Assembly: GCF_036365525.1 (NCBI RefSeq)
Contig: NC_090387.1
Coordinates: 76,941,300-77,005,299, forward strand
Origin: Heterodontus francisci
Taxonomy: Eukaryota
Reading direction: 5' to 3'
Length of the DNA: 64,000 nucleotides
Shown: positions 1 through 64,000 of the stretch, piece after piece
How the letters are laid out: the number at the start of each line of letters is the position of its first letter
How positions within the stretch are numbered: the stretch's first letter is position 1
Position numbers and translations under genes: made by a program
The notes under the pieces: generated by a model
The model's input: only the letters and a program-made list of their open reading frames with translations
The model's database searches: none
Told to the model about the DNA's origin: nothing

Positions 1-320
1 TCTCTATCCCGCCTGAAGCATCGGTATCCTGGGATATTTAGTTGCCAATCATGCCCTTCCCTTAACCAAGTCTCAGTAATAGCAATAACATCATACTCCC
101 AGGTACTAATCCAAGCCCTAAGTTCATCTGCCTCACCGATTACACTTCTTGCATTAAAACAAATACACCTCAGACCACCAGTCCCTTTGCTTTCATCATC
201 TGCTCCCTGCCTACTCTTTCCCTTAGTCACGCTGACTTCATTATCTAGTTCCTTACTGGCTTTAGTTACTACATCCTTACTCTCCACTGACCTCATTTGG
301 TTCCCATCCCCCTGCCACAT
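1..320 (-). CDS. CR1 ORF2 N-terminus (APE endonuclease), open to the window edge
   Basis: ATG at 320-318 overlaps the ORF1 TAA. Frame reads MWQGDGNQ...GLRCICFNARSVIGEADELRAWISTWEYDVIAITETWLREGHDWQLNIPGYRCFRRDR with no stop. Confidence 0.85.
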   Translation of the reverse strand, partial: MWQGDGNQMRSVESKDVVTKASKELDNEVSVTKGKSRQGADDESKGTGGLRCICFNARSVIGEADELRAWISTWEYDVIAITETWLREGHDWQLNIPGYRCFRRDR

Positions 321-1267
321 TAGTTTAAACCCTCCCCAACAGCGTTAGCAAAAGCACCCCCAAGGACATTGGTTCCAGTCCGGCCCAGGTGTAGACCGTC
401 CAATTTGTAATAGTCCCACCTCCCCCAGAACCGGTCCCAATGTCCCAAAAATATAAACCCCTCCCTCCTGCACCATCTCTCAAGCCACGCATTCATCCTG
501 ACTATTCTTTCATTTCTACTCTGACTATTACGTGGCACTGGTAGCAATCCTGAGATTACTACCTCTGAGGTCCTACTTTTTAACTTGGCTCCTACCTCCC
601 TAAATTCTGCTTGTAGGACCTCATCCCGTTTTTTACCTATATCATTGGTGCCTATGTGCACAATGACAACTGGCTGTTCACCCTCCCCCTTCAGAATGTT
701 CTGCAGCTGATCTGAGACATCCCTGACCCGTGCACCTGGGAGGCAACATACCATTCGGGAGTCTCGTTTTCGACCACAGAACCGCCTATCTACTCCCCTT
801 ACAATCGAATCCCCTATGACTATAGCCCTTCCACTCTTTTTCCCGCCCTTCTGAACAGCAGAGTCAGCCACGGTGCCATGAACCTGGCTACTGCTGCCTT
901 CCCCTGGTGAGCCATCTCCCTCAACAGTATCCAAAACGGTATACCTGTTGTGGAGGGAGATGACCGCAGGGGACACCTGCGCTGCCTTCCTGCTCTTTCT
1001 CTGCCTTTTGGTCACCCATTCCCTTTCTCCCTCAGCAATCCTAATCTGCGGTGTGACCAATTCGCTAAACATGCTATCCACGACCTCCTCAGCATCGCGG
1101 ATGCTCCAAAGTGAGTCCATCTGCAGCTCCAGAGCCGTCATGCAGTCTAACAAGAGCTGCAGCTGGACACACTTCCTGCACGTGAAGGAGTCAGGGACAT
1201 CAGCCATGTCCCTGAGCTCCCACATTGAGCAAGAGGAGCATGTCACGGGTCTGAGATCTCCTGCCAT
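320..1267 (-). CDS. CR1 ORF1 protein (zinc finger / coiled-coil plus SGNH esterase domain), 315 aa
   Basis: CSSCSMW...CRKC, IVIGDSIVRG, HIGTNDI and DGLHL motifs typical of CR1 ORF1 esterases. Confidence 0.9.
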   Translation of the reverse strand: MAGDLRPVTCSSCSMWELRDMADVPDSFTCRKCVQLQLLLDCMTALELQMDSLWSIRDAEEVVDSMFSELVTPQIRIAEGEREWVTKRQRKSRKAAQVSPAVISLHNRYTVLDTVEGDGSPGEGSSSQVHGTVADSAVQKGGKKSGRAIVIGDSIVRGVDRRFCGRKRDSRMVCCLPGARVRDVSDQLQNILKGEGEQPVVIVHIGTNDIGKKRDEVLQAEFREVGAKLKSRTSEVVISGLLPVPRNSQSRNERIVRMNAWLERWCRREGFIFLGHWDRFWGRWDYYKLDGLHLGRTGTNVLGGAFANAVGEGLN

Positions 1268-1440
1268 TTTTAATCTTAAACTTAAACTTAGTTAAATGAA
1301 AAAGGAACGAAAAGTTTTTAACCAATCACACTATAAATCAAAAAAGAGAAATAGAAAAAGGCTTACCTTATCTACACACCACCGAGTCCTTTTTTTTTGG
1401 TTCGAGGAGGAGGGCGGGTGGTGTAGTGTCTCGGGTTCAG

Positions 1441-2128
1441 AAACGGCCCAAATATATGGGGATTTACTTACCCAGCAACCCCCTGGTCTCCGCCGAAAAC
1501 AAAAGGAAATTAAGTTTACTTTAAACTGACCTTCCCAGCTTCTCACTCGCTCGCACTCTCTGCTCCCAAAAAAGCTGCTGCAATGAAAGGCAAGTTATTT
1601 TAAACGGCCCAAATATACGGGGTTTTACTTACCCAGCAGCCCCCTGGTCTCCGCCGAAAGCAAAAGGAAATTAAGTTTACTTTAAACTGACCTTCCCAGC
1701 TGCTCACTCGCTCGCACTCTCTGCTCCCGAAAAAGCTGCTGCAATGAAAGGCAAGTTATTTTAAACGGCCCAAATATATCGGGTTTTACTTACCCAGCAA
1801 CCCCCTGGTCTCCGCCGAAAACAAAAGGAAATTAAGTTTACTTTAAACTGACCTTCCCAGCTGCTCACACGCTCGCACTCTCTGCTCCCGAAAAAGCTGC
1901 TGCAATGAAAGACAAGTTATTTTAAACGGCCCAAATATATGGGGTTTTACTTACCCAGCAGCCCCCTGGTCTCCGCCGAAAACAAAAGGAAATTAAGTTT
2001 ACTTTAAACTGACCTTCCCAGCTGCTCACTCGCTCGCACTCTCTGCTCCCGAAAAAGCTGCTGCAATGAAAGACAAGTTATTTTAAACGGCCCAAATATA
2101 TGGGGTTTTACTTACCCAGCAGCCCCCT
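1441..2128. repeat. Tandem array of 161-bp units (4 full plus 1 partial) in the CR1 5' UTR
   Basis: AAACGGCCCAAATA recurs at 1441, 1602, 1763, 1924 and 2085; units are nearly identical. Confidence 0.95.
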
Positions 2129-2131
2129 GAT

Positions 2132-4650
2132 GGGGCTGGATTTTAAAGACCTTCCCCCATCGGAAATGTTGATGGTGGAGAGAAATGGAGATCTGTGTGG
2201 CGGAGGCCCACCACCGACTCCGACGGCAACAAGCCCCATTCCGATCTCGAATGAGGCTCTCATCGTATTACGTAGGGGGCGGCACAGCCGGCGCCATTTT
2301 GGAAGCCCAGCCCAGAGTCATGTGATGGGGCCCTGTTTAAAGGGCAGTCAGCATAGAAGCTATGACTGCACCCTCAAAGGGTCCCTGGAAGTGAGACTAC
2401 TGCAATTGACGACATCCATCTGAATGGAGAGACAGGGCATACCAGAGTAAAAGATGGCAGCAAGATGCCCTCCTGCCTGACCAAGGCAACCTGCCTTGTA
2501 ATGGCAGAGCAGATCAGTAGCCATGGTGCCACCCTTCACAACTTGGTGCAGTGCCGCAAAATGATGAATGACCTGCTAAAAAATGTGAGCATTTTTGCCG
2601 ATGTCTATCAGGGCTCCACTGAAACTGAGTGCAATCACACAGAGTGGCATATGTGTGCTGCTACTGTGCCAAACAATGAGAGGTTGGGCGGGGAGGGAAG
2701 AAGCAACATGAATGGTGCAATGTATGACATGACTTATCCTTTTCTGGTGCTCAGGGAATGGCGCCTAAATGAGTGCTTCACTCAGTAATGCACACCGATT
2801 ACACCCACCTTTGTAGCCAGCAACCCACTTTAGACATATGCCGTCCTGTTGAAATGCCATCCATAATATCTGTCTTCTTGCTCCTCCAGGCAAAGAGGGC
2901 CGACAATTTGAGGAAGGCATCCAACCCCTGTGGAGGCCCAGCACTAATACAAAAGTTAACAGACGCGGTGCAGGAGGCCCTGCAGCTGGAACCATGACAG
3001 CCGCCATGCTCATTTGGCCAAGTTGACACCGGGCTCCAAGGTTAGCATACATCCAATTGATATTAATGATGAGCACTGTGGAATGTCAGTTCTGTGATGT
3101 GATGCTGCTGAAATTGTGAAATGTGCTATGTCAAGACTGACAGTGTCCTCTTCCCATTGTGTCTTCCAGGTGAAAGAACAGAGCTGACCCTGACTACGCA
3201 GTTCACATCACACACCTTGGAAGAAGAGCCAGACTCTGAGAAAGCAGCGTCCCAGGACACTAACGCACCTTCCACAAACACTGTGGATACTGTCACTTCC
3301 GTGGGTATCCGTCCAGCCTTAGAATATGGGTCACAATCTGGTGAGAGCATTGCATGCACACCCAAACAGTTGGCTGACGCTGAGACAGCTGAGGCCCCTG
3401 TGAGTGGCCAGGCCCATGCTGAGCCCCAGGTGACTGATGACCTTATGACGTCGACAGCACATGGCATGATGGAGCTGATGAATACGTTTTGGCAACAGCA
3501 CGTGGAGATGCCATAGGTCATGCACAACGTTGAGTGGACAATGGGGAAGTCCATCCAGACGATAACTGCTGCCATGTCCCAGGCATATGAGCAGCTGGCA
3601 TCATGCATGGAGGCAGCGGTGGCCCTCTTGTTGAACTAAATCCCATTGATTCGTGCTGACCTGCAAGCCCTCGCCACAGCCATGACATCCAATCAGCAGT
3701 GGTAAACCGAGAGAGGGACCAGGGGCATGGAGACTGCCCCTGCCCCTGGTCCTTTCGAGGAGAGCAGAGGGGTTTCAAGGAACCCTGAGCTGGAGGAGAC
3801 AAGCCAACGCACCATGCATGGGGTCCCCCTTCCAGATGATTCCAATGTGGACGCCAGCCCCTCTGCTCCTCCATGTGTAAGTCAATCTCCAGCAACCGCA
3901 ACAGCTGATGAGGGTTCTGTGATGACCCCAGACAGCCGGGGCCCTCCAGGCCTTGTGCGCACAGAGGATGACTGCTAATGTCATCGACGGACAAAAGGCA
4001 ATCAGAACAGCAGCCCTCCTCCAGGCAGGCTGCTAGCACAGAGGTTGCACTGAGGAAGGGCACTCGCAAGTGTTTAAAAAGAATGCACTCTCACTAATGG
4101 GAATGCCCAGGTCTAACAGCAATGTAAATATGTCTTTCACTAAATCTCCTTCACCAACATGTAAGTCCTTTTTTCTCTGTGAATGATGTGTGCCCCCATA
4201 TAGCACAGTTGGCCCTTTAGGAAAGCTAAAGTACACAATAAAATCATTGCCATGCCACCATTACTCATGAGTATCTCCACGATGCAGTGACATGGAAAAT
4301 AGCTCAGTCAGCTGCTGCCTCTACTGGTTTACACAGAGATGCTGCAGATGTGGACTGGTGCACAACAGGTGAGTGACGGTGATGTGTGGCTTGCAGAGCT
4401 CATGACACTTCCTATGGAGCAGAGAGCCTTTGTCTGATAAGGCACTGCTGTACACCCCTAGCTCATTGCTAATCATGCATGTTGGGCCTGGGTGCCATCT
4501 GCCCTCCCATGCACCTTTCCTGTTGTAGGTCCTCAGCGTCCTCATAGTCCGAGGAGGAATCCTGTTACTGTCTCTCCTCATCATGCCAGGCCAACCCCCG
4601 ATTGGGTGGATAGTTGTGCAGAGCACATACATTTTGTCAGGTATTCGGAA
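2132..4650 (+). mobile_element. Degenerate PIF/Harbinger-like transposon (Myb/SANT-gene remnant)
   Basis: TKATCLVMAEQISSHGATLHNLVQCRKMMNDLLK resembles the Myb/SANT-like domain of Harbinger accessory proteins; part of 3350-3430 resembles 43780-43850 in the second Harbinger copy. Right boundary uncertain. Confidence 0.5.
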
Positions 4651-7379
4651 TAAACCCTAGCAAAAATGTGAGGAAAAAAATGAAGCAGCGCCTTTGACCT
4701 CCTAGATATTAACCTTTCTCACTCCAGAATGCATCAGTGTGTGATAAAAACACTCTTGCTGGTGCCGCCTGATTATTTGCAACCTAAACGAGACTCGCTA
4801 CGGCTACCAATTATAACTTAGGTGATATTATACACCAATAACGCTGGTAAATCTTAAGTTGAGCTTCAAACCCCTGCCTGTCTATCAGAATACCATTTCT
4901 ATCCATGTCGTCAACATCTTACCACTCGCTTCCCCACTGCAGCCAAACATGCGTTTGTCAATTGCTCAGCCGACTATTCTAATGTTTACCTCACCGGCGC
5001 TCTTCTTTGTCATTGTCGGTTCCCTGATATCTTTACAACGGTAATGAATAAAAATCCAAGAACTAACTAGCTAACAGCAGTGTGGGAACAAGCTGATCAC
5101 TTGGACTTTTAACATTTAATTCGAACGTCTGCTATTACTTGCTCATGCGAAACTAGAGATGGGCAACAAAATGGTGGCCTTGCCAATGATGCTCACACAC
5201 CAAGAATAAATTGTAAATTTTAAACTAAGCGCAATTGCACTTATGCCAAGGTATTTGATGTCACCACGTCCCGTTTGGTTGAATGTTATCAGCGCACCGC
5301 TCTCCACTGTGAAGTTGGCAGCCTTCTCACACAGAACTGCTGCCGCCGGGCCCTTGCGATATTAGGCGCGGGGCTGATTTAAATGTAAGGGCCGGAGCAG
5401 CGGCCTCATGATGTAAGGGGCGACCGCCGCGTCGCCGGCAGCGGCGTCCGGCGCCACCGCTCAGGAGCCGGCGCCATTTTTAAAGGGCTACAAGCCCTTC
5501 ATGAGAGATTTGAATCTTTAAATGAAAATTACCTTTTAATATTTTAAAATACAAATTAAAAGCAGGAGGCCATTTCCCAACCGTATGGTTGTTTTATCTG
5601 CCAATCTGGTAGGCATTACTTATATTCCTCCCTGAACTTTCCCCCCTAATCTGGCCTCTTTTGCCCTTCAACCCTTTCCCACCATCCCTACAGCCAATAA
5701 AAAAGGTTTACCCCGCTTTCCCCCGCATCCTTCCCTGAAAATTTTAGTCCTCACCAACCGCCACCACCACCGCCCCCCCCCCACCCCCCCCCCCCCACCT
5801 CTCCCCCCCCCCCGCCCCCCCCCCCACCTTCCCCAGCAACCAGTGTCTCGCCTCGGAACTCCAATGGCGTTCTGAAATTGCGGCCAGTTGGCTGTAAAAT
5901 CGGCGTAGGACGGCCGTCGGCGGCAGTTAAGTTAAATCTATTTAGTTTCAAATTTTAATGAAGGGGGGCTGCACCGAGGCGCCGCTGCTGACGCTAATAT
6001 CCAACGGGGCCTTCTCGGCGCCGTGGCGGACCGCTCCCACTTGCATTTTATGAGCCTCCTCACCACGGCCACGGCGTCGAAGGGCTGGTAAGATTTAGTT
6101 CTTCAGGTGAGAAGCATGTCTTTTAACCACTCTTTTCCAGTCAGTTATGGATAAATGATGAATGAAGACCTCATTATTATACTCCAATGTTCTTGCATAT
6201 TTCTGCAATTTTCCTGCAGACTTGCTTCTCTAACCCCTTCCTGCTATTTAGTAGCTAATAGATATATATGTCATGTTTGCCCCTTCATTATTAGTTAATT
6301 CTGCACAAGTAAGTTCTGTTTTTGAACCCTCACTTGCATATTACATTTCTAGTGCTGTAACAGTAACTGTAGAATATTTTTACCCTGTCCGATCCCTCCT
6401 ATTTCGGAACTACTCTTTATTCTAATGCGGGTTGTCTCTCCCAGTCCTCTGTGCACCTTATATCCCATCTCCAATGCTTCATCTTGGTGCTCCTGTCTCC
6501 CAGCATTACCTAACCTTCCAGGAAGGCATTGATCCCATCCCTGTTGAGATGCAGTTCTTACATGGAAAGAAGAAAGAAAACAAGCCAGCAAGCAAGCAAG
6601 AAAAAGAGCAAAGAAAAAAACATGAAAAACAGACAGATCGATTTACGAGGGCAGTTGCAGCTATTTAACGCCTTACCTGAAAGACAACATCTTTGGTATT
6701 GACGCACTCCTCTAGCTTATGTGCTGAAGTCTCTGGAGTGCGGGATCAACTCACAATGGTCTGAGATGCAAGTATGCTACCAGTGAGTATGATGGAGACC
6801 AACAGAAGTCTTGTTGAATACTATCTCCTTAAACTTACTTGGAGCATCAACATGGGAGATCCATAAACCTACAAATGTTCCCGTGCGAGTAAGAGATTCT
6901 GCAGCTGTGTAGTAAGCTGGGTTCCTGGGATGTATAATAGGAATAATGCACCACTCGAATGAGCTAATGTTGAAATCGGTTTGTACAAAACAAAACTAAG
7001 AATAAGTGCGCTTATTCCAAGCAAATGCTTCACTGTCTCACATCCTGACTATAACATTGGTGCGAGCTTTATCTTACCATCCTCCAACCAACAAGCTCAC
7101 ACTTGACACTTGAACGCTTTTTGCAAACATGTGGCGCAACCATCCAGGGCCATATCTGGTTGGACTAAGTGAAGCTTCGAAGAGTCCCATTGTTCCTTGC
7201 CACAACTACCTACTGCTCTGTAATTGTCCTGGATAGTAAAGGTAACCAAATATTTGCTTCCCCCTAGCAACCACCTCACAGAATTGTTGGAGCGAAGAAG
7301 CAGGCCATTCGGCCCATCGTGTCTGCACCGGCTCTCAGAATGAGTACCTGCTGACACCTTTCTCCCCTGATCAAAAGTT

Positions 7380-7950
7380 CAGACTTTCTTGTCATTAAAA
7401 AAGAACATCTGCTTAATGACCTGTACTGCTTCTTTTTTTCCACTTGAATACCACACCAAATCTCTCCTCCACGTCATACCATACCCCGACACCCTGTTGC
7501 TCTTTTTTTCCCCATGTACCCTCTAAGAACGTCTTATCCACATGAACCACCTCCTGCTCCATAGACCCTATGTGGGCTTAACCGCTGACCACCCAACTTC
7601 CTTTTACCGGCCCCATGATAGCTACCATTTTAAATGGCTGCTTCTCTGAAGAAACTATCCCTTTCCTTTGGAAACCATTGTCATCATGCCTTCTCAATAA
7701 ACTCACACTCAACCGTGCTCTCCTGGCAACTGCCACCACCCAGATGCTGCTTCAATCTCTGCACACAGTTTTCCACCTCTCGCATAACACAAAAACAGTC
7801 CGAAACACCGTCATGAATTGCCACTTGTGTGCCTGTGAACATGATGCGTAATCTCATTTTTCTGCTCTGAACCTCTCTGCAACCTTTGGCCTGGTCAACC
7901 AAATCACTATTCTCCAACGCTTTAACGCTGTTATCCCTCCTGCCTAGACG
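7380..7950 (+). mobile_element. Old L2-like LINE fragment
   Basis: Degraded, frameshifted ORF2-like translation (PMIATILNGCFSEETIP...LNKLTLN) resembling the pre-RT region of L2 elements. Confidence 0.5.
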
Positions 7951-8241
7951 ATCGTTACTTGTTAGGAAACAAAACTGACTCCGCGAGTGCTAGCAAGTTC
8001 AGCATTTGCAAATCAAATTTTTCCCTTACGTTTTGCTGTCCGTGACATGTGTGATCAAGCAGTTGAATAATTGCAGAAGTTAGAAAATACCACACAACAA
8101 ACGAAGCTTTATTTCTGAGCTCGCACTTACAGGATGTCACACATCATTACAATGTGTCTCAGAGAAAAGTAACCACAAACTCTTGACGGTTGCAAACTCG
8201 CAGTTACTGCAGAGAATCATCAGTTGGATCCGTTGTTAAGA

Positions 8242-8284
8242 ATGTTAGCGAGTATGGTTTTTCTGTGTCTGAGTATTCACACAG
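8242..8284 (+). CDS. Gene A leader exon ([14 protein letters not shown])
   Basis: ATG, hydrophobic core, phase-1 donor ACAG|gtacca. Confidence 0.75.
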
Positions 8285-11200
8285 GTACCATTGCATTCAT
8301 TGCCCCAGTTACTTTTGATTTATAAAATGCTGCGTTATTAATTTAGCGAACCGTATTTTCTCTATCTAGATTATGTTTTACTGCCTTCTCTCTTCTGCCT
8401 TCATGGTGTATCTGCTATAATTAACCTGTACTTGTTATATTTCTGACAGCTGCTGACCACACTTCGTTCAGTGTGTCTCAAGCGCCCAAAGAAGCGATTG
8501 TATCTACAGGGGGGAACATCACTTTCTATTGTATATTTCCCATCTCTCAGGAACATTCCTGGGTACAGGTATTATGGTGGAAACAGGGTGAGAATGAATA
8601 CTTGCGCAGAAGCGCAGAAGGGAGAAGACGGTTTGGTCTGAAAAGTAAAGCAAGCGGTTACTTTCAGTTACTGAGCGTAAATATCCAAGACTCTGGAGTG
8701 TATCACTGCGCAGTGATCCGTCAGGGAGTACTGCGAGGAAATGGAACTGGATCACATCTAATTGTGCATGGTAAGTGTGAAAATCAGGAGAGCGGGACCG
8801 CCCTAAATATATCGAACATAACACACGGGGATGTTTTGAGACTGTTCTATCGCATCGTTTTTTCTTTGTATAGACATGACTATTAATACATTTCTCCATA
8901 AGTTAAATTATCTATTCGTCTTCTCTGTATTGAACTGCTAATTAAACATTCAATATCACAGGCAGAGTACTGCAAAATGTATCAATCTTAACCAATTGGA
9001 CTGTAATTATAAAGGCAATTTATACAGCAGATGTCTGTCAGTGCACATTGGGAACAAATTCCAAGCATTTAATTGACTGAAAATCGTTTATGTTAATGTG
9101 ACTCAACCAACATGCACACGGCTCTTAGCCCAGTTTTGATGTTCTGTCTACCCCCATCACTGTCTTGGCTGTTTAATATTTCTGAAATGAAGTCTCACAT
9201 AATGATAGCTTTGGGGATTTGAAAGCAATTTTACAGCGAACTGTTGACGAATGGATTCGCTCAGCAAACTCGAGTTGGAAACCTAAAGTTATCAGCTCAC
9301 TAACTTCCAATAAATTAGACTATAGAGAGGGACTATGTTGCTGAAACCTCCTGAGGTCCAACTGTGAGTTGCGAGTTATTCCTACACCGATTAAGCCCTC
9401 CTTTTATCATTAGGGCACTGCCTATCTGTGCATATCAAACACGAAAAGACTTAACGCATCCACTTGCCACCAATGTTAATGGACTTAATTCTTTGTACTA
9501 TGATTAGCATTAAACATTGATTAGCAAATTGTTGCGACTTGTCTGCCATGGAACTCAAAGTCAGGTAAAATTGAACAGATGCCAATCGTTATGAGAGTCA
9601 TAGAGTAGTCGAGTTGTACAGCATAGAAACAGGCCCGTCGGCCCACTGCGTCCATGTCGACCATAATGCCTATCTATACTACTCCGACCTGCCTACATTA
9701 ATTCCATATCCTTTTATGCCTTGTTCATTCAAGTACCTGTCTAGATGCCTCTTAAATGTTGCTACTGTTCCTGCCTCCACAACCTCCTCTGGCAGCTCAT
9801 TCCAGATACCCACTATTCTTTGTCTGAAACTTTTACCTCTTTGATCCCCTTTAAACCTCCTCCCTCTCACCTTAAATCTATGCCCTCTAGTTTTAGTCAC
9901 CGCTACCATGAGAAACAGATTCTGGTTCTCTACCCTACCTATGTCTTTCATAATTTTATATACCTCTATCATGTCCTCTCTCAGCCTCCGTCGCTCCAGG
10001 GAAAACAGAGATAAGGACGAGATATGTTTAGATGATGTGTGCAGCATGAAAAGGACAGGATTGCGACTGCTGCTATTGTGAGAAAACGGGCCGAATGCAA
10101 ATCAGAATCATATTTAATGTCTCACAATGATACACAATAACTTGACTTTGCTCATTCTCATTTCCGCAGTGGCCCCAACCCCACTAAAGATTGTCTCTAG
10201 GACTCCACAAAGGAATACATCTGCGTTTCTCACTCTTGTGTGTGAAACGGCTTCGTTTTATCCGGAAAATTTCACACTCACTTGGTACAAAAATGGCATC
10301 GAAACTGCCTTTGGAATACATACCAATAAAGTACAGAACACTGAGGGACTGTACGAAGTTTCCAGTTCTTTGGTTGAAACGCAATCTGTCCCGAGCGACA
10401 CCAATTATAGCTGCTTGGTATCCCATGTCTCCCTCAGGACTCCAGCTGTTGTCATCCATACTGTTTCTAAGTCCAATCAAGGTAGGAGACCAATAATTCA
10501 AAAAGGAGAATCAGCTACCGTTAAATTGGTAAAGAGATATATCCTACGCTCTGTGCATGTTAATAGTCATGATGATAGTCTACAGAAATCCCATGGGAAA
10601 TATCAAAGAAGATATCACATTCATGTTTATACAATAGAAATAAAGCCGTTGTGTTGTAAAAGCTGGCGCACAGATATTCTCAGTCAAACCTTATTTGCTT
10701 TCAGATTCCTTTAATTGTTATATATATCTAATAAACAAGAGTTTATATTTTCTTTACTATAATATTGCCTTACCTGCATATTATTAATGCCTTTTTAGTT
10801 TCTATACTTCCTATTTTAAACTATTTTATTCTTTACTGTTGCACCAAAACTGTTAATAGGAGCTGCAGTCATGTTGTTTGCACCATGACTTCTTTCAATG
10901 TCGTTCCCGATCCTGCCCAATTTTCGGCTACTTCCAGTGCAGAGCTCTGCAATTAACACTTGCACATAGTTTACTCCTCACCCGTTCACGAAAGGTTTAA
11001 CTGGGATCTGCTTCATAAACTTCATGGAAACTGTGCCCGCGGTACACCGTGAAAGAATAATCAATGAGCCAACGCTTGTTGATCTCCAATTGTATCCTTT
11101 CTTTAGTAAGCACAGTTCAGACAATGAACTGATTTATAATCGATTGTTGTAATCCAGAATTTGTGCGGATAGCGAAGAAACGCATGTGAAAAATCGCCTT

Positions 11201-14200
11201 CAATTTTCTCAAACTATATGTTCATAAATAAGGTGGACAAGAACACGAACACGTCTTTTGGTTATGGAAAACTGATTCTGTTAGCATTCTAAATCTCCTA
11301 AACCGTGTTTAAGATCCTTAAACCGATAATCTGTTTCGCAGATTAATCAGGAATGTGTCATCAATTCGATACAGAAGTTACTTCAAATATTTTGTCTGAA
11401 AAATAACATTTTGCATTTAAACATTCTTTCGGTCGTTCCATACCGCGAGGTTACTGAATGCATCCTATAGCTTAAACAATAAACTTTTAGAAAACGTTTT
11501 TATCCAAAATCCGCCTTAACATTATTTTCCTATTAATCCCGCAGATAGTGTCCATAATTCATTTTCCTTCTGGACTGCAGTGTGTGCGGTGGCTGGATTG
11601 GCGTTTCTCGTGCTGATGATAGTCATTGGGATGCGGTGTCGACTGCAGAATAATGAAAGTATGATCCCCTTCAAAATCTTGGTTTGAGTACAAAACCTCA
11701 GCGTGAGTGACAGTATCCGAGTACACAGCAGAAAAAGAAATCGATTCAGAATTAGAGCCGAAAACTATGGGCCAGTCAGCCTAACATGGGCAAATGCTAG
11801 AGCCCATTATTAAGGAAGAAATAGCTGAACATTTAGAAAAGCTTAATGCAATCAAACAGAGTCAGCATGGTTTTGTGAAAGGGAAATCATGTTTGACAAA
11901 TTTGCTAGATTTCTTTGAGGATATAACAAGTAGAGTTGATAAAGGGGAACTTGTAGATGTGTATTTGAATTTCCAGAAGGCATTCGAACTGGTGTCACTA
12001 AAAGATTATTGCACAAGATAGGAGCTCACAGTATTGAAGGTAATGCATTAACATGGGTTGAGGATTCGTTAACAAACAGAAGACAGAGAATCGGGATTAA
12101 TGGGTTTTTTCAGGTTGGAAACAGGTAACTAGTGGAGTACCACAAGGATCAATCCTAGGACCTCAATTATTTTCTATTTATATTAATGACTTGGAGGAAA
12201 TGGCAGAGTGAAATATATCCAAATTTGCTGACGATACAAAAATAGTTGGGAGGGCATATTGTGATGAGGACATAAGGAATCTACTAGGGGATATACATAG
12301 GTTGAGTGAGTGGGCAAAAACTTGGCAGATGGAGTTTAATGTAGGAAAGCACGAGGTCATGCACTTTGGTAGGAAGATTCAAAAGGCAGACTATTATTTA
12401 AAGAGAGACTTCAAAATAGTGCAGCACATTGGGATCTGGGTGTTCTTGTGCATCAAACACAAAAGGTTAGCATGCAGGTGCAGCAAGTACTTAAGAAGGC
12501 AAATTAAATTTTTGCCTTTATTGCTGGGGGTTGGAGTTTCAAGATAGGGAAATCTTATTAAAACTGTACAAAGTGTTGGTGAGGCCGCACCGAGAGTATT
12601 GTGTACAGTTTTGGTCCCCATATTTAAGAAAGGATATACTGGCATTGGAGGCAGTTCAAAGCAGATTCACTCGGCTGATTCCTGGGATGAAGGAATTGAC
12701 GTATCAAGAACGGCTAAACAGGTTAGGCCTTTATTTGTTAGAGTATGGATGAATGAGGGCTGATCTTATAGAAATGTACAAGATTCTGAGGGGGTTTGAC
12801 AGGATAGATGTTGAGGACATGTTTCCACGAGTGGGGGAATCTCGAGCTAGCGGACATAGTTACAGAATAAAGGGACACTTATTTAAAACTAAGAAGCGAA
12901 GGAATTTATACTCTCAGAGGTAGTTAATGTCTGGAATTTTCTATCCCAGAGACTTGTGGAGGCTAGATCACTGGAAGTATTAAAGAGGAGGGAGATAGAT
13001 TTTTGAAATATCGGGGAGTTGAGGGCTATGACGAGCTGGCACGAAAGAGGAGTTGAGGCCTGAGGCAGATCAATCATGATCTTATTGAATGGCGGGGCAG
13101 GCATGAGGGGCCGAATGGCCCATTCCTGCTCCTATTTCTTATGTTCTTATGTTCTATGTTCTAAAGTTAATAAACAGTATTACTGTTTTCAGGGAGCACC
13201 GACTGTTCCGAATGCGTTTTATAACAGAGGAATGCTCACAGAATCGCAATAAAAATGAAAGCCATCTTCTGGATTTTTTTCCAAAAGAAATTACCCCTTT
13301 GCAACTGGATAAATGAAATGTACCCTGACATACAATCACTTTCCCGTCAGTTCCGTTGTGGATGCGCAATTAGTTCACTCCGGCCGGAGAATGGTTGTAC
13401 ACATAGGAACATAAGAAATAGAAGCAGGAGTATGCCATCTGGCTCCCCACTCCTGCTTCGCGAGACAATAAGATGGCTGTTCTTCTACCTCAAGTGAACT
13501 TTCCCATCGTATTTCTACATCCCTTGATTCCCGTAGTGTCCAAAAGATTCCCTTATTTTCCGAGAAAAATCTCCACCCCCCCACCCCCCCCCCCCCCCCC
13601 CCCACTCCCCCATAACAACAAAAAACACTGCTGATCGCTACAAAGGTTAGGATTTCAAACACTTTCGGCATAATCCGAAATTGAAAACCATATTCAGCTT
13701 TGTTCTGACTCTAGACAATTCTTCGCAATCTCATACATGGAAACTGAGTAAATATTACAATCTTTCAATATCATTAAATTTCTTTCGTTTCCAGGTAAAG
13801 AAGAATGTGACACGGGACCGAACCGCTCTGAGGAACTGGTATGTTCATTCATTGATCCCGGCAGCTTGTTGAAATATCAAGAAAGAACATATCATAATTA
13901 CACCAGAACATTTTACGTTAATTTACTAAAAGCATTTGTCCGATCTCAGTGACTAATCCATATCCCCCCTTGCGTTGCTGATAAAAAAAAAGTTAAATGG
14001 TGAGAAACCAAAACCGCCTATTTCATTGAAAATGTACCAAGGTAACAATTGCTCATAGATTCATCTATTCTTTGAAATTGAAAAGAAACTTTATGTTATA
14101 AAGCTGTCGCCCTTTTAAACATTTCTGCAACACTCTTGTAGCGTGAACATTGACAGGTTTACATATTAGAGTGGCCAGAACGTGATCACTTTTCGCACTT

Positions 14201-14741
14201 TTGTAATTATCAATGAATTAGGGTTTGTGCACTTGATCCCGAGTCCAGGTGAATCTGTGCAATGCCTGATCAGCGCTACGTAAAACTGTTGAAGGCAATG
14301 ATCTAGTCACATAACCAAACATTTTCTTTCCGGCCCGTGCAGGGAGCAACGGCTGAGGTCATGCATTATGCTGCAATCAATTTGAGCAGAACAAGCAAAA
14401 CTCCAAGACATAAACGTGAAGAGGTGAGAACAGTGTTCGCTCAGGTACAGCTGAGTAATAGATCAGAGAAACATAGATCACGAGTCAAATATCAACATAC
14501 ATTAGATAAGGCAGGGTGCATAATTTGTTTCTGTTGACTTTGACCTTGTGCTATACCTAAGTTTATTTGTGTGTGCTTCGAATGGTTGCTTTGAACAGCT
14601 GTCCAAAAAACTTGCAAAACGAGAAATTAACAATATTTCCAAACATTGTCCTTACAGATCCAACGAAGGGGAACCGGTAACGACCTGACGTACGCGACTT
14701 TAGCATTCACAGGCTCAGAAAAAAACGGAGAAATGCAATAA
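8242..14741 (+). CDS. Gene A: inhibitory VJ-C1 IgSF receptor with SIRP-like tail; 7 exons 8242-8284, 8450-8770, 10170-10481, 11545-11658, 13795-13838, 14343-14444, 14658-14741 (339 aa as assembled)
   Basis: All introns GT-AG with compatible phases (1,1,1,1,0,0). Leader, V, C1, uncharged TM, and a tail with MHYAAI and LTYATL. Confidence 0.85.
8450..8770 (+). CDS. Gene A V-set exon with germline-joined J-like G strand
   Basis: VSQAP...ITFYC...VLWWK...DSGVYHC...[11 protein letters not shown]; acceptor ttctgacag, donor G|gtaagt. Confidence 0.95.
9590..10010 (-). mobile_element. CR1 LINE 3' end in gene A intron 2
   Basis: [20 protein letters not shown]...TRGHRFK...[11 protein letters not shown], the CR1 ORF2 C-terminus. 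Confidence 0.9.
10170..10481 (+). CDS. Gene A C1-set exon
   Basis: [21 protein letters not shown]...GLYEVSSSL...[10 protein letters not shown]: canonical C1-set FYP, W and CxVxH motifs; acceptor ttccgcag, donor G|gtagga. Confidence 0.95.
11545..11658 (+). CDS. Gene A transmembrane exon (no charged residue in the TM)
   Basis: [38 protein letters not shown]; acceptor cccgcag, donor A|gtatga. Confidence 0.85.
11750..13160 (+). mobile_element. CR1 LINE 3' half (degraded RT) in gene A intron 4
   Basis: [40 protein letters not shown]; ends in a (TTCTTATG/TTCTATG)n tail. Confidence 0.92.
13795..13838 (+). CDS. Gene A cytoplasmic exon 1 ([15 protein letters not shown])
   Basis: Strong polypyrimidine acceptor tttctttcgtttccag, donor CTG|gtatgt; converts phase 1 to phase 0 as required. 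Confidence 0.7.
14343..14444 (+). CDS. Gene A cytoplasmic exon 2 (ITIM-like MHYAAI; TVFAQ)
   Basis: [34 protein letters not shown]; phase 0-0; alternative donor after 14423. Confidence 0.75.
14658..14741 (+). CDS. Gene A last coding exon (ITIM LTYATL); extends to 14829 if one A is removed from the A7 run
   Basis: [27 protein letters not shown]; acceptor ccttacag. Confidence 0.8.
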   Translation: MQRRGTGNDLTYATLAFTGSEKNGEMQ

Positions 14742-15101
14742 CGAAAGAAGCACAGAGTATGCAACGCTGCAGACACACAAACAAAGAGGAGTAACAGGGG
14801 TCGTCTATACAGAAGCAAAAATCAATTAGCATTTTTTTTAGATGCTGAAGTCACGTTTGTGATGTGTGCTGATCACATTCCGCTGCCGTACCAGCTCCAG
14901 GCTTACGTGTACCGTGCGATGCCATGTCAGCAGATAATGCAGTCCATAGTAGTTACTTCCTGTTCAATTATTTGATGAACTTTATTTTCGCGGCGTTTAA
15001 GAAAAATCTGCATTTTTTTAAACTGAAGATATTTCTACTCTTTCGATTACACAGATACGCTAATAGCCTTGCTGTACCTAAGTATCTGCATACATGAATT
15101 G

Positions 15102-15107
15102 AATAAA
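15102..15107 (+). terminator. Candidate polyadenylation signal for gene A
   Basis: AATAAA about 360 nt after the stop codon, followed by a GT/T-rich stretch. Confidence 0.45.
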
Positions 15108-15582
15108 AAGGATTATAAACGAATCAACGACTCGTGTTCATTTTTGTTGAGTGATACTGCAAGACCTGTGTGTTGATTTATGTGTCGCAGTTACTGCATT
15201 CCGGCTTCCAGTCCAGGTGAGCGATTTAGAAGTGGAGCGGGTGCAGCTCAAATCAATGGACTCGTCCATCAACCTACTGAAAGTAGCTTCGAGCTGTTTA
15301 TGTCCCACACCATCTATCGCCACAGGTGACTATGTAGAATCATAAAATCATCCAGCACAGTGCCGACATTTTGAAAGAGTTACTCAGTTAGTCCCACTCT
15401 CAACCTCTTTCCCCAAAACCCTGTAACTTTCTCCCTTTCAATGTACATCGAATTCCATTTTGAAGTCTATTCCACTTATTCTTCTTCCAACGTTGTTATC
15501 CTACGGTGACACCTTGTTATTTTTTACAAAAATATCCATGCAATCGAAATCTGCTGCATTGCCTTTATTGATTCTTCAGAAG

Positions 15583-15880
15583 GGCGGCGCAGTGGTTAGC
15601 ACCGCAGCCTCACAGCTCCAGCAACCTGGGTTCAGTTCTGGGTACTGCCTGTGCTGAGTTTGCAAGTTCTCCCTGTGACCGCGTGGGTTTTCGCTCCGGT
15701 TTCCTCCCACAGCCAAAGACTTGCAGGTGGTAGGTAAATTGGTCATTGTAAATTGCCCCTAGTGTAGGTAGGTGGTAGGAAATATGGGATTACTGTAGGG
15801 TTAGTATAAATGGGTGGTTGTTGGTCGGCACAGACTCGGTGGTGTATTTAAGTGCTGTATCTCTAAAATAAAATAAAAAT
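15583..15880 (+). mobile_element. HE1/V-SINE-like tRNA-derived SINE
   Basis: GGCGCAGTGGTTAGCACCGCAGCCTCACAGCTCCAG head, TTTGCAAGTTCTCCCTGTG...GCGTGGGTTT core, A-rich tail. Confidence 0.85.
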
Positions 15881-17094
15881 ATTCTATCTGCTCTTCAAAT
15901 AATTTCACAAGGGAAGTCAAGCGCGATCTGCTTTGCTTAGCTCAGGTTACTACAAGAACGTTTATCATTAACTACAGGGGTCCCGCAAAATGCAAGTAAA
16001 TGTGCAACTGTTAACCTGTCATAATGTTCCAGTTTACTTTATGTTCGATTTTCGCATCTAATAAGAATTCGTTGCTTCAAAATGGAGAGAAATTGTGTAC
16101 ATTATTTTAATAATTTATTTACCTAAACACTGGCACATCTATGTACGGGAATTAAAAGGTAAATCTGTTGGCGGTCCATCAGTTCTGATAAAGATAGTTA
16201 GACGTTATAATCTTCTGATTTTAGCTACATCGTCGTGTTGCTAAATATTGACAAGGGTGTATTGCATATTCAGACTTGATAGAGGACACGGCCCTTCTCG
16301 AAGCACCAACACGTCTAGTTCTAAATTTAGTTCTATTGGTTACAACACGCTGTAAACGTATCTAGTGTTGAATAGCAGCAGTTACTTCACATGGCATGTT
16401 TCAGTGTAATTATAACAAAGCTTAATATTTACATTCAATAGATATTCTATTTCACATTTGTCACTGCAACTTTCCAACCGCACTATCGGCGCAGACGCAA
16501 AAGTGTAATCGTTTCCTCCTACAGCGTTTGACCCAGTTTTATTCAATCAATTTTCATATATGACTCGCGACGTTTTCCTAAATTCATTGTCTGCCTTTTC
16601 CTCATTCACCCCCACACAAGTTTCAGTAGAGTTGAGTTGTTTAGATCCCCGACACACCGTGCAATATCTTCATGCCCTTAAACACTGTAACATTGATCTC
16701 ATTTGCTCACAAATTATACCTTCTGCATGTTGGCTGAAATGTCAAGAGAGTGAGGCCAATAAGGCTCATTATTCAACTTCTCCATTACCCTAAACATTTT
16801 GTGAAGAATTTTGCTCATTGAAGTTGTTCCTATCATAGTGCTACGTATCATAGTGTTGGAGTTTGGAAGTGATGAAAGAACAGATTGCCAAAAATAGTCT
16901 GTTGAATCATCTTGCCGTCCGTCTCCTGTTGCATCCGGACATTGGGCAGAGTCCAATCCTCATTTGTGATGTCACAGGCGAGGAACATCCATACTGAATT
17001 CCTGCTCCCGGACAGCTTGCAACCGGCAGGGCGGTATCATAAAAAAAGGGAATGGAACACAGTAAAATGAGGGGCTTTCATTAACTTTCATTTT

Positions 17095-17570
17095 TAGTTA
17101 TTTTTTCTTCCTTTTTTTTTACATTCTTTTTTACATTTTTTACCATCGTTTTTTTTTTGCATTTATTTCATTTCATCTTAGTTTGTTCAGTTTGCTTATC
17201 CACTGTTTTTTTTCAGGTTTGCACATGCTGCTGTTCAATATTCAGTGTATTAACACCTAATCTGTACTAATGCTTTGTCTTTCAACACACCATTAACATA
17301 TTGTTTGCCTTTGCTCCGTGACCTTTTGGTCAGCTATGTGGCCTGGTCCAATCTAGACCTCCTTTGTTATCTCTTGCCCCACCCCCACATCACTTGCTTA
17401 TATAACCTGTGACTTTTCTAATATTTGTCAGTTCCGAAGAAGGGTCACTGACCCGAAACGTTAACTCTGCTTCTCTTTTCACAGATGCTGCCAGACCTGC
17501 TGAGTGGTTCCAGCATTTCTTGTTTTTATTTCAGATTTCCAGCATCCGCAGTATTTTGCTTTTATTTTAT
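17095..17570 (+). mobile_element. Penelope-like element terminal (pseudo-LTR) fragment
   Basis: Shares the terminal sequence (ACAGATGCTG...CCAGCAT...GTATTTTGCT) of the RT/GIY-YIG-bearing copy at 33960-37325. Confidence 0.8.
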
Positions 17571-19860
17571 GCATCATAGCTTTCTTGCTTTTGTACTCTA
17601 TGCCGCTATTTATATCGCCCAGGGTCCCTGATGACTTATTAACCAATTCCTCTGCCTATCCTGCCACCATAAATGTTACGGCACCGCTTTGGAATTATAC
17701 GCTTTATTTTATATTGCCTCTCCTTATTCTACCAACAACATATATCACTTCACACTTTTCTGGATTAAATTTCATCTGCCACGTTTTCACTTATTCCACC
17801 AGTCTGTCTATGACCTCTTGAAGTTTGCAACTATACTCCTCACAATTCACAGTACTTCCAAGCTTTGTTACATCTTCAAATACTGAAATTGGGTCCTTTA
17901 CACCCAAGTCTAGGTCATTAATATATGTGCAGAAAAGCAGTGATCCTAGTACCGATCCTTGGAGAACTCCACACTATACCTTCCTCCAGTTGGAAAAAAA
18001 AACGTTCACCACTACTTAATGTTTCCTCTCAATGGTCCAGTTTCGTCTTCATGCTGCTACGTTGTGTTTTATTCTCTGGGCTTCAACTGTGCTGGTAAGT
18101 CTCTTAACGTGGCATTTTATCAAAGGCCTTTTGGAAGTCCATATGCACCACATCAACTGCATTGCTCGCAGCTATCTCTCTGTTACCTCATCAATAAACT
18201 TAATTAAGGTAGTTAAACACGATTTGCCTTTGGCAAATCCATGCTGGCTTTCCTTAATTGGTAGAAGTGAATGTTAACTTTGTTTCAGATTATTATTTTT
18301 AAAAGCTTTCCCACCAAGGAGGTTTATTTGATTGGTCTGTAGTTGCTGGCCATTTATTTATTTTACACACTTTATTGAAGAAGGATGTACCATTTGCAAA
18401 TCTCCAGTTCTATATTACCACCCTCGTATCTAAGGAAGATTGGAGGATTATGGTCAGCATCTCCACAATTTCTCCCCTTACTTCCCTCAGCACCTTCAGA
18501 TGCATCTCATACATTCCTGGTGAGTTTTCAACCTTAAGTACAGTCAGCCTTTCCAATAACTGCTCTTTGTGAATTCTTAGCCCATCTTGTATCTCATGTG
18601 CTGCCTTTTTTCACGATGACTTGGGCAGAGTCATCTTCGCTGGTAAAGGCAGATGAGAAGTATTCATTTATTACCTCAGCCATGCACTCTGCCTCCATGT
18701 CTAGATCCCCCTTTTGGTCCCTAATGGCCCAACCGCTACTCTTACCACCTTTTTAATATGTACTTGCCATGAAGGCGTTTGGATTATTTTTCCATTAGCT
18801 GCCAGTCTCTTTTCAGGCTCTCTCTTTGCCCCTCTTACTCGCTTTTACACTTCCCCTCTAACGTTTATATATATACAACGTAGTTCTAACTAGTATTATC
18901 ATGCTGACATCTACCATATGCACCCCTCTTCTGTTTCATCATATTCACTATCTCTTTCATCATCCAGCTAGCTCTGGCTTTGGCTACCCTATCATTCTCC
19001 ATTAATGGAATGTACCTCAACTGCACCTTAACCATCTCTTCTTTAAAGACAGCCCTTGGTTCTGTTACAGCTTTGCCTGCAGATCTTTGATTCCAATTTA
19101 CTCGGGCCAGATCCATTCACACCCCACTGAAATTGGCCCTCCTCCAATTAAATATTTTTAGCCTAGACGTCTCCTTGTCCTTTTCCATGGCCAACCTAAA
19201 CATTAAAATACTATTAGTTCCCTAGATATTCTGCTGCTGACACTTGAACTACTTGACCGACATCGTTCCCCAGAACCAGATTCCGCATTGCCACCACCTT
19301 CCTCATTGGGCCACAAACGTAATATTCAAGATAATTCTCCTGAATACACTTCATAACCTCTTCCCCCTCTCTGCTATTTTCAATTGAACTATCCCAGTCT
19401 ATATTAGGATAATTACAGTCCTCCATTATCACTACTTTATAGTTTTTACGGTTCTCTAATTTCCCAGCAATTTTGTTCCTCGATATCTTTCACACTAGTC
19501 GGTGGCCTATAGAATACACCCCATCGTGCAATGGTATCACCACTGTTTCTTAACTCTAATCCATTAAATATTGTCATTGACCCCTCCTGGATATCCTTTC
19601 GCTCCAGGACTTTAATATTTCACTTTACCAATGCTATCACCCCTCCTCCTTTCTTTCTGTCCTTATCATTCAGGAACACCTGTATCCAGGCATATTTAGC
19701 ACCCAGTCTTGCCCTTTTTTTGAGCAAAGTCCCTGTTATTGCCATGACATCATATTGCCATGTAGCTATTTGCGCCTGCCGTTCACCAACCTTATTTACC
19801 ACTCTTCCTGCATTTACATACATGCACTGTAAACCTAACGTAAATCTTATTACTTTTCCT
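17570..19860 (-). mobile_element. Degraded CR1 LINE (endonuclease through RT)
   Basis: CMYVNAGRVVNKVGE...WQYDVMAITGT and DCNYPNIDW motifs on the minus strand. Confidence 0.85.
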
Positions 19861-21493
19861 CTTAGAATTAACTGAAAAATCGTATTCAGTGTTAAATAAC
19901 ATTGAAATCGGATAGTTGACTCATCGCACAAATGCGGATAACTATGTAGATTTTGCAACGTTCAAGGATGCCCGTTCATAGACACATTACTATAAAGCAA
20001 AATAGAGATTTTGCATTGTTATGGCGCCCGAATCACCGACTCCGGCACATCATAAACCATTAGCTATTTTGTAGTGCAGTCATCGCAAAATGAACAGTCA
20101 ATTTGCGCAGGAGACTGCAGACAGAAGATTGGGTTAATAATTTTCTTGATGATTTAATCTAGTTTGAGGGCTGGGTGTTGTGGGCAGGATGTTTCCGGTT
20201 ATCAGGAAATTTCCTTATTCTTTTTCCAAGTAGGGAGCTGGGGTTTCTTGCAGTCAGCTGAACTGCCAGAACAGGGAGACAGGGTATAATTTTAAGGCTT
20301 CGTATGAACATGGAGAAATACGATAATGCAGCATTCCTTCATTAATCACATACTGACTGTGGCTAGAGGCAGAAATCCAACCAGCATTGGTTGCTGTTAA
20401 TGGGCTTCGAACGCATGTTGTGTTTATAACTCTGTGAAAGATTTTTTTTTCCCGGAAGCACTTCTATTAATATCAGTAAAACATAAGACATCTTAAAGGT
20501 TTACACACTCAAAACTGCTTCACAGGTATGAAAAGCAACATAGATTTATTCAAAAAGACCGCCAGCTGACAACATTCATCCATCAAGATATGTGTCAGCC
20601 CGTTAAAAATTACGCACATGAAGTCTCAGCTACAGCCCTCTCTCCTTCATATTACTGCATTTACATAGAATGCATTCAAGTGCTGCATGAACCCTTGATT
20701 CGTCTCGATTGTGGCCCCTTCACCACGTTCTCAGCTTTCATATCTTCCTGTTTTTTGTTTTCCCAGCGGTATCCGGACATGAGTTTTTCTTTCCCAAAGT
20801 GGGCTTACGAGCAGCAGAAGCAGAGATTATCAACCGCTCATTACCTGATCGTTAAAAACAAAATTCAGAGCTGTATTTTCAAACAATCTAATTACTTCAA
20901 TTATGTTTTCTATTTTCCATCTACACCCGGTATGTTTTTGAGCATGACAGCATCAATACCATTACACTCGCAAACATATTCAGCACTGCATCAATATAGT
21001 TAGGCACTCGCAACTGCAACAGTATGAAGTGATTAAATTAAAGAAACCTTTGACATTTACATCGTCTGGTTGCGATTGGAAAATTATTGTCAAATTAGTC
21101 TGCATCAATATCATTTGACTTCTTTATCCATTCGCCGCTTGATCTGGCTGAACTGTCCAAAGCACTAGCGAGTCCTGCTCTCGTCTGCTAAAACTGTTCA
21201 CTTTGCCAGAATCATCCTGGAATGCTAAGATGGCCCCTGGCTTCTTATCTCCACTGCAAGCCGTCTCCTTAAACCCCTTTCCCTTGTCTCATGTACCTCA
21301 CCTCCAACTAGTGCGAGGAGCTCATGGAACTCTATGACACGAAGTTTGATATTATTGAATCAGCTGCTTTTGCGGCTTCCCTTCCTCCGCTTCGCCCCGT
21401 CGGACCATCCGTCCTCATCTACGAAATAGGGAGTTGGGGCCGTATGCGTCCACCAAAGAGGACAGACGGACCTCGGTTTAACAGCTTGACGAA

Positions 21494-24400
21494 TTAATAA
21501 AGTGTTCTCTTACCTTCACTGTAAGTTGTTTTTACATGGTCCACAATAATACCCGTCATTGCAAGTATTATCAAAACACTCAGAGCAAACCGAGCAAGAA
21601 TGAGGAGCCTGATGCTGAACCTATGACCTACAATGTGGATTAAAACAAAATATAAAACGGCTGTACATAAGTATTATCAAGTTGAAGCAACAATGATTGG
21701 TTTATACAGAGGAATTGGCTAGTCTAAATCTTACGCCATATGTATTGATATTAAATCACTTAAATCGGAGTTAACCGTCTGAAAGAAAAAAACTCAAATT
21801 GAGCTCGACAGACTTGGCACTATGGTAACGCCGACGATGGTGCCTTCCACTTCCATAGAGGCGCTGCCGTTTCCAGCTATCACCTATATCTCAGGCAGTA
21901 GTCTTCTTTTCATGCCCAGATGGAGGTTGTATGTGAACATAAGACTCCGATGGCTGCTTTGGATCGAACTGGTGCGCCCTACACTTTCTGTCGAGCTTTA
22001 CTAGCGATAAAGATACAGAGATACTGAACGGGATCGTTCAATTTACTTCTCAGTGGTTAAGCAAAGCAACGGCTTCCCACTGGAACCCGTGAAAATAATT
22101 TGGGTGGGCTGGTGCAACTCGGGTATCCCCACCTCCGCGGTCATGGAGCACCGCCAATTCAGCTTGTTGCCCACCCACCTGTTTCTAGCCTGCCCTGTGA
22201 ACTCTATCAGGAGCTCGATCTTCGATTTCTGACGGCTCTCCCGGACAAGCACATGTGTAGGAAATGCCGTCAGCTCGAGTAGCTTGAGCTCCCGGTTTTT
22301 GGAGCTTGAGCAGCAGCTGGAAACATTGTGGCCCATCCGCGAAGCTGCGAATTTGGCGCATAGCACTTTTTCGATGTGGTCACCCCGCAGCTTAAGCGTA
22401 TGCATGTGGAAAAGGAATGGATGGCCACCAGGCAGTCATGAAGGACCACACAGGTAGTGCCGGAATCGCCTGAATGCATCTCACTCACCAAGCGATATTC
22501 CATTCTGAATACCGGTCAGAGTGATGGTGACTCTGGCGGTGACGGTGGGTGGGGGCGCGGGGGGGAGGGGTGTGGGGGGCGGGGGGGGGGGGGGTGTGGT
22601 AAGAGACTAGGAAGCAGGACCTCAAAAGTAGCAATCTCCAGATTACTCCCTGTTCCACGCATAAGTGAATATTGAAATAGAAAGGTACAGTAGATAAATG
22701 TGTGCCTGGAGAGATGGCCATGAGGAAGGGCTTTAGATTTCTAAGACATTGGGACCGGTTCTGGACGCGTGGGACCTGTACATGCTGAGCAGGTTGCACC
22801 GGAACCTACCAGGAAATGTTTGCTTGCAGGGCGATTTACTAGTGCTACTGACGAGAGTTTAAACAACTTAACAGGCGTGTGGAAAATACCAAGTATTATG
22901 ACAAAGGAAAAACAAGGTGTACCGAGAATTAAGAGAGCAGATAGCACGATAGCAGGAAATAGTTAGGAAATAGGTGGGGTCAAAGTAAGAGGGAATGTCA
23001 TAAGTTCTAAATTAGGTTTACCGTGCCAGCATGTGACTGCACGGACTGTGATAAATAAGGTTAGTAAGCTGCAGGCACAGATAGCCAAATGGACATATCT
23101 TGTTATGACAATAACAGAGATCTAGCTCAAAAAACGAGAGCAGTGGATAATAAATATTCATGGATACAAGGTGCTTAGGAAAGACAGAGAAGGAAAGGAA
23201 AGAGGAGGGGTAGCAATACTGATTAAGGAGAATATTACGGTGTTGGAGAGAGAGCATGCCCCAGAGTAAATAAGGACAAAATCTATATAGTTAGAGCTAA
23301 GAAACAAGGGCAGTACCATTCCAGTATTGGGTGTTTCCATAGGCCACCAACTAGCGGGAAAGATATAAAGGACCAAATTCGCAAGGCAATTACAGAGAGG
23401 TGCAAGAATTATAGAGTAGTTATAATGGGGGACTTTAATTAATTTTCTATAGTCACAACTGGATAAGGCAAGACTGCAGATGTAAGATCTGTTCCATTGG
23501 TTGTAGGATTGCTTAGACCTGTTTATCACATGCTGCTTCTGCTGTTTGGCATGCAGGTAGTCCTGTCTTATAGCTTCACCAGGCTGACACTTCATTTTAG
23601 GTATGCCTGGTGCTGCTCCTGGCATGCCCTCCTACACTAGTCATAGAATCAGGGTTGGTCCCCGAGCTTGATGGTAACGGTGGAATGGGGGATATGCCAG
23701 GCCATGATGCTAAAGGTTGTGGTCGAATACAATTCTGTTGCTGCTGATGGCCCACTGTGCCTCATTGAGGTATTAGGTGCCAGATTTGTTCGAACTCTCT
23801 CCCATTTAGCATGGTGGTAGTGGCACACTACCACCTCGAGGCAGCCAACATCCCCAAGTTATACACACTACTGAGCCTGCGGCGCTTGAGATGGCTTGGC
23901 CATGTGAGCCGCATGGAAAATGTCAGGATCCTCAAGGACCTATTGTACAGTGAACTCATCACTGGTATCAGACCCACCGGCCGTCCATGCCTCCGCTTTA
24001 AAGACGTCTGCAAGCGCGACATGAAATCCTGTGACATTGACCACAAGTGGTGGGAGTCAGTTGCCAAAGGAGAAGAAGAAGGGACTGGCACACAACATGT
24101 GGGACAAAGATAGCAGTCATTTCGACAAAGTTGGATCTATTAAGTAAAGCCAACACGGATTTATTAAGGACAAATAGTGTTTAACAAAAGTGATCAGTTT
24201 TCTTTTTTTTTGACAAGAATAAGCAAGACTAAAATAAAAGCAAAATACTGCGGATGCTGGAAATCTGAAATAAAAACAAGAAATGCTGGAACCACTCAGC
24301 AGGTCTGGTAGCATCTGTGGAAGGAGAAGCAGAGTTAACGTTTCGGGTCAGTGACCCTTCTTCGAAGTTCCGAAGAAGGGTCACTGAACCGAAACGTTAA

Positions 24401-27400
24401 CTCTGCTTCTCTTTCCACAGATGCTGCCAGACCTGTTGAGTGGTTCCAGCATTTCTTGTGTACATTATATAAGCAAGACTAAAACATTGGTTCATCCTCA
24501 GCTAGAGTATTGTGCTCATTTCTAGACAGCACACTTTCAGGGGGATGGAGTGTATTAGAGAGAGGGCAGCAAAGATTCACGAAATGGTTCCAGTGATGAG
24601 GAATTTCAGCAACATGGATAGATTGGCGAAGTTCTCTTTGGAGGAGACAAGATTAGAGGAGATTTGATAGAGGCATTCAAAATCATTAGGGTTCTGGACT
24701 GGGAAGAAAATCCTCCCATTGGTGGAAGAATCGAGAACCAGAGGACACCAGTTTACGGCGATTGGCAAAAGAAGCAACGGCAACATGAAGAAAAACGTTT
24801 TTACACCGGGAGTGATTAGGATCTGGAATGCCCTGCATGACAATGTGGTGGTAGCAGATTCAATTGAGGCCTTTAAGAGAGAATTGGATAATTATTTGAT
24901 CAGAAATATTTTTCTGTATTATGAGGAAAAGGCAGGGGACTGAGAATAGATGAGTTGCTGCTGCAGAGGGCCGCACGGGCATAACGAACTGAATGGCCTC
25001 CTTGTGTGTTATAACAATTTTAGGATTCAGTGATCCCACTCAAGTCGCCTAAATTTGATTCTCTTAATGGAAAACTAGCTCTCACCAGCACAGGGACTAA
25101 GTGGCAAATTGTCTTCATCTGCACAATAATTGCCATCATTCCTTGAATCTACTTTAGCAACTACAGTGGTTAAAATGTGTTCCGAACGTTTCTTGAGCCC
25201 TTATTTATTAGCCTGTGGACTCCAGATCCATGGTGGCAAACAGAGCGGATTTAGAAACAATTCGGCATGCCTCGCCACTTTACAATAAATAGAGCGCAGA
25301 GGTTGATGAAGGAAATGCTAGGAAGAGTTCATTTATATTTTTGCAAAAGTTCTACATGTGAAGCAAATTCAGGCTGACGTCATTCTGGTTGATTTTGACA
25401 AATGGTATGTCGGCCAGTCTCTCTTTGAGGATCAGTAGAATTCTAGCAGAGCTCTATCCGATTCAATTTAGGATCAATGCAGTCGAGACTGTTGATGTAC
25501 TATATAGAGGTGTCGCCTCTAGCAATAGCCGTAAATGTGCTAATACCATCAAATAGGGACAGAAGAGCACGAGATTAATAATATTCAAGGAAATCTGAGT
25601 ATTCGAGGAAATGCTCCTGCGCGATGTTCAGGGTGGCACAGTGGCGCAGTAGTTAGCACCGCAGCCTCACAGCTCCAGCGACCCGCGTTTAGTTCTGGGT
25701 ACTGTCTGTGCGGAGTTTGCAAGTTCTCCCTGTGATCGCGTGGGTTTCCTCCCACAGCCAAAGACTTGCAGGTTGATTTGTAAATTGGCCATTGTAAATT
25801 GCCCCTAGTGCAGGTAGGTGGTAGGGAATATGGGGTTAATGTAGGGTTAGTATAAATGGGTGGTTGTTGGTCGGCACAGACGTGGTGGGCTGAAGGGCCT
25901 GTTTCCGTGCTGTATCTCTAAATAAAAAGTAAAATAAAAATATGTTGGCGGTAGTTCCACGCTGCACATGCCCCAATCTTACCTTTCTGAACAATGTAGC
26001 TGACATTGGCGGGCACCAGAAGAGAGACATGATATACCAGGCAGGTATAAACAACTCCGCTAGGGACAGGTTGTGCTTCTTCCAAAAAACTGGAAACCTC
26101 ATATAGTCCCTCTGCGCTCCAGCTTTTCACAGTTTCTACTCCGGTCAAAATTTCGACACCGTCCCTTCGCCAGGAGGTTACTAACTGCTCCGGATAAAAG
26201 GCAGCTGTTTTACACTCGAGTTTCAGAGAAGTAGTTGAAATCCCTTCAACAGGAACGATTTCCAGCGGGGTGGGGGGAACTTAGAAAGAAATATATATAC
26301 AGGCAATTTTGTGTTCACTATAAAGAATCCCATCCTCATTTGCTTATGCTTGTTATGATGTTAAAGTCCTACTATCACATTAGTTACCCGTTAAAAAAAA
26401 ACTTTGTGTTTCATTTGTTTGATAAATCGTTTCACGGCGCAGAGCAAAATTGCAAATGACACACAAAAAGAATGATGCTCAGAGCTGGTAATATGCAGGG
26501 CGGCAATCGTCACTGTTCTGAATGGAAATATCAGATCCTGAAGCGGTATTGGTTTTGGCAGCAGTTGTTCCGTGTGAGAATTCCGTCCGAATTTATCGGA
26601 CAGGTCTGTACGGAACAGTGGAATCCTCTCTTGTTATTCAATAACAACCTTTGATGTATTAAACATTTTGCGTGTGTTTTCTTTTCAAATTTGGGTGTCT
26701 TTCGTATATCGCATGTGCTATAAACATTTAACGGTGAACAATGAGATGAAATTTGTTGCTAATATTTGCATTATATATCGAAATATTTTTATGTCTACAT
26801 ATGCTGCAGACAGAATGCTGTTATATGATTAGATCGAATCCGTTCACTAAAATTTACTACACAACATATTGATGTTTGTGGTGGAAATTTTAGATCGTGT
26901 AGCTTTCACGTAAGGAATTTTCTCCGGAGTGGGAATCGAATCTTGGAGATTTTTCAGATCATGTCGTTAATTATGGATTGCGGCGTAAATCACAACCTCC
27001 ATACAGATGAGGAAAAGCGAAAGTTAAATCATAACTCAGAATGCATGCCTTATATAATCTCTGAGTTTTTGCCTCTTCCAAGTCCATTCTGGCTTTTCTT
27101 TTTTCGTTCATGGGATGTGAGCGCCAGCATTTATTATCTGTTCCGAATTGCCCTTGGTCTGTTGAAAACCTTTTGCCTGCCGAAGATTCGGCTTATATAG
27201 AACATAGAACATTACAGCGCAGTACAGGCCCTTCGGCCCTCGATGTTGCGCCGACCTGTGAAACCATCTGACCTACACTATTCCATTTTTATCCATATGT
27301 CTATCTAATGACCACTTAAATGCCCTTAAAGTTGGCGAGTCTACTACCGTTGCAGGCAGAGCGTTCCACGCCCCTACTACTCTCTGAGTAAAGAAACTAC

Positions 27401-30316
27401 CTCTGACATCTGTCCTATATCTATCACCCCTCAACTTAAAGCTATGTCCCTTCGTGTTTGCCATCACAATCCGAGGAAAAAGACTCTCACTATCCACCCT
27501 ATCTAACCCTCTTATATCTTATATGTCTCTATTAAGTCACCTCTCCTCCTTCTCTCTAACGAAAACAAAGAACAAAGAAAATTACAGCACAGGAACAGAC
27601 CCTTCGGCCCTCCAAGCCTGCGCCGATCCAGATCCTCTATCTAAACATGTCGCCTATTTTCTAAGGGTCTGTATCTCTTTGCTTCCTGCCCATTCATGTA
27701 TCTGTCTAGATACATCTTAAAAGACGCTATCGTGCCCGCGTCTACCACCTCCGCTGGCAACGCGTTCCAGGCACCCACCACCCTCTGCGTAAAGAACTTT
27801 CCATGCATATCCCCCCTAAACTTTTCCCCTCTCACTTTGAACTCGTGACCCCTAGTAATTGAATCCCCCACTCTGGGAAAAAGCTTCTTGCTATCCACCC
27901 TGTCTATATATCTCATGATTTTGTACACCTCAATCAGGTCCCCCCTCAACCTCCGTCTTTCTAATGAAAATAATCCTAATCTGCTCAACCTCTCTTCATA
28001 GCTAGCGCCCTCCATACCAGGCAACATCCTGGTGAACCTCCTCTGCACCCTCTCCAAAGCATCTACATCCTTTTGGTAATGTGGCGACCAGAACTGCACG
28101 CAGTATTCCAAATGTGGCCGAACCAAAGTCTTATACAACTGTAACATGACCTGCCAACCCTTGTACTCAATACCCTCAAAACAACCTCAAGTCCCTCAGC
28201 CTTTCCTCGTAAGACCTTCCCTCCATACCAGGCAACATCCTAGTAAATCTCCTCTGCACCCTTTCCAAAGCTTCCGCATTCTTCCTATGAATATGAATCC
28301 TACAATCGTCTTTTACTCAAATGAATATGTGTCTGCTCAATCTATATTCACCGTTTAGCTTGAAGTAGAGCAAATTATGGCATTGCAATGTTTTGTTTTT
28401 AACAGTTCATGACAATTTCCTTAATATATTTCCTCTAGATTTTTGCTTACCGAATTTGTAGTAATAGCAAGATGTTAAATTAATGGCATTATTATTTAGA
28501 AAAATATTAAGACCTTTATTCTCAGCAGCATCCTATTAACGGTCAAACAAAGCTCAAAATTCCTCCTTTCTTTTATCCTGGATTTTTTTTTAGCTAGAAT
28601 ATATAGCGTGCTAGAATTTCCGTGGAGTAGAGGAGGGCGGTGTTCTCCTACTCTTCTACCATAACGCCAGTCTGCGATTGTTGGAGTGTATATGTAAATC
28701 GTGAATTGGAAAGTTCAGTGATATCCTCCCTACATTTAACATGCTGTGAGAGTATAACCGAAAGTCCAATTGGCAGATTAACAGAGGTCCAAATAGGTGC
28801 ATTGGGTTCCTATACTCTCCTGCAAGCTCAAGGAATTGGGATGGAACCTGGCAATGAAGCTAAAATCAACACCACACCGCTCAGTAGATTGTAAGATTTC
28901 TTTGTAAACTGAGATTAGCAGCCTCAAACAAGATCTCGCTGGACACAAGTGCACAGCTTAAATATGGAGATAGGAAGAAGAATAGGCCACTCAGCCCCTC
29001 GACCCTGTCCCGTCATTCAGTTAGATCATGGTTGATTTTTACCTCAAATCCATTTGTCCACTATCCGTTGGTAAGCCAACCTAACAAAAATATATTCACC
29101 TTAAGCTTGGAAATGCTATGTGTCCCACCTTCCACAGCGTTCTTTGGGAGAGAGTTCCAAATGTTGGATAATACTGCAGATAAAAATATTAGGCTGGCAA
29201 GTTCAAGCAGTTAGGCCAATCATTTCCTATTGTATAAAATATCCAGGTTGTAGCAGGACGCTGTTCTTCTGAACTTATAATTAAGGCACCTTGTTGGGGT
29301 GGAATAGATAGCCTTTAATGTGAAATAGAAGACTTGATCTTGAGGTTTTAAAATTATTTCTATTGTCACTCCTTGGCACCGTTATTTTGGTGAGAAGGTG
29401 TCTGGCCATCTAATTTGATTAATTAATTTGAAGCTAAGATTTAAACATTTATACTATTTGGGAAACATGTCTTTGTAACAATTGCAACTGTACTTCAAAA
29501 AGAACTCATCGGATGTAAAGTATTTTTGAATGTCATGACGACAATCTGGTGGATGAAATTGGTCTCGGGCAAAAGCCCAAATCGGATATTAATGAATCCG
29601 TGGCCGTTGCACACCGGAATCAACGGAAAAGAAAATCCAGAGAAGTGTAGAACGAATTTTCTATCACCAATTTTTCGTCCAGCGATAAAAGTTCAAATTA
29701 CGTATATCACACACAGCTGAAAAACACCCACTCCCCGGTACAATGACACTTACCATACACAGTAATCTGGGAGCCACTTCCATTTCCAGCAAAGTTTTGT
29801 GAATATCTTACTTTACAGTAATATACTCCGGAGTCTGCGACACTCGCATTTAGGACATGAAACGAACCACTTCCCTTTGCCACATTAAATCGCTTTCTGC
29901 TGTCTGGTTCTAGAAACGAATCATTGCCGCGTCTCCACCAATAAATATCAGGAGCATCTTGAAATATGGGAAATATGCAGAACATGGAAACATTTGCACC
30001 TCTGGCCACTTTCAAGAATTTAGGGAATTGATCCACTTTGCTTGAAGTTACTTCAGCGGCTATCATAAAATGAAAAGAATGATGATATAGTGTGCATATT
30101 TTATAGAAAGAACAAATATTAGAACTTAGAATTTTAAAACATCACTAAATTGATAACGTAACTTCAAAGACGGAAGAAAGAAATGTTCACAAAACCTGAG
30201 GAACTTTGATAACATCAGCTTTTTATCGATAAGCGTGGAACTGCAAGATAAACAAACACACCTTTGCAAAAAATTCCCAGAAAAAATATACACGAAATCC
30301 AGGAGTTGACCATCAT
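21494..30316 (-). CDS. Gene B: activating-type VJ-C1 IgSF receptor; exons 30316-30262, 30059-29754, 26279-25983, 21627-21514 (then an unidentified small exon, or read-through to the stop ending at 21494)
   Basis: All four exons are open and in phase 1 with GT-AG boundaries; TM contains Arg; short tail. Confidence 0.82.
21514..21627 (-). CDS. Gene B transmembrane exon with intramembrane Arg
   Basis: GHRFSIRLLILARFALSVLIILAMTGIIVDHVKTTYSE; paralogous to 62851-62957; acceptor cacattgtag, donor G|gtaaga. Confidence 0.85.
22190..23450 (+). mobile_element. Degraded CR1 LINE (ORF1 remnant and endonuclease) in gene B intron 3
   Basis: CRKCRQLE and SRTSKVAISRLLPVP match ORF1 at 320-1267; GGGVAILIKE-type endonuclease remnant. 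Confidence 0.8.
23460..23825 (-). mobile_element. LINE fragment of the same family as 45630-47450
   Basis: Shared sequence GCATGCAGGTAGTCCTGT...GCTTCACCA with 47400-47445. Confidence 0.6.
23828..24070 (+). mobile_element. RTE-clade LINE 3' fragment
   Basis: RRLRWLGHVSRM...KDLLYSEL...RPTGRPCLRFKDVCKRDMK, the typical RTE ORF C-terminus. Confidence 0.85.
24100..25020 (+). mobile_element. CR1 3' fragment interrupted by a Penelope palindrome
   Basis: QHGFIKDK, SRTRGHQF and IRIWNAL motifs. Confidence 0.75.
24235..24468. mobile_element. Palindromic Penelope pseudo-LTR insertion with 16-bp target-site duplication (TSD)
   Basis: Inverted arms centred near 24365; ATAAGCAAGACTAAAA at 24219-24234 and 24469-24484. 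Confidence 0.85.
25632..25940 (+). mobile_element. HE1/V-SINE-like SINE just past the gene B C1 exon
   Basis: Same head, core and tail as 15583-15880. Confidence 0.85.
25983..26279 (-). CDS. Gene B C1-set exon
   Basis: VPPTPLEIVP...LKLECKTAAFYPEQLVTSWRRDG...GLYEVSSFL...YTCLVYHVSL; donor G|gtaaga. Confidence 0.93.
27197..28290 (-). mobile_element. Two nested CR1 3' ends in gene B intron 2
   Basis: Younger copy (about 27569-28177; [15 protein letters not shown]...) splits an older CR1 3' end; AAAACAA at 27562-27568 and 28178-28184. Confidence 0.88.
29754..30059 (-). CDS. Gene B VJ exon
   Basis: KVDQFP...VSMFC...IYWWR...DSGVYYCKVRYSQNFAGNGSGSQITVY; donor G|gtaagt. Confidence 0.95.
30262..30316 (-). 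CDS. Gene B leader exon (MMVNSWISCIFFLGIFCK)
   Basis: 55-nt exon, same length as the gene D leader; donor AAAG|gtgtgt. Confidence 0.75.
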
Positions 30317-31684
30317 TCTCAGTGAGGAACATTAAACTAGCCAGCGACTACAGGAAATCAAAAAGCTCCTGGACCTCTGGAAGCCACGGGTTTGCATTTG
30401 ATCTAGAGTTACGTGTACTGTCACGTGCTAATTGTACACTTTCAAATAATGGATTTCCTTTGTTAAACCAGATCACTGAGGCATAACTTTCAGCAAGGAT
30501 TGTGATATGATCCAACTAGGCCATAACTGAAAGCAAACAGGAAGGGACATTTTTTCCCGAAATTAATTCTGTCGATTGTTGGAATATGTTTCTTAAACAA
30601 GTACTATAGTCAATTGCTTTTGAATGATGATCAGCCTGGTAAGTCTGGAGGAATGGGATGAGATGTTTCCGGTTATCGGGTGGCGGCGACATCCGAATCA
30701 CAGGGAAAGTTTCGCAATGCTCGTTAATTTTAGACAGGTCCGAATGCATTCTAAAAGATAATCCTGTACGAGAGATGGGGGCCTGACCAATATTGTGAGC
30801 GGAGTGTAGTTCACACTTATGATTAACTGCAGTTACTTAAAAGATCAATGACACTTAAGGATGTTGTAGTTATATGGGTAACTCACATTTGTCAAACCTG
30901 CGCAATTTTTGTAACTTACGTATCTTTGTAACTTGGCTCCTTCCAGATTGCACTTCATTCTGGGTGCAAACGAGGAGGAAACTGGCTGTGTATGCTCAAT
31001 GCTTATTCTTATGACTATAAAGCACCGTTTATTGTGTTGCTTGATTTCATTTCGCTGATGCCACCAATACACCCTGATCAGTTGAAACAGCCCTCCTGCC
31101 TGCGCATTGAATGCAGTTGCACAATTATGACTAACAGTCGAACTGTTATGTTAATGAGCTTAAATTCATGCTTAAATGCAACGACCCACATTCTTCTGGA
31201 AGTAGTAAGAGTGTGTTTATCTGATCAATGTTTGTGCAAATGTAACAAATGCTTAACTTCCGACGTGATGGGAAACTGTTGGATAAACTGACCGGTCCAC
31301 CGCATACCTATCAATCTTATTAATCTATTTCCTATGAATGTTGGAACTAGCAAGTGAGAAAAAAAAGAATGAAAGAGGAACCACCCACCGTGTCAGTTTA
31401 TGAGCGTTGTATAGAATCCCCTCATCCTGTTGCCTGATCATAGTGCCCAGATCCACCTGAATTCACAGACGCTGGCCTCGTGGCTTCCGGTATAGGATGC
31501 CAGTGTCTATCATAGTCTATGGGTATCCCATTGACGTTGCCTTCTGATCAAATACCCCATTGCAAACTTATTTGATGCGTGTATGTACGGTGAACATCCA
31601 TGTTGCCATTTATCCCATTCACTATGTATCTGTATTGTTGCAGGTTGTATGGCTACTTTCCATGTCCGGTTCGTTTATTTTGCT

Positions 31685-31822
31685 ATAATAAAAGCAAAAT
31701 ACTGCGGATGCTGGAAATCTGAAACAAAAACAAGAAATGCTGGAATCACTCAGCAGGTCTGGCAGCATCTGTGGAAAGAGAAGCAGAGTTAACGTTTCTG
31801 GTCAGTGACCCTTCTTCGGAAC
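31685..31822 (-). mobile_element. Solo Penelope pseudo-LTR with 13-bp TSD
   Basis: CGTTTATTTTGCT at 31672-31684 and 31823-31835; absent from the paralogous region near 53750. Confidence 0.85.
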
Positions 31823-33959
31823 CGTTTATTTTGCTGAAGCTCTTGTTCTTGGCATGTTAACTATTAGGTCGCCTCAGACATAACAAACGTAATAGTTGCG
31901 GAACGATTGAGCTGTTTCTGCGCTGGAGAAAATAGTAATAAGCTAGGCCAGGATTGTCATCCATATTTGGAGCAAGCAACTGAAACGAGGCTTGATGTAT
32001 GAAATGGTTCGTTAAAGGTTATTCAGGAATAATACGTTGACTCTGGAACAAATTAGCAGAAGATAAACTTAAAAGTGATAGCTCTAAGATTTATTTTCAA
32101 ACAGGAGTGGTCGAGATGTGGAAAGGACTTCCAGTTGGAGTAGTGCAGATTTTTTTTAAAAGAATAATTTCAGAAACAATTGTATTCTCCGTTCAGAGAT
32201 CGTGGGGTCTTTCAGCGCGCACGCTCCAAATTTCTTCTCTCACCTGCATCTGCTTTACTACAATGTATGTGTCGATGTGAATGTTCCCAATGAACCAAGA
32301 TTGCGCATTGCCATGTGCTATGCCGACTCACCATTGGGAATGACGCATGAAGCATGGTCAGTTAGGTAAGGATGCAGGAGAGCTAATGATGTCAACGAAT
32401 GCTTATCTGATTCACTTTCGTGAGCATAAGACAAACTGGGAGGAAAGGGAAGCAACATTGTTCTAAATCGGCTTCTGCATTTTTGAAAGCAGGTGAACTG
32501 AGTTAAGCATTTGTGATTTGTGGCGTTTACAAAGCATCTTTTCCTCTTTATTTTACAAGTGATTTTGTGTTCACCCCTTTCCCATGGGAAAGTGGGACTA
32601 CCAGGTCTTCATCTTGAAGTTTCATTACAACTAAGTGGGTTGCTTTACCTTTTCAGAAGACGGTTCAGAGTCAACCACTTTAGGTTTGTACTCGAGTCAC
32701 ATGTAGGGCAAATGGCAGGCCTGTTTCCATGAAGGAGTGAACCGATCATTCATCGTTAGCCCATTTGTGAACCTTGCGTTATTACAACAATGGAATTTTA
32801 CAACAATCCAACAGCTTCCTATACAATTGTACTGATACCACCTTTGTACACCTTTAGTCACATCGCTAAAGTGACTTAACTGAAACATTTTTACATATCG
32901 TGCTTTTTATTTCATGGCTTTTTATTTTTAAGCTGCATTCAAATTCTCCAACTGTCATGTTGAGGTTTCAACTCACACGCGCTCCTAACTACACTACCGT
33001 ACTTATTGTAATTCCTCGGTCAGAAAACAGCAACTAGTATTTTGTCAGTCACACAATCTGGAGTCATAAGGCTATGGGTACATTTCCTCTTGCGAAAGTG
33101 CTTCCTCGCACGACCGCAGATCAATTCCAATCGACCTACTTTAAATTGCAATTCTTAGAATTTGGCAAATGGCACATAGAGAGGCCGTGGTGGATTATAC
33201 ACGGTAAATTTCGGTACTGAGTTGACTGAGTGAATTAATATTAACATCTGCACAAGTGCAACTGATGCTTCCTGGGCAGAAATTTAAAGACGGTAAACAA
33301 CCTATCACCGCTGAGCTGCTGTTTTAAACATATTGCTAAACATTCGCCCTGAATGAGCAATCATTCTGACATGGTCAGTAACACTTCCATCACAAGCATG
33401 GTTAGAAAAGCGCATATAGCGATTTGAAAGCTTCATTGAGAATGCAAATGCATCTGAGTCACGACTCAATGGGTATAAGTTCGTCATGAGCGATAGCGCA
33501 CGAAACGGACGGTAGCAAAACGGTAGCCCGTTTTAAATTCTGACCGATTATCGTTTTGCGCTTCAAAGGAAAATAATCTGATGCAGTGGAAACGGAATTT
33601 CAATTCACTGTCTCCCATTTTTCCCATCACGGCGAATTTATACCCGAATATACCACTGGGACAGGTTTTGTGCTTCTGAGATGAGAGAAATCGGACAGGG
33701 TGTATAATGCGTGGCCGATCCACTACCATCATTCTGCTCTGCCAACAAGGTTGGATTTCATTCCCTGGTTGTTGTCGTATCAAAGTGACTGCAGCAACAG
33801 ATCGAAGGCCACAGCTTAAAACCGGTCTTCTGTAACTCTCAACCCAAGGGCTAAGTGAACTAAAATTAGGGAGGAAATAAATATATTTAGATTTAAAATT
33901 GTGCCGCAATGGGCTGTTGCTCCTGGAGATAAGGTTAAAACCATTTTTAACAGTGCAAA

Positions 33960-36900
33960 TAATAGCAAAATACTGCCGATGGTGGAAATCTGAAGTAAAA
34001 ACAGGAAGTGCTGGAAATACTCAGCAGCTCTGACATCTGCGGATAGAGAAGCAGAGTTAACGTTTCATGACAGTGACCTTTCATCAAAACTGGCAAATCT
34101 TAGAAATGTAATCGGTTGAAGCAAATAAAGTGGGTATGGGGAAAAGGGAACAAAGGGAAACGGATTTAGAGGATAGAGGACCGGAGGGATTAACTGACAA
34201 GGAGGTCATGGGGCAAAGGCGAATACAAAGAGAGGGTGCTAACGGTGCGGTGAAAGATAAAGCATTAGTGCAGAGAGGCCGTTAAATGACAGAATTATGA
34301 ATAGCACTAGTTAAAAGCACAAACATGAAAAAAAAACATTGGGCATGTACATGGTTAAAAGAACGATGACAAAAACAAATTAAATTAAAATAAACAAAAA
34401 TAAAAATAAAAAGGGCCAGTCATGCTCTGAAAATATTGAACTCAATGTTCAGTCCGGTAGACTGAGCGTGCCTAATCGATAAATGAGCTGCTATTTCTCG
34501 AGCTTGCGTTTATGTTCACTAGAACACTGTAGCAAACCCAGGACAGAGGTACGGACATGAGAGCAGGGCTGTGTGTTGAAGCAAGCGACGGAAGCTCGGG
34601 GTCATGTTTTCAAAGTAAGCGGACGTGTTCCACAAAACGGTCACCCAATCTGAATTTGGTCTCCCCAATGTAGAGGAGACTGCATTGTGAGCAGTGAATA
34701 CAGTACACCAAATTGAAAGAAGTACAAGTAAATCGCTGCTTCACCTGAAACGACTGTTCGGGGCATTGGATAGAGAGGAGAGAGGAGGTAAAAGGGCAGG
34801 TATTACACCTCCTGTGCTTGCATGGGACGGTGTCATGGGAAGGGGATGATTAGATTAGATTAGATTAGATTAGAGATACAGCACTGAAACAGGCCCTTCG
34901 GCCCACCGAGTCTGTGCCGAACATCAACCACCCATTTATATTAATCCTACACTAATCCCATATTCCTACCAAACATCCCCACCTGTCCCTATATTTCCCT
35001 ACCACCTACCTATACTAGTGACAATTTATAATGGCCAATTTACCTATCAACCTGCAAGTCTTTTGGCCTGTGGGAGGAAACCGGAGCACCCGGAGAAAAC
35101 CCACGCAGACACAGGGAGAACTTGCAAACTCCACACAAGCAGTGCCCGGAATCGAACACGGGTTCCTGGAGTTGCGAGGCTGCGGTGCTACCACTGCGCC
35201 ACTGTGCGGTGTTGGGGTAATGGGGCAGTGGACCAGGGTGCCGCGGAGGGAGCGATCCCTTTGGAATGGTGACATGAGAGGGGAAGGGAAGATGTCTTTA
35301 GTGGTGGCATCGTGTTGGAGGTGGCAGAAATGGCGGAGGATGATCTCTTGGATGTGAAGGCTGGTGGGGTGGAAAGTGAGAACAAGGGGAACCCTGCCGC
35401 AGTTCTGAGAGGGAGGGGAAGTAGTGAGGGCAGAAGTGTGGGAAATTAGATGGACACAGTTGAAGGCCCTGTCAACCACAGTGGTGGGGGTGGGGGTGGG
35501 GGGGAGTGCTGAATACTCAGTTGCAGAAAAAGGAAGCTATATCAGAAGCGCTGTTGTGGAAGGTTCCACCATCAGAGCAGATGCGTGAGAGACAGAGAAA
35601 TTGGGATAATGGGATGGAGTCCTTACAAGAGGTAGGGTGTGAAGAAGTGTATTCGACGGAGCTGTGGGAGTCAATGGGCTTATAATGAATATTAGTGGAC
35701 AGTCTGTTCCCAGAGATGGAGACAGAGAAGTCGAGGAAGAGAAAGGAAATGTCAGAAATGGGCCATGTCAAGGTGAGAGAAGGGTGGAAATTGGAAGCAA
35801 AGTTGATAAAGTTTTTCCGTTCGGGGCAGGAGCAGGAAATGGCACAGATACAGTAATCAATATACAAGAAAAGAAGTTGGGGGAGGGGGCCGGGGTAGGA
35901 CTGGAACAAGGAATGTTCGACTTATCCCACAAAAAGACAGGCATAACTAGGATACTTGCGGTTCCCATAGTAACATCTTTTATTTGAAGGAAGTGAGTGG
36001 AGTTGAAGGAGAAGTTGTTTTATGTGAGAACAAGTTTAGCCAGGCAGAGGAGGGTTGTGGTGGTTGGGGACTGGTTGGGCCTCTGTTCATGGAAGAAGCA
36101 GAGAGCACTCAAACCATCCTGATGGGGGAGGGAGGTGTAGAGAGATTGGACATCCATAGCGAAGAGGATGCGGTTAGGGACAGGAAACAGGAAATTGTCA
36201 AAATGACATAGGGCATCAGAAGAGTCATGGATGTAGGTGGGAAGAGCCTGGACCAAGGGAGAAAAGATAGAGTCAAGAAAATAAGAAATAAGTTCAGTGG
36301 GGCAGGAACAGGCTGAAATGATGAGTCTCCCAGGACAGTACTGTTTCTGGATTTTAGGAAGGAGGTAGTTGGGACTATAAGGTTGGAAGCTGTAGAGAGA
36401 AGATTTCAGCAGGAGATGAGGTCAGTGACAGTCCTTTAGACAGTAGCTTGATGTTCGGTGGTGAAGTCATGGTCCAGGGGGAGGTAAGAAGAAGCGTCTG
36501 AGAGTTGGCTGCAAGGTAGAGGTTAGTACACCAGACAACAACAGCACCACCCTTGTCAGCAGGTTTGATCACAATGTTGGGGTTAGACCTGAGAGAATGG
36601 AGTGCAGCAAGTTCAGTGGGGAACAGGCTAGAGTGAGAGAGGGGAGTGGAGAAATGAGACGGCCGAAGTCTCACCGACAGTTCTGAATGAAAAGATCAAG
36701 AGCAGTCAAGAGGCCAAAGGGAGGCGTTCAGATGGAGGGGGAATGCTGGAGGTGGGCAAATAGGTCTGCAGGTTGGGGGGAGGACTGCTGCTCAGAGAAG
36801 TGAGCACGGAGGTGAAGGCAATGGAAGAAGAGCTCAATGCCAGGCTCAGCGCAAATTTGATTGAGGCCCGGGCATAACGGGATAAAACTCAGTCATTTGC

Positions 36901-37325
36901 TGAGAACAGAAGGTTCAGTGTCAGACAGGGGAAGGCCAGAGGGTATCGTGAATACGCTGTTTTATTTTATTTTATTTTGTTTCATCATTTTTTAACCATG
37001 TGCCTGCCCACTGTATGTGTTTTTGGCTAGATCTGTTCATTATTCTGTTTTTAACACCTTAGCTGCACGAATGCTTTGTCTTTCACCACACCATTAGCAC
37101 CCTTTCATTGCCTTTGCCTTTGCCCATGACCCTTGTCAGTTAATCTTTCAGTCCCTCTGTCCTTTCCACAGCCCCTTCCTTTTTTTTCTCTGTTCCCCAT
37201 CCCCGCTTTATTTGCTGAAAACCTATTACATTTCGAACCTTTACCAGTGCGGATGAAAGGTCACTGACGTGAAACGTTAACTCTGCTTCTCTCTCCACAG
37301 ATGCTGACTGACCTGTACTTTCTGT
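33960..37325 (-). mobile_element. Degraded Penelope-like retroelement (RT plus GIY-YIG) with terminal repeats in inverted orientation
   Basis: IVIKPADKGGAVVVW, FAMDVQSLYTSLPH, FLDFSVSI and YKPIDSHS motifs; GIY-YIG remnant near 34600-34750; pseudo-LTR sequence at both ends. Confidence 0.9.
34848..35207 (-). mobile_element. HE1/V-SINE-like SINE with (CTAAT)n tail, inserted in the Penelope element
   Basis: Reverse complement of the SINE head at about 35140-35207; (ATTAG)n at 34848-34873. Confidence 0.88.
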
Positions 37326-39999
37326 TTTTAACCGGTTCAAATTTGCCGAAACTATTTTGCGTCTATGTTTGGTAATAGTATGATTTCAATAAACAATGTA
37401 ATTCAGATATGATGGTAGATGTATATATGCGTCCTCTAGACTGACATGTTCTGTCGCGACTCAGTACAAAGGGGCTGCTGTCCTTTTAGGTAGAATGTCC
37501 TGCCCAAGAGCGGTGCCCACTGCTAGGACTGAATTCGGCCCGAAGCAACATCGTTGACACCGCCCTGGGACCAAGGTAAAGAGCGTCAGCAACAGCAGGG
37601 GCAGTCAGGTGGACTCCGGGGCTTTTGGTGTGGTCGGGGCTGGGAGGTCGTAGGCGGTGGTTTTACTGAGCCACACGGGTGGCCATCGCCACAATGGAGC
37701 CCCTCCGTGGGCCTTGGATTGCGCCTAATTGGCATTCTCTCTGTGCAGCAGAAGGCCTCTCTGATGTTCGTTAAATAGGAGCGGAGGCAGGAAGCTGCCC
37801 TTAAAAAGCCCTTAGTTGTTCATTCAAGTGGCTCAATTGAACTCGGGCCGGAAGGCCTTCTTCCGCCTTCCCCGCAGTCGACAAAATGGGATGGTGGCAA
37901 GAGAATGTCTGGCACACCCCCCGACGCCTCCCCATGCATTTTGTCTGCCCCCATCACCTACCATCCCGTCTGCAAGGGCCAAAGAACGTTCAGCCCATAG
38001 AAGCTTACAGTATAGAAGAAGGCTCTTCGTCCCGATGTGCCTGTGCGACTTTTTGAAAGAGCTGTCTAACTTAGTCCCGCACCCCAGCATTTTTCCTATA
38101 ACCCTTCTTCAAGTACATGCCCAGTTGCCTTTTGAAAGTTCCGATGAAATCATCTTCCACCATTCTTTCACGTGGTGCATTCCAGAGCTTAACAGATCTC
38201 TGTTTGCAAACAACTCCCCTAATTTCCCTTCTAGTTCTTTATCCCAGTATTTTGCCCTAAAACCGCGACCTTTGGTTACCGACCCAATTGTTTCAAATTG
38301 GAGATTGTATAATTTGCGCTTGGATTATTTTGACTGCCCAGTAACGGAATATAACATAATTCAGACATAGCAACGTGAAATGTCAGTATGCTTGAAAAAT
38401 CATGTTATTCTCGTGAAATGTAAGGACTTAGAGATGATTTTGACAGTGTGCTTTTTGCAGTACTTAAACTTGTTAGTAAACAGCAACGCAGGTCCAGGAC
38501 GTTCTCCAGCTAAATAAAGAATATGGCTCATTTGTTCACCTCTTCAGCAACAGTTCAAGTACTGAATTTAGTTCATTGCAACATTGCGCGATATAGCCGC
38601 AAGTGGAACAACACGTTCTGTTCACATTTAACTGCGTGTATACTTTATATTTAACTTACTGACATTTCTTAGCATGTAGAATGTCTAATCGCTTCGCCTG
38701 AAGACGCTTTATCGGATCTATTCTTTCTAATTGTCGACATTAAACAATCTACAACTAACTGCAGGTGTGCTCCTCTAAATACTGGCGGTTGCAATGTCTA
38801 TTGCAGTGACATTGGTTAAGTCCCGTCCGCAAAATGTCTCCATTTATTACAACATTGGTCCACTGATCATACGGAATCCGGAATTGTAATTTGTGGTCAG
38901 TTAGATCAAATGTAAACCGAATTTAACTAAAATTTTAGAATTGAATTCCCCGTAATTGTAGTTATTTTGAGAGGAATGCTGCTAATTAAAGTTGCCCGTT
39001 GTTACAGTGCGTTACACCTTGGTACTGCCGATGCGAGGCGATCGTTGACAGATTTTGCGCATAATGGAGGTATTAAACAGGACAACAAAAATGACGATTA
39101 GCAATTCGCTTCATGAATTCGTTCGGATGAAATTATATTTCTTTGCGTCATGTTCCAGATAGAACACTGTTCATTCCATTATAACCCACGTCCACCAGTA
39201 AAATTTCCACCACGATCTCCTGGAGAAGTCCATAGCTCCCCGAAAACCCACCAGGGTATCTCTTAAGTAATTGTTTTGCCCTTAGCTTAGTTCAGAACAA
39301 TTGCACTTTAATATGTTCGCAGTTCTGACAAAAAACATAAAGCAAACCCCGTTCCGTCTCTACAGATGCTGCTAGGCCAGTTCTATATTTCCAGCATTTT
39401 CTGTTTTTATTTCAAAATTCCAGCAGCTGCTGTACTTGCTTCTTTAAAACAAAATGTTAATTCTTTAACGTTTTCCCACTGATTATATAATTTTTTGCCA
39501 AATATACCTAATCAGTTCAGTGTCAGTTTTAAGGCACGTGTCAGTATTAAGCGAAAGGAACGGTGAGCGGAGGTCGCTAAAGACGGGAGCGGAGAGCTGA
39601 GGCTACTCTAACGTAGGGAACAATCTGAAGGATATTCTAAATTTGAAGAAGTGGCGTCAAGGGAGTCATGGAACGCGAAGAATTGCAACTAAGTGATTAA
39701 TTTGCTTTATAACGAAGTAAAGTGTATAATTTATTATAAAATTAAGTTTCGTGCTCCATTAATTAATCAGATCTAGGGGAATACAATTAAAATTAACTAA
39801 ATAGAACAGACTAAAATTAATAGATTCTGAATCTTCATAAATTGAAATGTTATATATATATATATGACTGTAATAAATAATTAAAAACAAAGGAACTGAT
39901 AAACAACTACAATGAGCAGAACAAAGTAAAACGGCAGCAACTGGAGCAGTTTTAAAAGATGTTATTATCATTGATTAATTAAGTAAAACAGGGCGATAT

Positions 40000-40730
40000 A
40001 GGGATGACAGTGCAGGTGGCGTGCTGTGGGAATTTGTGGGTATAATTGCGGTCAACCATATTTATCGTGTCTTGATCTCGAGGAACTTCAGTTCAGAGTT
40101 ATTGAGCTGCAGCCCGAGGTACAGACATTGTGGAACATCAATGAGGGGAGAGTTACCAGGACACTTTGATTCACGCCTCCTAGAATAGGTAATGGTACAG
40201 ATTTGGTTACTGTTTAGGGACAGGAGGTTGAGACTGCTCCGGCAGGTAAGGGGACCCCAGGTACTCTGCTGAAGGAACCTCATCCTTTACTATTATTCAA
40301 GAGGTATGAGATTCTTGCTGCCTATGTCGATGAAGGCACGCAGGGTGAATGAGCAAACTGTCCATGCAACCATGGAACAGTGCGCCATTCAAGTAGTGGA
40401 GTGAAAAGGAATGTGGTAGTGATAGGCGTCAGCCCAGTTTGGGGGATAGATACTGTTCTCTACAATCGTGAATGGAATTTCTGAAAATAGTCTTGTCTGT
40501 CCTGAGCCAGCTCCTCATGACCGTAGAAGAACGTGTAGTGCGACGTAGCACCTGGTTGTGGTCCACATAGAAACCGCCATCACAGCTGGAACTAATGAGT
40601 TTCTTCTGTGAGCGCCTGAGGAGTTAACTTCGAAATTAAAATGCAGCACCTCTCAGGAAATAATCTCTCGGCTGTTGCTGAAAGATTAATGTGGGAGACA
40701 TGGCAATGGAACCAGTACGAGAGAAAGAGG
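40000..40730 (+). mobile_element. Highly degraded CR1 ORF1 remnant
   Basis: Patchy similarity to CR1 ORF1 (NVVVIGVS..WGID and LK..TSQEIISRLL-like segments). Confidence 0.55.
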
Positions 40731-40739
40731 GAGCTCAAA

Positions 40740-41058
40740 ATTATATTTTTATTTTTTTAAATTATATTTTATATATACAGCACTCGGCCCGCCGAGTCTG
40801 TGCCGACCAACAACCACCCATTTATACAGTAATCTCATACTCCCTACCACCTACCTAAACTAGGGGCAATTTACAACGGCCAATTTACCTATCACCTGTA
40901 AGTCTTTTGGCTGTGGGAGGAAACCGGAGCACCGGGCGAAAACCCACGCGGTCACCGGGAGAACTTGCAAACTCCGCACAGGGAGTACCCAGAATCAAAC
41001 CCGGGTCCCTGGAAGCTGTGAGGCTGCGGTGCTAACCACTGCGCCACTGTGCCACCCA
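40740..41058 (-). mobile_element. HE1/V-SINE-like SINE
   Basis: Reverse complement of GGGTGGCACAGTGGCGCAGTGGTTAGCACCGCAGCC. Confidence 0.88.
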
Positions 41059-42990
41059 TTATCAGTGATTTCCGCTGCTTGCCTTGCTTTTAATACCTTT
41101 TGGTTATCACCATCAGTTCTCACTATTGGAGGGATTGAATTTTTAAACTCTTCCAAGAGAATCAATTCTCTAAGGTTCTCATACGTGGCTTCCATCTTTA
41201 CTGCCCGTATCCAACAAGCAAAATTAATTTGCTTTAACCTCTCAAATCTCACATAAGTCTGCCCATCCAAACTCTGGAGGTTCTGAAATTTCTGTTGGTA
41301 AACTTCAGGGACTAACTTAGAAGCAGCAAGAATAGCATTTTTTTGCCACCTCAATCTGCAGAAGCCTCTTGATGAAGCATGGCTCAGCCCATCAACTTGA
41401 TTTGCATAAGCAGTGTTCAGCTTTCCTTTAGCCATTTCAGTTGTTTGGCTATTATTTCAAAAGAAATGAAAACGCCTCTACATCCCTTTCCTCAATCTTA
41501 AGGAGTTCTTGTATAAATTTAAACAGTTTTCTGCTGGGTCCTGGGCTGCATTCAAATTCTTCCTTACCAGAATTTTCTCTGGAGTTAAGACCACCTCCTT
41601 TATCTTAGTTGCATCTCTTTTAAGCTAAATTCCCTCTCTTCTCTTTCACTTTCTCGCTGAAGTTCAAGTTTTCTTCATTCTTTTTCAGCCTCAAGTATTG
41701 TTAATTCTATATCCTGCTCAAGTTTTTTTTTTCAATTCAATCTAAATTTTAGCCAATTCAACTGCAACACCCTTTGACTTGCGTTCTTCTTCTTCCTCCT
41801 CCTCTTCTTCTTCGTCTTCTTCTTCCAATTTTGCTTGTTGGGCTAGTGCATCAATTATTTCTACTTTTTAAGGACCTGATTTCAATTCAAAATCAATTGT
41901 GTTGCCAATTCTTTTAGTTTAATGTTGGTTAAAGTTGTCAAGTCACTGAAGAACACATTTTCCTTTCCCAGAAAAACTGCTGAAACTGCTAATGCCATTC
42001 TGATGGTATAGCCTTTACTCTATTGTATAAGAAACCTGTGTTTTATTTTCAAATTATTACTCCCCTCCCAATTAACACAATTAGCATTCCTAGATGAGCC
42101 CCCGCTTAATATGTTAGGACCAAGGCAGGAGTAATACACTGTTTATTCAGTCCCACTACTCCACGGGTCACAGCCTATTAGTAAAGTTTTCCACCTATCA
42201 TTGTAGCACTCTGATAGAATATTTCTGGGTCGGAGAGGTGTCCCAGATTTGAATAGCCAGATGCCACTCGAAGTCTCTCCAGGTGAGGTGAATGCCTAGA
42301 CTGTGATGAGTAGGCATTCAAGGTAATTTGTCAGCAGCAGTCATCACACAGATCATTCAGCAAAGTATGTAGCAACAGGTCTACTTTGGTTTTGAAATAG
42401 CAGTCTGGCAATCGAAGCTTTCTTCAGCTTTCAGGATCTCCCAAAACATAAGAGACAACAGGAATAAGCCCTCAGGCAGAGATTTTTCAGAGACTGAGGT
42501 CAGTATGAATCTGCTACCATCTAAAAAGGAAGATTTTCCTCTCAGCAAAGGAACCTTTCTCCACAGAGAGCAGCAACGCATTTTTTTCCTGTGTCTTTTC
42601 CTCTCCGGGGGTCCTTTCCTCTCTCCAGGCAGACGGCAAGCCACGCCTCAAATGTCAGAATTCCTTTTTGAAGAGATGCAAATCTTCCTTTTAGAGAGTA
42701 GTCTTTTTATCCCTCTGGTCTGCAAACACAGGTCCCAGCCTACTCACTGCTAGTTGCTTCCATCTCCCTAGTCCTGTTCACACTGCACAACTGAAACTAA
42801 ATCCCATAATCAAGTCATGCGACCGTCATAAATCTCCCTGTCATTTCCCTTTTGAGCTGCTTGGAAACAGGTGTCTTGCAGTCTGCACTCAGTTCAAACA
42901 CTAAGTTTCAGGATTCAATGTTCACAGAGAAAAAAGCCTTTCCGTTTTTTAAAAAAAAGAATTCATGGCTTTCAATAAAAAATAACTCTT
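41059..42990 (-). mobile_element. Gmr1-like Gypsy LTR retrotransposon remnant (LTR, primer-binding site, SCAN-like gag)
   Basis: LVPEVYQQKFQN...TYVRF...LRELILLEEFKNSI gag; putative LTR end ...AACA at 42112 followed by a GGGGGCTCATC PBS-like site. Far LTR boundary approximate. Confidence 0.7.
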
Positions 42991-42999
42991 GTGATAATG

Positions 43000-45560
43000 T
43001 CCTGTGCCAGATGGAGGAGGAGACCATGGAGCTGGCAAGGCCACAGGATGACAAAACATTGAGGACAGAGAGACAGGGGTACCTAAAGGCCGGCTCGGGT
43101 CTGCAAAACACCCGACGCGAGCCCGACCCGAACTATGTTCTTCCATTTTTCCTGTGCCCGACCCGACCCAACCCAACCATCAGTTAACCTACCTTCCGTT
43201 TTTCACTTTCTTGCTGATCTGCACAAGCTTAAAATAACTGTAACAAAACCACCTTTCTAGTCCAAAAAATAAATTAACAGTGGAGCCACTTTCCTGTGAT
43301 GGAGCGTGTCCGAGCAGGCCGGACCCGAGCACGGATGCTGGACCCGGAAGTGCAACCCGACCAGACGCGACACGAAGCTGAGACATGTCATCGGGTCCCG
43401 TTGGGTTCGGGTCGGGTAGCAAGCCTTTCGGGGTACCTACCCAAGGCAGTGAGTAAGGTCATCATAGGCACAAGGGTGCATTCACAGAGATGGAGAAATG
43501 CTGCTCATCAGACATCCGGTGGCTACAGGGATATCCAACGTGGGGTGTGTATTATGTTGGGATGGGTGGTCCTTAACATTTCAATTTCGCTGTCCTTTCA
43601 TGCAAGTCACGTGAAATCCACTCAGAGAGCCTCCAAGACGGTGGGAGAGCCTGCCAGCTCTGACAGGGAGGCAGAGTCTCAGCTCATACCCCTGCACTCT
43701 ACGCCAGTGCAGATCCTCTCGCATCAGTGGGTTTGCCACATGGCTAGGTTTGGGCACGCAACCTGGTGAGCACAGCGCACACGTGCCTGAGCAGCTGACG
43801 GAGGCTATGACAGCCTAGGCCTCTGATATGGGGAGGCCAGGCCCATGCTGATTCCAAAGGCTGCTGTTGTGCCTCTGGTGTCGCCAGCTCCACAGGAAAT
43901 GCTGCAACTACAGCAAGACGTGAGGCAACATCTGGAAGAGATGTCAGTGGAAATACGTGCCCAAACGTGAATCCAGGGCTTGTGTGCTGCGATTTCTCTG
44001 ACTGGTACACGACTGTCATCCTCCATTAAGAGATTGGCAGTGCTCCTGGTGAGTCACATCCAGCAGAGCACTCAGTATCTGCAGGACATTTGTGCAGACC
44101 CGCATACTCTCGTCTCGAATATGAGCTCAAGGCACCAGCGGCAAGTCTAGATGTGGAAACGGGACCTAAATTCACCATGGGATCTACCCTCTCCAGTAAA
44201 CAGGGGGCCACAAGTTTGCCTTGCAAGTGAGGTGAGGTGGTTGTCCACCGCTGTTAGGGGCTCCTTTCAGGATGCTCCTGGTGCAACCAGTAGTTCTCTG
44301 CCCTTCTGCAAATGACACCAGGACCTCCATTAGTCCTGACGACAGAGGGTGCTTCTGTGCAGAGGGACCCAACATGCTGGGATCCACTAAGCCAAAGGCA
44401 TCATGGACTGGATTGACTGAACTGCCTCCGACTGTACCAGAAATGAGTCTAAATGGATCAAACCAGAGGACAAAACATAAGGTTATCCCGACCCAGTGGG
44501 GAGCTAGTTCAGCAGGTGGCTTACATTTCAGCAGACACTGCTGGGGGAACACTTCATAGGAATGCACACAAAAGAATGAAAAAGAACCCCTAGAAGCCTG
44601 GGGTATTCGAGGGTGTATGTGTATTGAAAGTGGAAAGGGTAACGTTTGTTGTCATGGTCAGTAAATAATTCTTGCAATAAGAAAGATCTCCTTGCTACTC
44701 TGTTTGTCCTTTGGTGCTTCGTTTCAGCCCCGCCTCTGTGAAGTGGCTTGAGGTGCCGGATCATGTAGCGAGGGTTCCAGGCTGTAGCCTTGCCAGATGA
44801 GTGCTACACAACTAATGAATGAGTGATTGCTTTCTGAAGGAAAGAAGGTGGCAACGTAGTTGCATAAAGATAAGTCATTATTGGTCAATGGACAACTGAC
44901 AGTAAGGATCAAAGGAAACGCAAATGTATCCGGGCATTGTGAGCCTCCCGTGCACATATCGCAATGGAGTCTCTTCTGGTGTCCTTCATCTGGTAATGCT
45001 TGCTCAGCTTTCTCCCCCACCTTCTCATCGGCCGAGGAAACAGAACGCTCCTCACAAGTCTCATTTTGTATCGCCTTTCCCTTCTGTAATACCAGGTCGT
45101 GGAGTGCACAGCAGATCACTACAATATATAAGACCCTCTCTGGGGCATACTGAAGAGCTCCACGGGACTGATCTAGGCACCTGAATCTCATCTGGCCTGC
45201 TGTATGGTTGCTTGCATTGTCCTGTGGCATGCATTGTACCTCTCCTCTGCATCTGTTCGAGGGTTCTTCACAGGCGTCAGTAGCCATGTCCACAGTGGTT
45301 AGCCCTCCCCTCCAAGGATCTATCCCTAAAGGTGCTCAGGTCGCCAGAAAAGCTCTGGCACCTGGTGTTTGCTCAAAATATAAGCATGCACAGACATGTA
45401 GGAGTGGTTACAGTGGTTGCAGCCCAATTGTCCATTGAGGGTTTGGAAACCCTTCCTGTTGATGCAGACTGCTGGCTGGTGTGCAGTTGCCTTGATGGCC
45501 ACATGGATGCAGTCAATGACGCTCTGCACCTGGGAGAATCCAGCGATGACCCTCGAATCC
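43000..45560 (-). mobile_element. Degenerate Harbinger transposon (HARBI1-like transposase on the minus strand, accessory-gene remnant on the plus strand)
   Basis: IAGFSQVQSVIDCIHVAI...NRKGFQTLNGQL and MRFRCLDQSRGALQYAPERVLYIVVICCALH match Harbinger DDE transposases. Confidence 0.8.
43084..43429. mobile_element. hAT-type MITE, 346 bp, 8-bp TSD
   Basis: GGGGTACC at 43076-43083 and 43430-43437; imperfect terminal inverted repeats TAAAGGCCGGCT / AGCAAGCCTTTC; subterminal CCCGA/TCGGG repeats. Confidence 0.8.
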
Positions 45561-45629
45561 AATGGTCCTCTTAACTTGTGAGTTGGGATCCATATAGAAT
45601 CGTACATAGTAGCCAGTTTAAATTGTTTC

Positions 45630-47450
45630 ATGGGCTGTGGGTTTCACTGGCAAGGCCAGCATTTCTTGCCCTCCCTAATTGCCCTTGAGAAGGTGGTGGT
45701 GAGCTGCCTTCTTGAACCGCTGTAGTCCAACTATTGTGGGTACCTCCACAGTGCTGTTAAGAAGAGAGCTCCAGGACTTTGATCCAGTGATAGTGAAGGA
45801 ACGGTAGCATATTTCAAAGTCAGGATTGTATGTGACTTGGAGGGGGTGTTCCCATGCGTCAGCTGTCTTTGTCCTTTTAGATTGGAGTGGTCGAGGATTT
45901 GGAAGGTGCTGTTGAAGAAGGCGTGGAGAGCTGCTGCATTGCATCTTGTCGATGGTACACACCCCTGCCACTGTGCATCGGTGGTAGAGGGAATAAATTT
46001 TGACGGTTGTGAATGGGATGCTGAGCGCGCGGGCTCCATTGTCCTGGATGGTGTAGAGTTTCCTGTGTGTTGTTGGAGCCGCACCCATCCAGGCAGGTTA
46101 CTGCTGACTTGTGCCTTGTTGATAGCAGCAGGCTTGGGAGGTCAGAAGTTGGGTTATTCGCTGGAGAATTCCCTTTTTGCCATAGTGTTTATGTGGCTGC
46201 TCCAGTTCAGTTTCTGGTCAATGGTAACCTCCCAGGTTGTTGTTGGTGAGAGATTCAGCGATGGTAACGCCACTTAACGTCGAGGGGGATGGATGGACTC
46301 CCTCTTATTGGAGATCGTCTTTGCCTGGCACTTGTGTGGCGCCAATGTTACTTGCCATTTATCAGCCCAAACCTATATGTTGTTCAGGTCTTTCTGCATA
46401 TGGGCACGGACTGCTTCTGTATCTGAGGAGTTGCAAATGGTACTGAACATCGTACAATCATCAGCGAACATTCGCTCTTCTGATTTTATGATGCAGGCAG
46501 GGTGATTGATGAAGAAGCTGAAGGCGGTTGGGCCTAGGACTCTACCTTGAGGAACCCCTGCTTCAATATCTTGGGGCTGTGTTTATTGGTCTCCAACAAC
46601 CACATCCATCTTCCTTTATGCTGGGTATAACTCCAGCCAGTGGAGAGTTTTCTGCCTGAATCCCATTGGTTTCAATTTGGCTAGGACTCCTTGATGTTAC
46701 AATCGGTCAAATGCAACCTTGATATCAAGGTCAATCACTCTCACCTCACTTCTTGAGTTCAGCTCTTTTGTTCATGTTTGGACAAAGGCTGTAATGTGTT
46801 CAGGAGCTGAGTGGCCCTGGTGGAACCCAAACTGAGCATCGGTGAGTAGGTTATTGTCATTTAAGTGGCGCTTGATAGCACTGTCGATGATACCTTCCAT
46901 AAATTTCCTGGTAGAAGAGCAGATTGATGGGATGGTAATTGGCTGGATTAGCTTTTTCCTGTTTTTTTTGTGGATAGGACAAACCTAGGAAATCTTCCAC
47001 ATTCTTGGGTAAATGCCAATGTTGCAGCTGTATTGGAATAGTTTGGCTAGGGGCACGTAAACCTCTGCAGCACAACTGAGCCGGGATGTTGTCAGGACCC
47101 ATATCCTTTGGAGTATCCAGTGCCTTCAGCCGTTTATTAATATCACGAGGAGGCCGAGATGGATCATCCATTCGGCAATTCTGGCTGAAGATGGTTGCCA
47201 ATGTTTCAGTCTTTTTATTTTTGCACATATGTGTTGGGCTCCCCCATCATTGAAGATGGGATTTTTGTGCAGCCTCCTCCTCCTGTTAGTTGTTCAATTG
47301 TCCACTACCATTCATGACTGGATGTGGGAGGATTGCAGTGCTTTCATCTGATCCATTGGTTGTGGGATTGCTCAGCTCCGTCTTTTGCCTACTGTGTCCT
47401 TTGTTTGACATGCAAGTAGTCCTGTGTTGCAACTTCACCACGCTGGCACC
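45630..47450 (-). mobile_element. Degraded CR1/L2-group LINE (RT and 3' end)
   Basis: MGPDNIP, NPANYHPINLL and GLQRFKKAAHHHLLKGN-type segments. Confidence 0.75.
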
Positions 47451-49120
47451 AGGGTGTGAGGAATTGTAGTCCAGATAGCCATGGAAGTCATAAAGGCTTA
47501 TAATGAATATTAGTGGACCGCCTACCCCGCCCCCCCCCCCCCCCACCCCCCCAAGAGACGGAAACAGAGAAGTCAAGAAAGGGAAGGGAAGTATCAGCGA
47601 TAGACCATGTAAAGGTGTGAGAAGGTTGAAATTGGAGACAAAGGTGATGTGATTTTCCAGTTCAGGGCAAGAGCAGGAAGTGGCACCGATACAGTTATCA
47701 ATGTACTGGAAAAAGAGGTGAGGGAGATGGTCCGAGTAGGTCGAGAACAAGGAATGTTCAATATATCCCACAAAAAGGCAGGCGTAAATAGGACCCATCC
47801 GGATACCCAATACAACACCATTTATTTTATTTGATTCCTCACATCCTGTTTCCTGTAAAGACTCTGTCTCATTCTTCCAGTTTCTCCATCTCTGACGCAC
47901 CTGTTCTGATGATGTCACCTTCCACAACAGCGCTTCTGACATGTCTTCCTTTTGCCTCAACTGAGGATTTACACGCCCCACCCCACTGTGGATGACATTT
48001 CACGCATTTCTGCCCTCACCCCTTTACCTGCCTCCCAGAACCGCGACAGGGTTCCCCTTGTCCTCACTTTCCACCCCACCAGCCTCCATGTCCAAAGGAT
48101 CATCCTCCACCATTTTTGTCACCTCCAGTGATACCACCACAAAACATATCTTCCCTTCCCCTCCCCTGTCAGCATTTCAAAATGAACGTTTGCTATGCAA
48201 CACCCTGGCCGACTCCTCCATCACCCCGACACCTCATCCCCTGCTCTGGGCACCTTCCCATGCAGTCATAGAAGGTGTAATACCTGCCCTTTTACCTCCT
48301 CTGTCCTCACCATCCAAGGTCCCAAACAGTCCTTCCGGGTGAAGGGGCGTTTTACTTGTGCTTTGTTCAATTTAGTATACCGCATTCGCTGCTCACAATG
48401 CGGTCACCTCTACATTGGGGAGACCAAGCAGAGATTAGGTGACTGCTTTGAGGAACATCTTAGCTCAGTGCAAAAGAATGACGCCGTGCTTCCGGTTGCT
48501 TGTCATTTCAACACACCCTTCTTGTCTCTTGCCCACATTTCTGTTGTTGGCCTGCTGCAGTGTTTCAGTGAACATCAGCACTAGCTTGAGGAACAGCACC
48601 TCATCTTTCGATTTGACATACGACAGCCTTGAGGACTCAACGTTGAGTTCACAATTTCAGAGCAGGATAGGCCTTTTTTATTTTTTTTATATTTTTCATT
48701 TTTAAAAATTATTTTATTTTTATTTAACCGTGTGCCTGTTTGCATGTTTGTGCTTTTGTAGGGGGTTGTTCTTTCTTCTGCCATTAACACTCTTTCTGGA
48801 CTAATGCTTTGTTTTCGACAACCATTAACACTCTCGTTGCGCTTGTCCCATGACATCTGTGTTATTTAATCTCTGCTGCACTTTAACGTATCACATACCT
48901 TTATTTTTGTTGTCTTCACCACCACCACGCACTACCCACATCCCCTCACCTCCCTCCTACCGCCCCCCGCCACAACCTTCACTTGCTTAAACCTTATAAT
49001 TTTCTCACCTTTTCCAGTCCTGATGAAACGTCACAGACCTGAAACGTTAACTCTGCTTCTCTTTCCACAGATGCTGAGTATTTTTGGCACTTTCTGTTTT
49101 TATTTCAGATTCCCTGCATC
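47450..49120 (+). mobile_element. Penelope fragment with 5' inversion (RT piece on minus 47450-47820; GIY-YIG and pseudo-LTR on plus 47830-49120)
   Basis: YRIRCSQCGHLYIGETKQRLGDCFEEH GIY-YIG motif; GIRMGPIYACLFVG RT motif on the opposite strand. Confidence 0.85.
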
Positions 49121-49139
49121 TGAACCAATTTGGTATATG

Positions 49140-50370
49140 TGGTGAAGGCACACTGACAGTCCTGTTGGGGAGGGAGTTCCAGGACTTTGACCCAGCTACA
49201 ATGAACGAACGGTGGTATATTTCTATATGAGGATGGTGTGTGTCTATGAGGGGTGTCTGCAGGTTTTGCTGTTCATATCAGACCGCTGCCTTTGTTTTTC
49301 TGGTTGCCGGAGGGCGCTGGCTTGGAAGGTGCTGTCGAAAGACCGTGGTGAGTTGCTGCACGAGATACTCCGCCATAGTGTGCCTGTGGTGGAGGGAGTA
49401 AATGCTTAAGTTAGTGCACGAGGTGTCAATCAAGTGATCTACTTTGAGATAGAGGGTGTCGATCTTCTTGACTATTGTTGGAACTGCACTCAAACAGGTA
49501 ATTGGCGAGTATTTCATCACACACCTGACATGTGCCTTGTAGATGTTGGACAAGATTTGGGAAGTCAGAGAGTGAGAAATTCGCCACAGAATTCCTAAAT
49601 TCTGATCTGCTCTTGTAGATGTATGTCGCAGTCCAATTACGTTTCTGATCAAAGGTGATGCCAAGGATATTGTCTGTGGGAGATTCAGTGATGGTAATGT
49701 CGTTGAATGTCAAGGGGAGATGGTTAGGCTCTCTCTTGTTGGAGATGGTCATTGTCTGGCACTTGTTTGGCATGAATGTTACTTGCCTCTTATCAGCCCA
49801 AGCTTAAATGTTATCCGGGTCTTTTGCACGCAGGCACAGACTGCTTTGTCATCTGAGGAGTTTTGAATGGAACGGAGCGCTGTGCCATCATTAGCGAACA
49901 TCCCCATTTCAGACTTTATGATAGATGGAAGGTCGTTGATGAAGCAGCTGCAGCTATTTTGGCCTAGGACTGTACCCTGAGGAGCTTATGAAACAATGCC
50001 CTGCGGCTGAAAGGTTTTCCAACCAAGAAATGCAACTACCTGCCTTTGTGTCAGGTATGATTCCATCCAGTGGAAAGTTTTCCCCCTTACTCCAATTGTT
50101 TTCAATTTTAGCAGAGCTTCATGACGACATTCGCAGTTAAGGGCAGTCACTCTCACCTGAAGAATTAAACTCTGTCGTCTCTGTTTGGACCAAGGCTGCA
50201 ATGATGTCCACAGCCGTGTGGTCCTGGCGGAACCCAAGCTGAGCATCACTGAGCAGGTTATTGGAAAGTAAATGTTGTTTGATGGCATTGTCGACGACAT
50301 TTTCCATTATTTTACTGATGAATGACAGTAGATTGGTAGGACGGTAATTGTCCAGGTCGGATTTATCCCG
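49140..50370 (-). mobile_element. Second degraded copy of the CR1/L2-group LINE
   Basis: MPNKCQTMTISNKRE...NILGITFDQK and IYKAHVRCVMKYSP; similar to 45770-46930. Confidence 0.75.
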
Positions 50371-52229
50371 CTAAATTAGCTAATATTTGTGTGAAAATAG
50401 CACGGGGGAATATTTGCTGTGAATGTTTAAGATTCCTAACCCAATGATGTGCAGCATAATTTCAAGGGTCTTCTCAAGTGTCTGTAAAATGGTTGGATCT
50501 GTGGTTCTGCTGTGTGACAGCAGCTTTGGAACTCGGAACGGGTTGGCCTAAAATTTCTCCCGTTCCTACTTTAGCGGATGCACAAAGCCATTTAAACAAA
50601 TGAAGAAACCACTCTGCTAAATGAGGGAAGAGACAAGTTGAGGATGATAATTAAATTGTTCTCGCTGAGTAACCTCAAGACCTATTTCTACACATAATAT
50701 TTATGGATGAGGTTGACTTGAAGCACGGTTTTGTTCTGTTTCTGATAGTTTTACGTGGCAGAAATTAACCGAACACCTGATAAAACAATAAACCCGGCCA
50801 CACTCAAACGGAGAGCTATGGTTCATAATTCTTACCCAAACACTGTCTAATTCTCTGGACCATATCTGAATCAGCGATGAAGGCAAATCAAGCAGTTCTT
50901 ACCCTAACTACTTTTTCAAATCAAGACTGCATATGTTGTCGCCTACACGTCTGAACGCACATATATTCACTTCAGTCATATATAATGGAAACAGTGGATT
51001 CTCAATTTCACTGCCAATTGAAACATTTCTTGCTTCCACCGTCGATATTGTTTTTAATTCTGCTGTACTTTTATCATCTAGAGAGGTGATAAAGAGGCAA
51101 GAAATATCGTCTTATGAAAGAAAAATTAATCAACGTGGATTCGCATTCTTATCTTTATCCACTGCTAGAAAGTACACCTGAGAAGATACCGTGAGGGAAC
51201 AGTATGGATTTCATCTATGTTGACCCTCACAATCGAAAAGCCTACAGTCACAATAGACTAGTTGGATGAGCATATAGAGGGAGAACAGCAGCCGTGCAGT
51301 TATAACCTATCCTAAGACAATAGCTTCGGGAAAGCACGGGTGGGCACTGAAGGGATAAATGTCAGAAGCAAATCTTGGAAGACCACGAGTAACATATTTA
51401 AATATCTTATGTGTGATGGAGTGAAAAGACTGCGGCAGGAAACTTAATTGTTTACTGTTTGGTCAGTCCATACTAGAAAATGCGGCTCAAAATGATATAA
51501 TGCCAAACAGCAATTATCATTGACAGACTGTACTGCATTATCCATTACGCAACCTTTCAATTAAGTATCTTCCGGTTAAGTAACTAAATAAAGAGTAGGT
51601 GTGTAAATAGGTTGGAAAGGTTTCTTTTTTTACTTATTTCATTGTACAGTCAAGATTCTATCTTACCTGGCATAGACATCCCTCAACGAAAAGGACCAGC
51701 TTGAACTACTTCATGTCAATCTTAGTGTGACCTTAAAATTGATTGATTGTCTAAAAATAAAGTGCTTGAATATTTAACCCAGCCTGTGAAATAACTTGCA
51801 AAATAACTGGCACAGTCCAATGATACGAAATAGCATACAGCATTTACTCATTCGTTTCGAAAGATCGATCCTGAGAAATGTCGCAGGTCTTAGCTTCATC
51901 TTTGATCCTGGGAATTACGTTTGGTCGGCTTTCCAAATTGCGACTATGACTCTAAACTAAACAAAAATAACTATAAATTAAAAAGTAATCTGTTCGAATA
52001 AATGGAAGTTTATAACAAATCAGTTAAATGGTACAAATAATCTATACCAAAATATAAATGACCACAATAGCAATTCTTTATTCAAACAAAGCAGACTAGT
52101 GTAATCTTTCACTGTTTTCATTGGACCAATAGTTTCTGAGGTCTTCTTTGTTTCGAATGTTGCAAAATAAACAAGCGAACTTGCACAATAATGTGTTAAC
52201 TTTATCTCCTTCAACCTGCTGCAGAGGCA

Positions 52230-55200
52230 GGGCAAATGTTTCGCAATATGATTAAAACGGCAGTGCAGCAGCGATAGGTGTGTTTACCGAACCTTCAATT
52301 TAAATTTCTGCTCAGGAAGCTTAAGTTGCATTGGTGCGTGTCAATATTTATTCGCCCATTCCAACTCACTCCCAAAGTATGAAATACCATGGACTGCCTA
52401 TGGATGCATGTGCCGTATGTCAAATGATAACAATCTCAACAAAAATGAATAGGTGAGCTGGGAGTGGACTGCGGAGGTGCGAGAAACTACTTTCTCAAGA
52501 GGAAACGCACTCAAAGCCTTACCACAGAGATTTGGTGACTGACAGAAGACTAATCTGCTATTTTCTCTGGAAGAATTGCAATGGGTACGGCTATGTAATG
52601 TTTATGTTATTGGACGCAGTCCAACAAATGCGAGATGAGATCTCAATATGGCAGTTTGAGAATTTGAATTCAATTTAAAAACAAAAAGCCAGCAAATTTT
52701 TTTTAAAACTATGATTTGCGAAAAAAACAGTTTGAGGTATGTCAATTTATGGATGAAGATAGGTGGTATCAGTAAACCTGACCACGAAGCTGCTGTATTG
52801 TTGTAAAACCCTCGCGTTTCACTAATGGACTAACGGTGAACTACCCGTTCACTCCTTTAGGGAAACATCCCCGCCATCTGGCCTATATGCGACCCGTTTC
52901 CCAAACAAATATGGCTGTCTCTGAACTGTCCTGTGATATGGCCGCGCAGCCCGTTCAAGTTGTAACTTCAAAAGGGATAAGCCCAAAATCACTTGCCCAA
53001 TAAAGATTTAAAAAATATACTCTGTAAACCCTGCCAATCAGGTATGTTTAAACTATTTCACCTGTTTTCAAAAATGAAGAAGTCTATTTAAAACAATATT
53101 GCTTACCTCCTGCCGCTTTCTCTTTTGCTCTGGGAAGTGAATCAGAAAAGCGTTCACTGGTAGCATTAGTCCTTCTGTATAATTCGCTCTCATCTAACTG
53201 ATCATTCTGTATGCGTCTGTCCTAATGGTGAGTCGGCATAGCACATGTCAATGGAGCCAGAATGGAATAGTAGGATACATTCACACGTGCACACACATTG
53301 TAGGACGTGTCACGAGTACAAAGTAGACACGGGTGAGAAAAAGAATTTGGGTCGTGCAACTTGAAAGGCGCTGCAGGTTCAGAACAGTTCTGAAATTGTT
53401 CATTTTTTTTATCTGCACTACTCTAACTGGAAGTCTCTTTTACATGTTGATCACTCTTGTGTGAAAATATATCTCAGGGATATCAGTGTTAAAATTACCT
53501 TCTCCTCGTTTGCACTGGCGTTGACTTGTCTTACAATCTCTACTTAGCTGAATTGACCTTTGCCATACTATTTTAAGCATGAAGCCTTGGTTTAGTTACA
53601 TGTTTCACATTTGGATGGCGACCAAGCCTAATTGATTATTATTCTATCTGGCGCTGAGGCACTGAGCACAATCGTGTTATTGCTCCATTTATTGTCGCTG
53701 ATGGCACCTAATACAGGAGACTCCAAGGATAAGAGCTTAAGCAGAACAAGCGAATCGGACATGCTAAGCAACTACACAATCTGCAAGAATGCAGATATAT
53801 GGTGAATAGATTTAATAGTAGCATGAATATTCACTGAACGGATACATGTAAAAGAAACTCATGCGGGGGTATTTGAGCAGAAGGCAGTACCAATGGGATC
53901 TCAGCTGCTATAGTAGACGCTGCAATCATTTAGAAGAAACAAGGTTAGTGCCTGAGAATTCAATTGGATCTTGGCGCTATGATCAAGCCACAGGATGAGG
54001 GAATTTTTAAAAATAACGTTCACAACAAGGCACGGTGAGTTGTTCCCCTTCCAGTCTTTCCTTCTTATTTGTTACTTTCAACGCTCATATCATATAAGAC
54101 CATAAGTTTAATAAGGATGAGGTGGGCCAGTCGGTTCATCCGACAGTACACCATCACAACTGAAGCCCAGCATTTTATTACATTTACGCAACCATAGATC
54201 AAGCAAACAGGCTCCTCTTATTTACACCGGAATTCGAGTCGCTGGATTGTGACATAAATATTTAATCTTATTAACAGAACGAACTCGATTGGTTAGCATG
54301 ATGGTGCATTTGCATTCAATGCACAGGCTGGAGATTTTGCTTTACACTAGCCAGGGTCTGCTGTAGGAATTTGCGGAAAGGAGTCCACCAGGAAAACCAA
54401 CGGCGCTTTACCATTCCAGAAACAACCTCTTAATTTCCTCTGTGCTTACGCCCAGAGATAAGCGCAATCTTGAACGCAACCAAGTTATAGAATCATAAAC
54501 ATCGCTCATATTTGGCTTAAGTGTGATGCATGTGTGAGCCAACTGTGCAACAGCCCCAACAAACAAATTTCTCTGCAGCACCTGTGGAAGAGCCTGTCAC
54601 TCCAGAATTGGCCTTTATAGCCACTCCAGGCGCTGCTTCACAAACCACTGACCACCTCCAGGCGCGTATCCATTGTCTCTCGAGATAAGGAGGCCCAAAA
54701 GAAAGAAATGTATAACTACAATTTGTGGAAGTATCCTAGACCTTATAAGAGGCTGCATTAATCACTGAGCATGCCCGAATTTCCCCCACAATACTGGCCA
54801 AGCCCCCACCTCTCATACAAGAGTCTCTTTCAGAATCCAATTAGGATCTCTGCAGAAATAAAGAGCATTGTCTACTTTTACCTAATATTTAGGATATCAC
54901 TAACATGTGATAACCAGAAAGAAACGTATCCTATTCCCCCAGGTTTACTCATCAAACTAATAATCATTCAAAGTAAATTGGCTGTAGCACTGGTTTAAGA
55001 TGCATGTTTCAGTAAGGAACAGAAGAGGAATTAGTTTCGGCAAAAATGTGCCTCTCCCTATGCTTTCAGTTACGATTCACCGAGTTCCGATTACAGTCTC
55101 TGCTGGCAATTATTTGAGTCATCTGATCTACTAAAAGAAATAAAATCCGTTGAAATTGCACAATTAGATACGTAATACTACACGTCACTCTAGATCACGT

Positions 55201-56750
55201 GCAAACCCCGGGGTTCGAAAGCCCACGAGCTTGGTGATTCCTTGCAGCATACGCCAAGTGTGTCGCTCAGAATGGCGGTGAATCCTTGGTGTTGCACATA
55301 TTTTTGTTGGGTATTTTTTACAGAGATGTTTGTGTTTATCTTACAGCTCCATACTATGGAAAACATCTACTGTTAAAAAAAATCTCTTTTTTGAACATTT
55401 TTTTTCATTGTGTCGTTAATTCTTTTAATTTTCTTTATTTTTAATATCTAAGTTCTAATATGTGTTCTTGTTCTATAAAGTATACACATTACATCAGCAT
55501 TCTTATTTATTTTCTGGTAGTCGTTGAAGTGATTTCAAGCAAAGTGGATCGATGTCCTAAACACTTGAGGGTTGCCAGTGGTGCAAATTTTTCCAACTTC
55601 TGCACCCAATCTTTATTGGAGATTCGACGAGGAAAGGTTTCTAGAGCCAGACATCAGAAAGTGCGTTAATGTGTAAAAGGGACGTCTTCACTTTACGTTC
55701 TGAATGCGAGTGCTGCCGGCATTACTGGAGTGCATTACTGTAAAGTAAAACATCATCAAAAATCTATTGAGATGGAACTAGCTTCCAGATTCTGTGTACG
55801 GTAAGTGTCATTGCAATGGGGAGTGGGAGATTTACAGCTGTGGGCAACATATGTAATCTGATCTTTAATCGCTTTTAAACGAAAACTGGTGATAGCAAAT
55901 TTGTTCTACACATATCAGGGTTTTCTTTTCCATTGACCCTGGAGTACAACGGCTGCCGATTCGCTATCGCCCATTTTGCGCTACTACCCAAAATCAATTT
56001 CACTCGATTCACTAGTCTCACGACATTCCAACGTGTATTTGATTCAGCGAATGCGTTTTGAAGTTCAGTTACAATTATTTTGGAGGCAAGATACCGAATT
56101 AGTATAAACGTTTAAAGCTTGGCTTGGAATTAATAAATGGGATTAGGTGGCCAAGTAGTTTCTCACCAAAATACCAGTGCTAAAGGGCGACAATCGACAG
56201 AATTTAACATCTCCTTGGACAGGGGCTAAATGACCTACTCTTGTTCCTATGCCCACAGTATATGTTTCATACTTGTGCCAATAATAACGTTTTTGAGACG
56301 CTAAACTCATTTCACAAAAGGTTTGCTGTAACCTATCGAGAGGGGATGTATTGATCTTACTTCAATGCTGGATTCCACCCAAGTCCTAGGAGGGAAGGTA
56401 CTCAATTATCCTGTTTGAAGCTCTGCTGTATGCCAATTCGACTTTTTTATACACTCACAACCCGTTAAGTACTGGCAGGATTTCACCGAAGCATTCTATA
56501 AACGCCTGGGCTCACATATTTGTAATTTACGATTCTCATTTACAATCCACCAACCCGCCGCGGAAGTTGCCGCAAGAGATCAAGTGAACATAGCCTCCCA
56601 CCTCCTCTGCGAAAATCCTGCCGCATTTCAAATTCTGCCGAATATAGTAGATACGTGGAAAAAGAATGTAAGAATACTGAGCTTTGTTGGACAACCACAC
56701 AATAAAGGCTAACATAATGTCCAACTTAATAGGCCACAGATTTAACAATT
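52230..56750 (+). repeat. Inverted segmental duplicate of the gene B upstream region, leader, V exon and part of intron 2 (about 33350 to 28500)
   Basis: Collinear diverged matches, e.g. 52231-52350 to the reverse complement of 33230-33350, 53220-53260 to 32300-32335, and 55180-55215 to 30385-30420. Confidence 0.85.
55272..55800 (+). pseudogene. Gene C: leader plus VJ pseudogene, no C1 or TM exon found
   Basis: Leader (55272 to about 55325) has a 1-nt deletion and a GT>AT donor loss; V exon 55521-55800 is 280 nt versus 303-306, with an internal deletion and frameshifts; homology stops inside intron 2. Confidence 0.88.
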
Positions 56751-56829
56751 TGCGATTACTACAAAGACCGGGAAGTAAAACTTAAGAAAATATTGTCAGG
56801 AGATTGTAATAAACTGACTAAACAATGTA

Positions 56830-57313
56830 ATGCTTTTAGTGAAAGAAAGGCCCAAGCCCAATACAAACTAAATGGTACAATTTTAAAGAAAATGAGATCA
56901 GAGAGACCTGGAGGTGTGTATACACGCATTTTTGAATGTGACGGTACAAAGAAGAAGGCGATGGGGGAAAAAAAGCAGATCGGATCCTTGGCTTTATTAA
57001 ATGAACCATAGAACACCAGGCAATGAGGTTATGCCAAACCTTTAAGCATTGGCTAGGCCTCAGCGGGAGCATTTTCTGGGTACAGCGCTTTAGGAAGTTT
57101 GTCGAGGACATAGGGCGCAGAAGAGATTTACTAGATTGGTACCAGGGTTGAGGGACTTCAGTTATGTGGAGAGACTGAAGAAGCTGGGGTTGATCTCTTT
57201 AAAGTCGATTAGGTTAAGAGGAGATTTGATAGATCAGCAGAAATTGTTAACAGTGGCAGAAGGGTCTGTAATGGGAGAACAGAGATTTAAGGTGATTGGC
57301 AAACGAACCAGAG
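56830..57313 (+). mobile_element. CR1 3' fragment
   Basis: VPGLRDFSYVERLKKLGLISL...RLRGDLI. Confidence 0.75.
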
Positions 57314-57327
57314 GCTTCTGATATTTA

Positions 57328-57534
57328 ATATAAAATAAAAACAAGAAATGCTGGAACCACTCAGCAGGTCTGGCAGCATCTGTGGAAAGAGAAGCAGAGT
57401 TAACGTTTCGGGTGACCTGAAACGTTAACTCTGCTTCTCTTTCCACAGATGCTGCCAGACCTGCTGAGTGGTTCCAGCATTTCTTGTTCTTATTTCAGAT
57501 TTCCAGCATCCGCAGTATTTTGCTTTTATTTTAT
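57328..57534. mobile_element. Palindromic Penelope pseudo-LTR insertion with 14-bp TSD
   Basis: Near-perfect arms of about 80 bp centred near 57413; GCTTCTGATATTTA at 57314-57327 and 57535-57548. Confidence 0.88.
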
Positions 57535-58475
57535 GCTTCTGATATTTATACTGGAAGTGGAATTACAGCCTAACCCGGTCCTGTTGTTACTAAAGCTTCG
57601 TACAACTCAACTGGACAGCAGTCAGGTGCAAGACTGCTGTACGATTTTCGCCTCCCGATTCAGATCCACGAACACTGCACAGAGCATATTTGGAAATTGG
57701 AACCTACAACAAGCTGAACAAGGGTCTCACTTCCCTTGAAATCTTCTTTCACTTTGCAATCAGATAAATGTGGGTCGTTCTAGTTAGCTTCTCCCGTAGT
57801 TGCATCTGCTGGTATCATCAAACGCAGTATCTTGAATATTCCTTGTTGTATTTCAAGCCTGCTGCCCTAATATCTGTAACATTGAACCATCTGGATATCG
57901 GTCCAAAATTTAATCTCTGGCTTGAGTGAACTCAATTATCCCCAATAGCTCTGTGCTGGGGAAAGGAAGATGAGTAGGGCTATTAATCCTAATTGCTTTT
58001 TCTGTGATTTTTCGTGAAGACTGGGCACATGGAGGCTGGGTGAAGTCAGGATTGCACTCAGCTCTGAGCGTCCAGCACGAAGTATTTGCCTACCATCACT
58101 CCCGCATGAAGAATCCCTTAGATGAGTTGTTGAAGGGTTGCCCGCCTCTGCGGCCTGAATCGTCATTCTCAGGATTGAACATGGATGAAAGGTAGGTGTT
58201 GACAAAGAATATTATTGGAAAGAAGTGCCGGGAGGGGCTGGAAAATAATTTCTCTTCAAATGGAAACTTCTCAGTTGGTATTTAGAGGTACCTCCTACTT
58301 CGTAGACTCCCACGCAGAAGTATAACCGGACCCAATACGCAGCTTTATGTCGTGTGATACCTCATGTCATGGTCACACGCTTCATATATTTATCTATGAA
58401 ATTAATTTCTTACCCAAACTTTTCAGTGCAGTATTGTCATTTGCAGCAAGTGACCAAGAACTTTCTATTTGCAAG

Positions 58476-58530
58476 ATGTCGGTGAGAGCTACAGTTCAGT
58501 GCATGGTTGTTCTCGGCATGGTTTGGCCAG
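58476..58530 (+). CDS. Gene D leader exon (MSVRATVQCMVVLGMVWP)
   Basis: ATG in AAGATGT context, hydrophobic core, donor CCAG|gtatta. Confidence 0.75.
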
Positions 58531-61500
58531 GTATTATACTTGTTATATGCTGCCATTTCAGAATACTTAAGTCCTAGTTTAGAAGATTGTACAACTTTTA
58601 TACAGTTCAAAATTAAAAATTGCACTTCAACAATTCCATTACTGGTGCTTCTTAATTGTTCTTATATTATGTTTCTCTTAGTTATTTTTCATTATCTGAT
58701 GTATGCAACTGTAACCACCGTTCTTGTTTTTTTCCCCCTAATAGCCGCTAAAGTAACTTCGAACAAAGTGGATCAGTTCCCTAAATTCTTGAAGGTTGTC
58801 AGAGGTGCGAGTGTTTCCATGCGCTGTACATTTCCGCTATTTCAAGATACTCCCGATGTTTATTGGTGGAAACGCGGCGAGGAATCGTTTCTGGAACCAG
58901 ACAGCAGAAAGCGATTTAATGTAAAAAAAGGAAGTAGTTCATTTGGTGTTCTGAATGCGAGTGTTGCAGACTCCGGAATGTATTACTGTAAAGTAAAACA
59001 TCAAGAATCTATTGGAGATGGAAGTGGCTCTCAGCTTACTGTGTACGGTAAGTATCACTGTAGCGGGACTAGAAGATTCTCAGCTGCGTGCGATATATGT
59101 AATTTGTTCTTTTATCACTGGACGAAAACCTACAGGTAGCGAATTCGTTTTAACCATCTCCGAATTTTCATTTCCATTGACCCCGGTGTAAAACGGCCGG
59201 TTATTCGCTATCGCCCGTTTTGCACTACTGCACAAGACCAATTTCACTCAGTCGTTGGCCTCATAACATTCCTAAGTTATTTTCATCGAATGCACGCTTT
59301 TGAAGTGCACTTACAATTGTTCGTTGAGTCAAGATACTTAAAAAGTATAACTGTTTAAACCTTAGTTTGAAATTAGTCAATGAGGTACGATGGCCAGGTT
59401 CCTTCTCACCAAAATAACTGTGTCAAGGTGGACAATGGTAATAATTTAAACACCTCCTAGGTCAAGCCTTTTATTCAACATTAAAGACCATATACCCTGG
59501 TGCTTTGATTATAAACTCAGATGAACACTTTCTTACTACAGCCCTGAATATTTCACACACTAGCTAATTTTCCGCCTCACTGTTTGAAATTACAAATCTA
59601 ATACTTTCTGTAACGAATTGCCAGAAATTTCAGGTGGGTAGATTTTTGTTTTGAATGGGTATGAAGGGAATGGAATTAAGTGGGACAAATGGAGTTGAGG
59701 AACAGAATCTAAATGAATGGCAGAGCAAGCTCGAGGGACTGAATGGTCTACTCCTGATCCTATTTCAGCAATTTATGCTGTGCACTTGTGTCCATCGATA
59801 ACTTACTTGAGATACCAAACTCTTTTCATAAATGAAGCCTAAAACCCATTGGAAGGGGAAGCGTTGATCTTGCCTTCAATGCTGGATTCCACCTCAAGTC
59901 CTCTAGCTTGCAGGACAGTGAAGGTACCCAATTCCGGTGTTTGAACCTCTGTTCTACGCCAATTGTACTTTCTTGTATACACTCACAACCCGCCAAGTAT
60001 TGGCAGGATATCACAGAATATCTCTATAAACGCCTGGGCTCCCATATTTGTAATTCATGATTTCCATTTACAATCCTCCACAGCCGGGGGAAGTTACAGC
60101 AAGATATCAAGAGAACACAGCCCTCCATTTTCTCCACGGAAATCCTGCCACATTATGTATTATAACTAAAGCAGATCCATGGTTGTAAATGCAGGAATTC
60201 TGAGCCTTTGTTGAGCTGTCCACACGGTGCTTAAGGGAATAAACTCAGCATAATGTTGTCAGTTAATAACGTCCTTAATTTAATATTTTGCTATTACTGT
60301 AACGTCGGAAAAGTCAACGTGGAAAGAAAAAAAATGCAAAGGAGATTGTTTGTAATAAACTGGCAAAACAATGCAAACCTATTAGAGGGCTTTTACTTCC
60401 AGTTAAATAGTGACTGTATATCGAACGGACATAGGTTCGGCATTAGTAAATAGTAGACGTAGGAATGATATAAGCACAACCTCCTCCAGGCAAAAAGTGT
60501 TCAACAGAACGAATGGACCCGGGGAAGGGCAAAATCCCTGAAATTATGTAAGACATGCATTTTGTGTTAGGATTCCCCATTCTGTTTCCCTTAGGTGTAC
60601 AGCTGTTGTGATATTCACAAAGATATAAAATTACCAGTAAAACCCTTTCACGACGTGAAAACGAGTCCAGTCCTTAGATCCCCCTCTGCAGAAAATTCCT
60701 TAGGTGAAAGCTGAAATCTCCCCCACGGACACTTGAAATGTTGTATAATCAATTGTAATGCACGAATTCTAATCTCTATATATAACAATATCCTGTCATA
60801 AACATGGATATTTGAAAATGAAACATGGAAAATTAGAATGTGCTCCTTTAAATTAAAAACATTTTTCCTCTCTCTCCATTAAAGTTCCCCCGACCCCCCT
60901 GAAAATCGTTCCGATTGAAAGAATTTCAGCGACTACTCTGAAACTTGAGTGTAAAACGGCTGCCTTTTACCCGGAGCATTTAGGAATTTCCTGGTTAAGA
61001 GATGGTGTCGAAATTCTGAGCGGAATAGAAACTGTGAAAAACAAGAGCGCGGAGGGACTTTATGAGGTTTCCAGTTTTTTGGAAGAAGTCCAAACAGCCC
61101 CGGAAAAAGTTGTTTACACCTGTCTGGCATCTCATATCTCTCTTCTGGTACCTGCCAGTGTCAGCTATATCGTCAATCAAGGTACGATTGGGGCAGATTC
61201 TGTGTGGAACTTTAGCGACCATCTTTCAAAGTTCTGATGAAAGGTCGCAGAGCTGAAATGTTAACTCTGCTTCTCTCTCCACAGATGCTGCTTGACCTGC
61301 TTAGTATTTCCAACATTTTCTGTTTTTATTTTATCTTTCAAGGGTATCTCCTCGATGATCCGGATTTCTTTCAACATTATTAAACTGTTCCTGCTCGATC
61401 CATGCATCGACGCCATCAGCACATCTCGGCCTATTAGTAGAAGTGACATCTTCATAAAGTTAATCAATAGACTAGAGAGCATTGAATCGAAAATGAACCG

Positions 61501-62957
61501 GGTAGAATTCTGTCTACAACGCGACTGCCCCCCACCCCCACCCCATCCCGCCCCCAGCCAGAGCTGTGTCCATTTATCATTTTCCATTTCTCCATGAATG
61601 GCATAATCCTGAATTTGTTTCAAAAGCTTCGCATGCAGACCCGTTGCAAATACCTTCTAATACCTGCATTTACTTCATTCAGTGAATGCCTTCTCTCCGT
61701 AAGTTGCTGTAAATTGGTGGCGCATGACAAATTGTTTCTAAATCTAATCTGGGGCGAGTTATGGTATTGGACCCTTTGCACCAACAAGTAACAATTCAAG
61801 AAAAGTCCAAAATAGTTATTATCACTGTAGATGTAAAATTAAGGAATGGTGGAAATTACTATGCAAGAGGAGACAATTTGGCACTTGGTCCTTGTGTTTG
61901 TGAGAACGATTCTCCCATAATGGGAGTCAACTCAGGCTACTCGCGTGGAAATCAGGAATATTAACGTCAATACGTCGTCCCGTTACAGTTTGCAGTGCCG
62001 CCGAGACAGCCTGATCGGCATGAAGCTAAATCTGTGATCAAGGAGCGGCGGGGGTGGGTGCCAAGGTTGTAATGTCTCAGGTTATGGGCACTTCTGCTTT
62101 TCCTACCCACCCAAAAACATTTTAGAAGTTACCTACTCAGGTAATATTCTATCACTACTGCTAATAAAACTAGCCAGAGAATGCAGGGCACCCCAGTTCT
62201 AACATAAAATGGATATAGGGATCATATGTTCATCTCAGAACCACAACCTGGACAAACGATAAGCATGCTATTTGAAAATAAATCTCCAGCCTCCAGCAGC
62301 AGGCTTTTTCCCAAGGTGGAAGACATGATGGTAGACGCTGACATGGCGCTCAGTCTGCCGAGTAGATTGTGGCGCTATTATAGCACCTTTAATGCGATTT
62401 TGGCAATTTAAAATCGAACCCTATGATTTAAACTAACTATTCAATGAACCCCTTTCATCTGTATAAGCCAATCACAATTGCTTCTATTCTATAATTGTTA
62501 AATACAGCAAGATTACTTCTTTATTTTAATCCTACATTGCAGGTCGCAGTTTCAGCTTTGTGATTGCTGACTTATTCTGTTTTTTTTTATAATTCTTGCA
62601 TTGACGGCCCTCTGTGGAAATGGAAGACGCCATAGTCGGCGCTAACAAAGTGCTAAGTCTGTCCAGCTCAATTTGAGGCTATTATGAGACGGTTAACGCC
62701 GATCTAACCAATTTCGTTTTAATTCCTTTGAAGTAGGTTTTAAACTAGCGATTTAATGGACCTCATTCCTCTGTATCAAACAATAATTGTTTCAATTTAA
62801 TAATATTTATGTACAACCGTTTTATATCTTGGTTTTAATTCACATTGCAGATCATGGTTTCAGCATCATGTTTGCTCGGCTAGTTCTGAGTTTTTTGATA
62901 AGTCTTGCACTGATGGGTATTATTGTGGACCATGTACAAATAACGTCAATAACGTAA
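58476..62957 (+). CDS. Gene D: activating-type VJ-C1 IgSF receptor; exons 58476-58530, 58745-59047, 60885-61181, 62851-62957 (253 aa if the TM exon reads to its stop)
   Basis: Phase-1 GT-AG exons, all open; TM contains Arg; tail about 8 aa. Confidence 0.85.
58745..59047 (+). CDS. Gene D VJ exon
   Basis: KVDQFP...VSMRC...VYWWK...DSGMYYCKVKHQESIGDGSGSQLTVY; donor G|gtaagt. Confidence 0.95.
60885..61181 (+). CDS. Gene D C1-set exon
   Basis: VPPTPLKIVP...LKLECKTAAFYPEHLGISWLRDG...YTCLASHISL; donor G|gtacga. Confidence 0.93.
61228..61335 (+). mobile_element. Penelope pseudo-LTR fragment
   Basis: GTTCTGATGAAAGGTC...TGAAATGTTAACTCTGCTTCTCTCTCCACAGATGCTG. Confidence 0.75.
62543..62605 (+). pseudogene. 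Partial, frameshifted duplicate of the gene D TM exon
   Basis: Acceptor tacattgcag retained; aligns to 62851-62915 with a 1-nt loss at the Arg codon; reads GRSFSFVIADLFCFFL* (stop 62590-62592). Confidence 0.7.
62851..62957 (+). CDS. Gene D transmembrane exon with intramembrane Arg
   Basis: DHGFSIMFARLVLSFLISLALMGIIVDHVQITSIT*; acceptor cacattgcag; a gtaaga donor overlaps the stop codon. Confidence 0.85.
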
Positions 62958-63213
62958 GAGAACGCTTTATTAATGCAGGAAATCACCTTCAAAGTATACA
63001 CGCAGATAGCATAAGTGGTCTGGAGACGGGAAATGTGCTTTTCCAGCAGTTTCTTAAGTGATCGATTGACGATTACAATGTTTTGCTACTAAATAGCTGA
63101 CAACATAGGAAACTGATACTTTCAACACGACAATTTTCATATTTCGATCTCAGGAAAGGTTACAGACCTGAAACCTTAACTCTATTTCTCTCTCCGTGCA
63201 TGCTGGCTGCTTT

Positions 63214-63340
63214 GCTGTGGCTCAGTTGACAGCACTCTCGCTTCTAACTCACCAAGTTATAGGTTCAAGCCTTGCGACGCTTGAATGGGTGAGCATACAT
63301 ATCACAGCTAACAACGGAGTGCTGTACTGTCGGAGGCACG
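63214..63340 (+). mobile_element. Old tRNA-headed SINE fragment (Deu-SINE/SacSINE-like)
   Basis: GCTGTGGCTCAGTTG A-box, GGTTCAAGCC B-box, GGAGTGCTGTACTGTCGGAGG core. Confidence 0.5.
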
Positions 63341-64000
63341 GATTCTTCCTGGGATACCCAGTCTTTTCAGCCCACCATATATCTTGCGTAGGTGTTAACT
63401 GTTAACGTGCCGGACCGAATCTGTCCTCATTAGACTGGCAATTTAAACAGCGACCCCGGATAACGATCAGGAGTAGAATATAATGATAATTGCCCTCTTT
63501 CTCTCCCTGGGTGCTCAGGCCAGTTTTACCTTTTTAACTACTGCCGTAACTGGGATGGACTAATACAACACAGAGAGACAATCGAACCGGCACCTTGCAA
63601 TTTGTATTGCTCGGTGGGATACCCATGGGTTGCTCTTTCCTCAGTGTGAAAATGTAATTACTTTAAGAGTCAAGAAATTATTGAATACCAAGAGTGAAGG
63701 TATCCGTACACCTAAGAACTAAGAACAGTATTTTTGTTTCAATGTCATTCTACATTGAGTGCAGTGAAAATCCATCAGCGCGACATTGGCTATGGTTTAG
63801 GTAATCGGCTGTCAATTTTTATATTATATCATTCTAATATAATAAAGTATAAAACATGTAATTACACATACACAATAACCATGAGTGAGTGTCGCCGAAT
63901 GTTAAAACACAAATGTAAGTTTTGCATCCCAATGGTTTATGACACTTGTAGATCATGGCATATTTATTTACAATTACGTTTGTCCTAGTCCTAGACATAC

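Follow-up and report, generated by a model that had tools for sequence, protein, structure and literature searches.

Gene content of the locus

The stretch of DNA analysed here (the window; 64,000 nucleotides of Heterodontus francisci) harbours three V exons (8450-8770 (+), 30059-29754 (-) and 58745-59047 (+); E 1e-44 to 1e-49 with the family V HMM), three C1 exons (10170-10481 (+), 26279-25983 (-) and 60885-61181 (+); E 1e-47 to 1e-49 with the family C1 HMM) and one frameshifted V relic, an inventory on which tblastn and a scan of all six frames with both family HMMs (at full sensitivity) agree. The scan yielded no further V or C1 exon in the window below E 0.2; a candidate V relic at 4675-4750 reached E 0.25 only and was left out of the count. 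Pfam assigned the exons to V-set and C1-set (both above the curated cut-offs), the second domain scoring well above C2-set_3 as C1-set. Together with the relic, the three genes (A, B and D) lie within 55 kb; the rest of the window is transposon debris, the genes present being those of the family only.

The splice sites of all three genes are canonical and in phase 1, and VJ is a single uninterrupted exon that carries a J-like motif (GxG[ST]xLxV, without F/W) at its end and is spliced directly to C1; as V and the J-like motif share one exon, the genes are non-rearranging. The three spliceable genes and one pseudogene of a leader-VJ-C1-TM plan, which an earlier note had read from this DNA, are borne out by tblastn, HMM scan and splice sites, and the motifs on which it had based the homology of the C1 exons (xPTPL[K/E]IV, FYPE and EGLYEVSS) were all found.

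Gene A (plus strand) comprises leader, VJ, C1, a neutral TM and an ITIM tail:

8242..8284, plus strand: leader exon of gene A (ATG at 8242, phase-1 donor; agrees with the N-terminus of P0001)
8450..8770, plus strand: VJ exon of gene A (Pfam V-set; family V HMM E 2e-44; J-like NGTGSHLIV at its end; 100% match to P0001)
10170..10481, plus strand: C1 exon of gene A (Pfam C1-set 1.8e-10; family C1 HMM E 2e-49)
11545..11658, plus strand: stalk and neutral TM exon of gene A (residues 226-264 of P0001 match at 100%; the AlphaFold2 model places a helix at 223-265)
13795..13838, plus strand: cytoplasmic exon 1 of gene A
14343..14423, plus strand: cytoplasmic exon 2 of gene A (near-ITIM MHYAAI)
14658..14741, plus strand: last coding exon of gene A (ITIM LTYATL at 14685-14702; stop at 14739-14741)

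The model of gene A, whose junctions rest on the database model, is identical to the database protein P0001 (332 aa; NCBI XP_067906051), and its neutral TM and its tail with LTYATL and MHYAAI agree with the inhibitory layout proposed for it earlier. In comparison to its orthologues, gene A has a tail shortened by a frameshift: a run of seven A in the last exon (14719-14725) shifts the frame relative to P0022, P0026 and P0045, and what remains of the orthologous tail (...VVYTEAKIN) can still be read, in a different frame, as far as 14829. Four or five tyrosine motifs are present in the complete tails of orthologues (in P0022: VHYAAL, TVYAQ, LTYATL, TDYAEL and AVYSEA), and an alternative donor of cytoplasmic exon 2 (14444) would add VRTVFAQ (cf. 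RTVYAQ in orthologues such as P0022). In the read runs X1 and X2, gene A has a word share of 14%, a value consistent with its exon content.

Gene B (minus strand) follows the leader-VJ-C1-TM plan with a conserved arginine in the TM (...LILARFAL...) and no ITIM; its exon model is a prediction drawn from sequence and homology:

30262..30316, minus strand: putative leader exon of gene B (MMVNSWISCIFFLGIFCK, phase-1 donor; read from the sequence alone)
29754..30059, minus strand: VJ exon of gene B (Pfam V-set; family V HMM E 9e-49; 76% identical to D)
25983..26279, minus strand: C1 exon of gene B (Pfam C1-set; family C1 HMM E 6e-47)
21514..21627, minus strand: TM exon of gene B with arginine (GHRFSIRLLILARFALSVLIILAMTGIIVDH...; 62% match to the TM of P0016)
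20738..20844, minus strand: last coding exon of gene B (GNERLIISASAARKPTLGKK...; no ITIM; homologous to the tail exon of P0016 and P0017)

Gene D (plus strand) has the same plan, likewise with a conserved TM arginine (...IMFARLVL...), and is accompanied by a V pseudogene of the B/D type, next to which neither C1 nor TM was found:

55518..55810 (about), plus strand: V pseudogene (frameshifts, stops, three frame pieces; 79% nucleotide identity to the V of D)
58476..58530, plus strand: coding part of the leader of gene D (ATG at 58476; the transcribed exon begins by 58322)
58745..59047, plus strand: VJ exon of gene D (Pfam V-set 9e-11; family V HMM E 2e-49)
60885..61181, plus strand: C1 exon of gene D (Pfam C1-set; family C1 HMM E 3e-49)
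62851..62950, plus strand: TM exon of gene D with arginine (DHGFSIMFARLVLSFLISLALMGIIVDHVQITSI; with a splice junction at either end; the following exon lies outside the window)

Between B and D, dN/dS is 0.39 in the VJ exon and 0.30 in the C1 exon; their TM exons differ in length (100 nt in D vs 114 nt in B), which puts D in another frame than B after the TM. The earlier note had given both genes a TM arginine and almost no tail: the arginine is present in both, but the second part does not hold, since the tail of B amounts to approximately 45 aa (without an ITIM) and the last exon of D lies past the window end.

Reads across the junctions had been proposed as a check, and in gene D the leader-V, V-C1 and C1-TM joints are each spanned by RNA-like contigs with GT..AG borders. 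At the leader-V joint, a contig joins 58322-58528 to 58743-58882 with zero mismatch (shorter side 140 nt); the V-C1 joint connects 59047 to 60885 (shorter side only 25 nt); and the C1-TM joint connects 61181 to 62851, the contig covering 62849-62950 without mismatch before continuing with 28 nt from outside the window. These contigs come from runs presumed to be RNA and have short anchors of 25 nt at the V-C1 joint and 28 nt at the C1-TM joint; they do not prove a single full-length transcript. Read depth is approximately 30 in the exons of gene D vs 0-4 in its introns. The direct C1-TM joint implies that D has one C1 and that its Arg-TM exon is in use; taken with the HMM scan, it upholds the plan of one V and exactly one C1, and the additional C1 exons that would have made these genes ordinary SIRP orthologues were detected neither by the scan nor at this joint. 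The NCBI model of gene D omits the Arg-TM exon, given which a secreted isoform may also exist.

A multigene family with opposite signalling types

Profile searches retrieved approximately 120 relatives; V-C1 is the organisation of 101 of the 123 relatives of family size, and V-C1-C1 that of two (one with near-identical C1 domains in tandem). The family proteins (270-380 aa) consist of leader, V, C1, TM and tail only, and no interchain cysteine was seen in the stalk of the sequences examined. All relatives with a named source are chondrichthyan (sharks, rays and chimaera), with no exception among 63 named matches and 20 more that were looked up; the top 150 protein representatives, most of which carry no taxon, are family members or giant multi-Ig proteins. 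The presence of relatives in chimaera as well as in elasmobranchs makes the family at least as old as the crown chondrichthyans. In the AlphaFold2 prediction the V domain, the C1 domain and the TM helix are all confident, and the solved folds nearest to the model are those of Ig light chains and TCR beta.

Both signalling types recur across several clades and species in trees built within the family. ITIM tails were found in at least 25 members, and the TM arginine, situated in the outer third of the helix, is conserved in P0016, P0017, P0027, P0034, P0041, P0046, P0055 and others. With a V identity of only approximately 40%, A and B/D represent two old subfamilies and are best read as members of the family, not as partners of one another. 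The paired-receptor character claimed for the cluster is nevertheless substantiated by near-identical V domains with opposite tails, in strict pairs that involve genes outside the window: gene D (P0011) is 92% identical in V to P0012 (across P0012 and P0013: V 90-92%, C1 81-82%), with opposite TM and tail, and the V domains of the Callorhinchus proteins P0036 and P0041 are identical and those of P0038 and P0072 nearly so, again with opposite tails. The true inhibitory partners of D (V 92% identical, ITIM tails) are located on the same chromosome. At least 14 paralogues occur on one horn shark record of 99.65 Mb, and neighbouring accession numbers (XP_067906041-081) suggest that paralogues are adjacent on the chromosome. 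The general definition of paired activating/inhibitory IgSF receptors (related ectodomains with opposite signalling modules, encoded by clustered genes) describes the family as predicted from its genes.

The suspicion that the system might be little described agrees with the searchable literature, in which we found no publication on this V-C1 family and which describes UrIg and UrIg2 instead. In the databases, at least eight conflicting automatic names are spread across one family of 40-90% identity, the commonest at NCBI being 'tyrosine-protein phosphatase non-receptor type substrate 1-like' or 'signal-regulatory protein beta-1-like'.

Relation to named receptor families

Taken together, these observations make it probable (roughly 0.8) that the window is part of a cluster of genes for chondrichthyan germline-joined VJ-C1 type I membrane receptors, paired in the manner of SIRPs. 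Several named systems share parts of this plan. NKp30 (NCR3) has a non-rearranging VJ, a J motif of the GxGT type and a TM arginine that pairs with ITAM adaptors, but it possesses neither a C1 nor an inhibitory partner family, and the C1 exon between V and TM in genes A, B and D rules out identity. Teleost NITR and hagfish APAR are paired germline VJ receptors that form multigene clusters with ITIM and charged-TM forms, as in the shark family; NITR, however, consists of V alone or of V and an I-type domain and APAR of a single V, a C1-set second domain being present in the shark family only. Identity with NITR is ruled out by this domain and by taxonomy (all named members are chondrichthyan, whereas NITR is ray-finned), and a 2019 review of fish immunity lists no NITRs for cartilaginous fish (PMC6795676).

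The closest named family appears to be SIRP, judged from the names given at NCBI, from language-model features and from the motifs of the tail; orthology or membership is a candidate relation. In both, one or more C1-set domains follow a V-set that has a J-like strand, the genes cluster on one chromosome, inhibitory and activating members differ little in their ectodomains, and the inhibitory forms have multi-tyrosine ITIM tails. It is conceivable, at somewhat below even odds, that the shark genes are truly co-orthologous to tetrapod SIRP alpha/beta and come from the same ancestral locus, having either lost the second C1 or kept an ancestral two-domain form. SIRP-type names prevail among the NCBI annotations of the family, the named ESM Atlas clusters that lie nearest are those of SIRP alpha (language-model features 0.97 and 0.96), SIRP alpha and gamma stand near the top of the PDB matches despite thousands of antibody chains (SIRP alpha 2nd and 16th by sequence), F/W is missing from the J-like motif, a trait shared with SIRP, and tails of the P0022 type resemble the multi-tyrosine tail of SIRP alpha. 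The V-set with a J-like G strand is found, but the two C1-set domains of SIRP (V-C1-C1) are replaced by one, and its TM lysine by an arginine: SIRP beta1 pairs with DAP12 through a lysine at mid-helix, whereas the shark arginine sits near the outer helix end. Moreover, no SIRP d1 ranks as high as TCR beta, NCAM or VNAR in the PDB V-profile search (the matches being generic V-set or TCR-like), V-profile and V-only Atlas searches single out neither SIRP d1 nor NKp30, the shark family is greatly expanded (at least 14 genes on one horn shark chromosome), and its named and looked-up matches include zero non-chondrichthyan sequences.

A kinship of the SIRPs themselves with the antigen-receptor precursor has been proposed (PMC2785349). 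We consider it rather unlikely that the family is instead an independent and ancient non-rearranging VJ-C1 lineage, nearer to the TCR/Ig ancestor or to UrIg-type relics than to SIRP, whose likeness to SIRP would stem from shared VJ-C1 ancestry and convergence of the tails. Such an origin would fit the ectodomain of one VJ and one C1 that is shared with TCR and Ig light chains (also the best structural matches), the activating forms with a basic helix residue and a short tail, which reproduce the plan of a TCR chain, the best PDB matches of V (TCR beta V and shark VNAR), and an age of at least the crown chondrichthyans. The top PDB match of the C1 profile is UrIg2, by a score that sums three domains, and the PDB ranks in general are biased, because antibody and TCR entries are so numerous and because scores are summed over several domains; furthermore, the stalk lacks a cysteine for an interchain disulfide, and TCR and Ig light chains differ from the family in its ITIM members and in its V and J, which form one exon without RSS or rearrangement. 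A rearranging TCR or IgL is ruled out by the V and J-like motif in a single exon spliced straight to C1. UrIg (VJ and three C1, secreted as a disulfide-linked dimer) and UrIg2 (VJ and nine or more C1) (PMC12227049) resemble the family in their single-exon VJ, split leader, C1-type domains and occurrence in cartilaginous fish; neither has ITIM and Arg-TM pairs, whereas the shark family is membrane bound, with a single C1. Identity with them is ruled out by domain number (one C1 and a TM exon) and by secretion. A position between SIRP/NKp30 and the antigen receptors is an architectural statement and not a phylogenetic result. A further and rather improbable reading would regard the family not as an offshoot of SIRP but as the surviving membrane-bound form of a non-rearranging VJ-C1 receptor ancestral to TCR and Ig, in which activating members keep an ancestral coupling of the CD3 zeta/FcR gamma type and of which the tetrapod SIRPs are a later three-domain derivative.

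It is very improbable that these proteins are ligands or chaperone-type molecules instead of signalling receptors, as the automatic names (CD276/B7-H3, NCR3LG1/B7-H6, PD-L1-like, tapasin-related, MHC class II chain-like, Ig lambda-like) and the V plus C-type domains of the B7 family and butyrophilin would have it, because these names conflict within one family of 40-90% identity, the second domain scores as C1-set well above C2-set_3, V ends with the J-like motif, the proteins bear ITIM tails or a helix arginine, the leader-V-C1-TM-tail layout leaves out any tapasin N-terminal or MHC peptide-binding domain, and the one-exon VJ is not that of a rearranging Ig lambda. B7 proteins join IgV to a C2-type IgC and have no J motif, and in tapasin a large N-terminal domain precedes the Ig domains; identity with B7, butyrophilin or tapasin is ruled out by the C1-set score, the J-like motif and this layout.

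Proposed function and significance

As receptors paired in the manner of SIRPs, the inhibitory gene A product would bind a ligand through its V domain, upon which phosphorylation of the tyrosines in its tail (LTYATL and others) would recruit SH2 phosphatases. The activating B and D products, which would lack a signalling tail, may pair through the helix arginine with an ITAM adaptor bearing a membrane aspartate, candidates being of the FcR gamma, CD3 zeta or DAP12 type. We infer this recruitment of phosphatases and adaptors, together with leukocyte expression; CD47 as the ligand is a guess by analogy.

To our knowledge, C1-set domains occur nowhere but in antigen receptors, MHC molecules and a small number of related proteins. 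A germline VJ joined to C1 is regarded as the main clue to the target of the RAG transposon (PMC2785349, PMC12227049). A practical point concerns annotation: the family goes by at least eight conflicting automatic names, and at least one model (gene D) is without its TM exon. In every chondrichthyan group sampled, this multigene family combines the plan of TCR and light chains, exactly one V and one C1, with both ITIM and Arg-TM members. Several questions are thereby opened to testing: through which adaptors and phosphatases receptors of this kind work in the oldest jawed vertebrates, whether the first SIRPs had only two domains, and which innate paired receptors serve sharks instead of KIR, LILR or NITR.

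Three VJ-C1 receptor genes and a V relic

A tblastn search of the window, queried with four Ig-like open frames, revealed three exons each for V and C1 together with a single V relic, in agreement with a full-sensitivity HMM scan (family V and C1 profiles, all six frames of the window), which returned no further V or C1 match below E 0.2. The V-set and C1-set assignments of the exons lie above the Pfam curated cut-offs, and the earlier note's observation of three genes and one pseudogene is borne out. In the case of gene A, the exons (all with canonical splice sites) are as follows:

8242-8284, +, leader
8450-8770, +, VJ (V-set)
10170-10481, +, C1 (C1-set)
11545-11658, +, stalk and neutral TM
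13795-13838, +, cytoplasmic exon 1
14343-14423, +, cytoplasmic exon 2
14658-14741, +, last coding exon

At 100% identity, the C1 open frame in gene A matches an NCBI protein of 332 aa from Heterodontus francisci, and the whole model corresponds exactly to XP_067906051 (P0001; NCBI name 'CD276 antigen homolog'). The neutral TM exon and the presence in the tail of MHYAAI and of the canonical ITIM LTYATL uphold the initial reading of gene A as an inhibitory-type receptor. In its Heptranchias orthologue (P0022) the tail runs on ('...LTYATLALTGSVKRAQCKNNERSTDYAELQ...AVYSEARIK'), and in gene A the orthologous tail end (...VVYTEAKIN) is open in another frame, 3' of seven consecutive A (14719-14725). 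The out-of-frame stretch of the last exon (14719-14829) carries an ITSM-like motif and the last tyrosine motif, and six A instead of seven would keep the frame; the tail end is read through in the Heptranchias and Mustelus orthologues, as well as in one horn shark paralogue. The seven-A run is either a real truncating allele (which shortens the tail) or a homopolymer error of the assembly. A second GT donor was also observed 21 bases past the annotated donor of cytoplasmic exon 2 (14424-14444); its use would add VRTVFAQ, which matches the RTVYAQ tyrosine motif of the orthologues with F for Y.

Gene B (20738-30316, -) has all of its exons intact, separated by large, repeat-rich introns:

30316-30262, -, putative leader
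30059-29754, -, VJ
26279-25983, -, C1
21627-21514, -, TM, reading GHRFSIRLLILARFALSVLIILAMTGIIVDH...
20844-20738, -, last coding exon, reading GNERLIISASAARKPTLGKK...

No ITIM was found on reading the sequence of this last coding exon. The database search yielded no protein equal to gene B (closest, 78%), and since the accessions of genes A and D are consecutive (XP_067906051 and XP_067906052), gene B seems to be unannotated. The dN/dS values between genes B and D (0.39 for the V exon, 0.30 for the C1 exon) speak for constraint, i.e. purifying selection, on the predicted exons of gene B.

The V relic (approximately 55518-55810) is a pseudogene of the B/D type with 79% nucleotide identity to the V exon of gene D; it is spread over three frames, with several frameshifts and stops, and neither C1 nor TM lies alongside it. 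A stretch at 4675-4750 very faintly resembles the family V domain in its F-strand region (SSAFDLLDINLSHSRMHQC vs SSSFGVLNASVADSGMYYC; HMM E 0.25) and may represent an old V relic or a chance match. The remainder of the window is transposon debris, comprising frames without a Pfam hit, a weak SCAN-domain match and an ORF1 whose domain is of the GDSL (esterase-like) type; it therefore offers no marker gene for synteny. One intact open frame of 315 aa (320-1267, -) encodes a GDSL-type (esterase-like) domain, and fragments that by eye resemble reverse transcriptase, though without a Pfam hit, are scattered through the intergenic DNA and the introns of A and B.

Use of the arginine-bearing TM exon in gene D

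The exons of gene D are:

58476-58530, +, leader (ATG at 58476)
58745-59047, +, VJ
60885-61181, +, C1
62851-62950, +, TM, reading DHGFSIMFARLVLSFLISLALMGIIVDHVQITSI

The NCBI model of this gene (XP_067906052, P0011) lacks the TM exon and joins C1 straight to a last exon outside the window. Three runs from one horn shark sample, which we guess to be RNA, were placed on 58000-63999; their contigs cover the gene D exons at a depth of about 15-36 and leave most intron bins at zero, an RNA-like pattern in runs presumed to be such. Within these contigs, GT..AG joints were recovered at 58530|58745 (exact match, shorter side 140 nt), 59047|60885 (shorter side 25 nt) and 61181|62851 (shorter side 28 nt, with the TM-exon stretch 62849-62950 exact), from which it follows that the Arg-TM exon is used and that no second C1 intervenes between C1 and TM. 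Both the TM arginine of gene D and its restriction to exactly one C1, as first proposed from sequence, are hence supported by junction-spanning (presumed RNA) contigs. The TM contig extends by 28 nt not found in the window, and so the TM exon is joined to a further exon through the donor AAC|GTAAGA. At most, the NCBI model represents an alternative isoform. Since the TM exon measures 100 nt in gene D vs 114 nt in gene B, gene D enters its last exon in a different frame (its final residues lying beyond the window data), a change that could explain the omission of the exon from the automatic model. Within the C1-TM intron, 61200-61400 is a very high-copy repeat, with a summed contig depth of ~100,000 in all three runs (vs ~30 on the exons).

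Distribution and domain plan among cartilaginous fishes

Protein searches recovered 63 named relatives, with single exons and a 13-member profile as queries and with database proteins identical to the gene models taken in place of joined exons; the relatives come from sharks (Heterodontus, Heptranchias, Scyliorhinus, Chiloscyllium, Hemiscyllium, Mustelus and Carcharodon), rays (Mobula, Hypanus, Hemitrygon, Pristis and Narcine) and a chimaera (Callorhinchus). All further or repeated members that were looked up (n=20) are chondrichthyan. In an unindexed HMMER search 198 proteins scored below 1e-30, the best 150 of which are family members or giant multi-Ig proteins. The V-C1 architecture is present in 101 of 123 family-size proteins and V-C1-C1 in two, P0021 (Chiloscyllium plagiosum) and P0071; the two C1 domains of P0021 are near-identical tandem copies, which could reflect a recent exon duplication or an artefact of assembly or modelling, and the few remaining architectures seem to stem from the fusion of adjacent genes in the models. 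At least 14 members reside on one 99.65 Mb horn shark chromosome, the same as that of the window. The names given to members by NCBI include SIRP alpha-like, SIRP beta-1-like, tapasin-related, NCR3LG1-like, CD276 homolog, PD-L1-like, Ig lambda-like, TCR beta-like and MHC class II chain-like.

Inhibitory and activating members

Trees of V and C1 (85 rows, outgroup-free, short alignments; starred branches alone used) placed gene A in a 35-row V clade (support 98), which includes all chimaera sequences in the tree except one, and genes B and D in a clade of 21-22 rows from sharks and rays (support 99). Members of inhibitory and activating type are present in both clades: a neutral TM with ITIMs characterizes 25-29 proteins, and in P0016, P0017, P0027, P0034, P0041, P0046, P0055, P0078 and others the helix holds a conserved arginine in its outer part and the tail is short. 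Gene D is 78-92% identical in V and 81-82% in C1 to the horn shark proteins P0012, P0013 and P0014, encoded outside the window, with opposite signalling parts; P0036 and P0041 (Callorhinchus) have identical V domains and opposite signalling parts, and P0038 and P0072 combine nearly the same ectodomain with opposite signalling parts. Such near-identical ectodomains on opposite signalling parts make the term 'paired', proposed in the earlier note, fitting for the family; within the window, however, gene A is not the partner of B or D, to which it is about 40% identical in V and about 48% in C1. In Scyliorhinus, P0017 and P0019 share near-same ectodomains and are a candidate pair, P0019 being a truncated model with a D-type inhibitory TM and no ITIM tail in view. 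In P0029, a horn shark protein encoded outside the window (XP_067905822), C1 clusters with the D-type genes of that species and V falls in a different, distant clade, a split that suggests exon shuffling between subfamilies.

Relation to named receptor families

An AlphaFold2 model (77-member alignment; mean pLDDT 81) is confident for V, C1 and the TM helix (223-265). Foldseek matched it best with TCR beta and antibody light chains, types to which the PDB is heavily biased, and the predicted fold fits the one-V-one-C1 plan.

The closest named family is SIRP: the nearest ESM Atlas clusters are SIRP (0.97 and 0.96, taken as a lead only), SIRP alpha and gamma rank high among PDB sequences, and the family shares with SIRPs multi-tyrosine tails, besides bearing automatic SIRP names. 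Two defining features of SIRPs were looked for and not found, a second C1 domain and a DAP12-pairing lysine: the genes have one C1, and the activating type a TM arginine. Given these two differences, and a V profile that by itself favours TCR beta and VNAR-type V domains (PDB), we liken the genes to SIRPs in their proposed mode of action and withhold membership. B7-type and tapasin-type names were rejected on account of the family's J-like motif, C1-set score and signalling parts. UrIg (VJ and three C1, secreted; PMC12227049) and UrIg2 (VJ and nine or more C1; PMC12227049) differ from the family in C1 number and were likewise rejected, as were NKp30, which is without a C1, and NITR, which is without a C1-set domain. 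No published description of the family was found in the full texts searched, a scope outside which most subscription journals fall; it is not described in the UrIg papers, the cartilaginous-fish MHC paper, the SIRP alpha structure paper, a 2026 SIRP review or a 2019 fish immunity review.

Proposed signalling

In the mechanism that we propose, the VJ domain would bind the ligand. ITIM receptors recruit SH2 phosphatases, and activating receptors bearing Arg or Lys pair with ITAM adaptors; based on this established knowledge, the phosphorylated ITIMs of A-type and P0012-type members would, by analogy, recruit SH2 phosphatases, and the membrane arginine of the B and D types would pair with the aspartate of an ITAM adaptor.

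Follow-up and report, generated by a model that had tools for sequence, protein, structure and literature searches.

The exon at positions 8450..8770 of the window (the whole 64-kb stretch of Heterodontus francisci DNA that was analysed) is a germline, non-rearranging VJ-type exon, which lies beside a C1 exon. Gene A, to which this exon belongs, probably (at roughly 70%) encodes a germline-fixed, spliced membrane protein, which would serve, like SIRP-alpha, on the inhibitory side of a system of paired innate receptors. This reading is based on the observed exon structure, unrearranged splicing, family size, chromosomal location and two tail classes, and draws on SIRP, NITR and LRC biology for the presumed ligand, partners and cell type. 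The family, about 45 V-C1 genes of cartilaginous fish, is likely to consist of paired inhibitory and activating receptors working like SIRP, NITR or PRARP, because genes B and D of the window carry an activating-type Arg transmembrane segment.

Gene A consists of seven exons on the forward strand (+). The coding part of the leader exon (8242..8284; P0009) ends in a phase-1 donor, whose splice joint was found in the X1 contig only. The VJ-type exon is 321 nt long, is bordered by ag on the 5′ side and by G/gtaagt on the 3′ side with phase 1 at both ends, and was identified as V-set by Pfam (E 1.8e-7). Its F-strand Cys is followed by nine residues, then by a J-like GNGTGS strand, which includes an N-G-T sequon, and then by the gtaagt donor. 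Downstream lie the C1-set exon (10170..10481; Pfam C1-set, E 4.9e-11), the transmembrane exon (11545..11658) encoding a helix without a charged residue, and three tail exons: cytoplasmic exon 1 (13795..13838), cytoplasmic exon 2 (14343..14423) with the ITIM-like motif MHYAAI, and the last coding exon (14658..14741) with the ITIM-like motif LTYATL, which the contigs cover without a gap. In the X1 and X2 contigs the V, C1, transmembrane and tail exons are spliced together, and all joints, including the one between V and C1, are of the GT..AG type. The V exon had 0 differences from these contigs, which lose rare variants and represent one sample. The RNA status of the runs X1, X2 and X3 was guessed, and X3 did not cover the gene A exons. 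A Heterodontus francisci database protein identical across the V exon carries the automatic label CD276 antigen homolog.

The initial annotation omitted the transmembrane and cytoplasmic exons, and it is these exons that decide the interpretation: gene A combines an uncharged transmembrane segment with a tail bearing two ITIM-like motifs. An A7 run at 14719-14725 leads to an early end of the frame. Two further Tyr motifs follow out of frame, up to position 14829, and both are present in the relative P0011. Because the contigs agree with the sequence of the A7 run, this shortening of the inhibitory tail is probably genuine.

FGxGTxLxV is the J motif. According to the initial annotation, the intact V exons A, B and D each end in a GxG-type J-like strand and a phase-1 donor, with no recombination signal sequences (RSSs) or separate J segments nearby; the first statement proved correct, including the motifs quoted for B and D, and the second was borne out by an RSS scan with CAC fixed and spacers of 12 or 23. 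In the window 0, 1, 7 and 37 sites were found with at most 2, 3, 4 and 5 mismatches, respectively, versus 0.1, 0.67, 6.2 and 30.9 expected from 30 first-order Markov simulations, which is nothing beyond chance. No free J segment was found in the window: the two matches to [FW]GxG[TS], near 43.1-43.4 kb, are both in unrelated frames. Of the 30 parsed family loci, 29 had no RSS in the 70 nt that follow the F-strand Cys, or none with fewer than 6 mismatches. Of 30 V-set loci of this genome that served as controls, 26 gave an RSS with 0-4 mismatches in the same scan, and the other four are joined exons. A genome-wide search for perfect 23-RSSs gave 246 sites (control pattern: 10), and among the matches listed (100 of the 246, spanning C5 to C407) none was on C17, the contig carrying the family.

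IgH and TCR-type segments are on contig C34, kappa-type segments on C8 and joined IgL genes on C23. Behind TCR-like V segments of C34 there is a tandem array of perfect 23-RSSs with a spacing of ~62-63 bp (G000:C34:10434784-10435509), at least 8 of them in one 730-bp stretch, and similar sites occur at 5.47, 7.80, 8.58 and 8.67 Mb.

Gene B is on the reverse strand (-). It comprises a predicted leader exon (30262..30316), a VJ-type exon ending in GNGSGSQITV (29754..30059; sequence and Pfam), a C1-set exon (25983..26279; Pfam) and a predicted transmembrane exon (21514..21627). Gene D, on the forward strand (+), has the same arrangement: a predicted leader exon (58476..58530), a VJ-type exon ending in GDGSGSQLTV (58745..59047; sequence and Pfam), a C1-set exon (60885..61181; Pfam) and a predicted transmembrane exon (62851..62953) with a short tail. 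In both predicted transmembrane segments an Asp follows the Arg 17 residues later, which suggests the activating type. FcR-gamma-coupled transmembrane segments are described, in PMC6557307, as having an Arg within an NxxR motif and acidic residues at the C-end. The predicted B and D segments contain the Arg and the Asp and lack the Asn of this motif; the complete motif was found in the relative P0157. Gene C is represented by a broken V exon (55521..55800, +) with an in-frame deletion, frameshifts and a stop, and no C1 exon was found between it and gene D.

Genes B, C and D arose by an inverted segmental duplication (29183-33351 versus 52228-59607), with 65-76% identity that includes the upstream DNA. 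Interspersed repeats occupy 320-1291, 9600-10010, 11760-13200, 27640-28190, 35000-36700 and 44700-45650; they include LINE-type fragments, SINE-like copies and one transposase-like open frame (~44.7-45.6 kb), which to our eye resembles a Harbinger-type transposase.

With the gene A V exon as query, 45 genome matches were obtained, all on C17 (all 77 candidates scored); for the C1 exon there were at least 44, again all on C17 (150 of 398 candidates scored). On this contig the family forms groups near 71, 76-77, 88-91 and 92.5 Mb. Relatives of the same layout are present in sharks, rays and Callorhinchus, a few of them with V-V-C1 or V-C1-C1 models. Their automatic names are best-hit labels, because they range from SIRP-alpha-like and SIRP-beta-like to IgL-like, tapasin-like, B7H6-like and CD276-like. 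For tail classing, 99 stored family proteins were picked by pattern, isoforms included, and 98 of them were classed: 46 had ITIM-like tails, in which repeated TYAxL/TEYAxL motifs are conserved, 9 had an Arg transmembrane segment, 22 fell into neither class and 21 had no transmembrane segment. In the nine Arg proteins (five clusters at 90%) an acidic residue stands 17 positions after the Arg.

A paralogue 177 kb upstream of gene A has a V exon that is 98-99% identical, with 67-80% identity in the leader, C1 and transmembrane regions. This pattern suggests gene conversion of the exon that presumably binds the ligand. Comparison of pN/pS among close V paralogues did not reveal a clear excess, with too few changes to tell. 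The FG loop, counted from the Cys to the exon end, is nearly fixed at 19-21 residues across the family.

The V-C1 intron of the paralogue 177 kb upstream (L084:1841-2309; G000:C17 ~76.773 Mb) contains an older tandem copy of the 3′ end of the V exon. The orphan J-like piece at this locus starts in the FG loop and has a donor. The possibility that it is a free J segment was considered and dropped: it stands at the start of a 470-nt tandem duplicate of exon end plus intron, and no RSS was seen upstream by eye. The tandem copy is likely to be a side effect of the homogenisation of the V exon.

The V domains of the family are short, with a Cys-Cys spacing of 54-60 (27 rows), whereas it is 65-75 in Ig, TCR and UrIg domains, and the predicted model (pLDDT 92) has no C′/C″ strands. 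The position of the J Phe/Trp is occupied by Asn in 24 of 30 family exons, always within an N-G-[ST] sequon, and by Phe or Trp in none of the 30. A glycan at this position would be likely to hinder Ig-type V-V pairing. In the C1 domain the E-F Trp is present in 1 of 15 family sequences, versus 21 of 24 Ig/TCR/UrIg and 0 of 9 MHC or B7H6-like sequences. Two structural checks had been proposed in the initial annotation, of which one gave an answer: the G strand of the predicted model is interrupted exactly at G98-T99-G100, which is consistent with a β-bulge, whereas homodimer prediction for the V-C1 ectodomain gave a score of 0.00, which counts neither for nor against V-V pairing.

A single-exon G strand of the GxG type is also common in other V-set genes of this genome, including NKp30-like ones. 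Teleost NITRs, too, were earlier put forward as primordial substrates on the same ground, so the J-like GxG motif alone is not rare. Two joined VJ exons, L050 and L061 (G000:C13 ~120.3-120.4 Mb), group with the Ig/TCR part of the tree; they end in KVWGDISGNGT and have neither the J Phe nor an RSS. Beside a long IgL-cluster array (G000:C46 ~14.9-15.0 Mb) there is a tandem of three single-exon VJ genes (L070, L071 and L105), whose ends are of the FGNGS type and which we presume may be CD8-like.

In phylogenetic trees the family formed its own V clade (99/99*) and its own C1 clade (100/99*), nested in nothing. In the free V tree UrIg and UrIg2 clustered with Ig/TCR (86/88), and the family clustered with B7H6-like, NKp30-like and turtle domains (96/77, unstarred). 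The rows P0045, P0188 and P0195 are missing from the V tree, the second V tree was thinned by 23 rows, and P0150, L106, P0185 and P0151 are missing from the C1 tree. Control labels (TCR, IgH, IgL, B7H6-like, nectin, CD300-like) derive from motif reading, except for L064 and for P0111, which is UrIg2 (E 1.3e-142).

If gene A is an inhibitory paired receptor, its germline V domain would bind, in monomeric form, a ligand of cell-surface or microbial origin, and the phosphorylated ITIMs would recruit SHP-type phosphatases to dampen the response. The Arg transmembrane members B and D may couple to an ITAM adaptor, e.g. FcR-gamma or CD3-zeta, and thereby activate. Diversity would come from duplication, from loss (as in gene C) and from V-exon gene conversion, and not from RAG. 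The J-like strand may be an ancient trait of V domains of the VJ type, retained in the family but without the Phe/Trp that serves in V-V pairing.

It is possible, though we consider it doubtful, that the genes are orthologues of a named family, SIRP, PRARP or a divergent subtype of nurse-shark NCR3, so that only the copy number in sharks would be new. Such orthology does not conflict with the paired-receptor mechanism. Relatives are often named SIRP-alpha-like or SIRP-beta-like by automatic annotation, but these names are too mixed to be more than best-hit labels. In the ESM Atlas the best feature matches of P0011 were SIRP-alpha clusters (0.97, 215 of 256 features). In a PDB sequence search with the same protein, UrIg2 (E 3.6e-15), IgH chains and SIRP-alpha (3.4e-14) scored alike, and a PDB profile search was dominated by multi-domain proteins. 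The model of the V domain alone had as neighbours an unnamed V+C1 cluster, then NCR3-like domains (TM 0.84), CTLA4-like domains and PD-1. Foldseek placed VNAR, TCR, NKp30 and PD-1 at TM ~0.65-0.8 without discrimination, and VIA Z scores were near ties among many V/I domains (NCAM2 14.3, VNAR 14.2, CD79b 13.8, NKp30 13.1).

A search of 1.84 billion representatives gave 20 named proteins among the best 150. Sixteen of these are single-V or V-C1 types (14 come from cartilaginous fish; the other 2 are multi-V proteins of turtles and have no C1), and no SIRP was among the 16; the remaining named proteins were three UrIg2-like ones, P0071 having come from a separate search. A supplement on the elephant shark contained no SIRP match, and no NKp30 match either, so that its listing may be incomplete. 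In the turtle multi-VJ receptors P0172, P0144 and P0070 the V domains are short (Cys-Cys 60-63), and either the tail is ITIM-like or the transmembrane segment is of the Arg...Glu type. These receptors are the nearest named matches outside the sharks and possibly tetrapod counterparts. The PMC10751288 supplement lists a reedfish cluster on chr12 (7.5-12.5 Mb) whose automatic names are mixed in the same way, from SIRP-alpha-like to tapasin-related and B7H6-like, which favours orthology with a named family and is a lead for a bony-fish counterpart.

SIRP resembles the family in its non-rearranging VJ-type V plus C1 and in its two kinds of member, inhibitory ones whose Tyr motifs are repeated and activating ones whose transmembrane segment is charged. 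SIRP alpha, beta1 and gamma have two C1 domains, however, and activating SIRP uses Lys, whereas the family has one C1, an Arg...Asp transmembrane segment and a shorter V. NSFL1C, a SEP-domain gene, is presumably a neighbour of human SIRP. Orthology with SIRP is therefore unsupported by location, since the SEP-domain (NSFL1C-type) genes are on C16 and C5 and none is on C17 (one marker). PRARP reportedly has a joined VJ, a C1 in non-avian species, a transmembrane segment and an ITIM/ITSM tail, and gene A, compared with it by description only, shares this VJ-C1-TM-ITIM layout. By the same description PRARP is said to comprise one or two genes in MHC-related regions, unlike the ~45 genes of the family, which include activating members and lie on a CBFB-bearing chromosome. 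NKp30/NCR3 shares the single-exon VJ with a GxG strand and the Arg transmembrane segment of activating members, but to our knowledge it has no C1. The NKp30-like exons of this genome (L064; E 2.5e-12 with PDB NCR3) have a Cys-Cys spacing of 70, form a separate clade and lie on C29, the MHC contig, and no NCR3 was among the best 60 PDB matches of the gene A V domain. The view of the initial annotation that the exons are closer to SIRP/NKp30-type domains than to germline-joined IgL was upheld by the separate clade and by the F-G-x-G motif, which 4 of 4 joined IgL exons keep and none of the 30 family exons has.

Teleost NITRs are, according to PMC7916673, diversified non-rearranging VJ-type activating and inhibitory receptors under birth-and-death evolution, and were once proposed as primordial substrates on the ground of their J-like motif. 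The family resembles them in this respect and differs in the C1 nature of its second domain and in lacking FGxG. The second domain of NITRs is I-set, and many NITRs keep FGxG.

It is unlikely that the family descends from a sister of the VJ-C1 gene invaded by RAG, in a lineage that survived, later left the proto-MHC and gained ITIM or Arg transmembrane signalling. A VJ exon, one C1 and a transmembrane segment do make up the layout of a TCR chain, and VJ-C1 genes have been proposed as remnants of the precursor in passages of PMC10751288 and PMC12227049. The family must also be old, because it is present in both holocephalans and elasmobranchs. Approximately unbiased (AU) tests, on ~97 columns, did not reject grouping it with all Ig/TCR/UrIg V domains (p 0.167), with joined IgL V (p 0.097) or with IgL C (p 0.323). 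With the p of 0.167, the family may be distantly related to Ig/TCR.

UrIg and UrIg2, also elasmobranch genes with a non-rearranging single-exon VJ followed by C1, are named in PMC12227049 as the best RAG-substrate candidates by layout, synteny and structure. There they are described with 3-11 C1 domains, as disulfide-linked dimers and as MHC- or Ig/TCR-linked, whereas the family has one C1 exon between V and the transmembrane segment. UrIg also differs in its Cys-Cys spacing of 74-75 and in C domains with the E-F Trp. Grouping of the family with UrIg/UrIg2 V was borderline rejected (p 0.0496), and the placement of UrIg/UrIg2 with Ig/TCR in the free tree, the short Cys-Cys spacing and the C1 without E-F Trp likewise argue against a sister lineage.

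So does the location. All 64 MHC class I matches are on C29 or on small contigs and none on C17, and the UrIg-like gene L106 (identified by motif reading) is also on C29. A translocated MHC block, sought through PSMB10 on C17, was not found, as 0 of 28 proteasome matches (28 being a lower bound) are there. C17 carries CBFB at 72.1 Mb (a single marker). We take the block of CBFB, nod2, sall1, fto, irx and ctcf to be that of human 16q, which is not an MHC paralogue. In reedfish nod2, sall1, fto, irx and ctcf are the neighbours of CBFB, as listed in the PMC10751288 supplement. The initial annotation had put forward a VJ exon beside C1 as the proposed substrate of the RAG transposon insertion; with the short V, the missing E-F Trp, the ITIM and Arg transmembrane tails and a locus outside both the MHC contig and the Ig/TCR contig, the genes are not supported as a special candidate, and the RAG-substrate reading of the family is weak. 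Its members are probably distant cousins, and not ancestors, of antibodies. It is distinctly improbable that an undescribed family more than 400 million years old, with ~45 VJ-C1 paired receptors, constitutes the main diversified NK/myeloid system of cartilaginous fish and at the same time the surviving sister of the Ig/TCR precursor gene, with a TCR-chain layout and V-exon conversion instead of RAG.

We consider it very improbable that the proteins are B7H6- or tapasin-like ligands or adhesion molecules and not signalling receptors. V-C1-TM is also the layout of B7H6, the C1 lacks the E-F Trp as in B7H6-like and MHC domains, and neither signature of signalling is present in 22 of the 98 proteins; however, B7H6-like V and C1 domains branch apart from the family, 46 of 98 proteins have the repeated Tyr-motif tails, and the G strand is J-like. 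That the genes are once-rearranged, germline-joined IgL/TCR genes with later signalling tails is hardly credible and largely refuted: such joined IgL/IgH exons exist in this genome (L034, L067-L069, L063, L083) and likewise unite V and J in one germline exon without an RSS, some relatives are named IgL-like and an IgL sister position was not rejected, but joined IgL genes have Cys-Cys spacings of 69-72 and no transmembrane segment or tail and lie on another chromosome, whereas the family has no F/W-G-x-G, a short C-D region and a nearly fixed FG loop, and its V and C1 domains do not nest in IgL/TCR clades, the phylogenetic check proposed by the initial annotation.

VJ and VJ-C1 genes that do not rearrange form an established class, and better RAG-substrate candidates have been published; NKp30, PRARP, UrIg and tetrapod VJ-C1 genes are named as non-rearranging VJ kinds in PMC10751288. 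A description of the cluster was not found by a full-text literature search, whose scope did not include the shark NCR3, PRARP, primordial-immune-complex and innate-receptor review papers. The family may be partly in print, since the papers of greatest relevance lay outside this search. The possible novelty lies in the family as such, a large cluster of paired activating and inhibitory receptors common to sharks, rays and chimaera that goes under at least five inconsistent automatic names. It is real and well supported, and it is probably under-described. Its members are candidates for NK/myeloid checkpoint receptors of sharks, the family would trace the pairing of Arg transmembrane segments and ITIMs in VJ-C1 receptors back to the early jawed vertebrates, and it is worth including in trees of antigen-receptor origins.

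Follow-up and report, generated by a model that had tools for sequence, protein, structure and literature searches.

A transcribed frameshift clips the tyrosine-motif tail of a SIRP-like V-C1 receptor gene in a horn shark

Introduction

The 64-kb stretch of horn shark (Heterodontus francisci) DNA analysed here, hereafter the window, contains a gene for an immunoglobulin (Ig)-type receptor whose cytoplasmic tail stops just beyond a homopolymer. Seven A lie at 14719-14725, the frame as assembled ends at TAA 14739-14741, and the shifted frame stays open to TAG 14827-14829. An earlier note on this DNA, made from its letters alone, had described this arrangement, and it was confirmed in the sequence. 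The V exon of the gene is 100% identical to XP_067906051.1 (P0001), a protein of 332 aa from the same species for which NCBI gives the name CD276 antigen homolog, and the early stop of that model is the TAA of the window. The locus raises the question of whether the stop is an error or a real change, what tail the gene carried before it, and what the receptor would lose by it. An open frame of 34 codons is by itself within chance (p about 0.14).

Gene structure and expressed product

The gene was joined from seven exons (Table 1). A contig of run X5 (depth 14, 1375 nt) contains two GT..AG joints, for which reason the run was taken as RNA; the contig matches 14656-15051 with 0 differences and 0 gaps and has its 3' end at 15051, and its loose end before 13795 is the end of exon 4. 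The length of this RNA fits the full coding sequence, in that the 856 nt upstream of exon 5 equal 790 coding nt plus 66. As this leaves no space for a further Ig exon, the receptor has a single C1 domain. The acceptor of the last exon, at 14658, reads ttacag/ATC. An AlphaFold model of the protein has a pLDDT of 70.9, with the tail disordered.

Table 1. Features of the receptor gene and of related genes in the window
Feature	Position	Strand	Evidence or remark
Exon 1, coding part: start codon and leader	8242..8284	+	AG/GT boundaries; translation identical to P0001
Exon 2: joined VJ-type Ig V domain, GxG strand at end	8450..8770	+	100% to P0001; Pfam V-set
Exon 3: single Ig C1-set domain	10170..10481	+	Pfam C1-set, E 9e-11
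Exon 4: uncharged transmembrane (TM) helix	11545..11658	+	Sequence; helix 226-263 in predicted model
Exon 5: short cytoplasmic exon	13795..13838	+	RNA joint 13838>14343, GT..AG
Exon 6 in its observed spliced form, with Tyr motif 1 (MHYAAI; Tyr codon 14367-14369)	14343..14423	+	RNA joint 14423>14658
Ancestral end of exon 6: VRTVFAQ, decayed motif 2 (Phe for Tyr)	14424..14444	+	Skipped in the RNA contig
Exon 7, expressed coding part: motif 3 (LTYATL; Tyr codon 14691-14693) and stop TAA 14739-14741	14658..14741	+	
Interval holding the frameshift, including the A7 run 14719-14725	14717..14737	+	Frameshift position scanned with 8 homologues
Lost coding tail (3' UTR at present), with ITSM-type motif 4 (TEYATL; Tyr codon 14758-14760)	14742..14829	+	Lies within the RNA contig
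End of that tail: terminal motif 5 (VVYTEA; Tyr codon 14806-14808) and old stop TAG 14827-14829	within 14742..14829	+	
AATAAA, probable polyadenylation signal (inferred)	15102..15107	+	Sole AATAAA/ATTAAA within 14740-15400
V-C1 gene facing the receptor gene	21514-21628, 25980-26280, 29755-30060	-	Arg early in TM helix (exon 21514-21628)
Broken V exon of the same family: stop and frame breaks	about 55526-55800	+	Intact V (58744) lies 3 kb downstream
Second V-C1 gene	58744-59046, 60886-61180, 62851-62952	+	Arg in TM exon 62851-62952; close in sequence to the minus-strand gene

The earlier note had reconstructed a long form of 368 aa. The arithmetic is right for a seven-exon join that uses a donor at 14444 (CAG/GTACAG), the product of which has 339 aa in the assembled frame and 368 aa after removal of one A. 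However, the RNA contig and the NCBI model both splice from a donor at 14423 (GAG/GTGAGA), so that the observed product has 332 aa, and a long form on the observed splicing, with VRTVFAQ dropped, would have 361 aa. Of the two donors, the one at 14423 is closer to the consensus, and the Val that creates its GT occurs in none of the 21 homologue records matched at motif 2. Its use takes 21 bases off exon 6 and reduces the distance between the two tyrosines that remain from 37 to 30 residues. They stand at residues 287 (MHYAAI) and 317 (LTYATL) of a 332-aa product without any TxY/ITSM-type motif, which thus has two tyrosine motifs compared with the four tyrosines of a SIRPalpha-type tail. Where the window gene has Phe in motif 2, homologues carry Tyr. 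Motif 2 is also altered or absent in Mobula, Mustelus and Stegostoma relatives, and to judge from these sequences its decay in the window gene may be older and shared.

The lost frame and the ancestral tail

Proteins of the sevengill shark Heptranchias, compared with the window by tblastn, matched the shifted frame at 14719-14823 (60%, E 1.2e-6) and at 14719-14820 (69%, E 3.7e-6). When the distal frame was scored against 11 homologues, none of 1000 shuffles reached the score for nine of them, and 66 and 22 of 1000 did so for the other two. The assembled frame read past its stop gave scores that 113-971 of 1000 shuffles reached, i.e. chance, and the third frame was weak, with 8 and 12 of 1000 for two Heptranchias proteins and 181-991 for the remaining homologues. 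The shifted frame shares 20/29 residues with Heptranchias P0004, 23/31 with Heptranchias P0010 and 17/29 with Mustelus P0006; measured in this way at the protein level, the lost tail is about as conserved as the rest of the tail (exon 6: 21/34, 19/33) and the Ig domains.

An LTYATL-type motif is present in 24 of the 47 proteins compared (isoforms counted separately). A later tyrosine motif follows in 23 of these 24, at a distance of exactly 23 residues in 19 of the 23, and the sole exception is the protein of the window. The other 23 of the 47, which are fragments, short-tailed or differently ending models, have no LTYATL-type motif, and short tails are therefore not rare among the records of the family. 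The family tail is a repeated module in which [VL]xYxxL is followed by TxYxx[LIT] 23 residues on, and motif 4 is kept in the closest full-tail relatives, namely Mustelus P0006, Stegostoma P0191 and Heptranchias P0047/P0004. By this protein comparison the long tail is the ancestral form, conserved in other sharks, rays and chimaera. The earlier note had come to the same view, and relatives stopping near EMQ, which it had named as the observation that would speak against it, were not seen in the homologue comparison.

In the horn shark itself, the paralogues P0045, P0029/P0192, P0031/P0046 and P0044 keep a distal motif. One of them (P0045/P0013, elsewhere on the chromosome) shows a complementary loss, with motif 3 lacking its Tyr and motifs 1, 2, 4 and 5 remaining. 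Among P0017, P0034, P0108, P0006 and P0029, tail length varies by whole ITIM+ITSM modules, from one to three or more, a pattern that suggests exon duplication and loss.

The gene belongs directly to this family: members from Heptranchias, Mustelus and Scyliorhinus match it at 64-72% over V-C1-TM. Relatives were found in sharks, rays and chimaera, many of them annotated as SHPS-1-like or SIRP-beta-like, and within the cartilaginous-fish V-C1 cluster the NCBI names are SHPS-1-like, SIRP-beta-1-like, tapasin-related-like and CD276 homolog. In two trees of cartilaginous-fish proteins, the first leaving out rows with <150 aligned residues and the second made from 26 chosen rows, the gene falls in a group (support 95/90 and 94/95) that also contains a horn shark paralogue and proteins of Mustelus, Scyliorhinus and Stegostoma. 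Its ectodomain branch is of ordinary length (0.14-0.16), and the trees do not settle one-to-one orthology. A profile search that yielded 130 new proteins, 10 of which were looked up by name, gave no closer relative than the earlier ones, the best new one having 53% over 225 residues. As a separate observation, residues 310-321 of P0009 match a short repeat found in the window at 17534-17569, 24230-24265, 31684-31719 and 57498-57533; the C-terminus of this NCBI model is probably, from the match, a mis-annotated repeat exon.

The site of the lesion is less sharply defined than its effect. Summed over 8 homologues, the score is 955-979 whichever single base of 14717-14733 is taken out (970 for the A run). 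Loss of two bases at 14732-14736 gives 971-982 and brings the spacing back to the modal 23 residues. As the one-base and two-base scans score alike, the lesion is not assignable to the A run, which the earlier note had treated as the place of the mutation. Slippage in the A run would be the likeliest type of mutation. Nor can the intact state of the lost tail be used as a clock. Single changes that make a stop number 17 of 306 in it, and at a rate of 7e-10 per base per generation, taken from the accessible part of PMC10587355, plus an assumed share of indels, a break would take 1.1-2.5e8 generations on average. With so few stop-making changes and so long a wait, an intact dead tail gives no date for the frameshift. 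A protein search with the 41-aa dead frame returned 1 candidate, none scoring, and no congener protein, which is weak evidence.

The frameshift in DNA and RNA

A DNA contig of run X1 covers 13760-15160 with 0 differences and 0 gaps relative to the window. X1 and X5 derive from one sample, the probable source animal of the window, and library types are absent from its record. Four DNA runs of this sample contain all of the 77 words sampled from 14340-15150 (share 1.00). Four of the 13 runs listed were aligned to the window. Run X7, from another organism, covers 14831-15006 alone, with 5 differences, and begins just past the old stop, and RAD-seq run X10, from another animal, gave no reads here. 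The frameshift is present in the DNA and the mRNA of the sequenced animal; this evidence comes from one animal, and contigs drop or collapse variants.

The earlier note had left two explanations side by side, a sequencing error in the homopolymer or a real allele. For the former, in which sequencing or assembly produced the A7 and the genome has an intact frame, it can be said that the break lies in or beside a homopolymer, that the dead tail is free of stops and matches the remaining tail in conservation, and that both contigs come from the same sample, with library types off record. However, independently assembled DNA and spliced RNA contigs carry the letters of the window without a gap at the run, which contradicts an assembly error; the four DNA runs contain all sampled words; and a dead tail is expected to stay intact for very long anyway, given the mean wait above. 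An artefact is thus extremely improbable, and the real allele stands.

A real allele need not be the common one. The source animal may be heterozygous, or the clipped form may be rare, with most horn sharks making the long tail. Immune receptor clusters are commonly polymorphic, the site is covered by a single animal, and collapsed contigs would hide a second allele. Yet both contigs show the clipped form, the word shares are alike in the other three DNA runs (1.00) and in a second RNA run (0.53), although the sampled words may miss the run, and 0 differences over 1401 bases suggest a homozygous stretch. We regard this reading as unlikely, though far from negligible.

The distal frame could also be regained after transcription, through acceptors at 14713, 14719 or 14731 or through slippage on the A run. 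It is intact, and the AG dinucleotides at 14704, 14713, 14719, 14731 and 14758 are all in register with it. The acceptors at 14713, 14719 and 14731 would give TEYATL but lose LTYATL. Further, their pyrimidine tracts are poor, seven A are short for efficient slippage, NCBI lists one protein in the cluster, and the single RNA contig uses 14658 and has no indel, even if contigs drop minor forms. Such a rescue is very improbable.

Neighbouring genes

The V and C1 exons of the two neighbouring genes in the window are 39-50% identical to those of the receptor gene. Both neighbours carry Arg in the TM helix, as activating receptors do. Their last exons, and the leader of the minus-strand gene, were not located in the 64-kb window. 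Related ectodomains are thus found in one cluster with either an ITIM tail or a charged TM residue, and by analogy with established families the layout would be that of a paired inhibitory/activating receptor cluster. The window also contains ORF fragments that, judged by eye, look like pieces of LINE retrotransposons: one at 320-1291 (minus strand) with an esterase-like ORF1, and reverse-transcriptase tails in introns at 11780-13100 and 27641-28186.

Consequences of the clipped tail

The explanation that we consider likely is that a real, transcribed frameshift removes the distal tyrosine motifs of the receptor, with weaker SHP-1/SHP-2 recruitment as the predicted result. According to the accessible part of PMC8631942, bivalent ITIM+ITSM binding at a spacing of about 25 residues is optimal for PD-1 and BTLA, loss of the ITIM or the ITSM lowers binding, and Ala at pY+1 favours SHP1. 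The family tail would correspond to two ITIM+ITSM modules with a tyrosine spacing of about 23 residues, on which Src-family phosphorylation would be followed by docking of the tandem SH2 domains of SHP-1/SHP-2. Stops in a last exon escape nonsense-mediated decay, and since the new stop lies in the last exon the mRNA should do so. The clipped protein would then still be made, reach the surface and bind its ligand, and its remaining motif or motifs would give a reduced inhibitory signal, possibly with a lean to SHP-1, since Ala at pY+1 is retained in both. Paralogues with distal motifs remain in the same species and would make the loss tolerable, and the frameshift would be a single event in the birth-and-death process that paired-receptor clusters usually undergo.

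By analogy with human PD-1 and BTLA, the clipped receptor should be a weaker inhibitor. The Met at position -2 of motif 1 does not fit the usual ITIM consensus, and this motif may for that reason be weak. Both SH2 domains might nevertheless still dock on two ITIMs spaced by 30 residues, and then little would be lost.

A less favourable reading sees in the gene a redundant copy at an early stage of decay to a pseudogene or decoy, whose clipped tail has no meaningful signalling role. The tail has two separate lesions, several paralogues are intact, and the same cluster contains a broken V exon. However, the mRNA is spliced and, by its length, complete, and the V, C1 and TM exons are intact. The motif 2 lesion is possibly old and shared, as this motif is also lost or altered in the Mustelus, Stegostoma and Mobula relatives. 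Nor is there a long branch, although slow shark evolution would mask a recent relaxation. Decay of this kind is rather unlikely. It should be noted that the decay reading and the rare-allele reading overlap with the preferred explanation of a clipped, weaker inhibitor rather than exclude it.

A more far-reaching proposal can be made, which taken as a whole is decidedly doubtful. Cartilaginous fish would possess a SIRP-type cluster with a four-tyrosine tail homologous to that of SIRPalpha, a design that would predate tetrapods, and one horn shark copy would have been retuned. The new donor and the frameshift would together have removed both ITSM-type motifs and kept both ITIMs with Ala at +1, bringing them from 37 to 30 residues apart. 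The outcome would be an ITIM-only, SHP-1-leaning receptor, or segregating long and short alleles like the inhibitory-receptor polymorphisms of mammals.

The stakes of the single frameshift are low, as it is ordinary and expected that, in a receptor cluster of many copies, one copy loses its tail. For annotation, XP_067906051.1, named a CD276 homolog, would be read as a member of a SIRP-like cluster with a natural truncation and not as a B7 ligand or an assembly error. The gene also offers a natural experiment on how far an ITIM+ITSM tail is impaired once the ITSM is gone.

Comparison with SIRPalpha and other receptors

The NCBI name points to B7-H3/CD276, which was considered and rejected. A V plus a C2-type domain is typical of B7 ligands. 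Here the C1-set profile scores 42.4 bits, above its cut-off of 21, and C2-set_3 scores 20.1 bits, below its cut-off of 27. The gene is instead a V-C1-TM inhibitory-type member of the SIRP-like cluster of cartilaginous fish.

The likeness to SIRPalpha, for which a bat record and the human ectodomain (PDB 2wng) served as references, consists of a joined VJ-type V domain, a C1-set domain, an uncharged TM helix and a family tail of two ITIM plus TxY-type modules. The V exon (8450-8770) ends in GNGTG... and is a Pfam V-set, in keeping with the joined VJ type. The tails of P0004, P0017 and P0023 share 25-27 identities in 71-72 positions with bat SIRPalpha P0169 (XP_054429919.1), a protein that came from the profile search; this is a score reached by 0/2000 shuffles, and that of P0045 shares 23/74 (1/2000); these were composition shuffles, and convergence of motif classes is compatible with the result. 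All four proteins are collinear with P0169 through most or all of the four-motif tail. The earlier note had claimed that a SIRPalpha-like tail of four motifs would return here on removal of one base. The collinearity bears out its view of the family tail, but the restoration was overstated because motif 2 has Phe and is spliced out in the observed RNA, so one base would not restore four motifs in this gene. All four SIRPalpha motifs that it quoted are present in P0169, and three of them are given in the accessible part of PMC5413580, where the PD-1 motif that it quoted (TEYATI) was not found.

There are also clear differences from SIRPalpha. The window gene has one C1 domain and not two (332 aa against 504 aa in P0169), its V domain barely aligns to the SIRPalpha V domain (10 of 34, local), and its expressed product has two of the four motifs. 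Indirect signals conflict. The top ESM feature match of a Heptranchias relative is SIRPalpha (0.97). In contrast, PDB sequence and fold matches are mostly antibodies and T-cell receptors (TCRs), SIRPalpha being 16th by sequence, and Foldseek with the AlphaFold model returned antibodies and TCRs at low TM-scores, without separating SIRP from other V-C1 folds. On these sequence and fold comparisons, identity as a true SIRP is not established.

In the accessible text of PMC11599192, SIRP is listed among the joined-VJ members of the Ig superfamily, and joined-VJ and VJ-C1 genes (SIRP, NKp30, PRARP, UrIg) are treated there and in the accessible text of PMC10751288 as ancient relatives of antigen receptors; a shark V-C1 cluster is not described in those parts of either source. 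The literature search, with subscription journals mostly outside it, found no account of the shark cluster or of the frameshift. The wider interest lies in the family: sharks, rays and chimaera carry V-C1 receptors with tails that align to SIRPalpha, whereas a recent survey lists the SIRP family, in its accessible part, under Tetrapoda (PMC13262535).

With PD-1 and BTLA, the likeness of the shark receptor is limited to motif logic. In the family an ITIM is followed about 23 residues on by TxYxxL, near the 25-residue spacing of these two, and the lost TEYATL fits TxYxx[aliphatic] (consensus TxYxxV/I). PD-1 and BTLA themselves belong to the CD28-related receptors and have one Ig domain, without a C1. 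Paired receptor clusters such as SIRPalpha/beta, CD300, LILR and KIR resemble the locus in its layout, an inhibitory-type gene lying by charged-TM relatives and a broken copy, and differ from it in that the Arg of the shark neighbours sits near the start of the TM helix. In such clusters, truncating alleles of the tail are usual.
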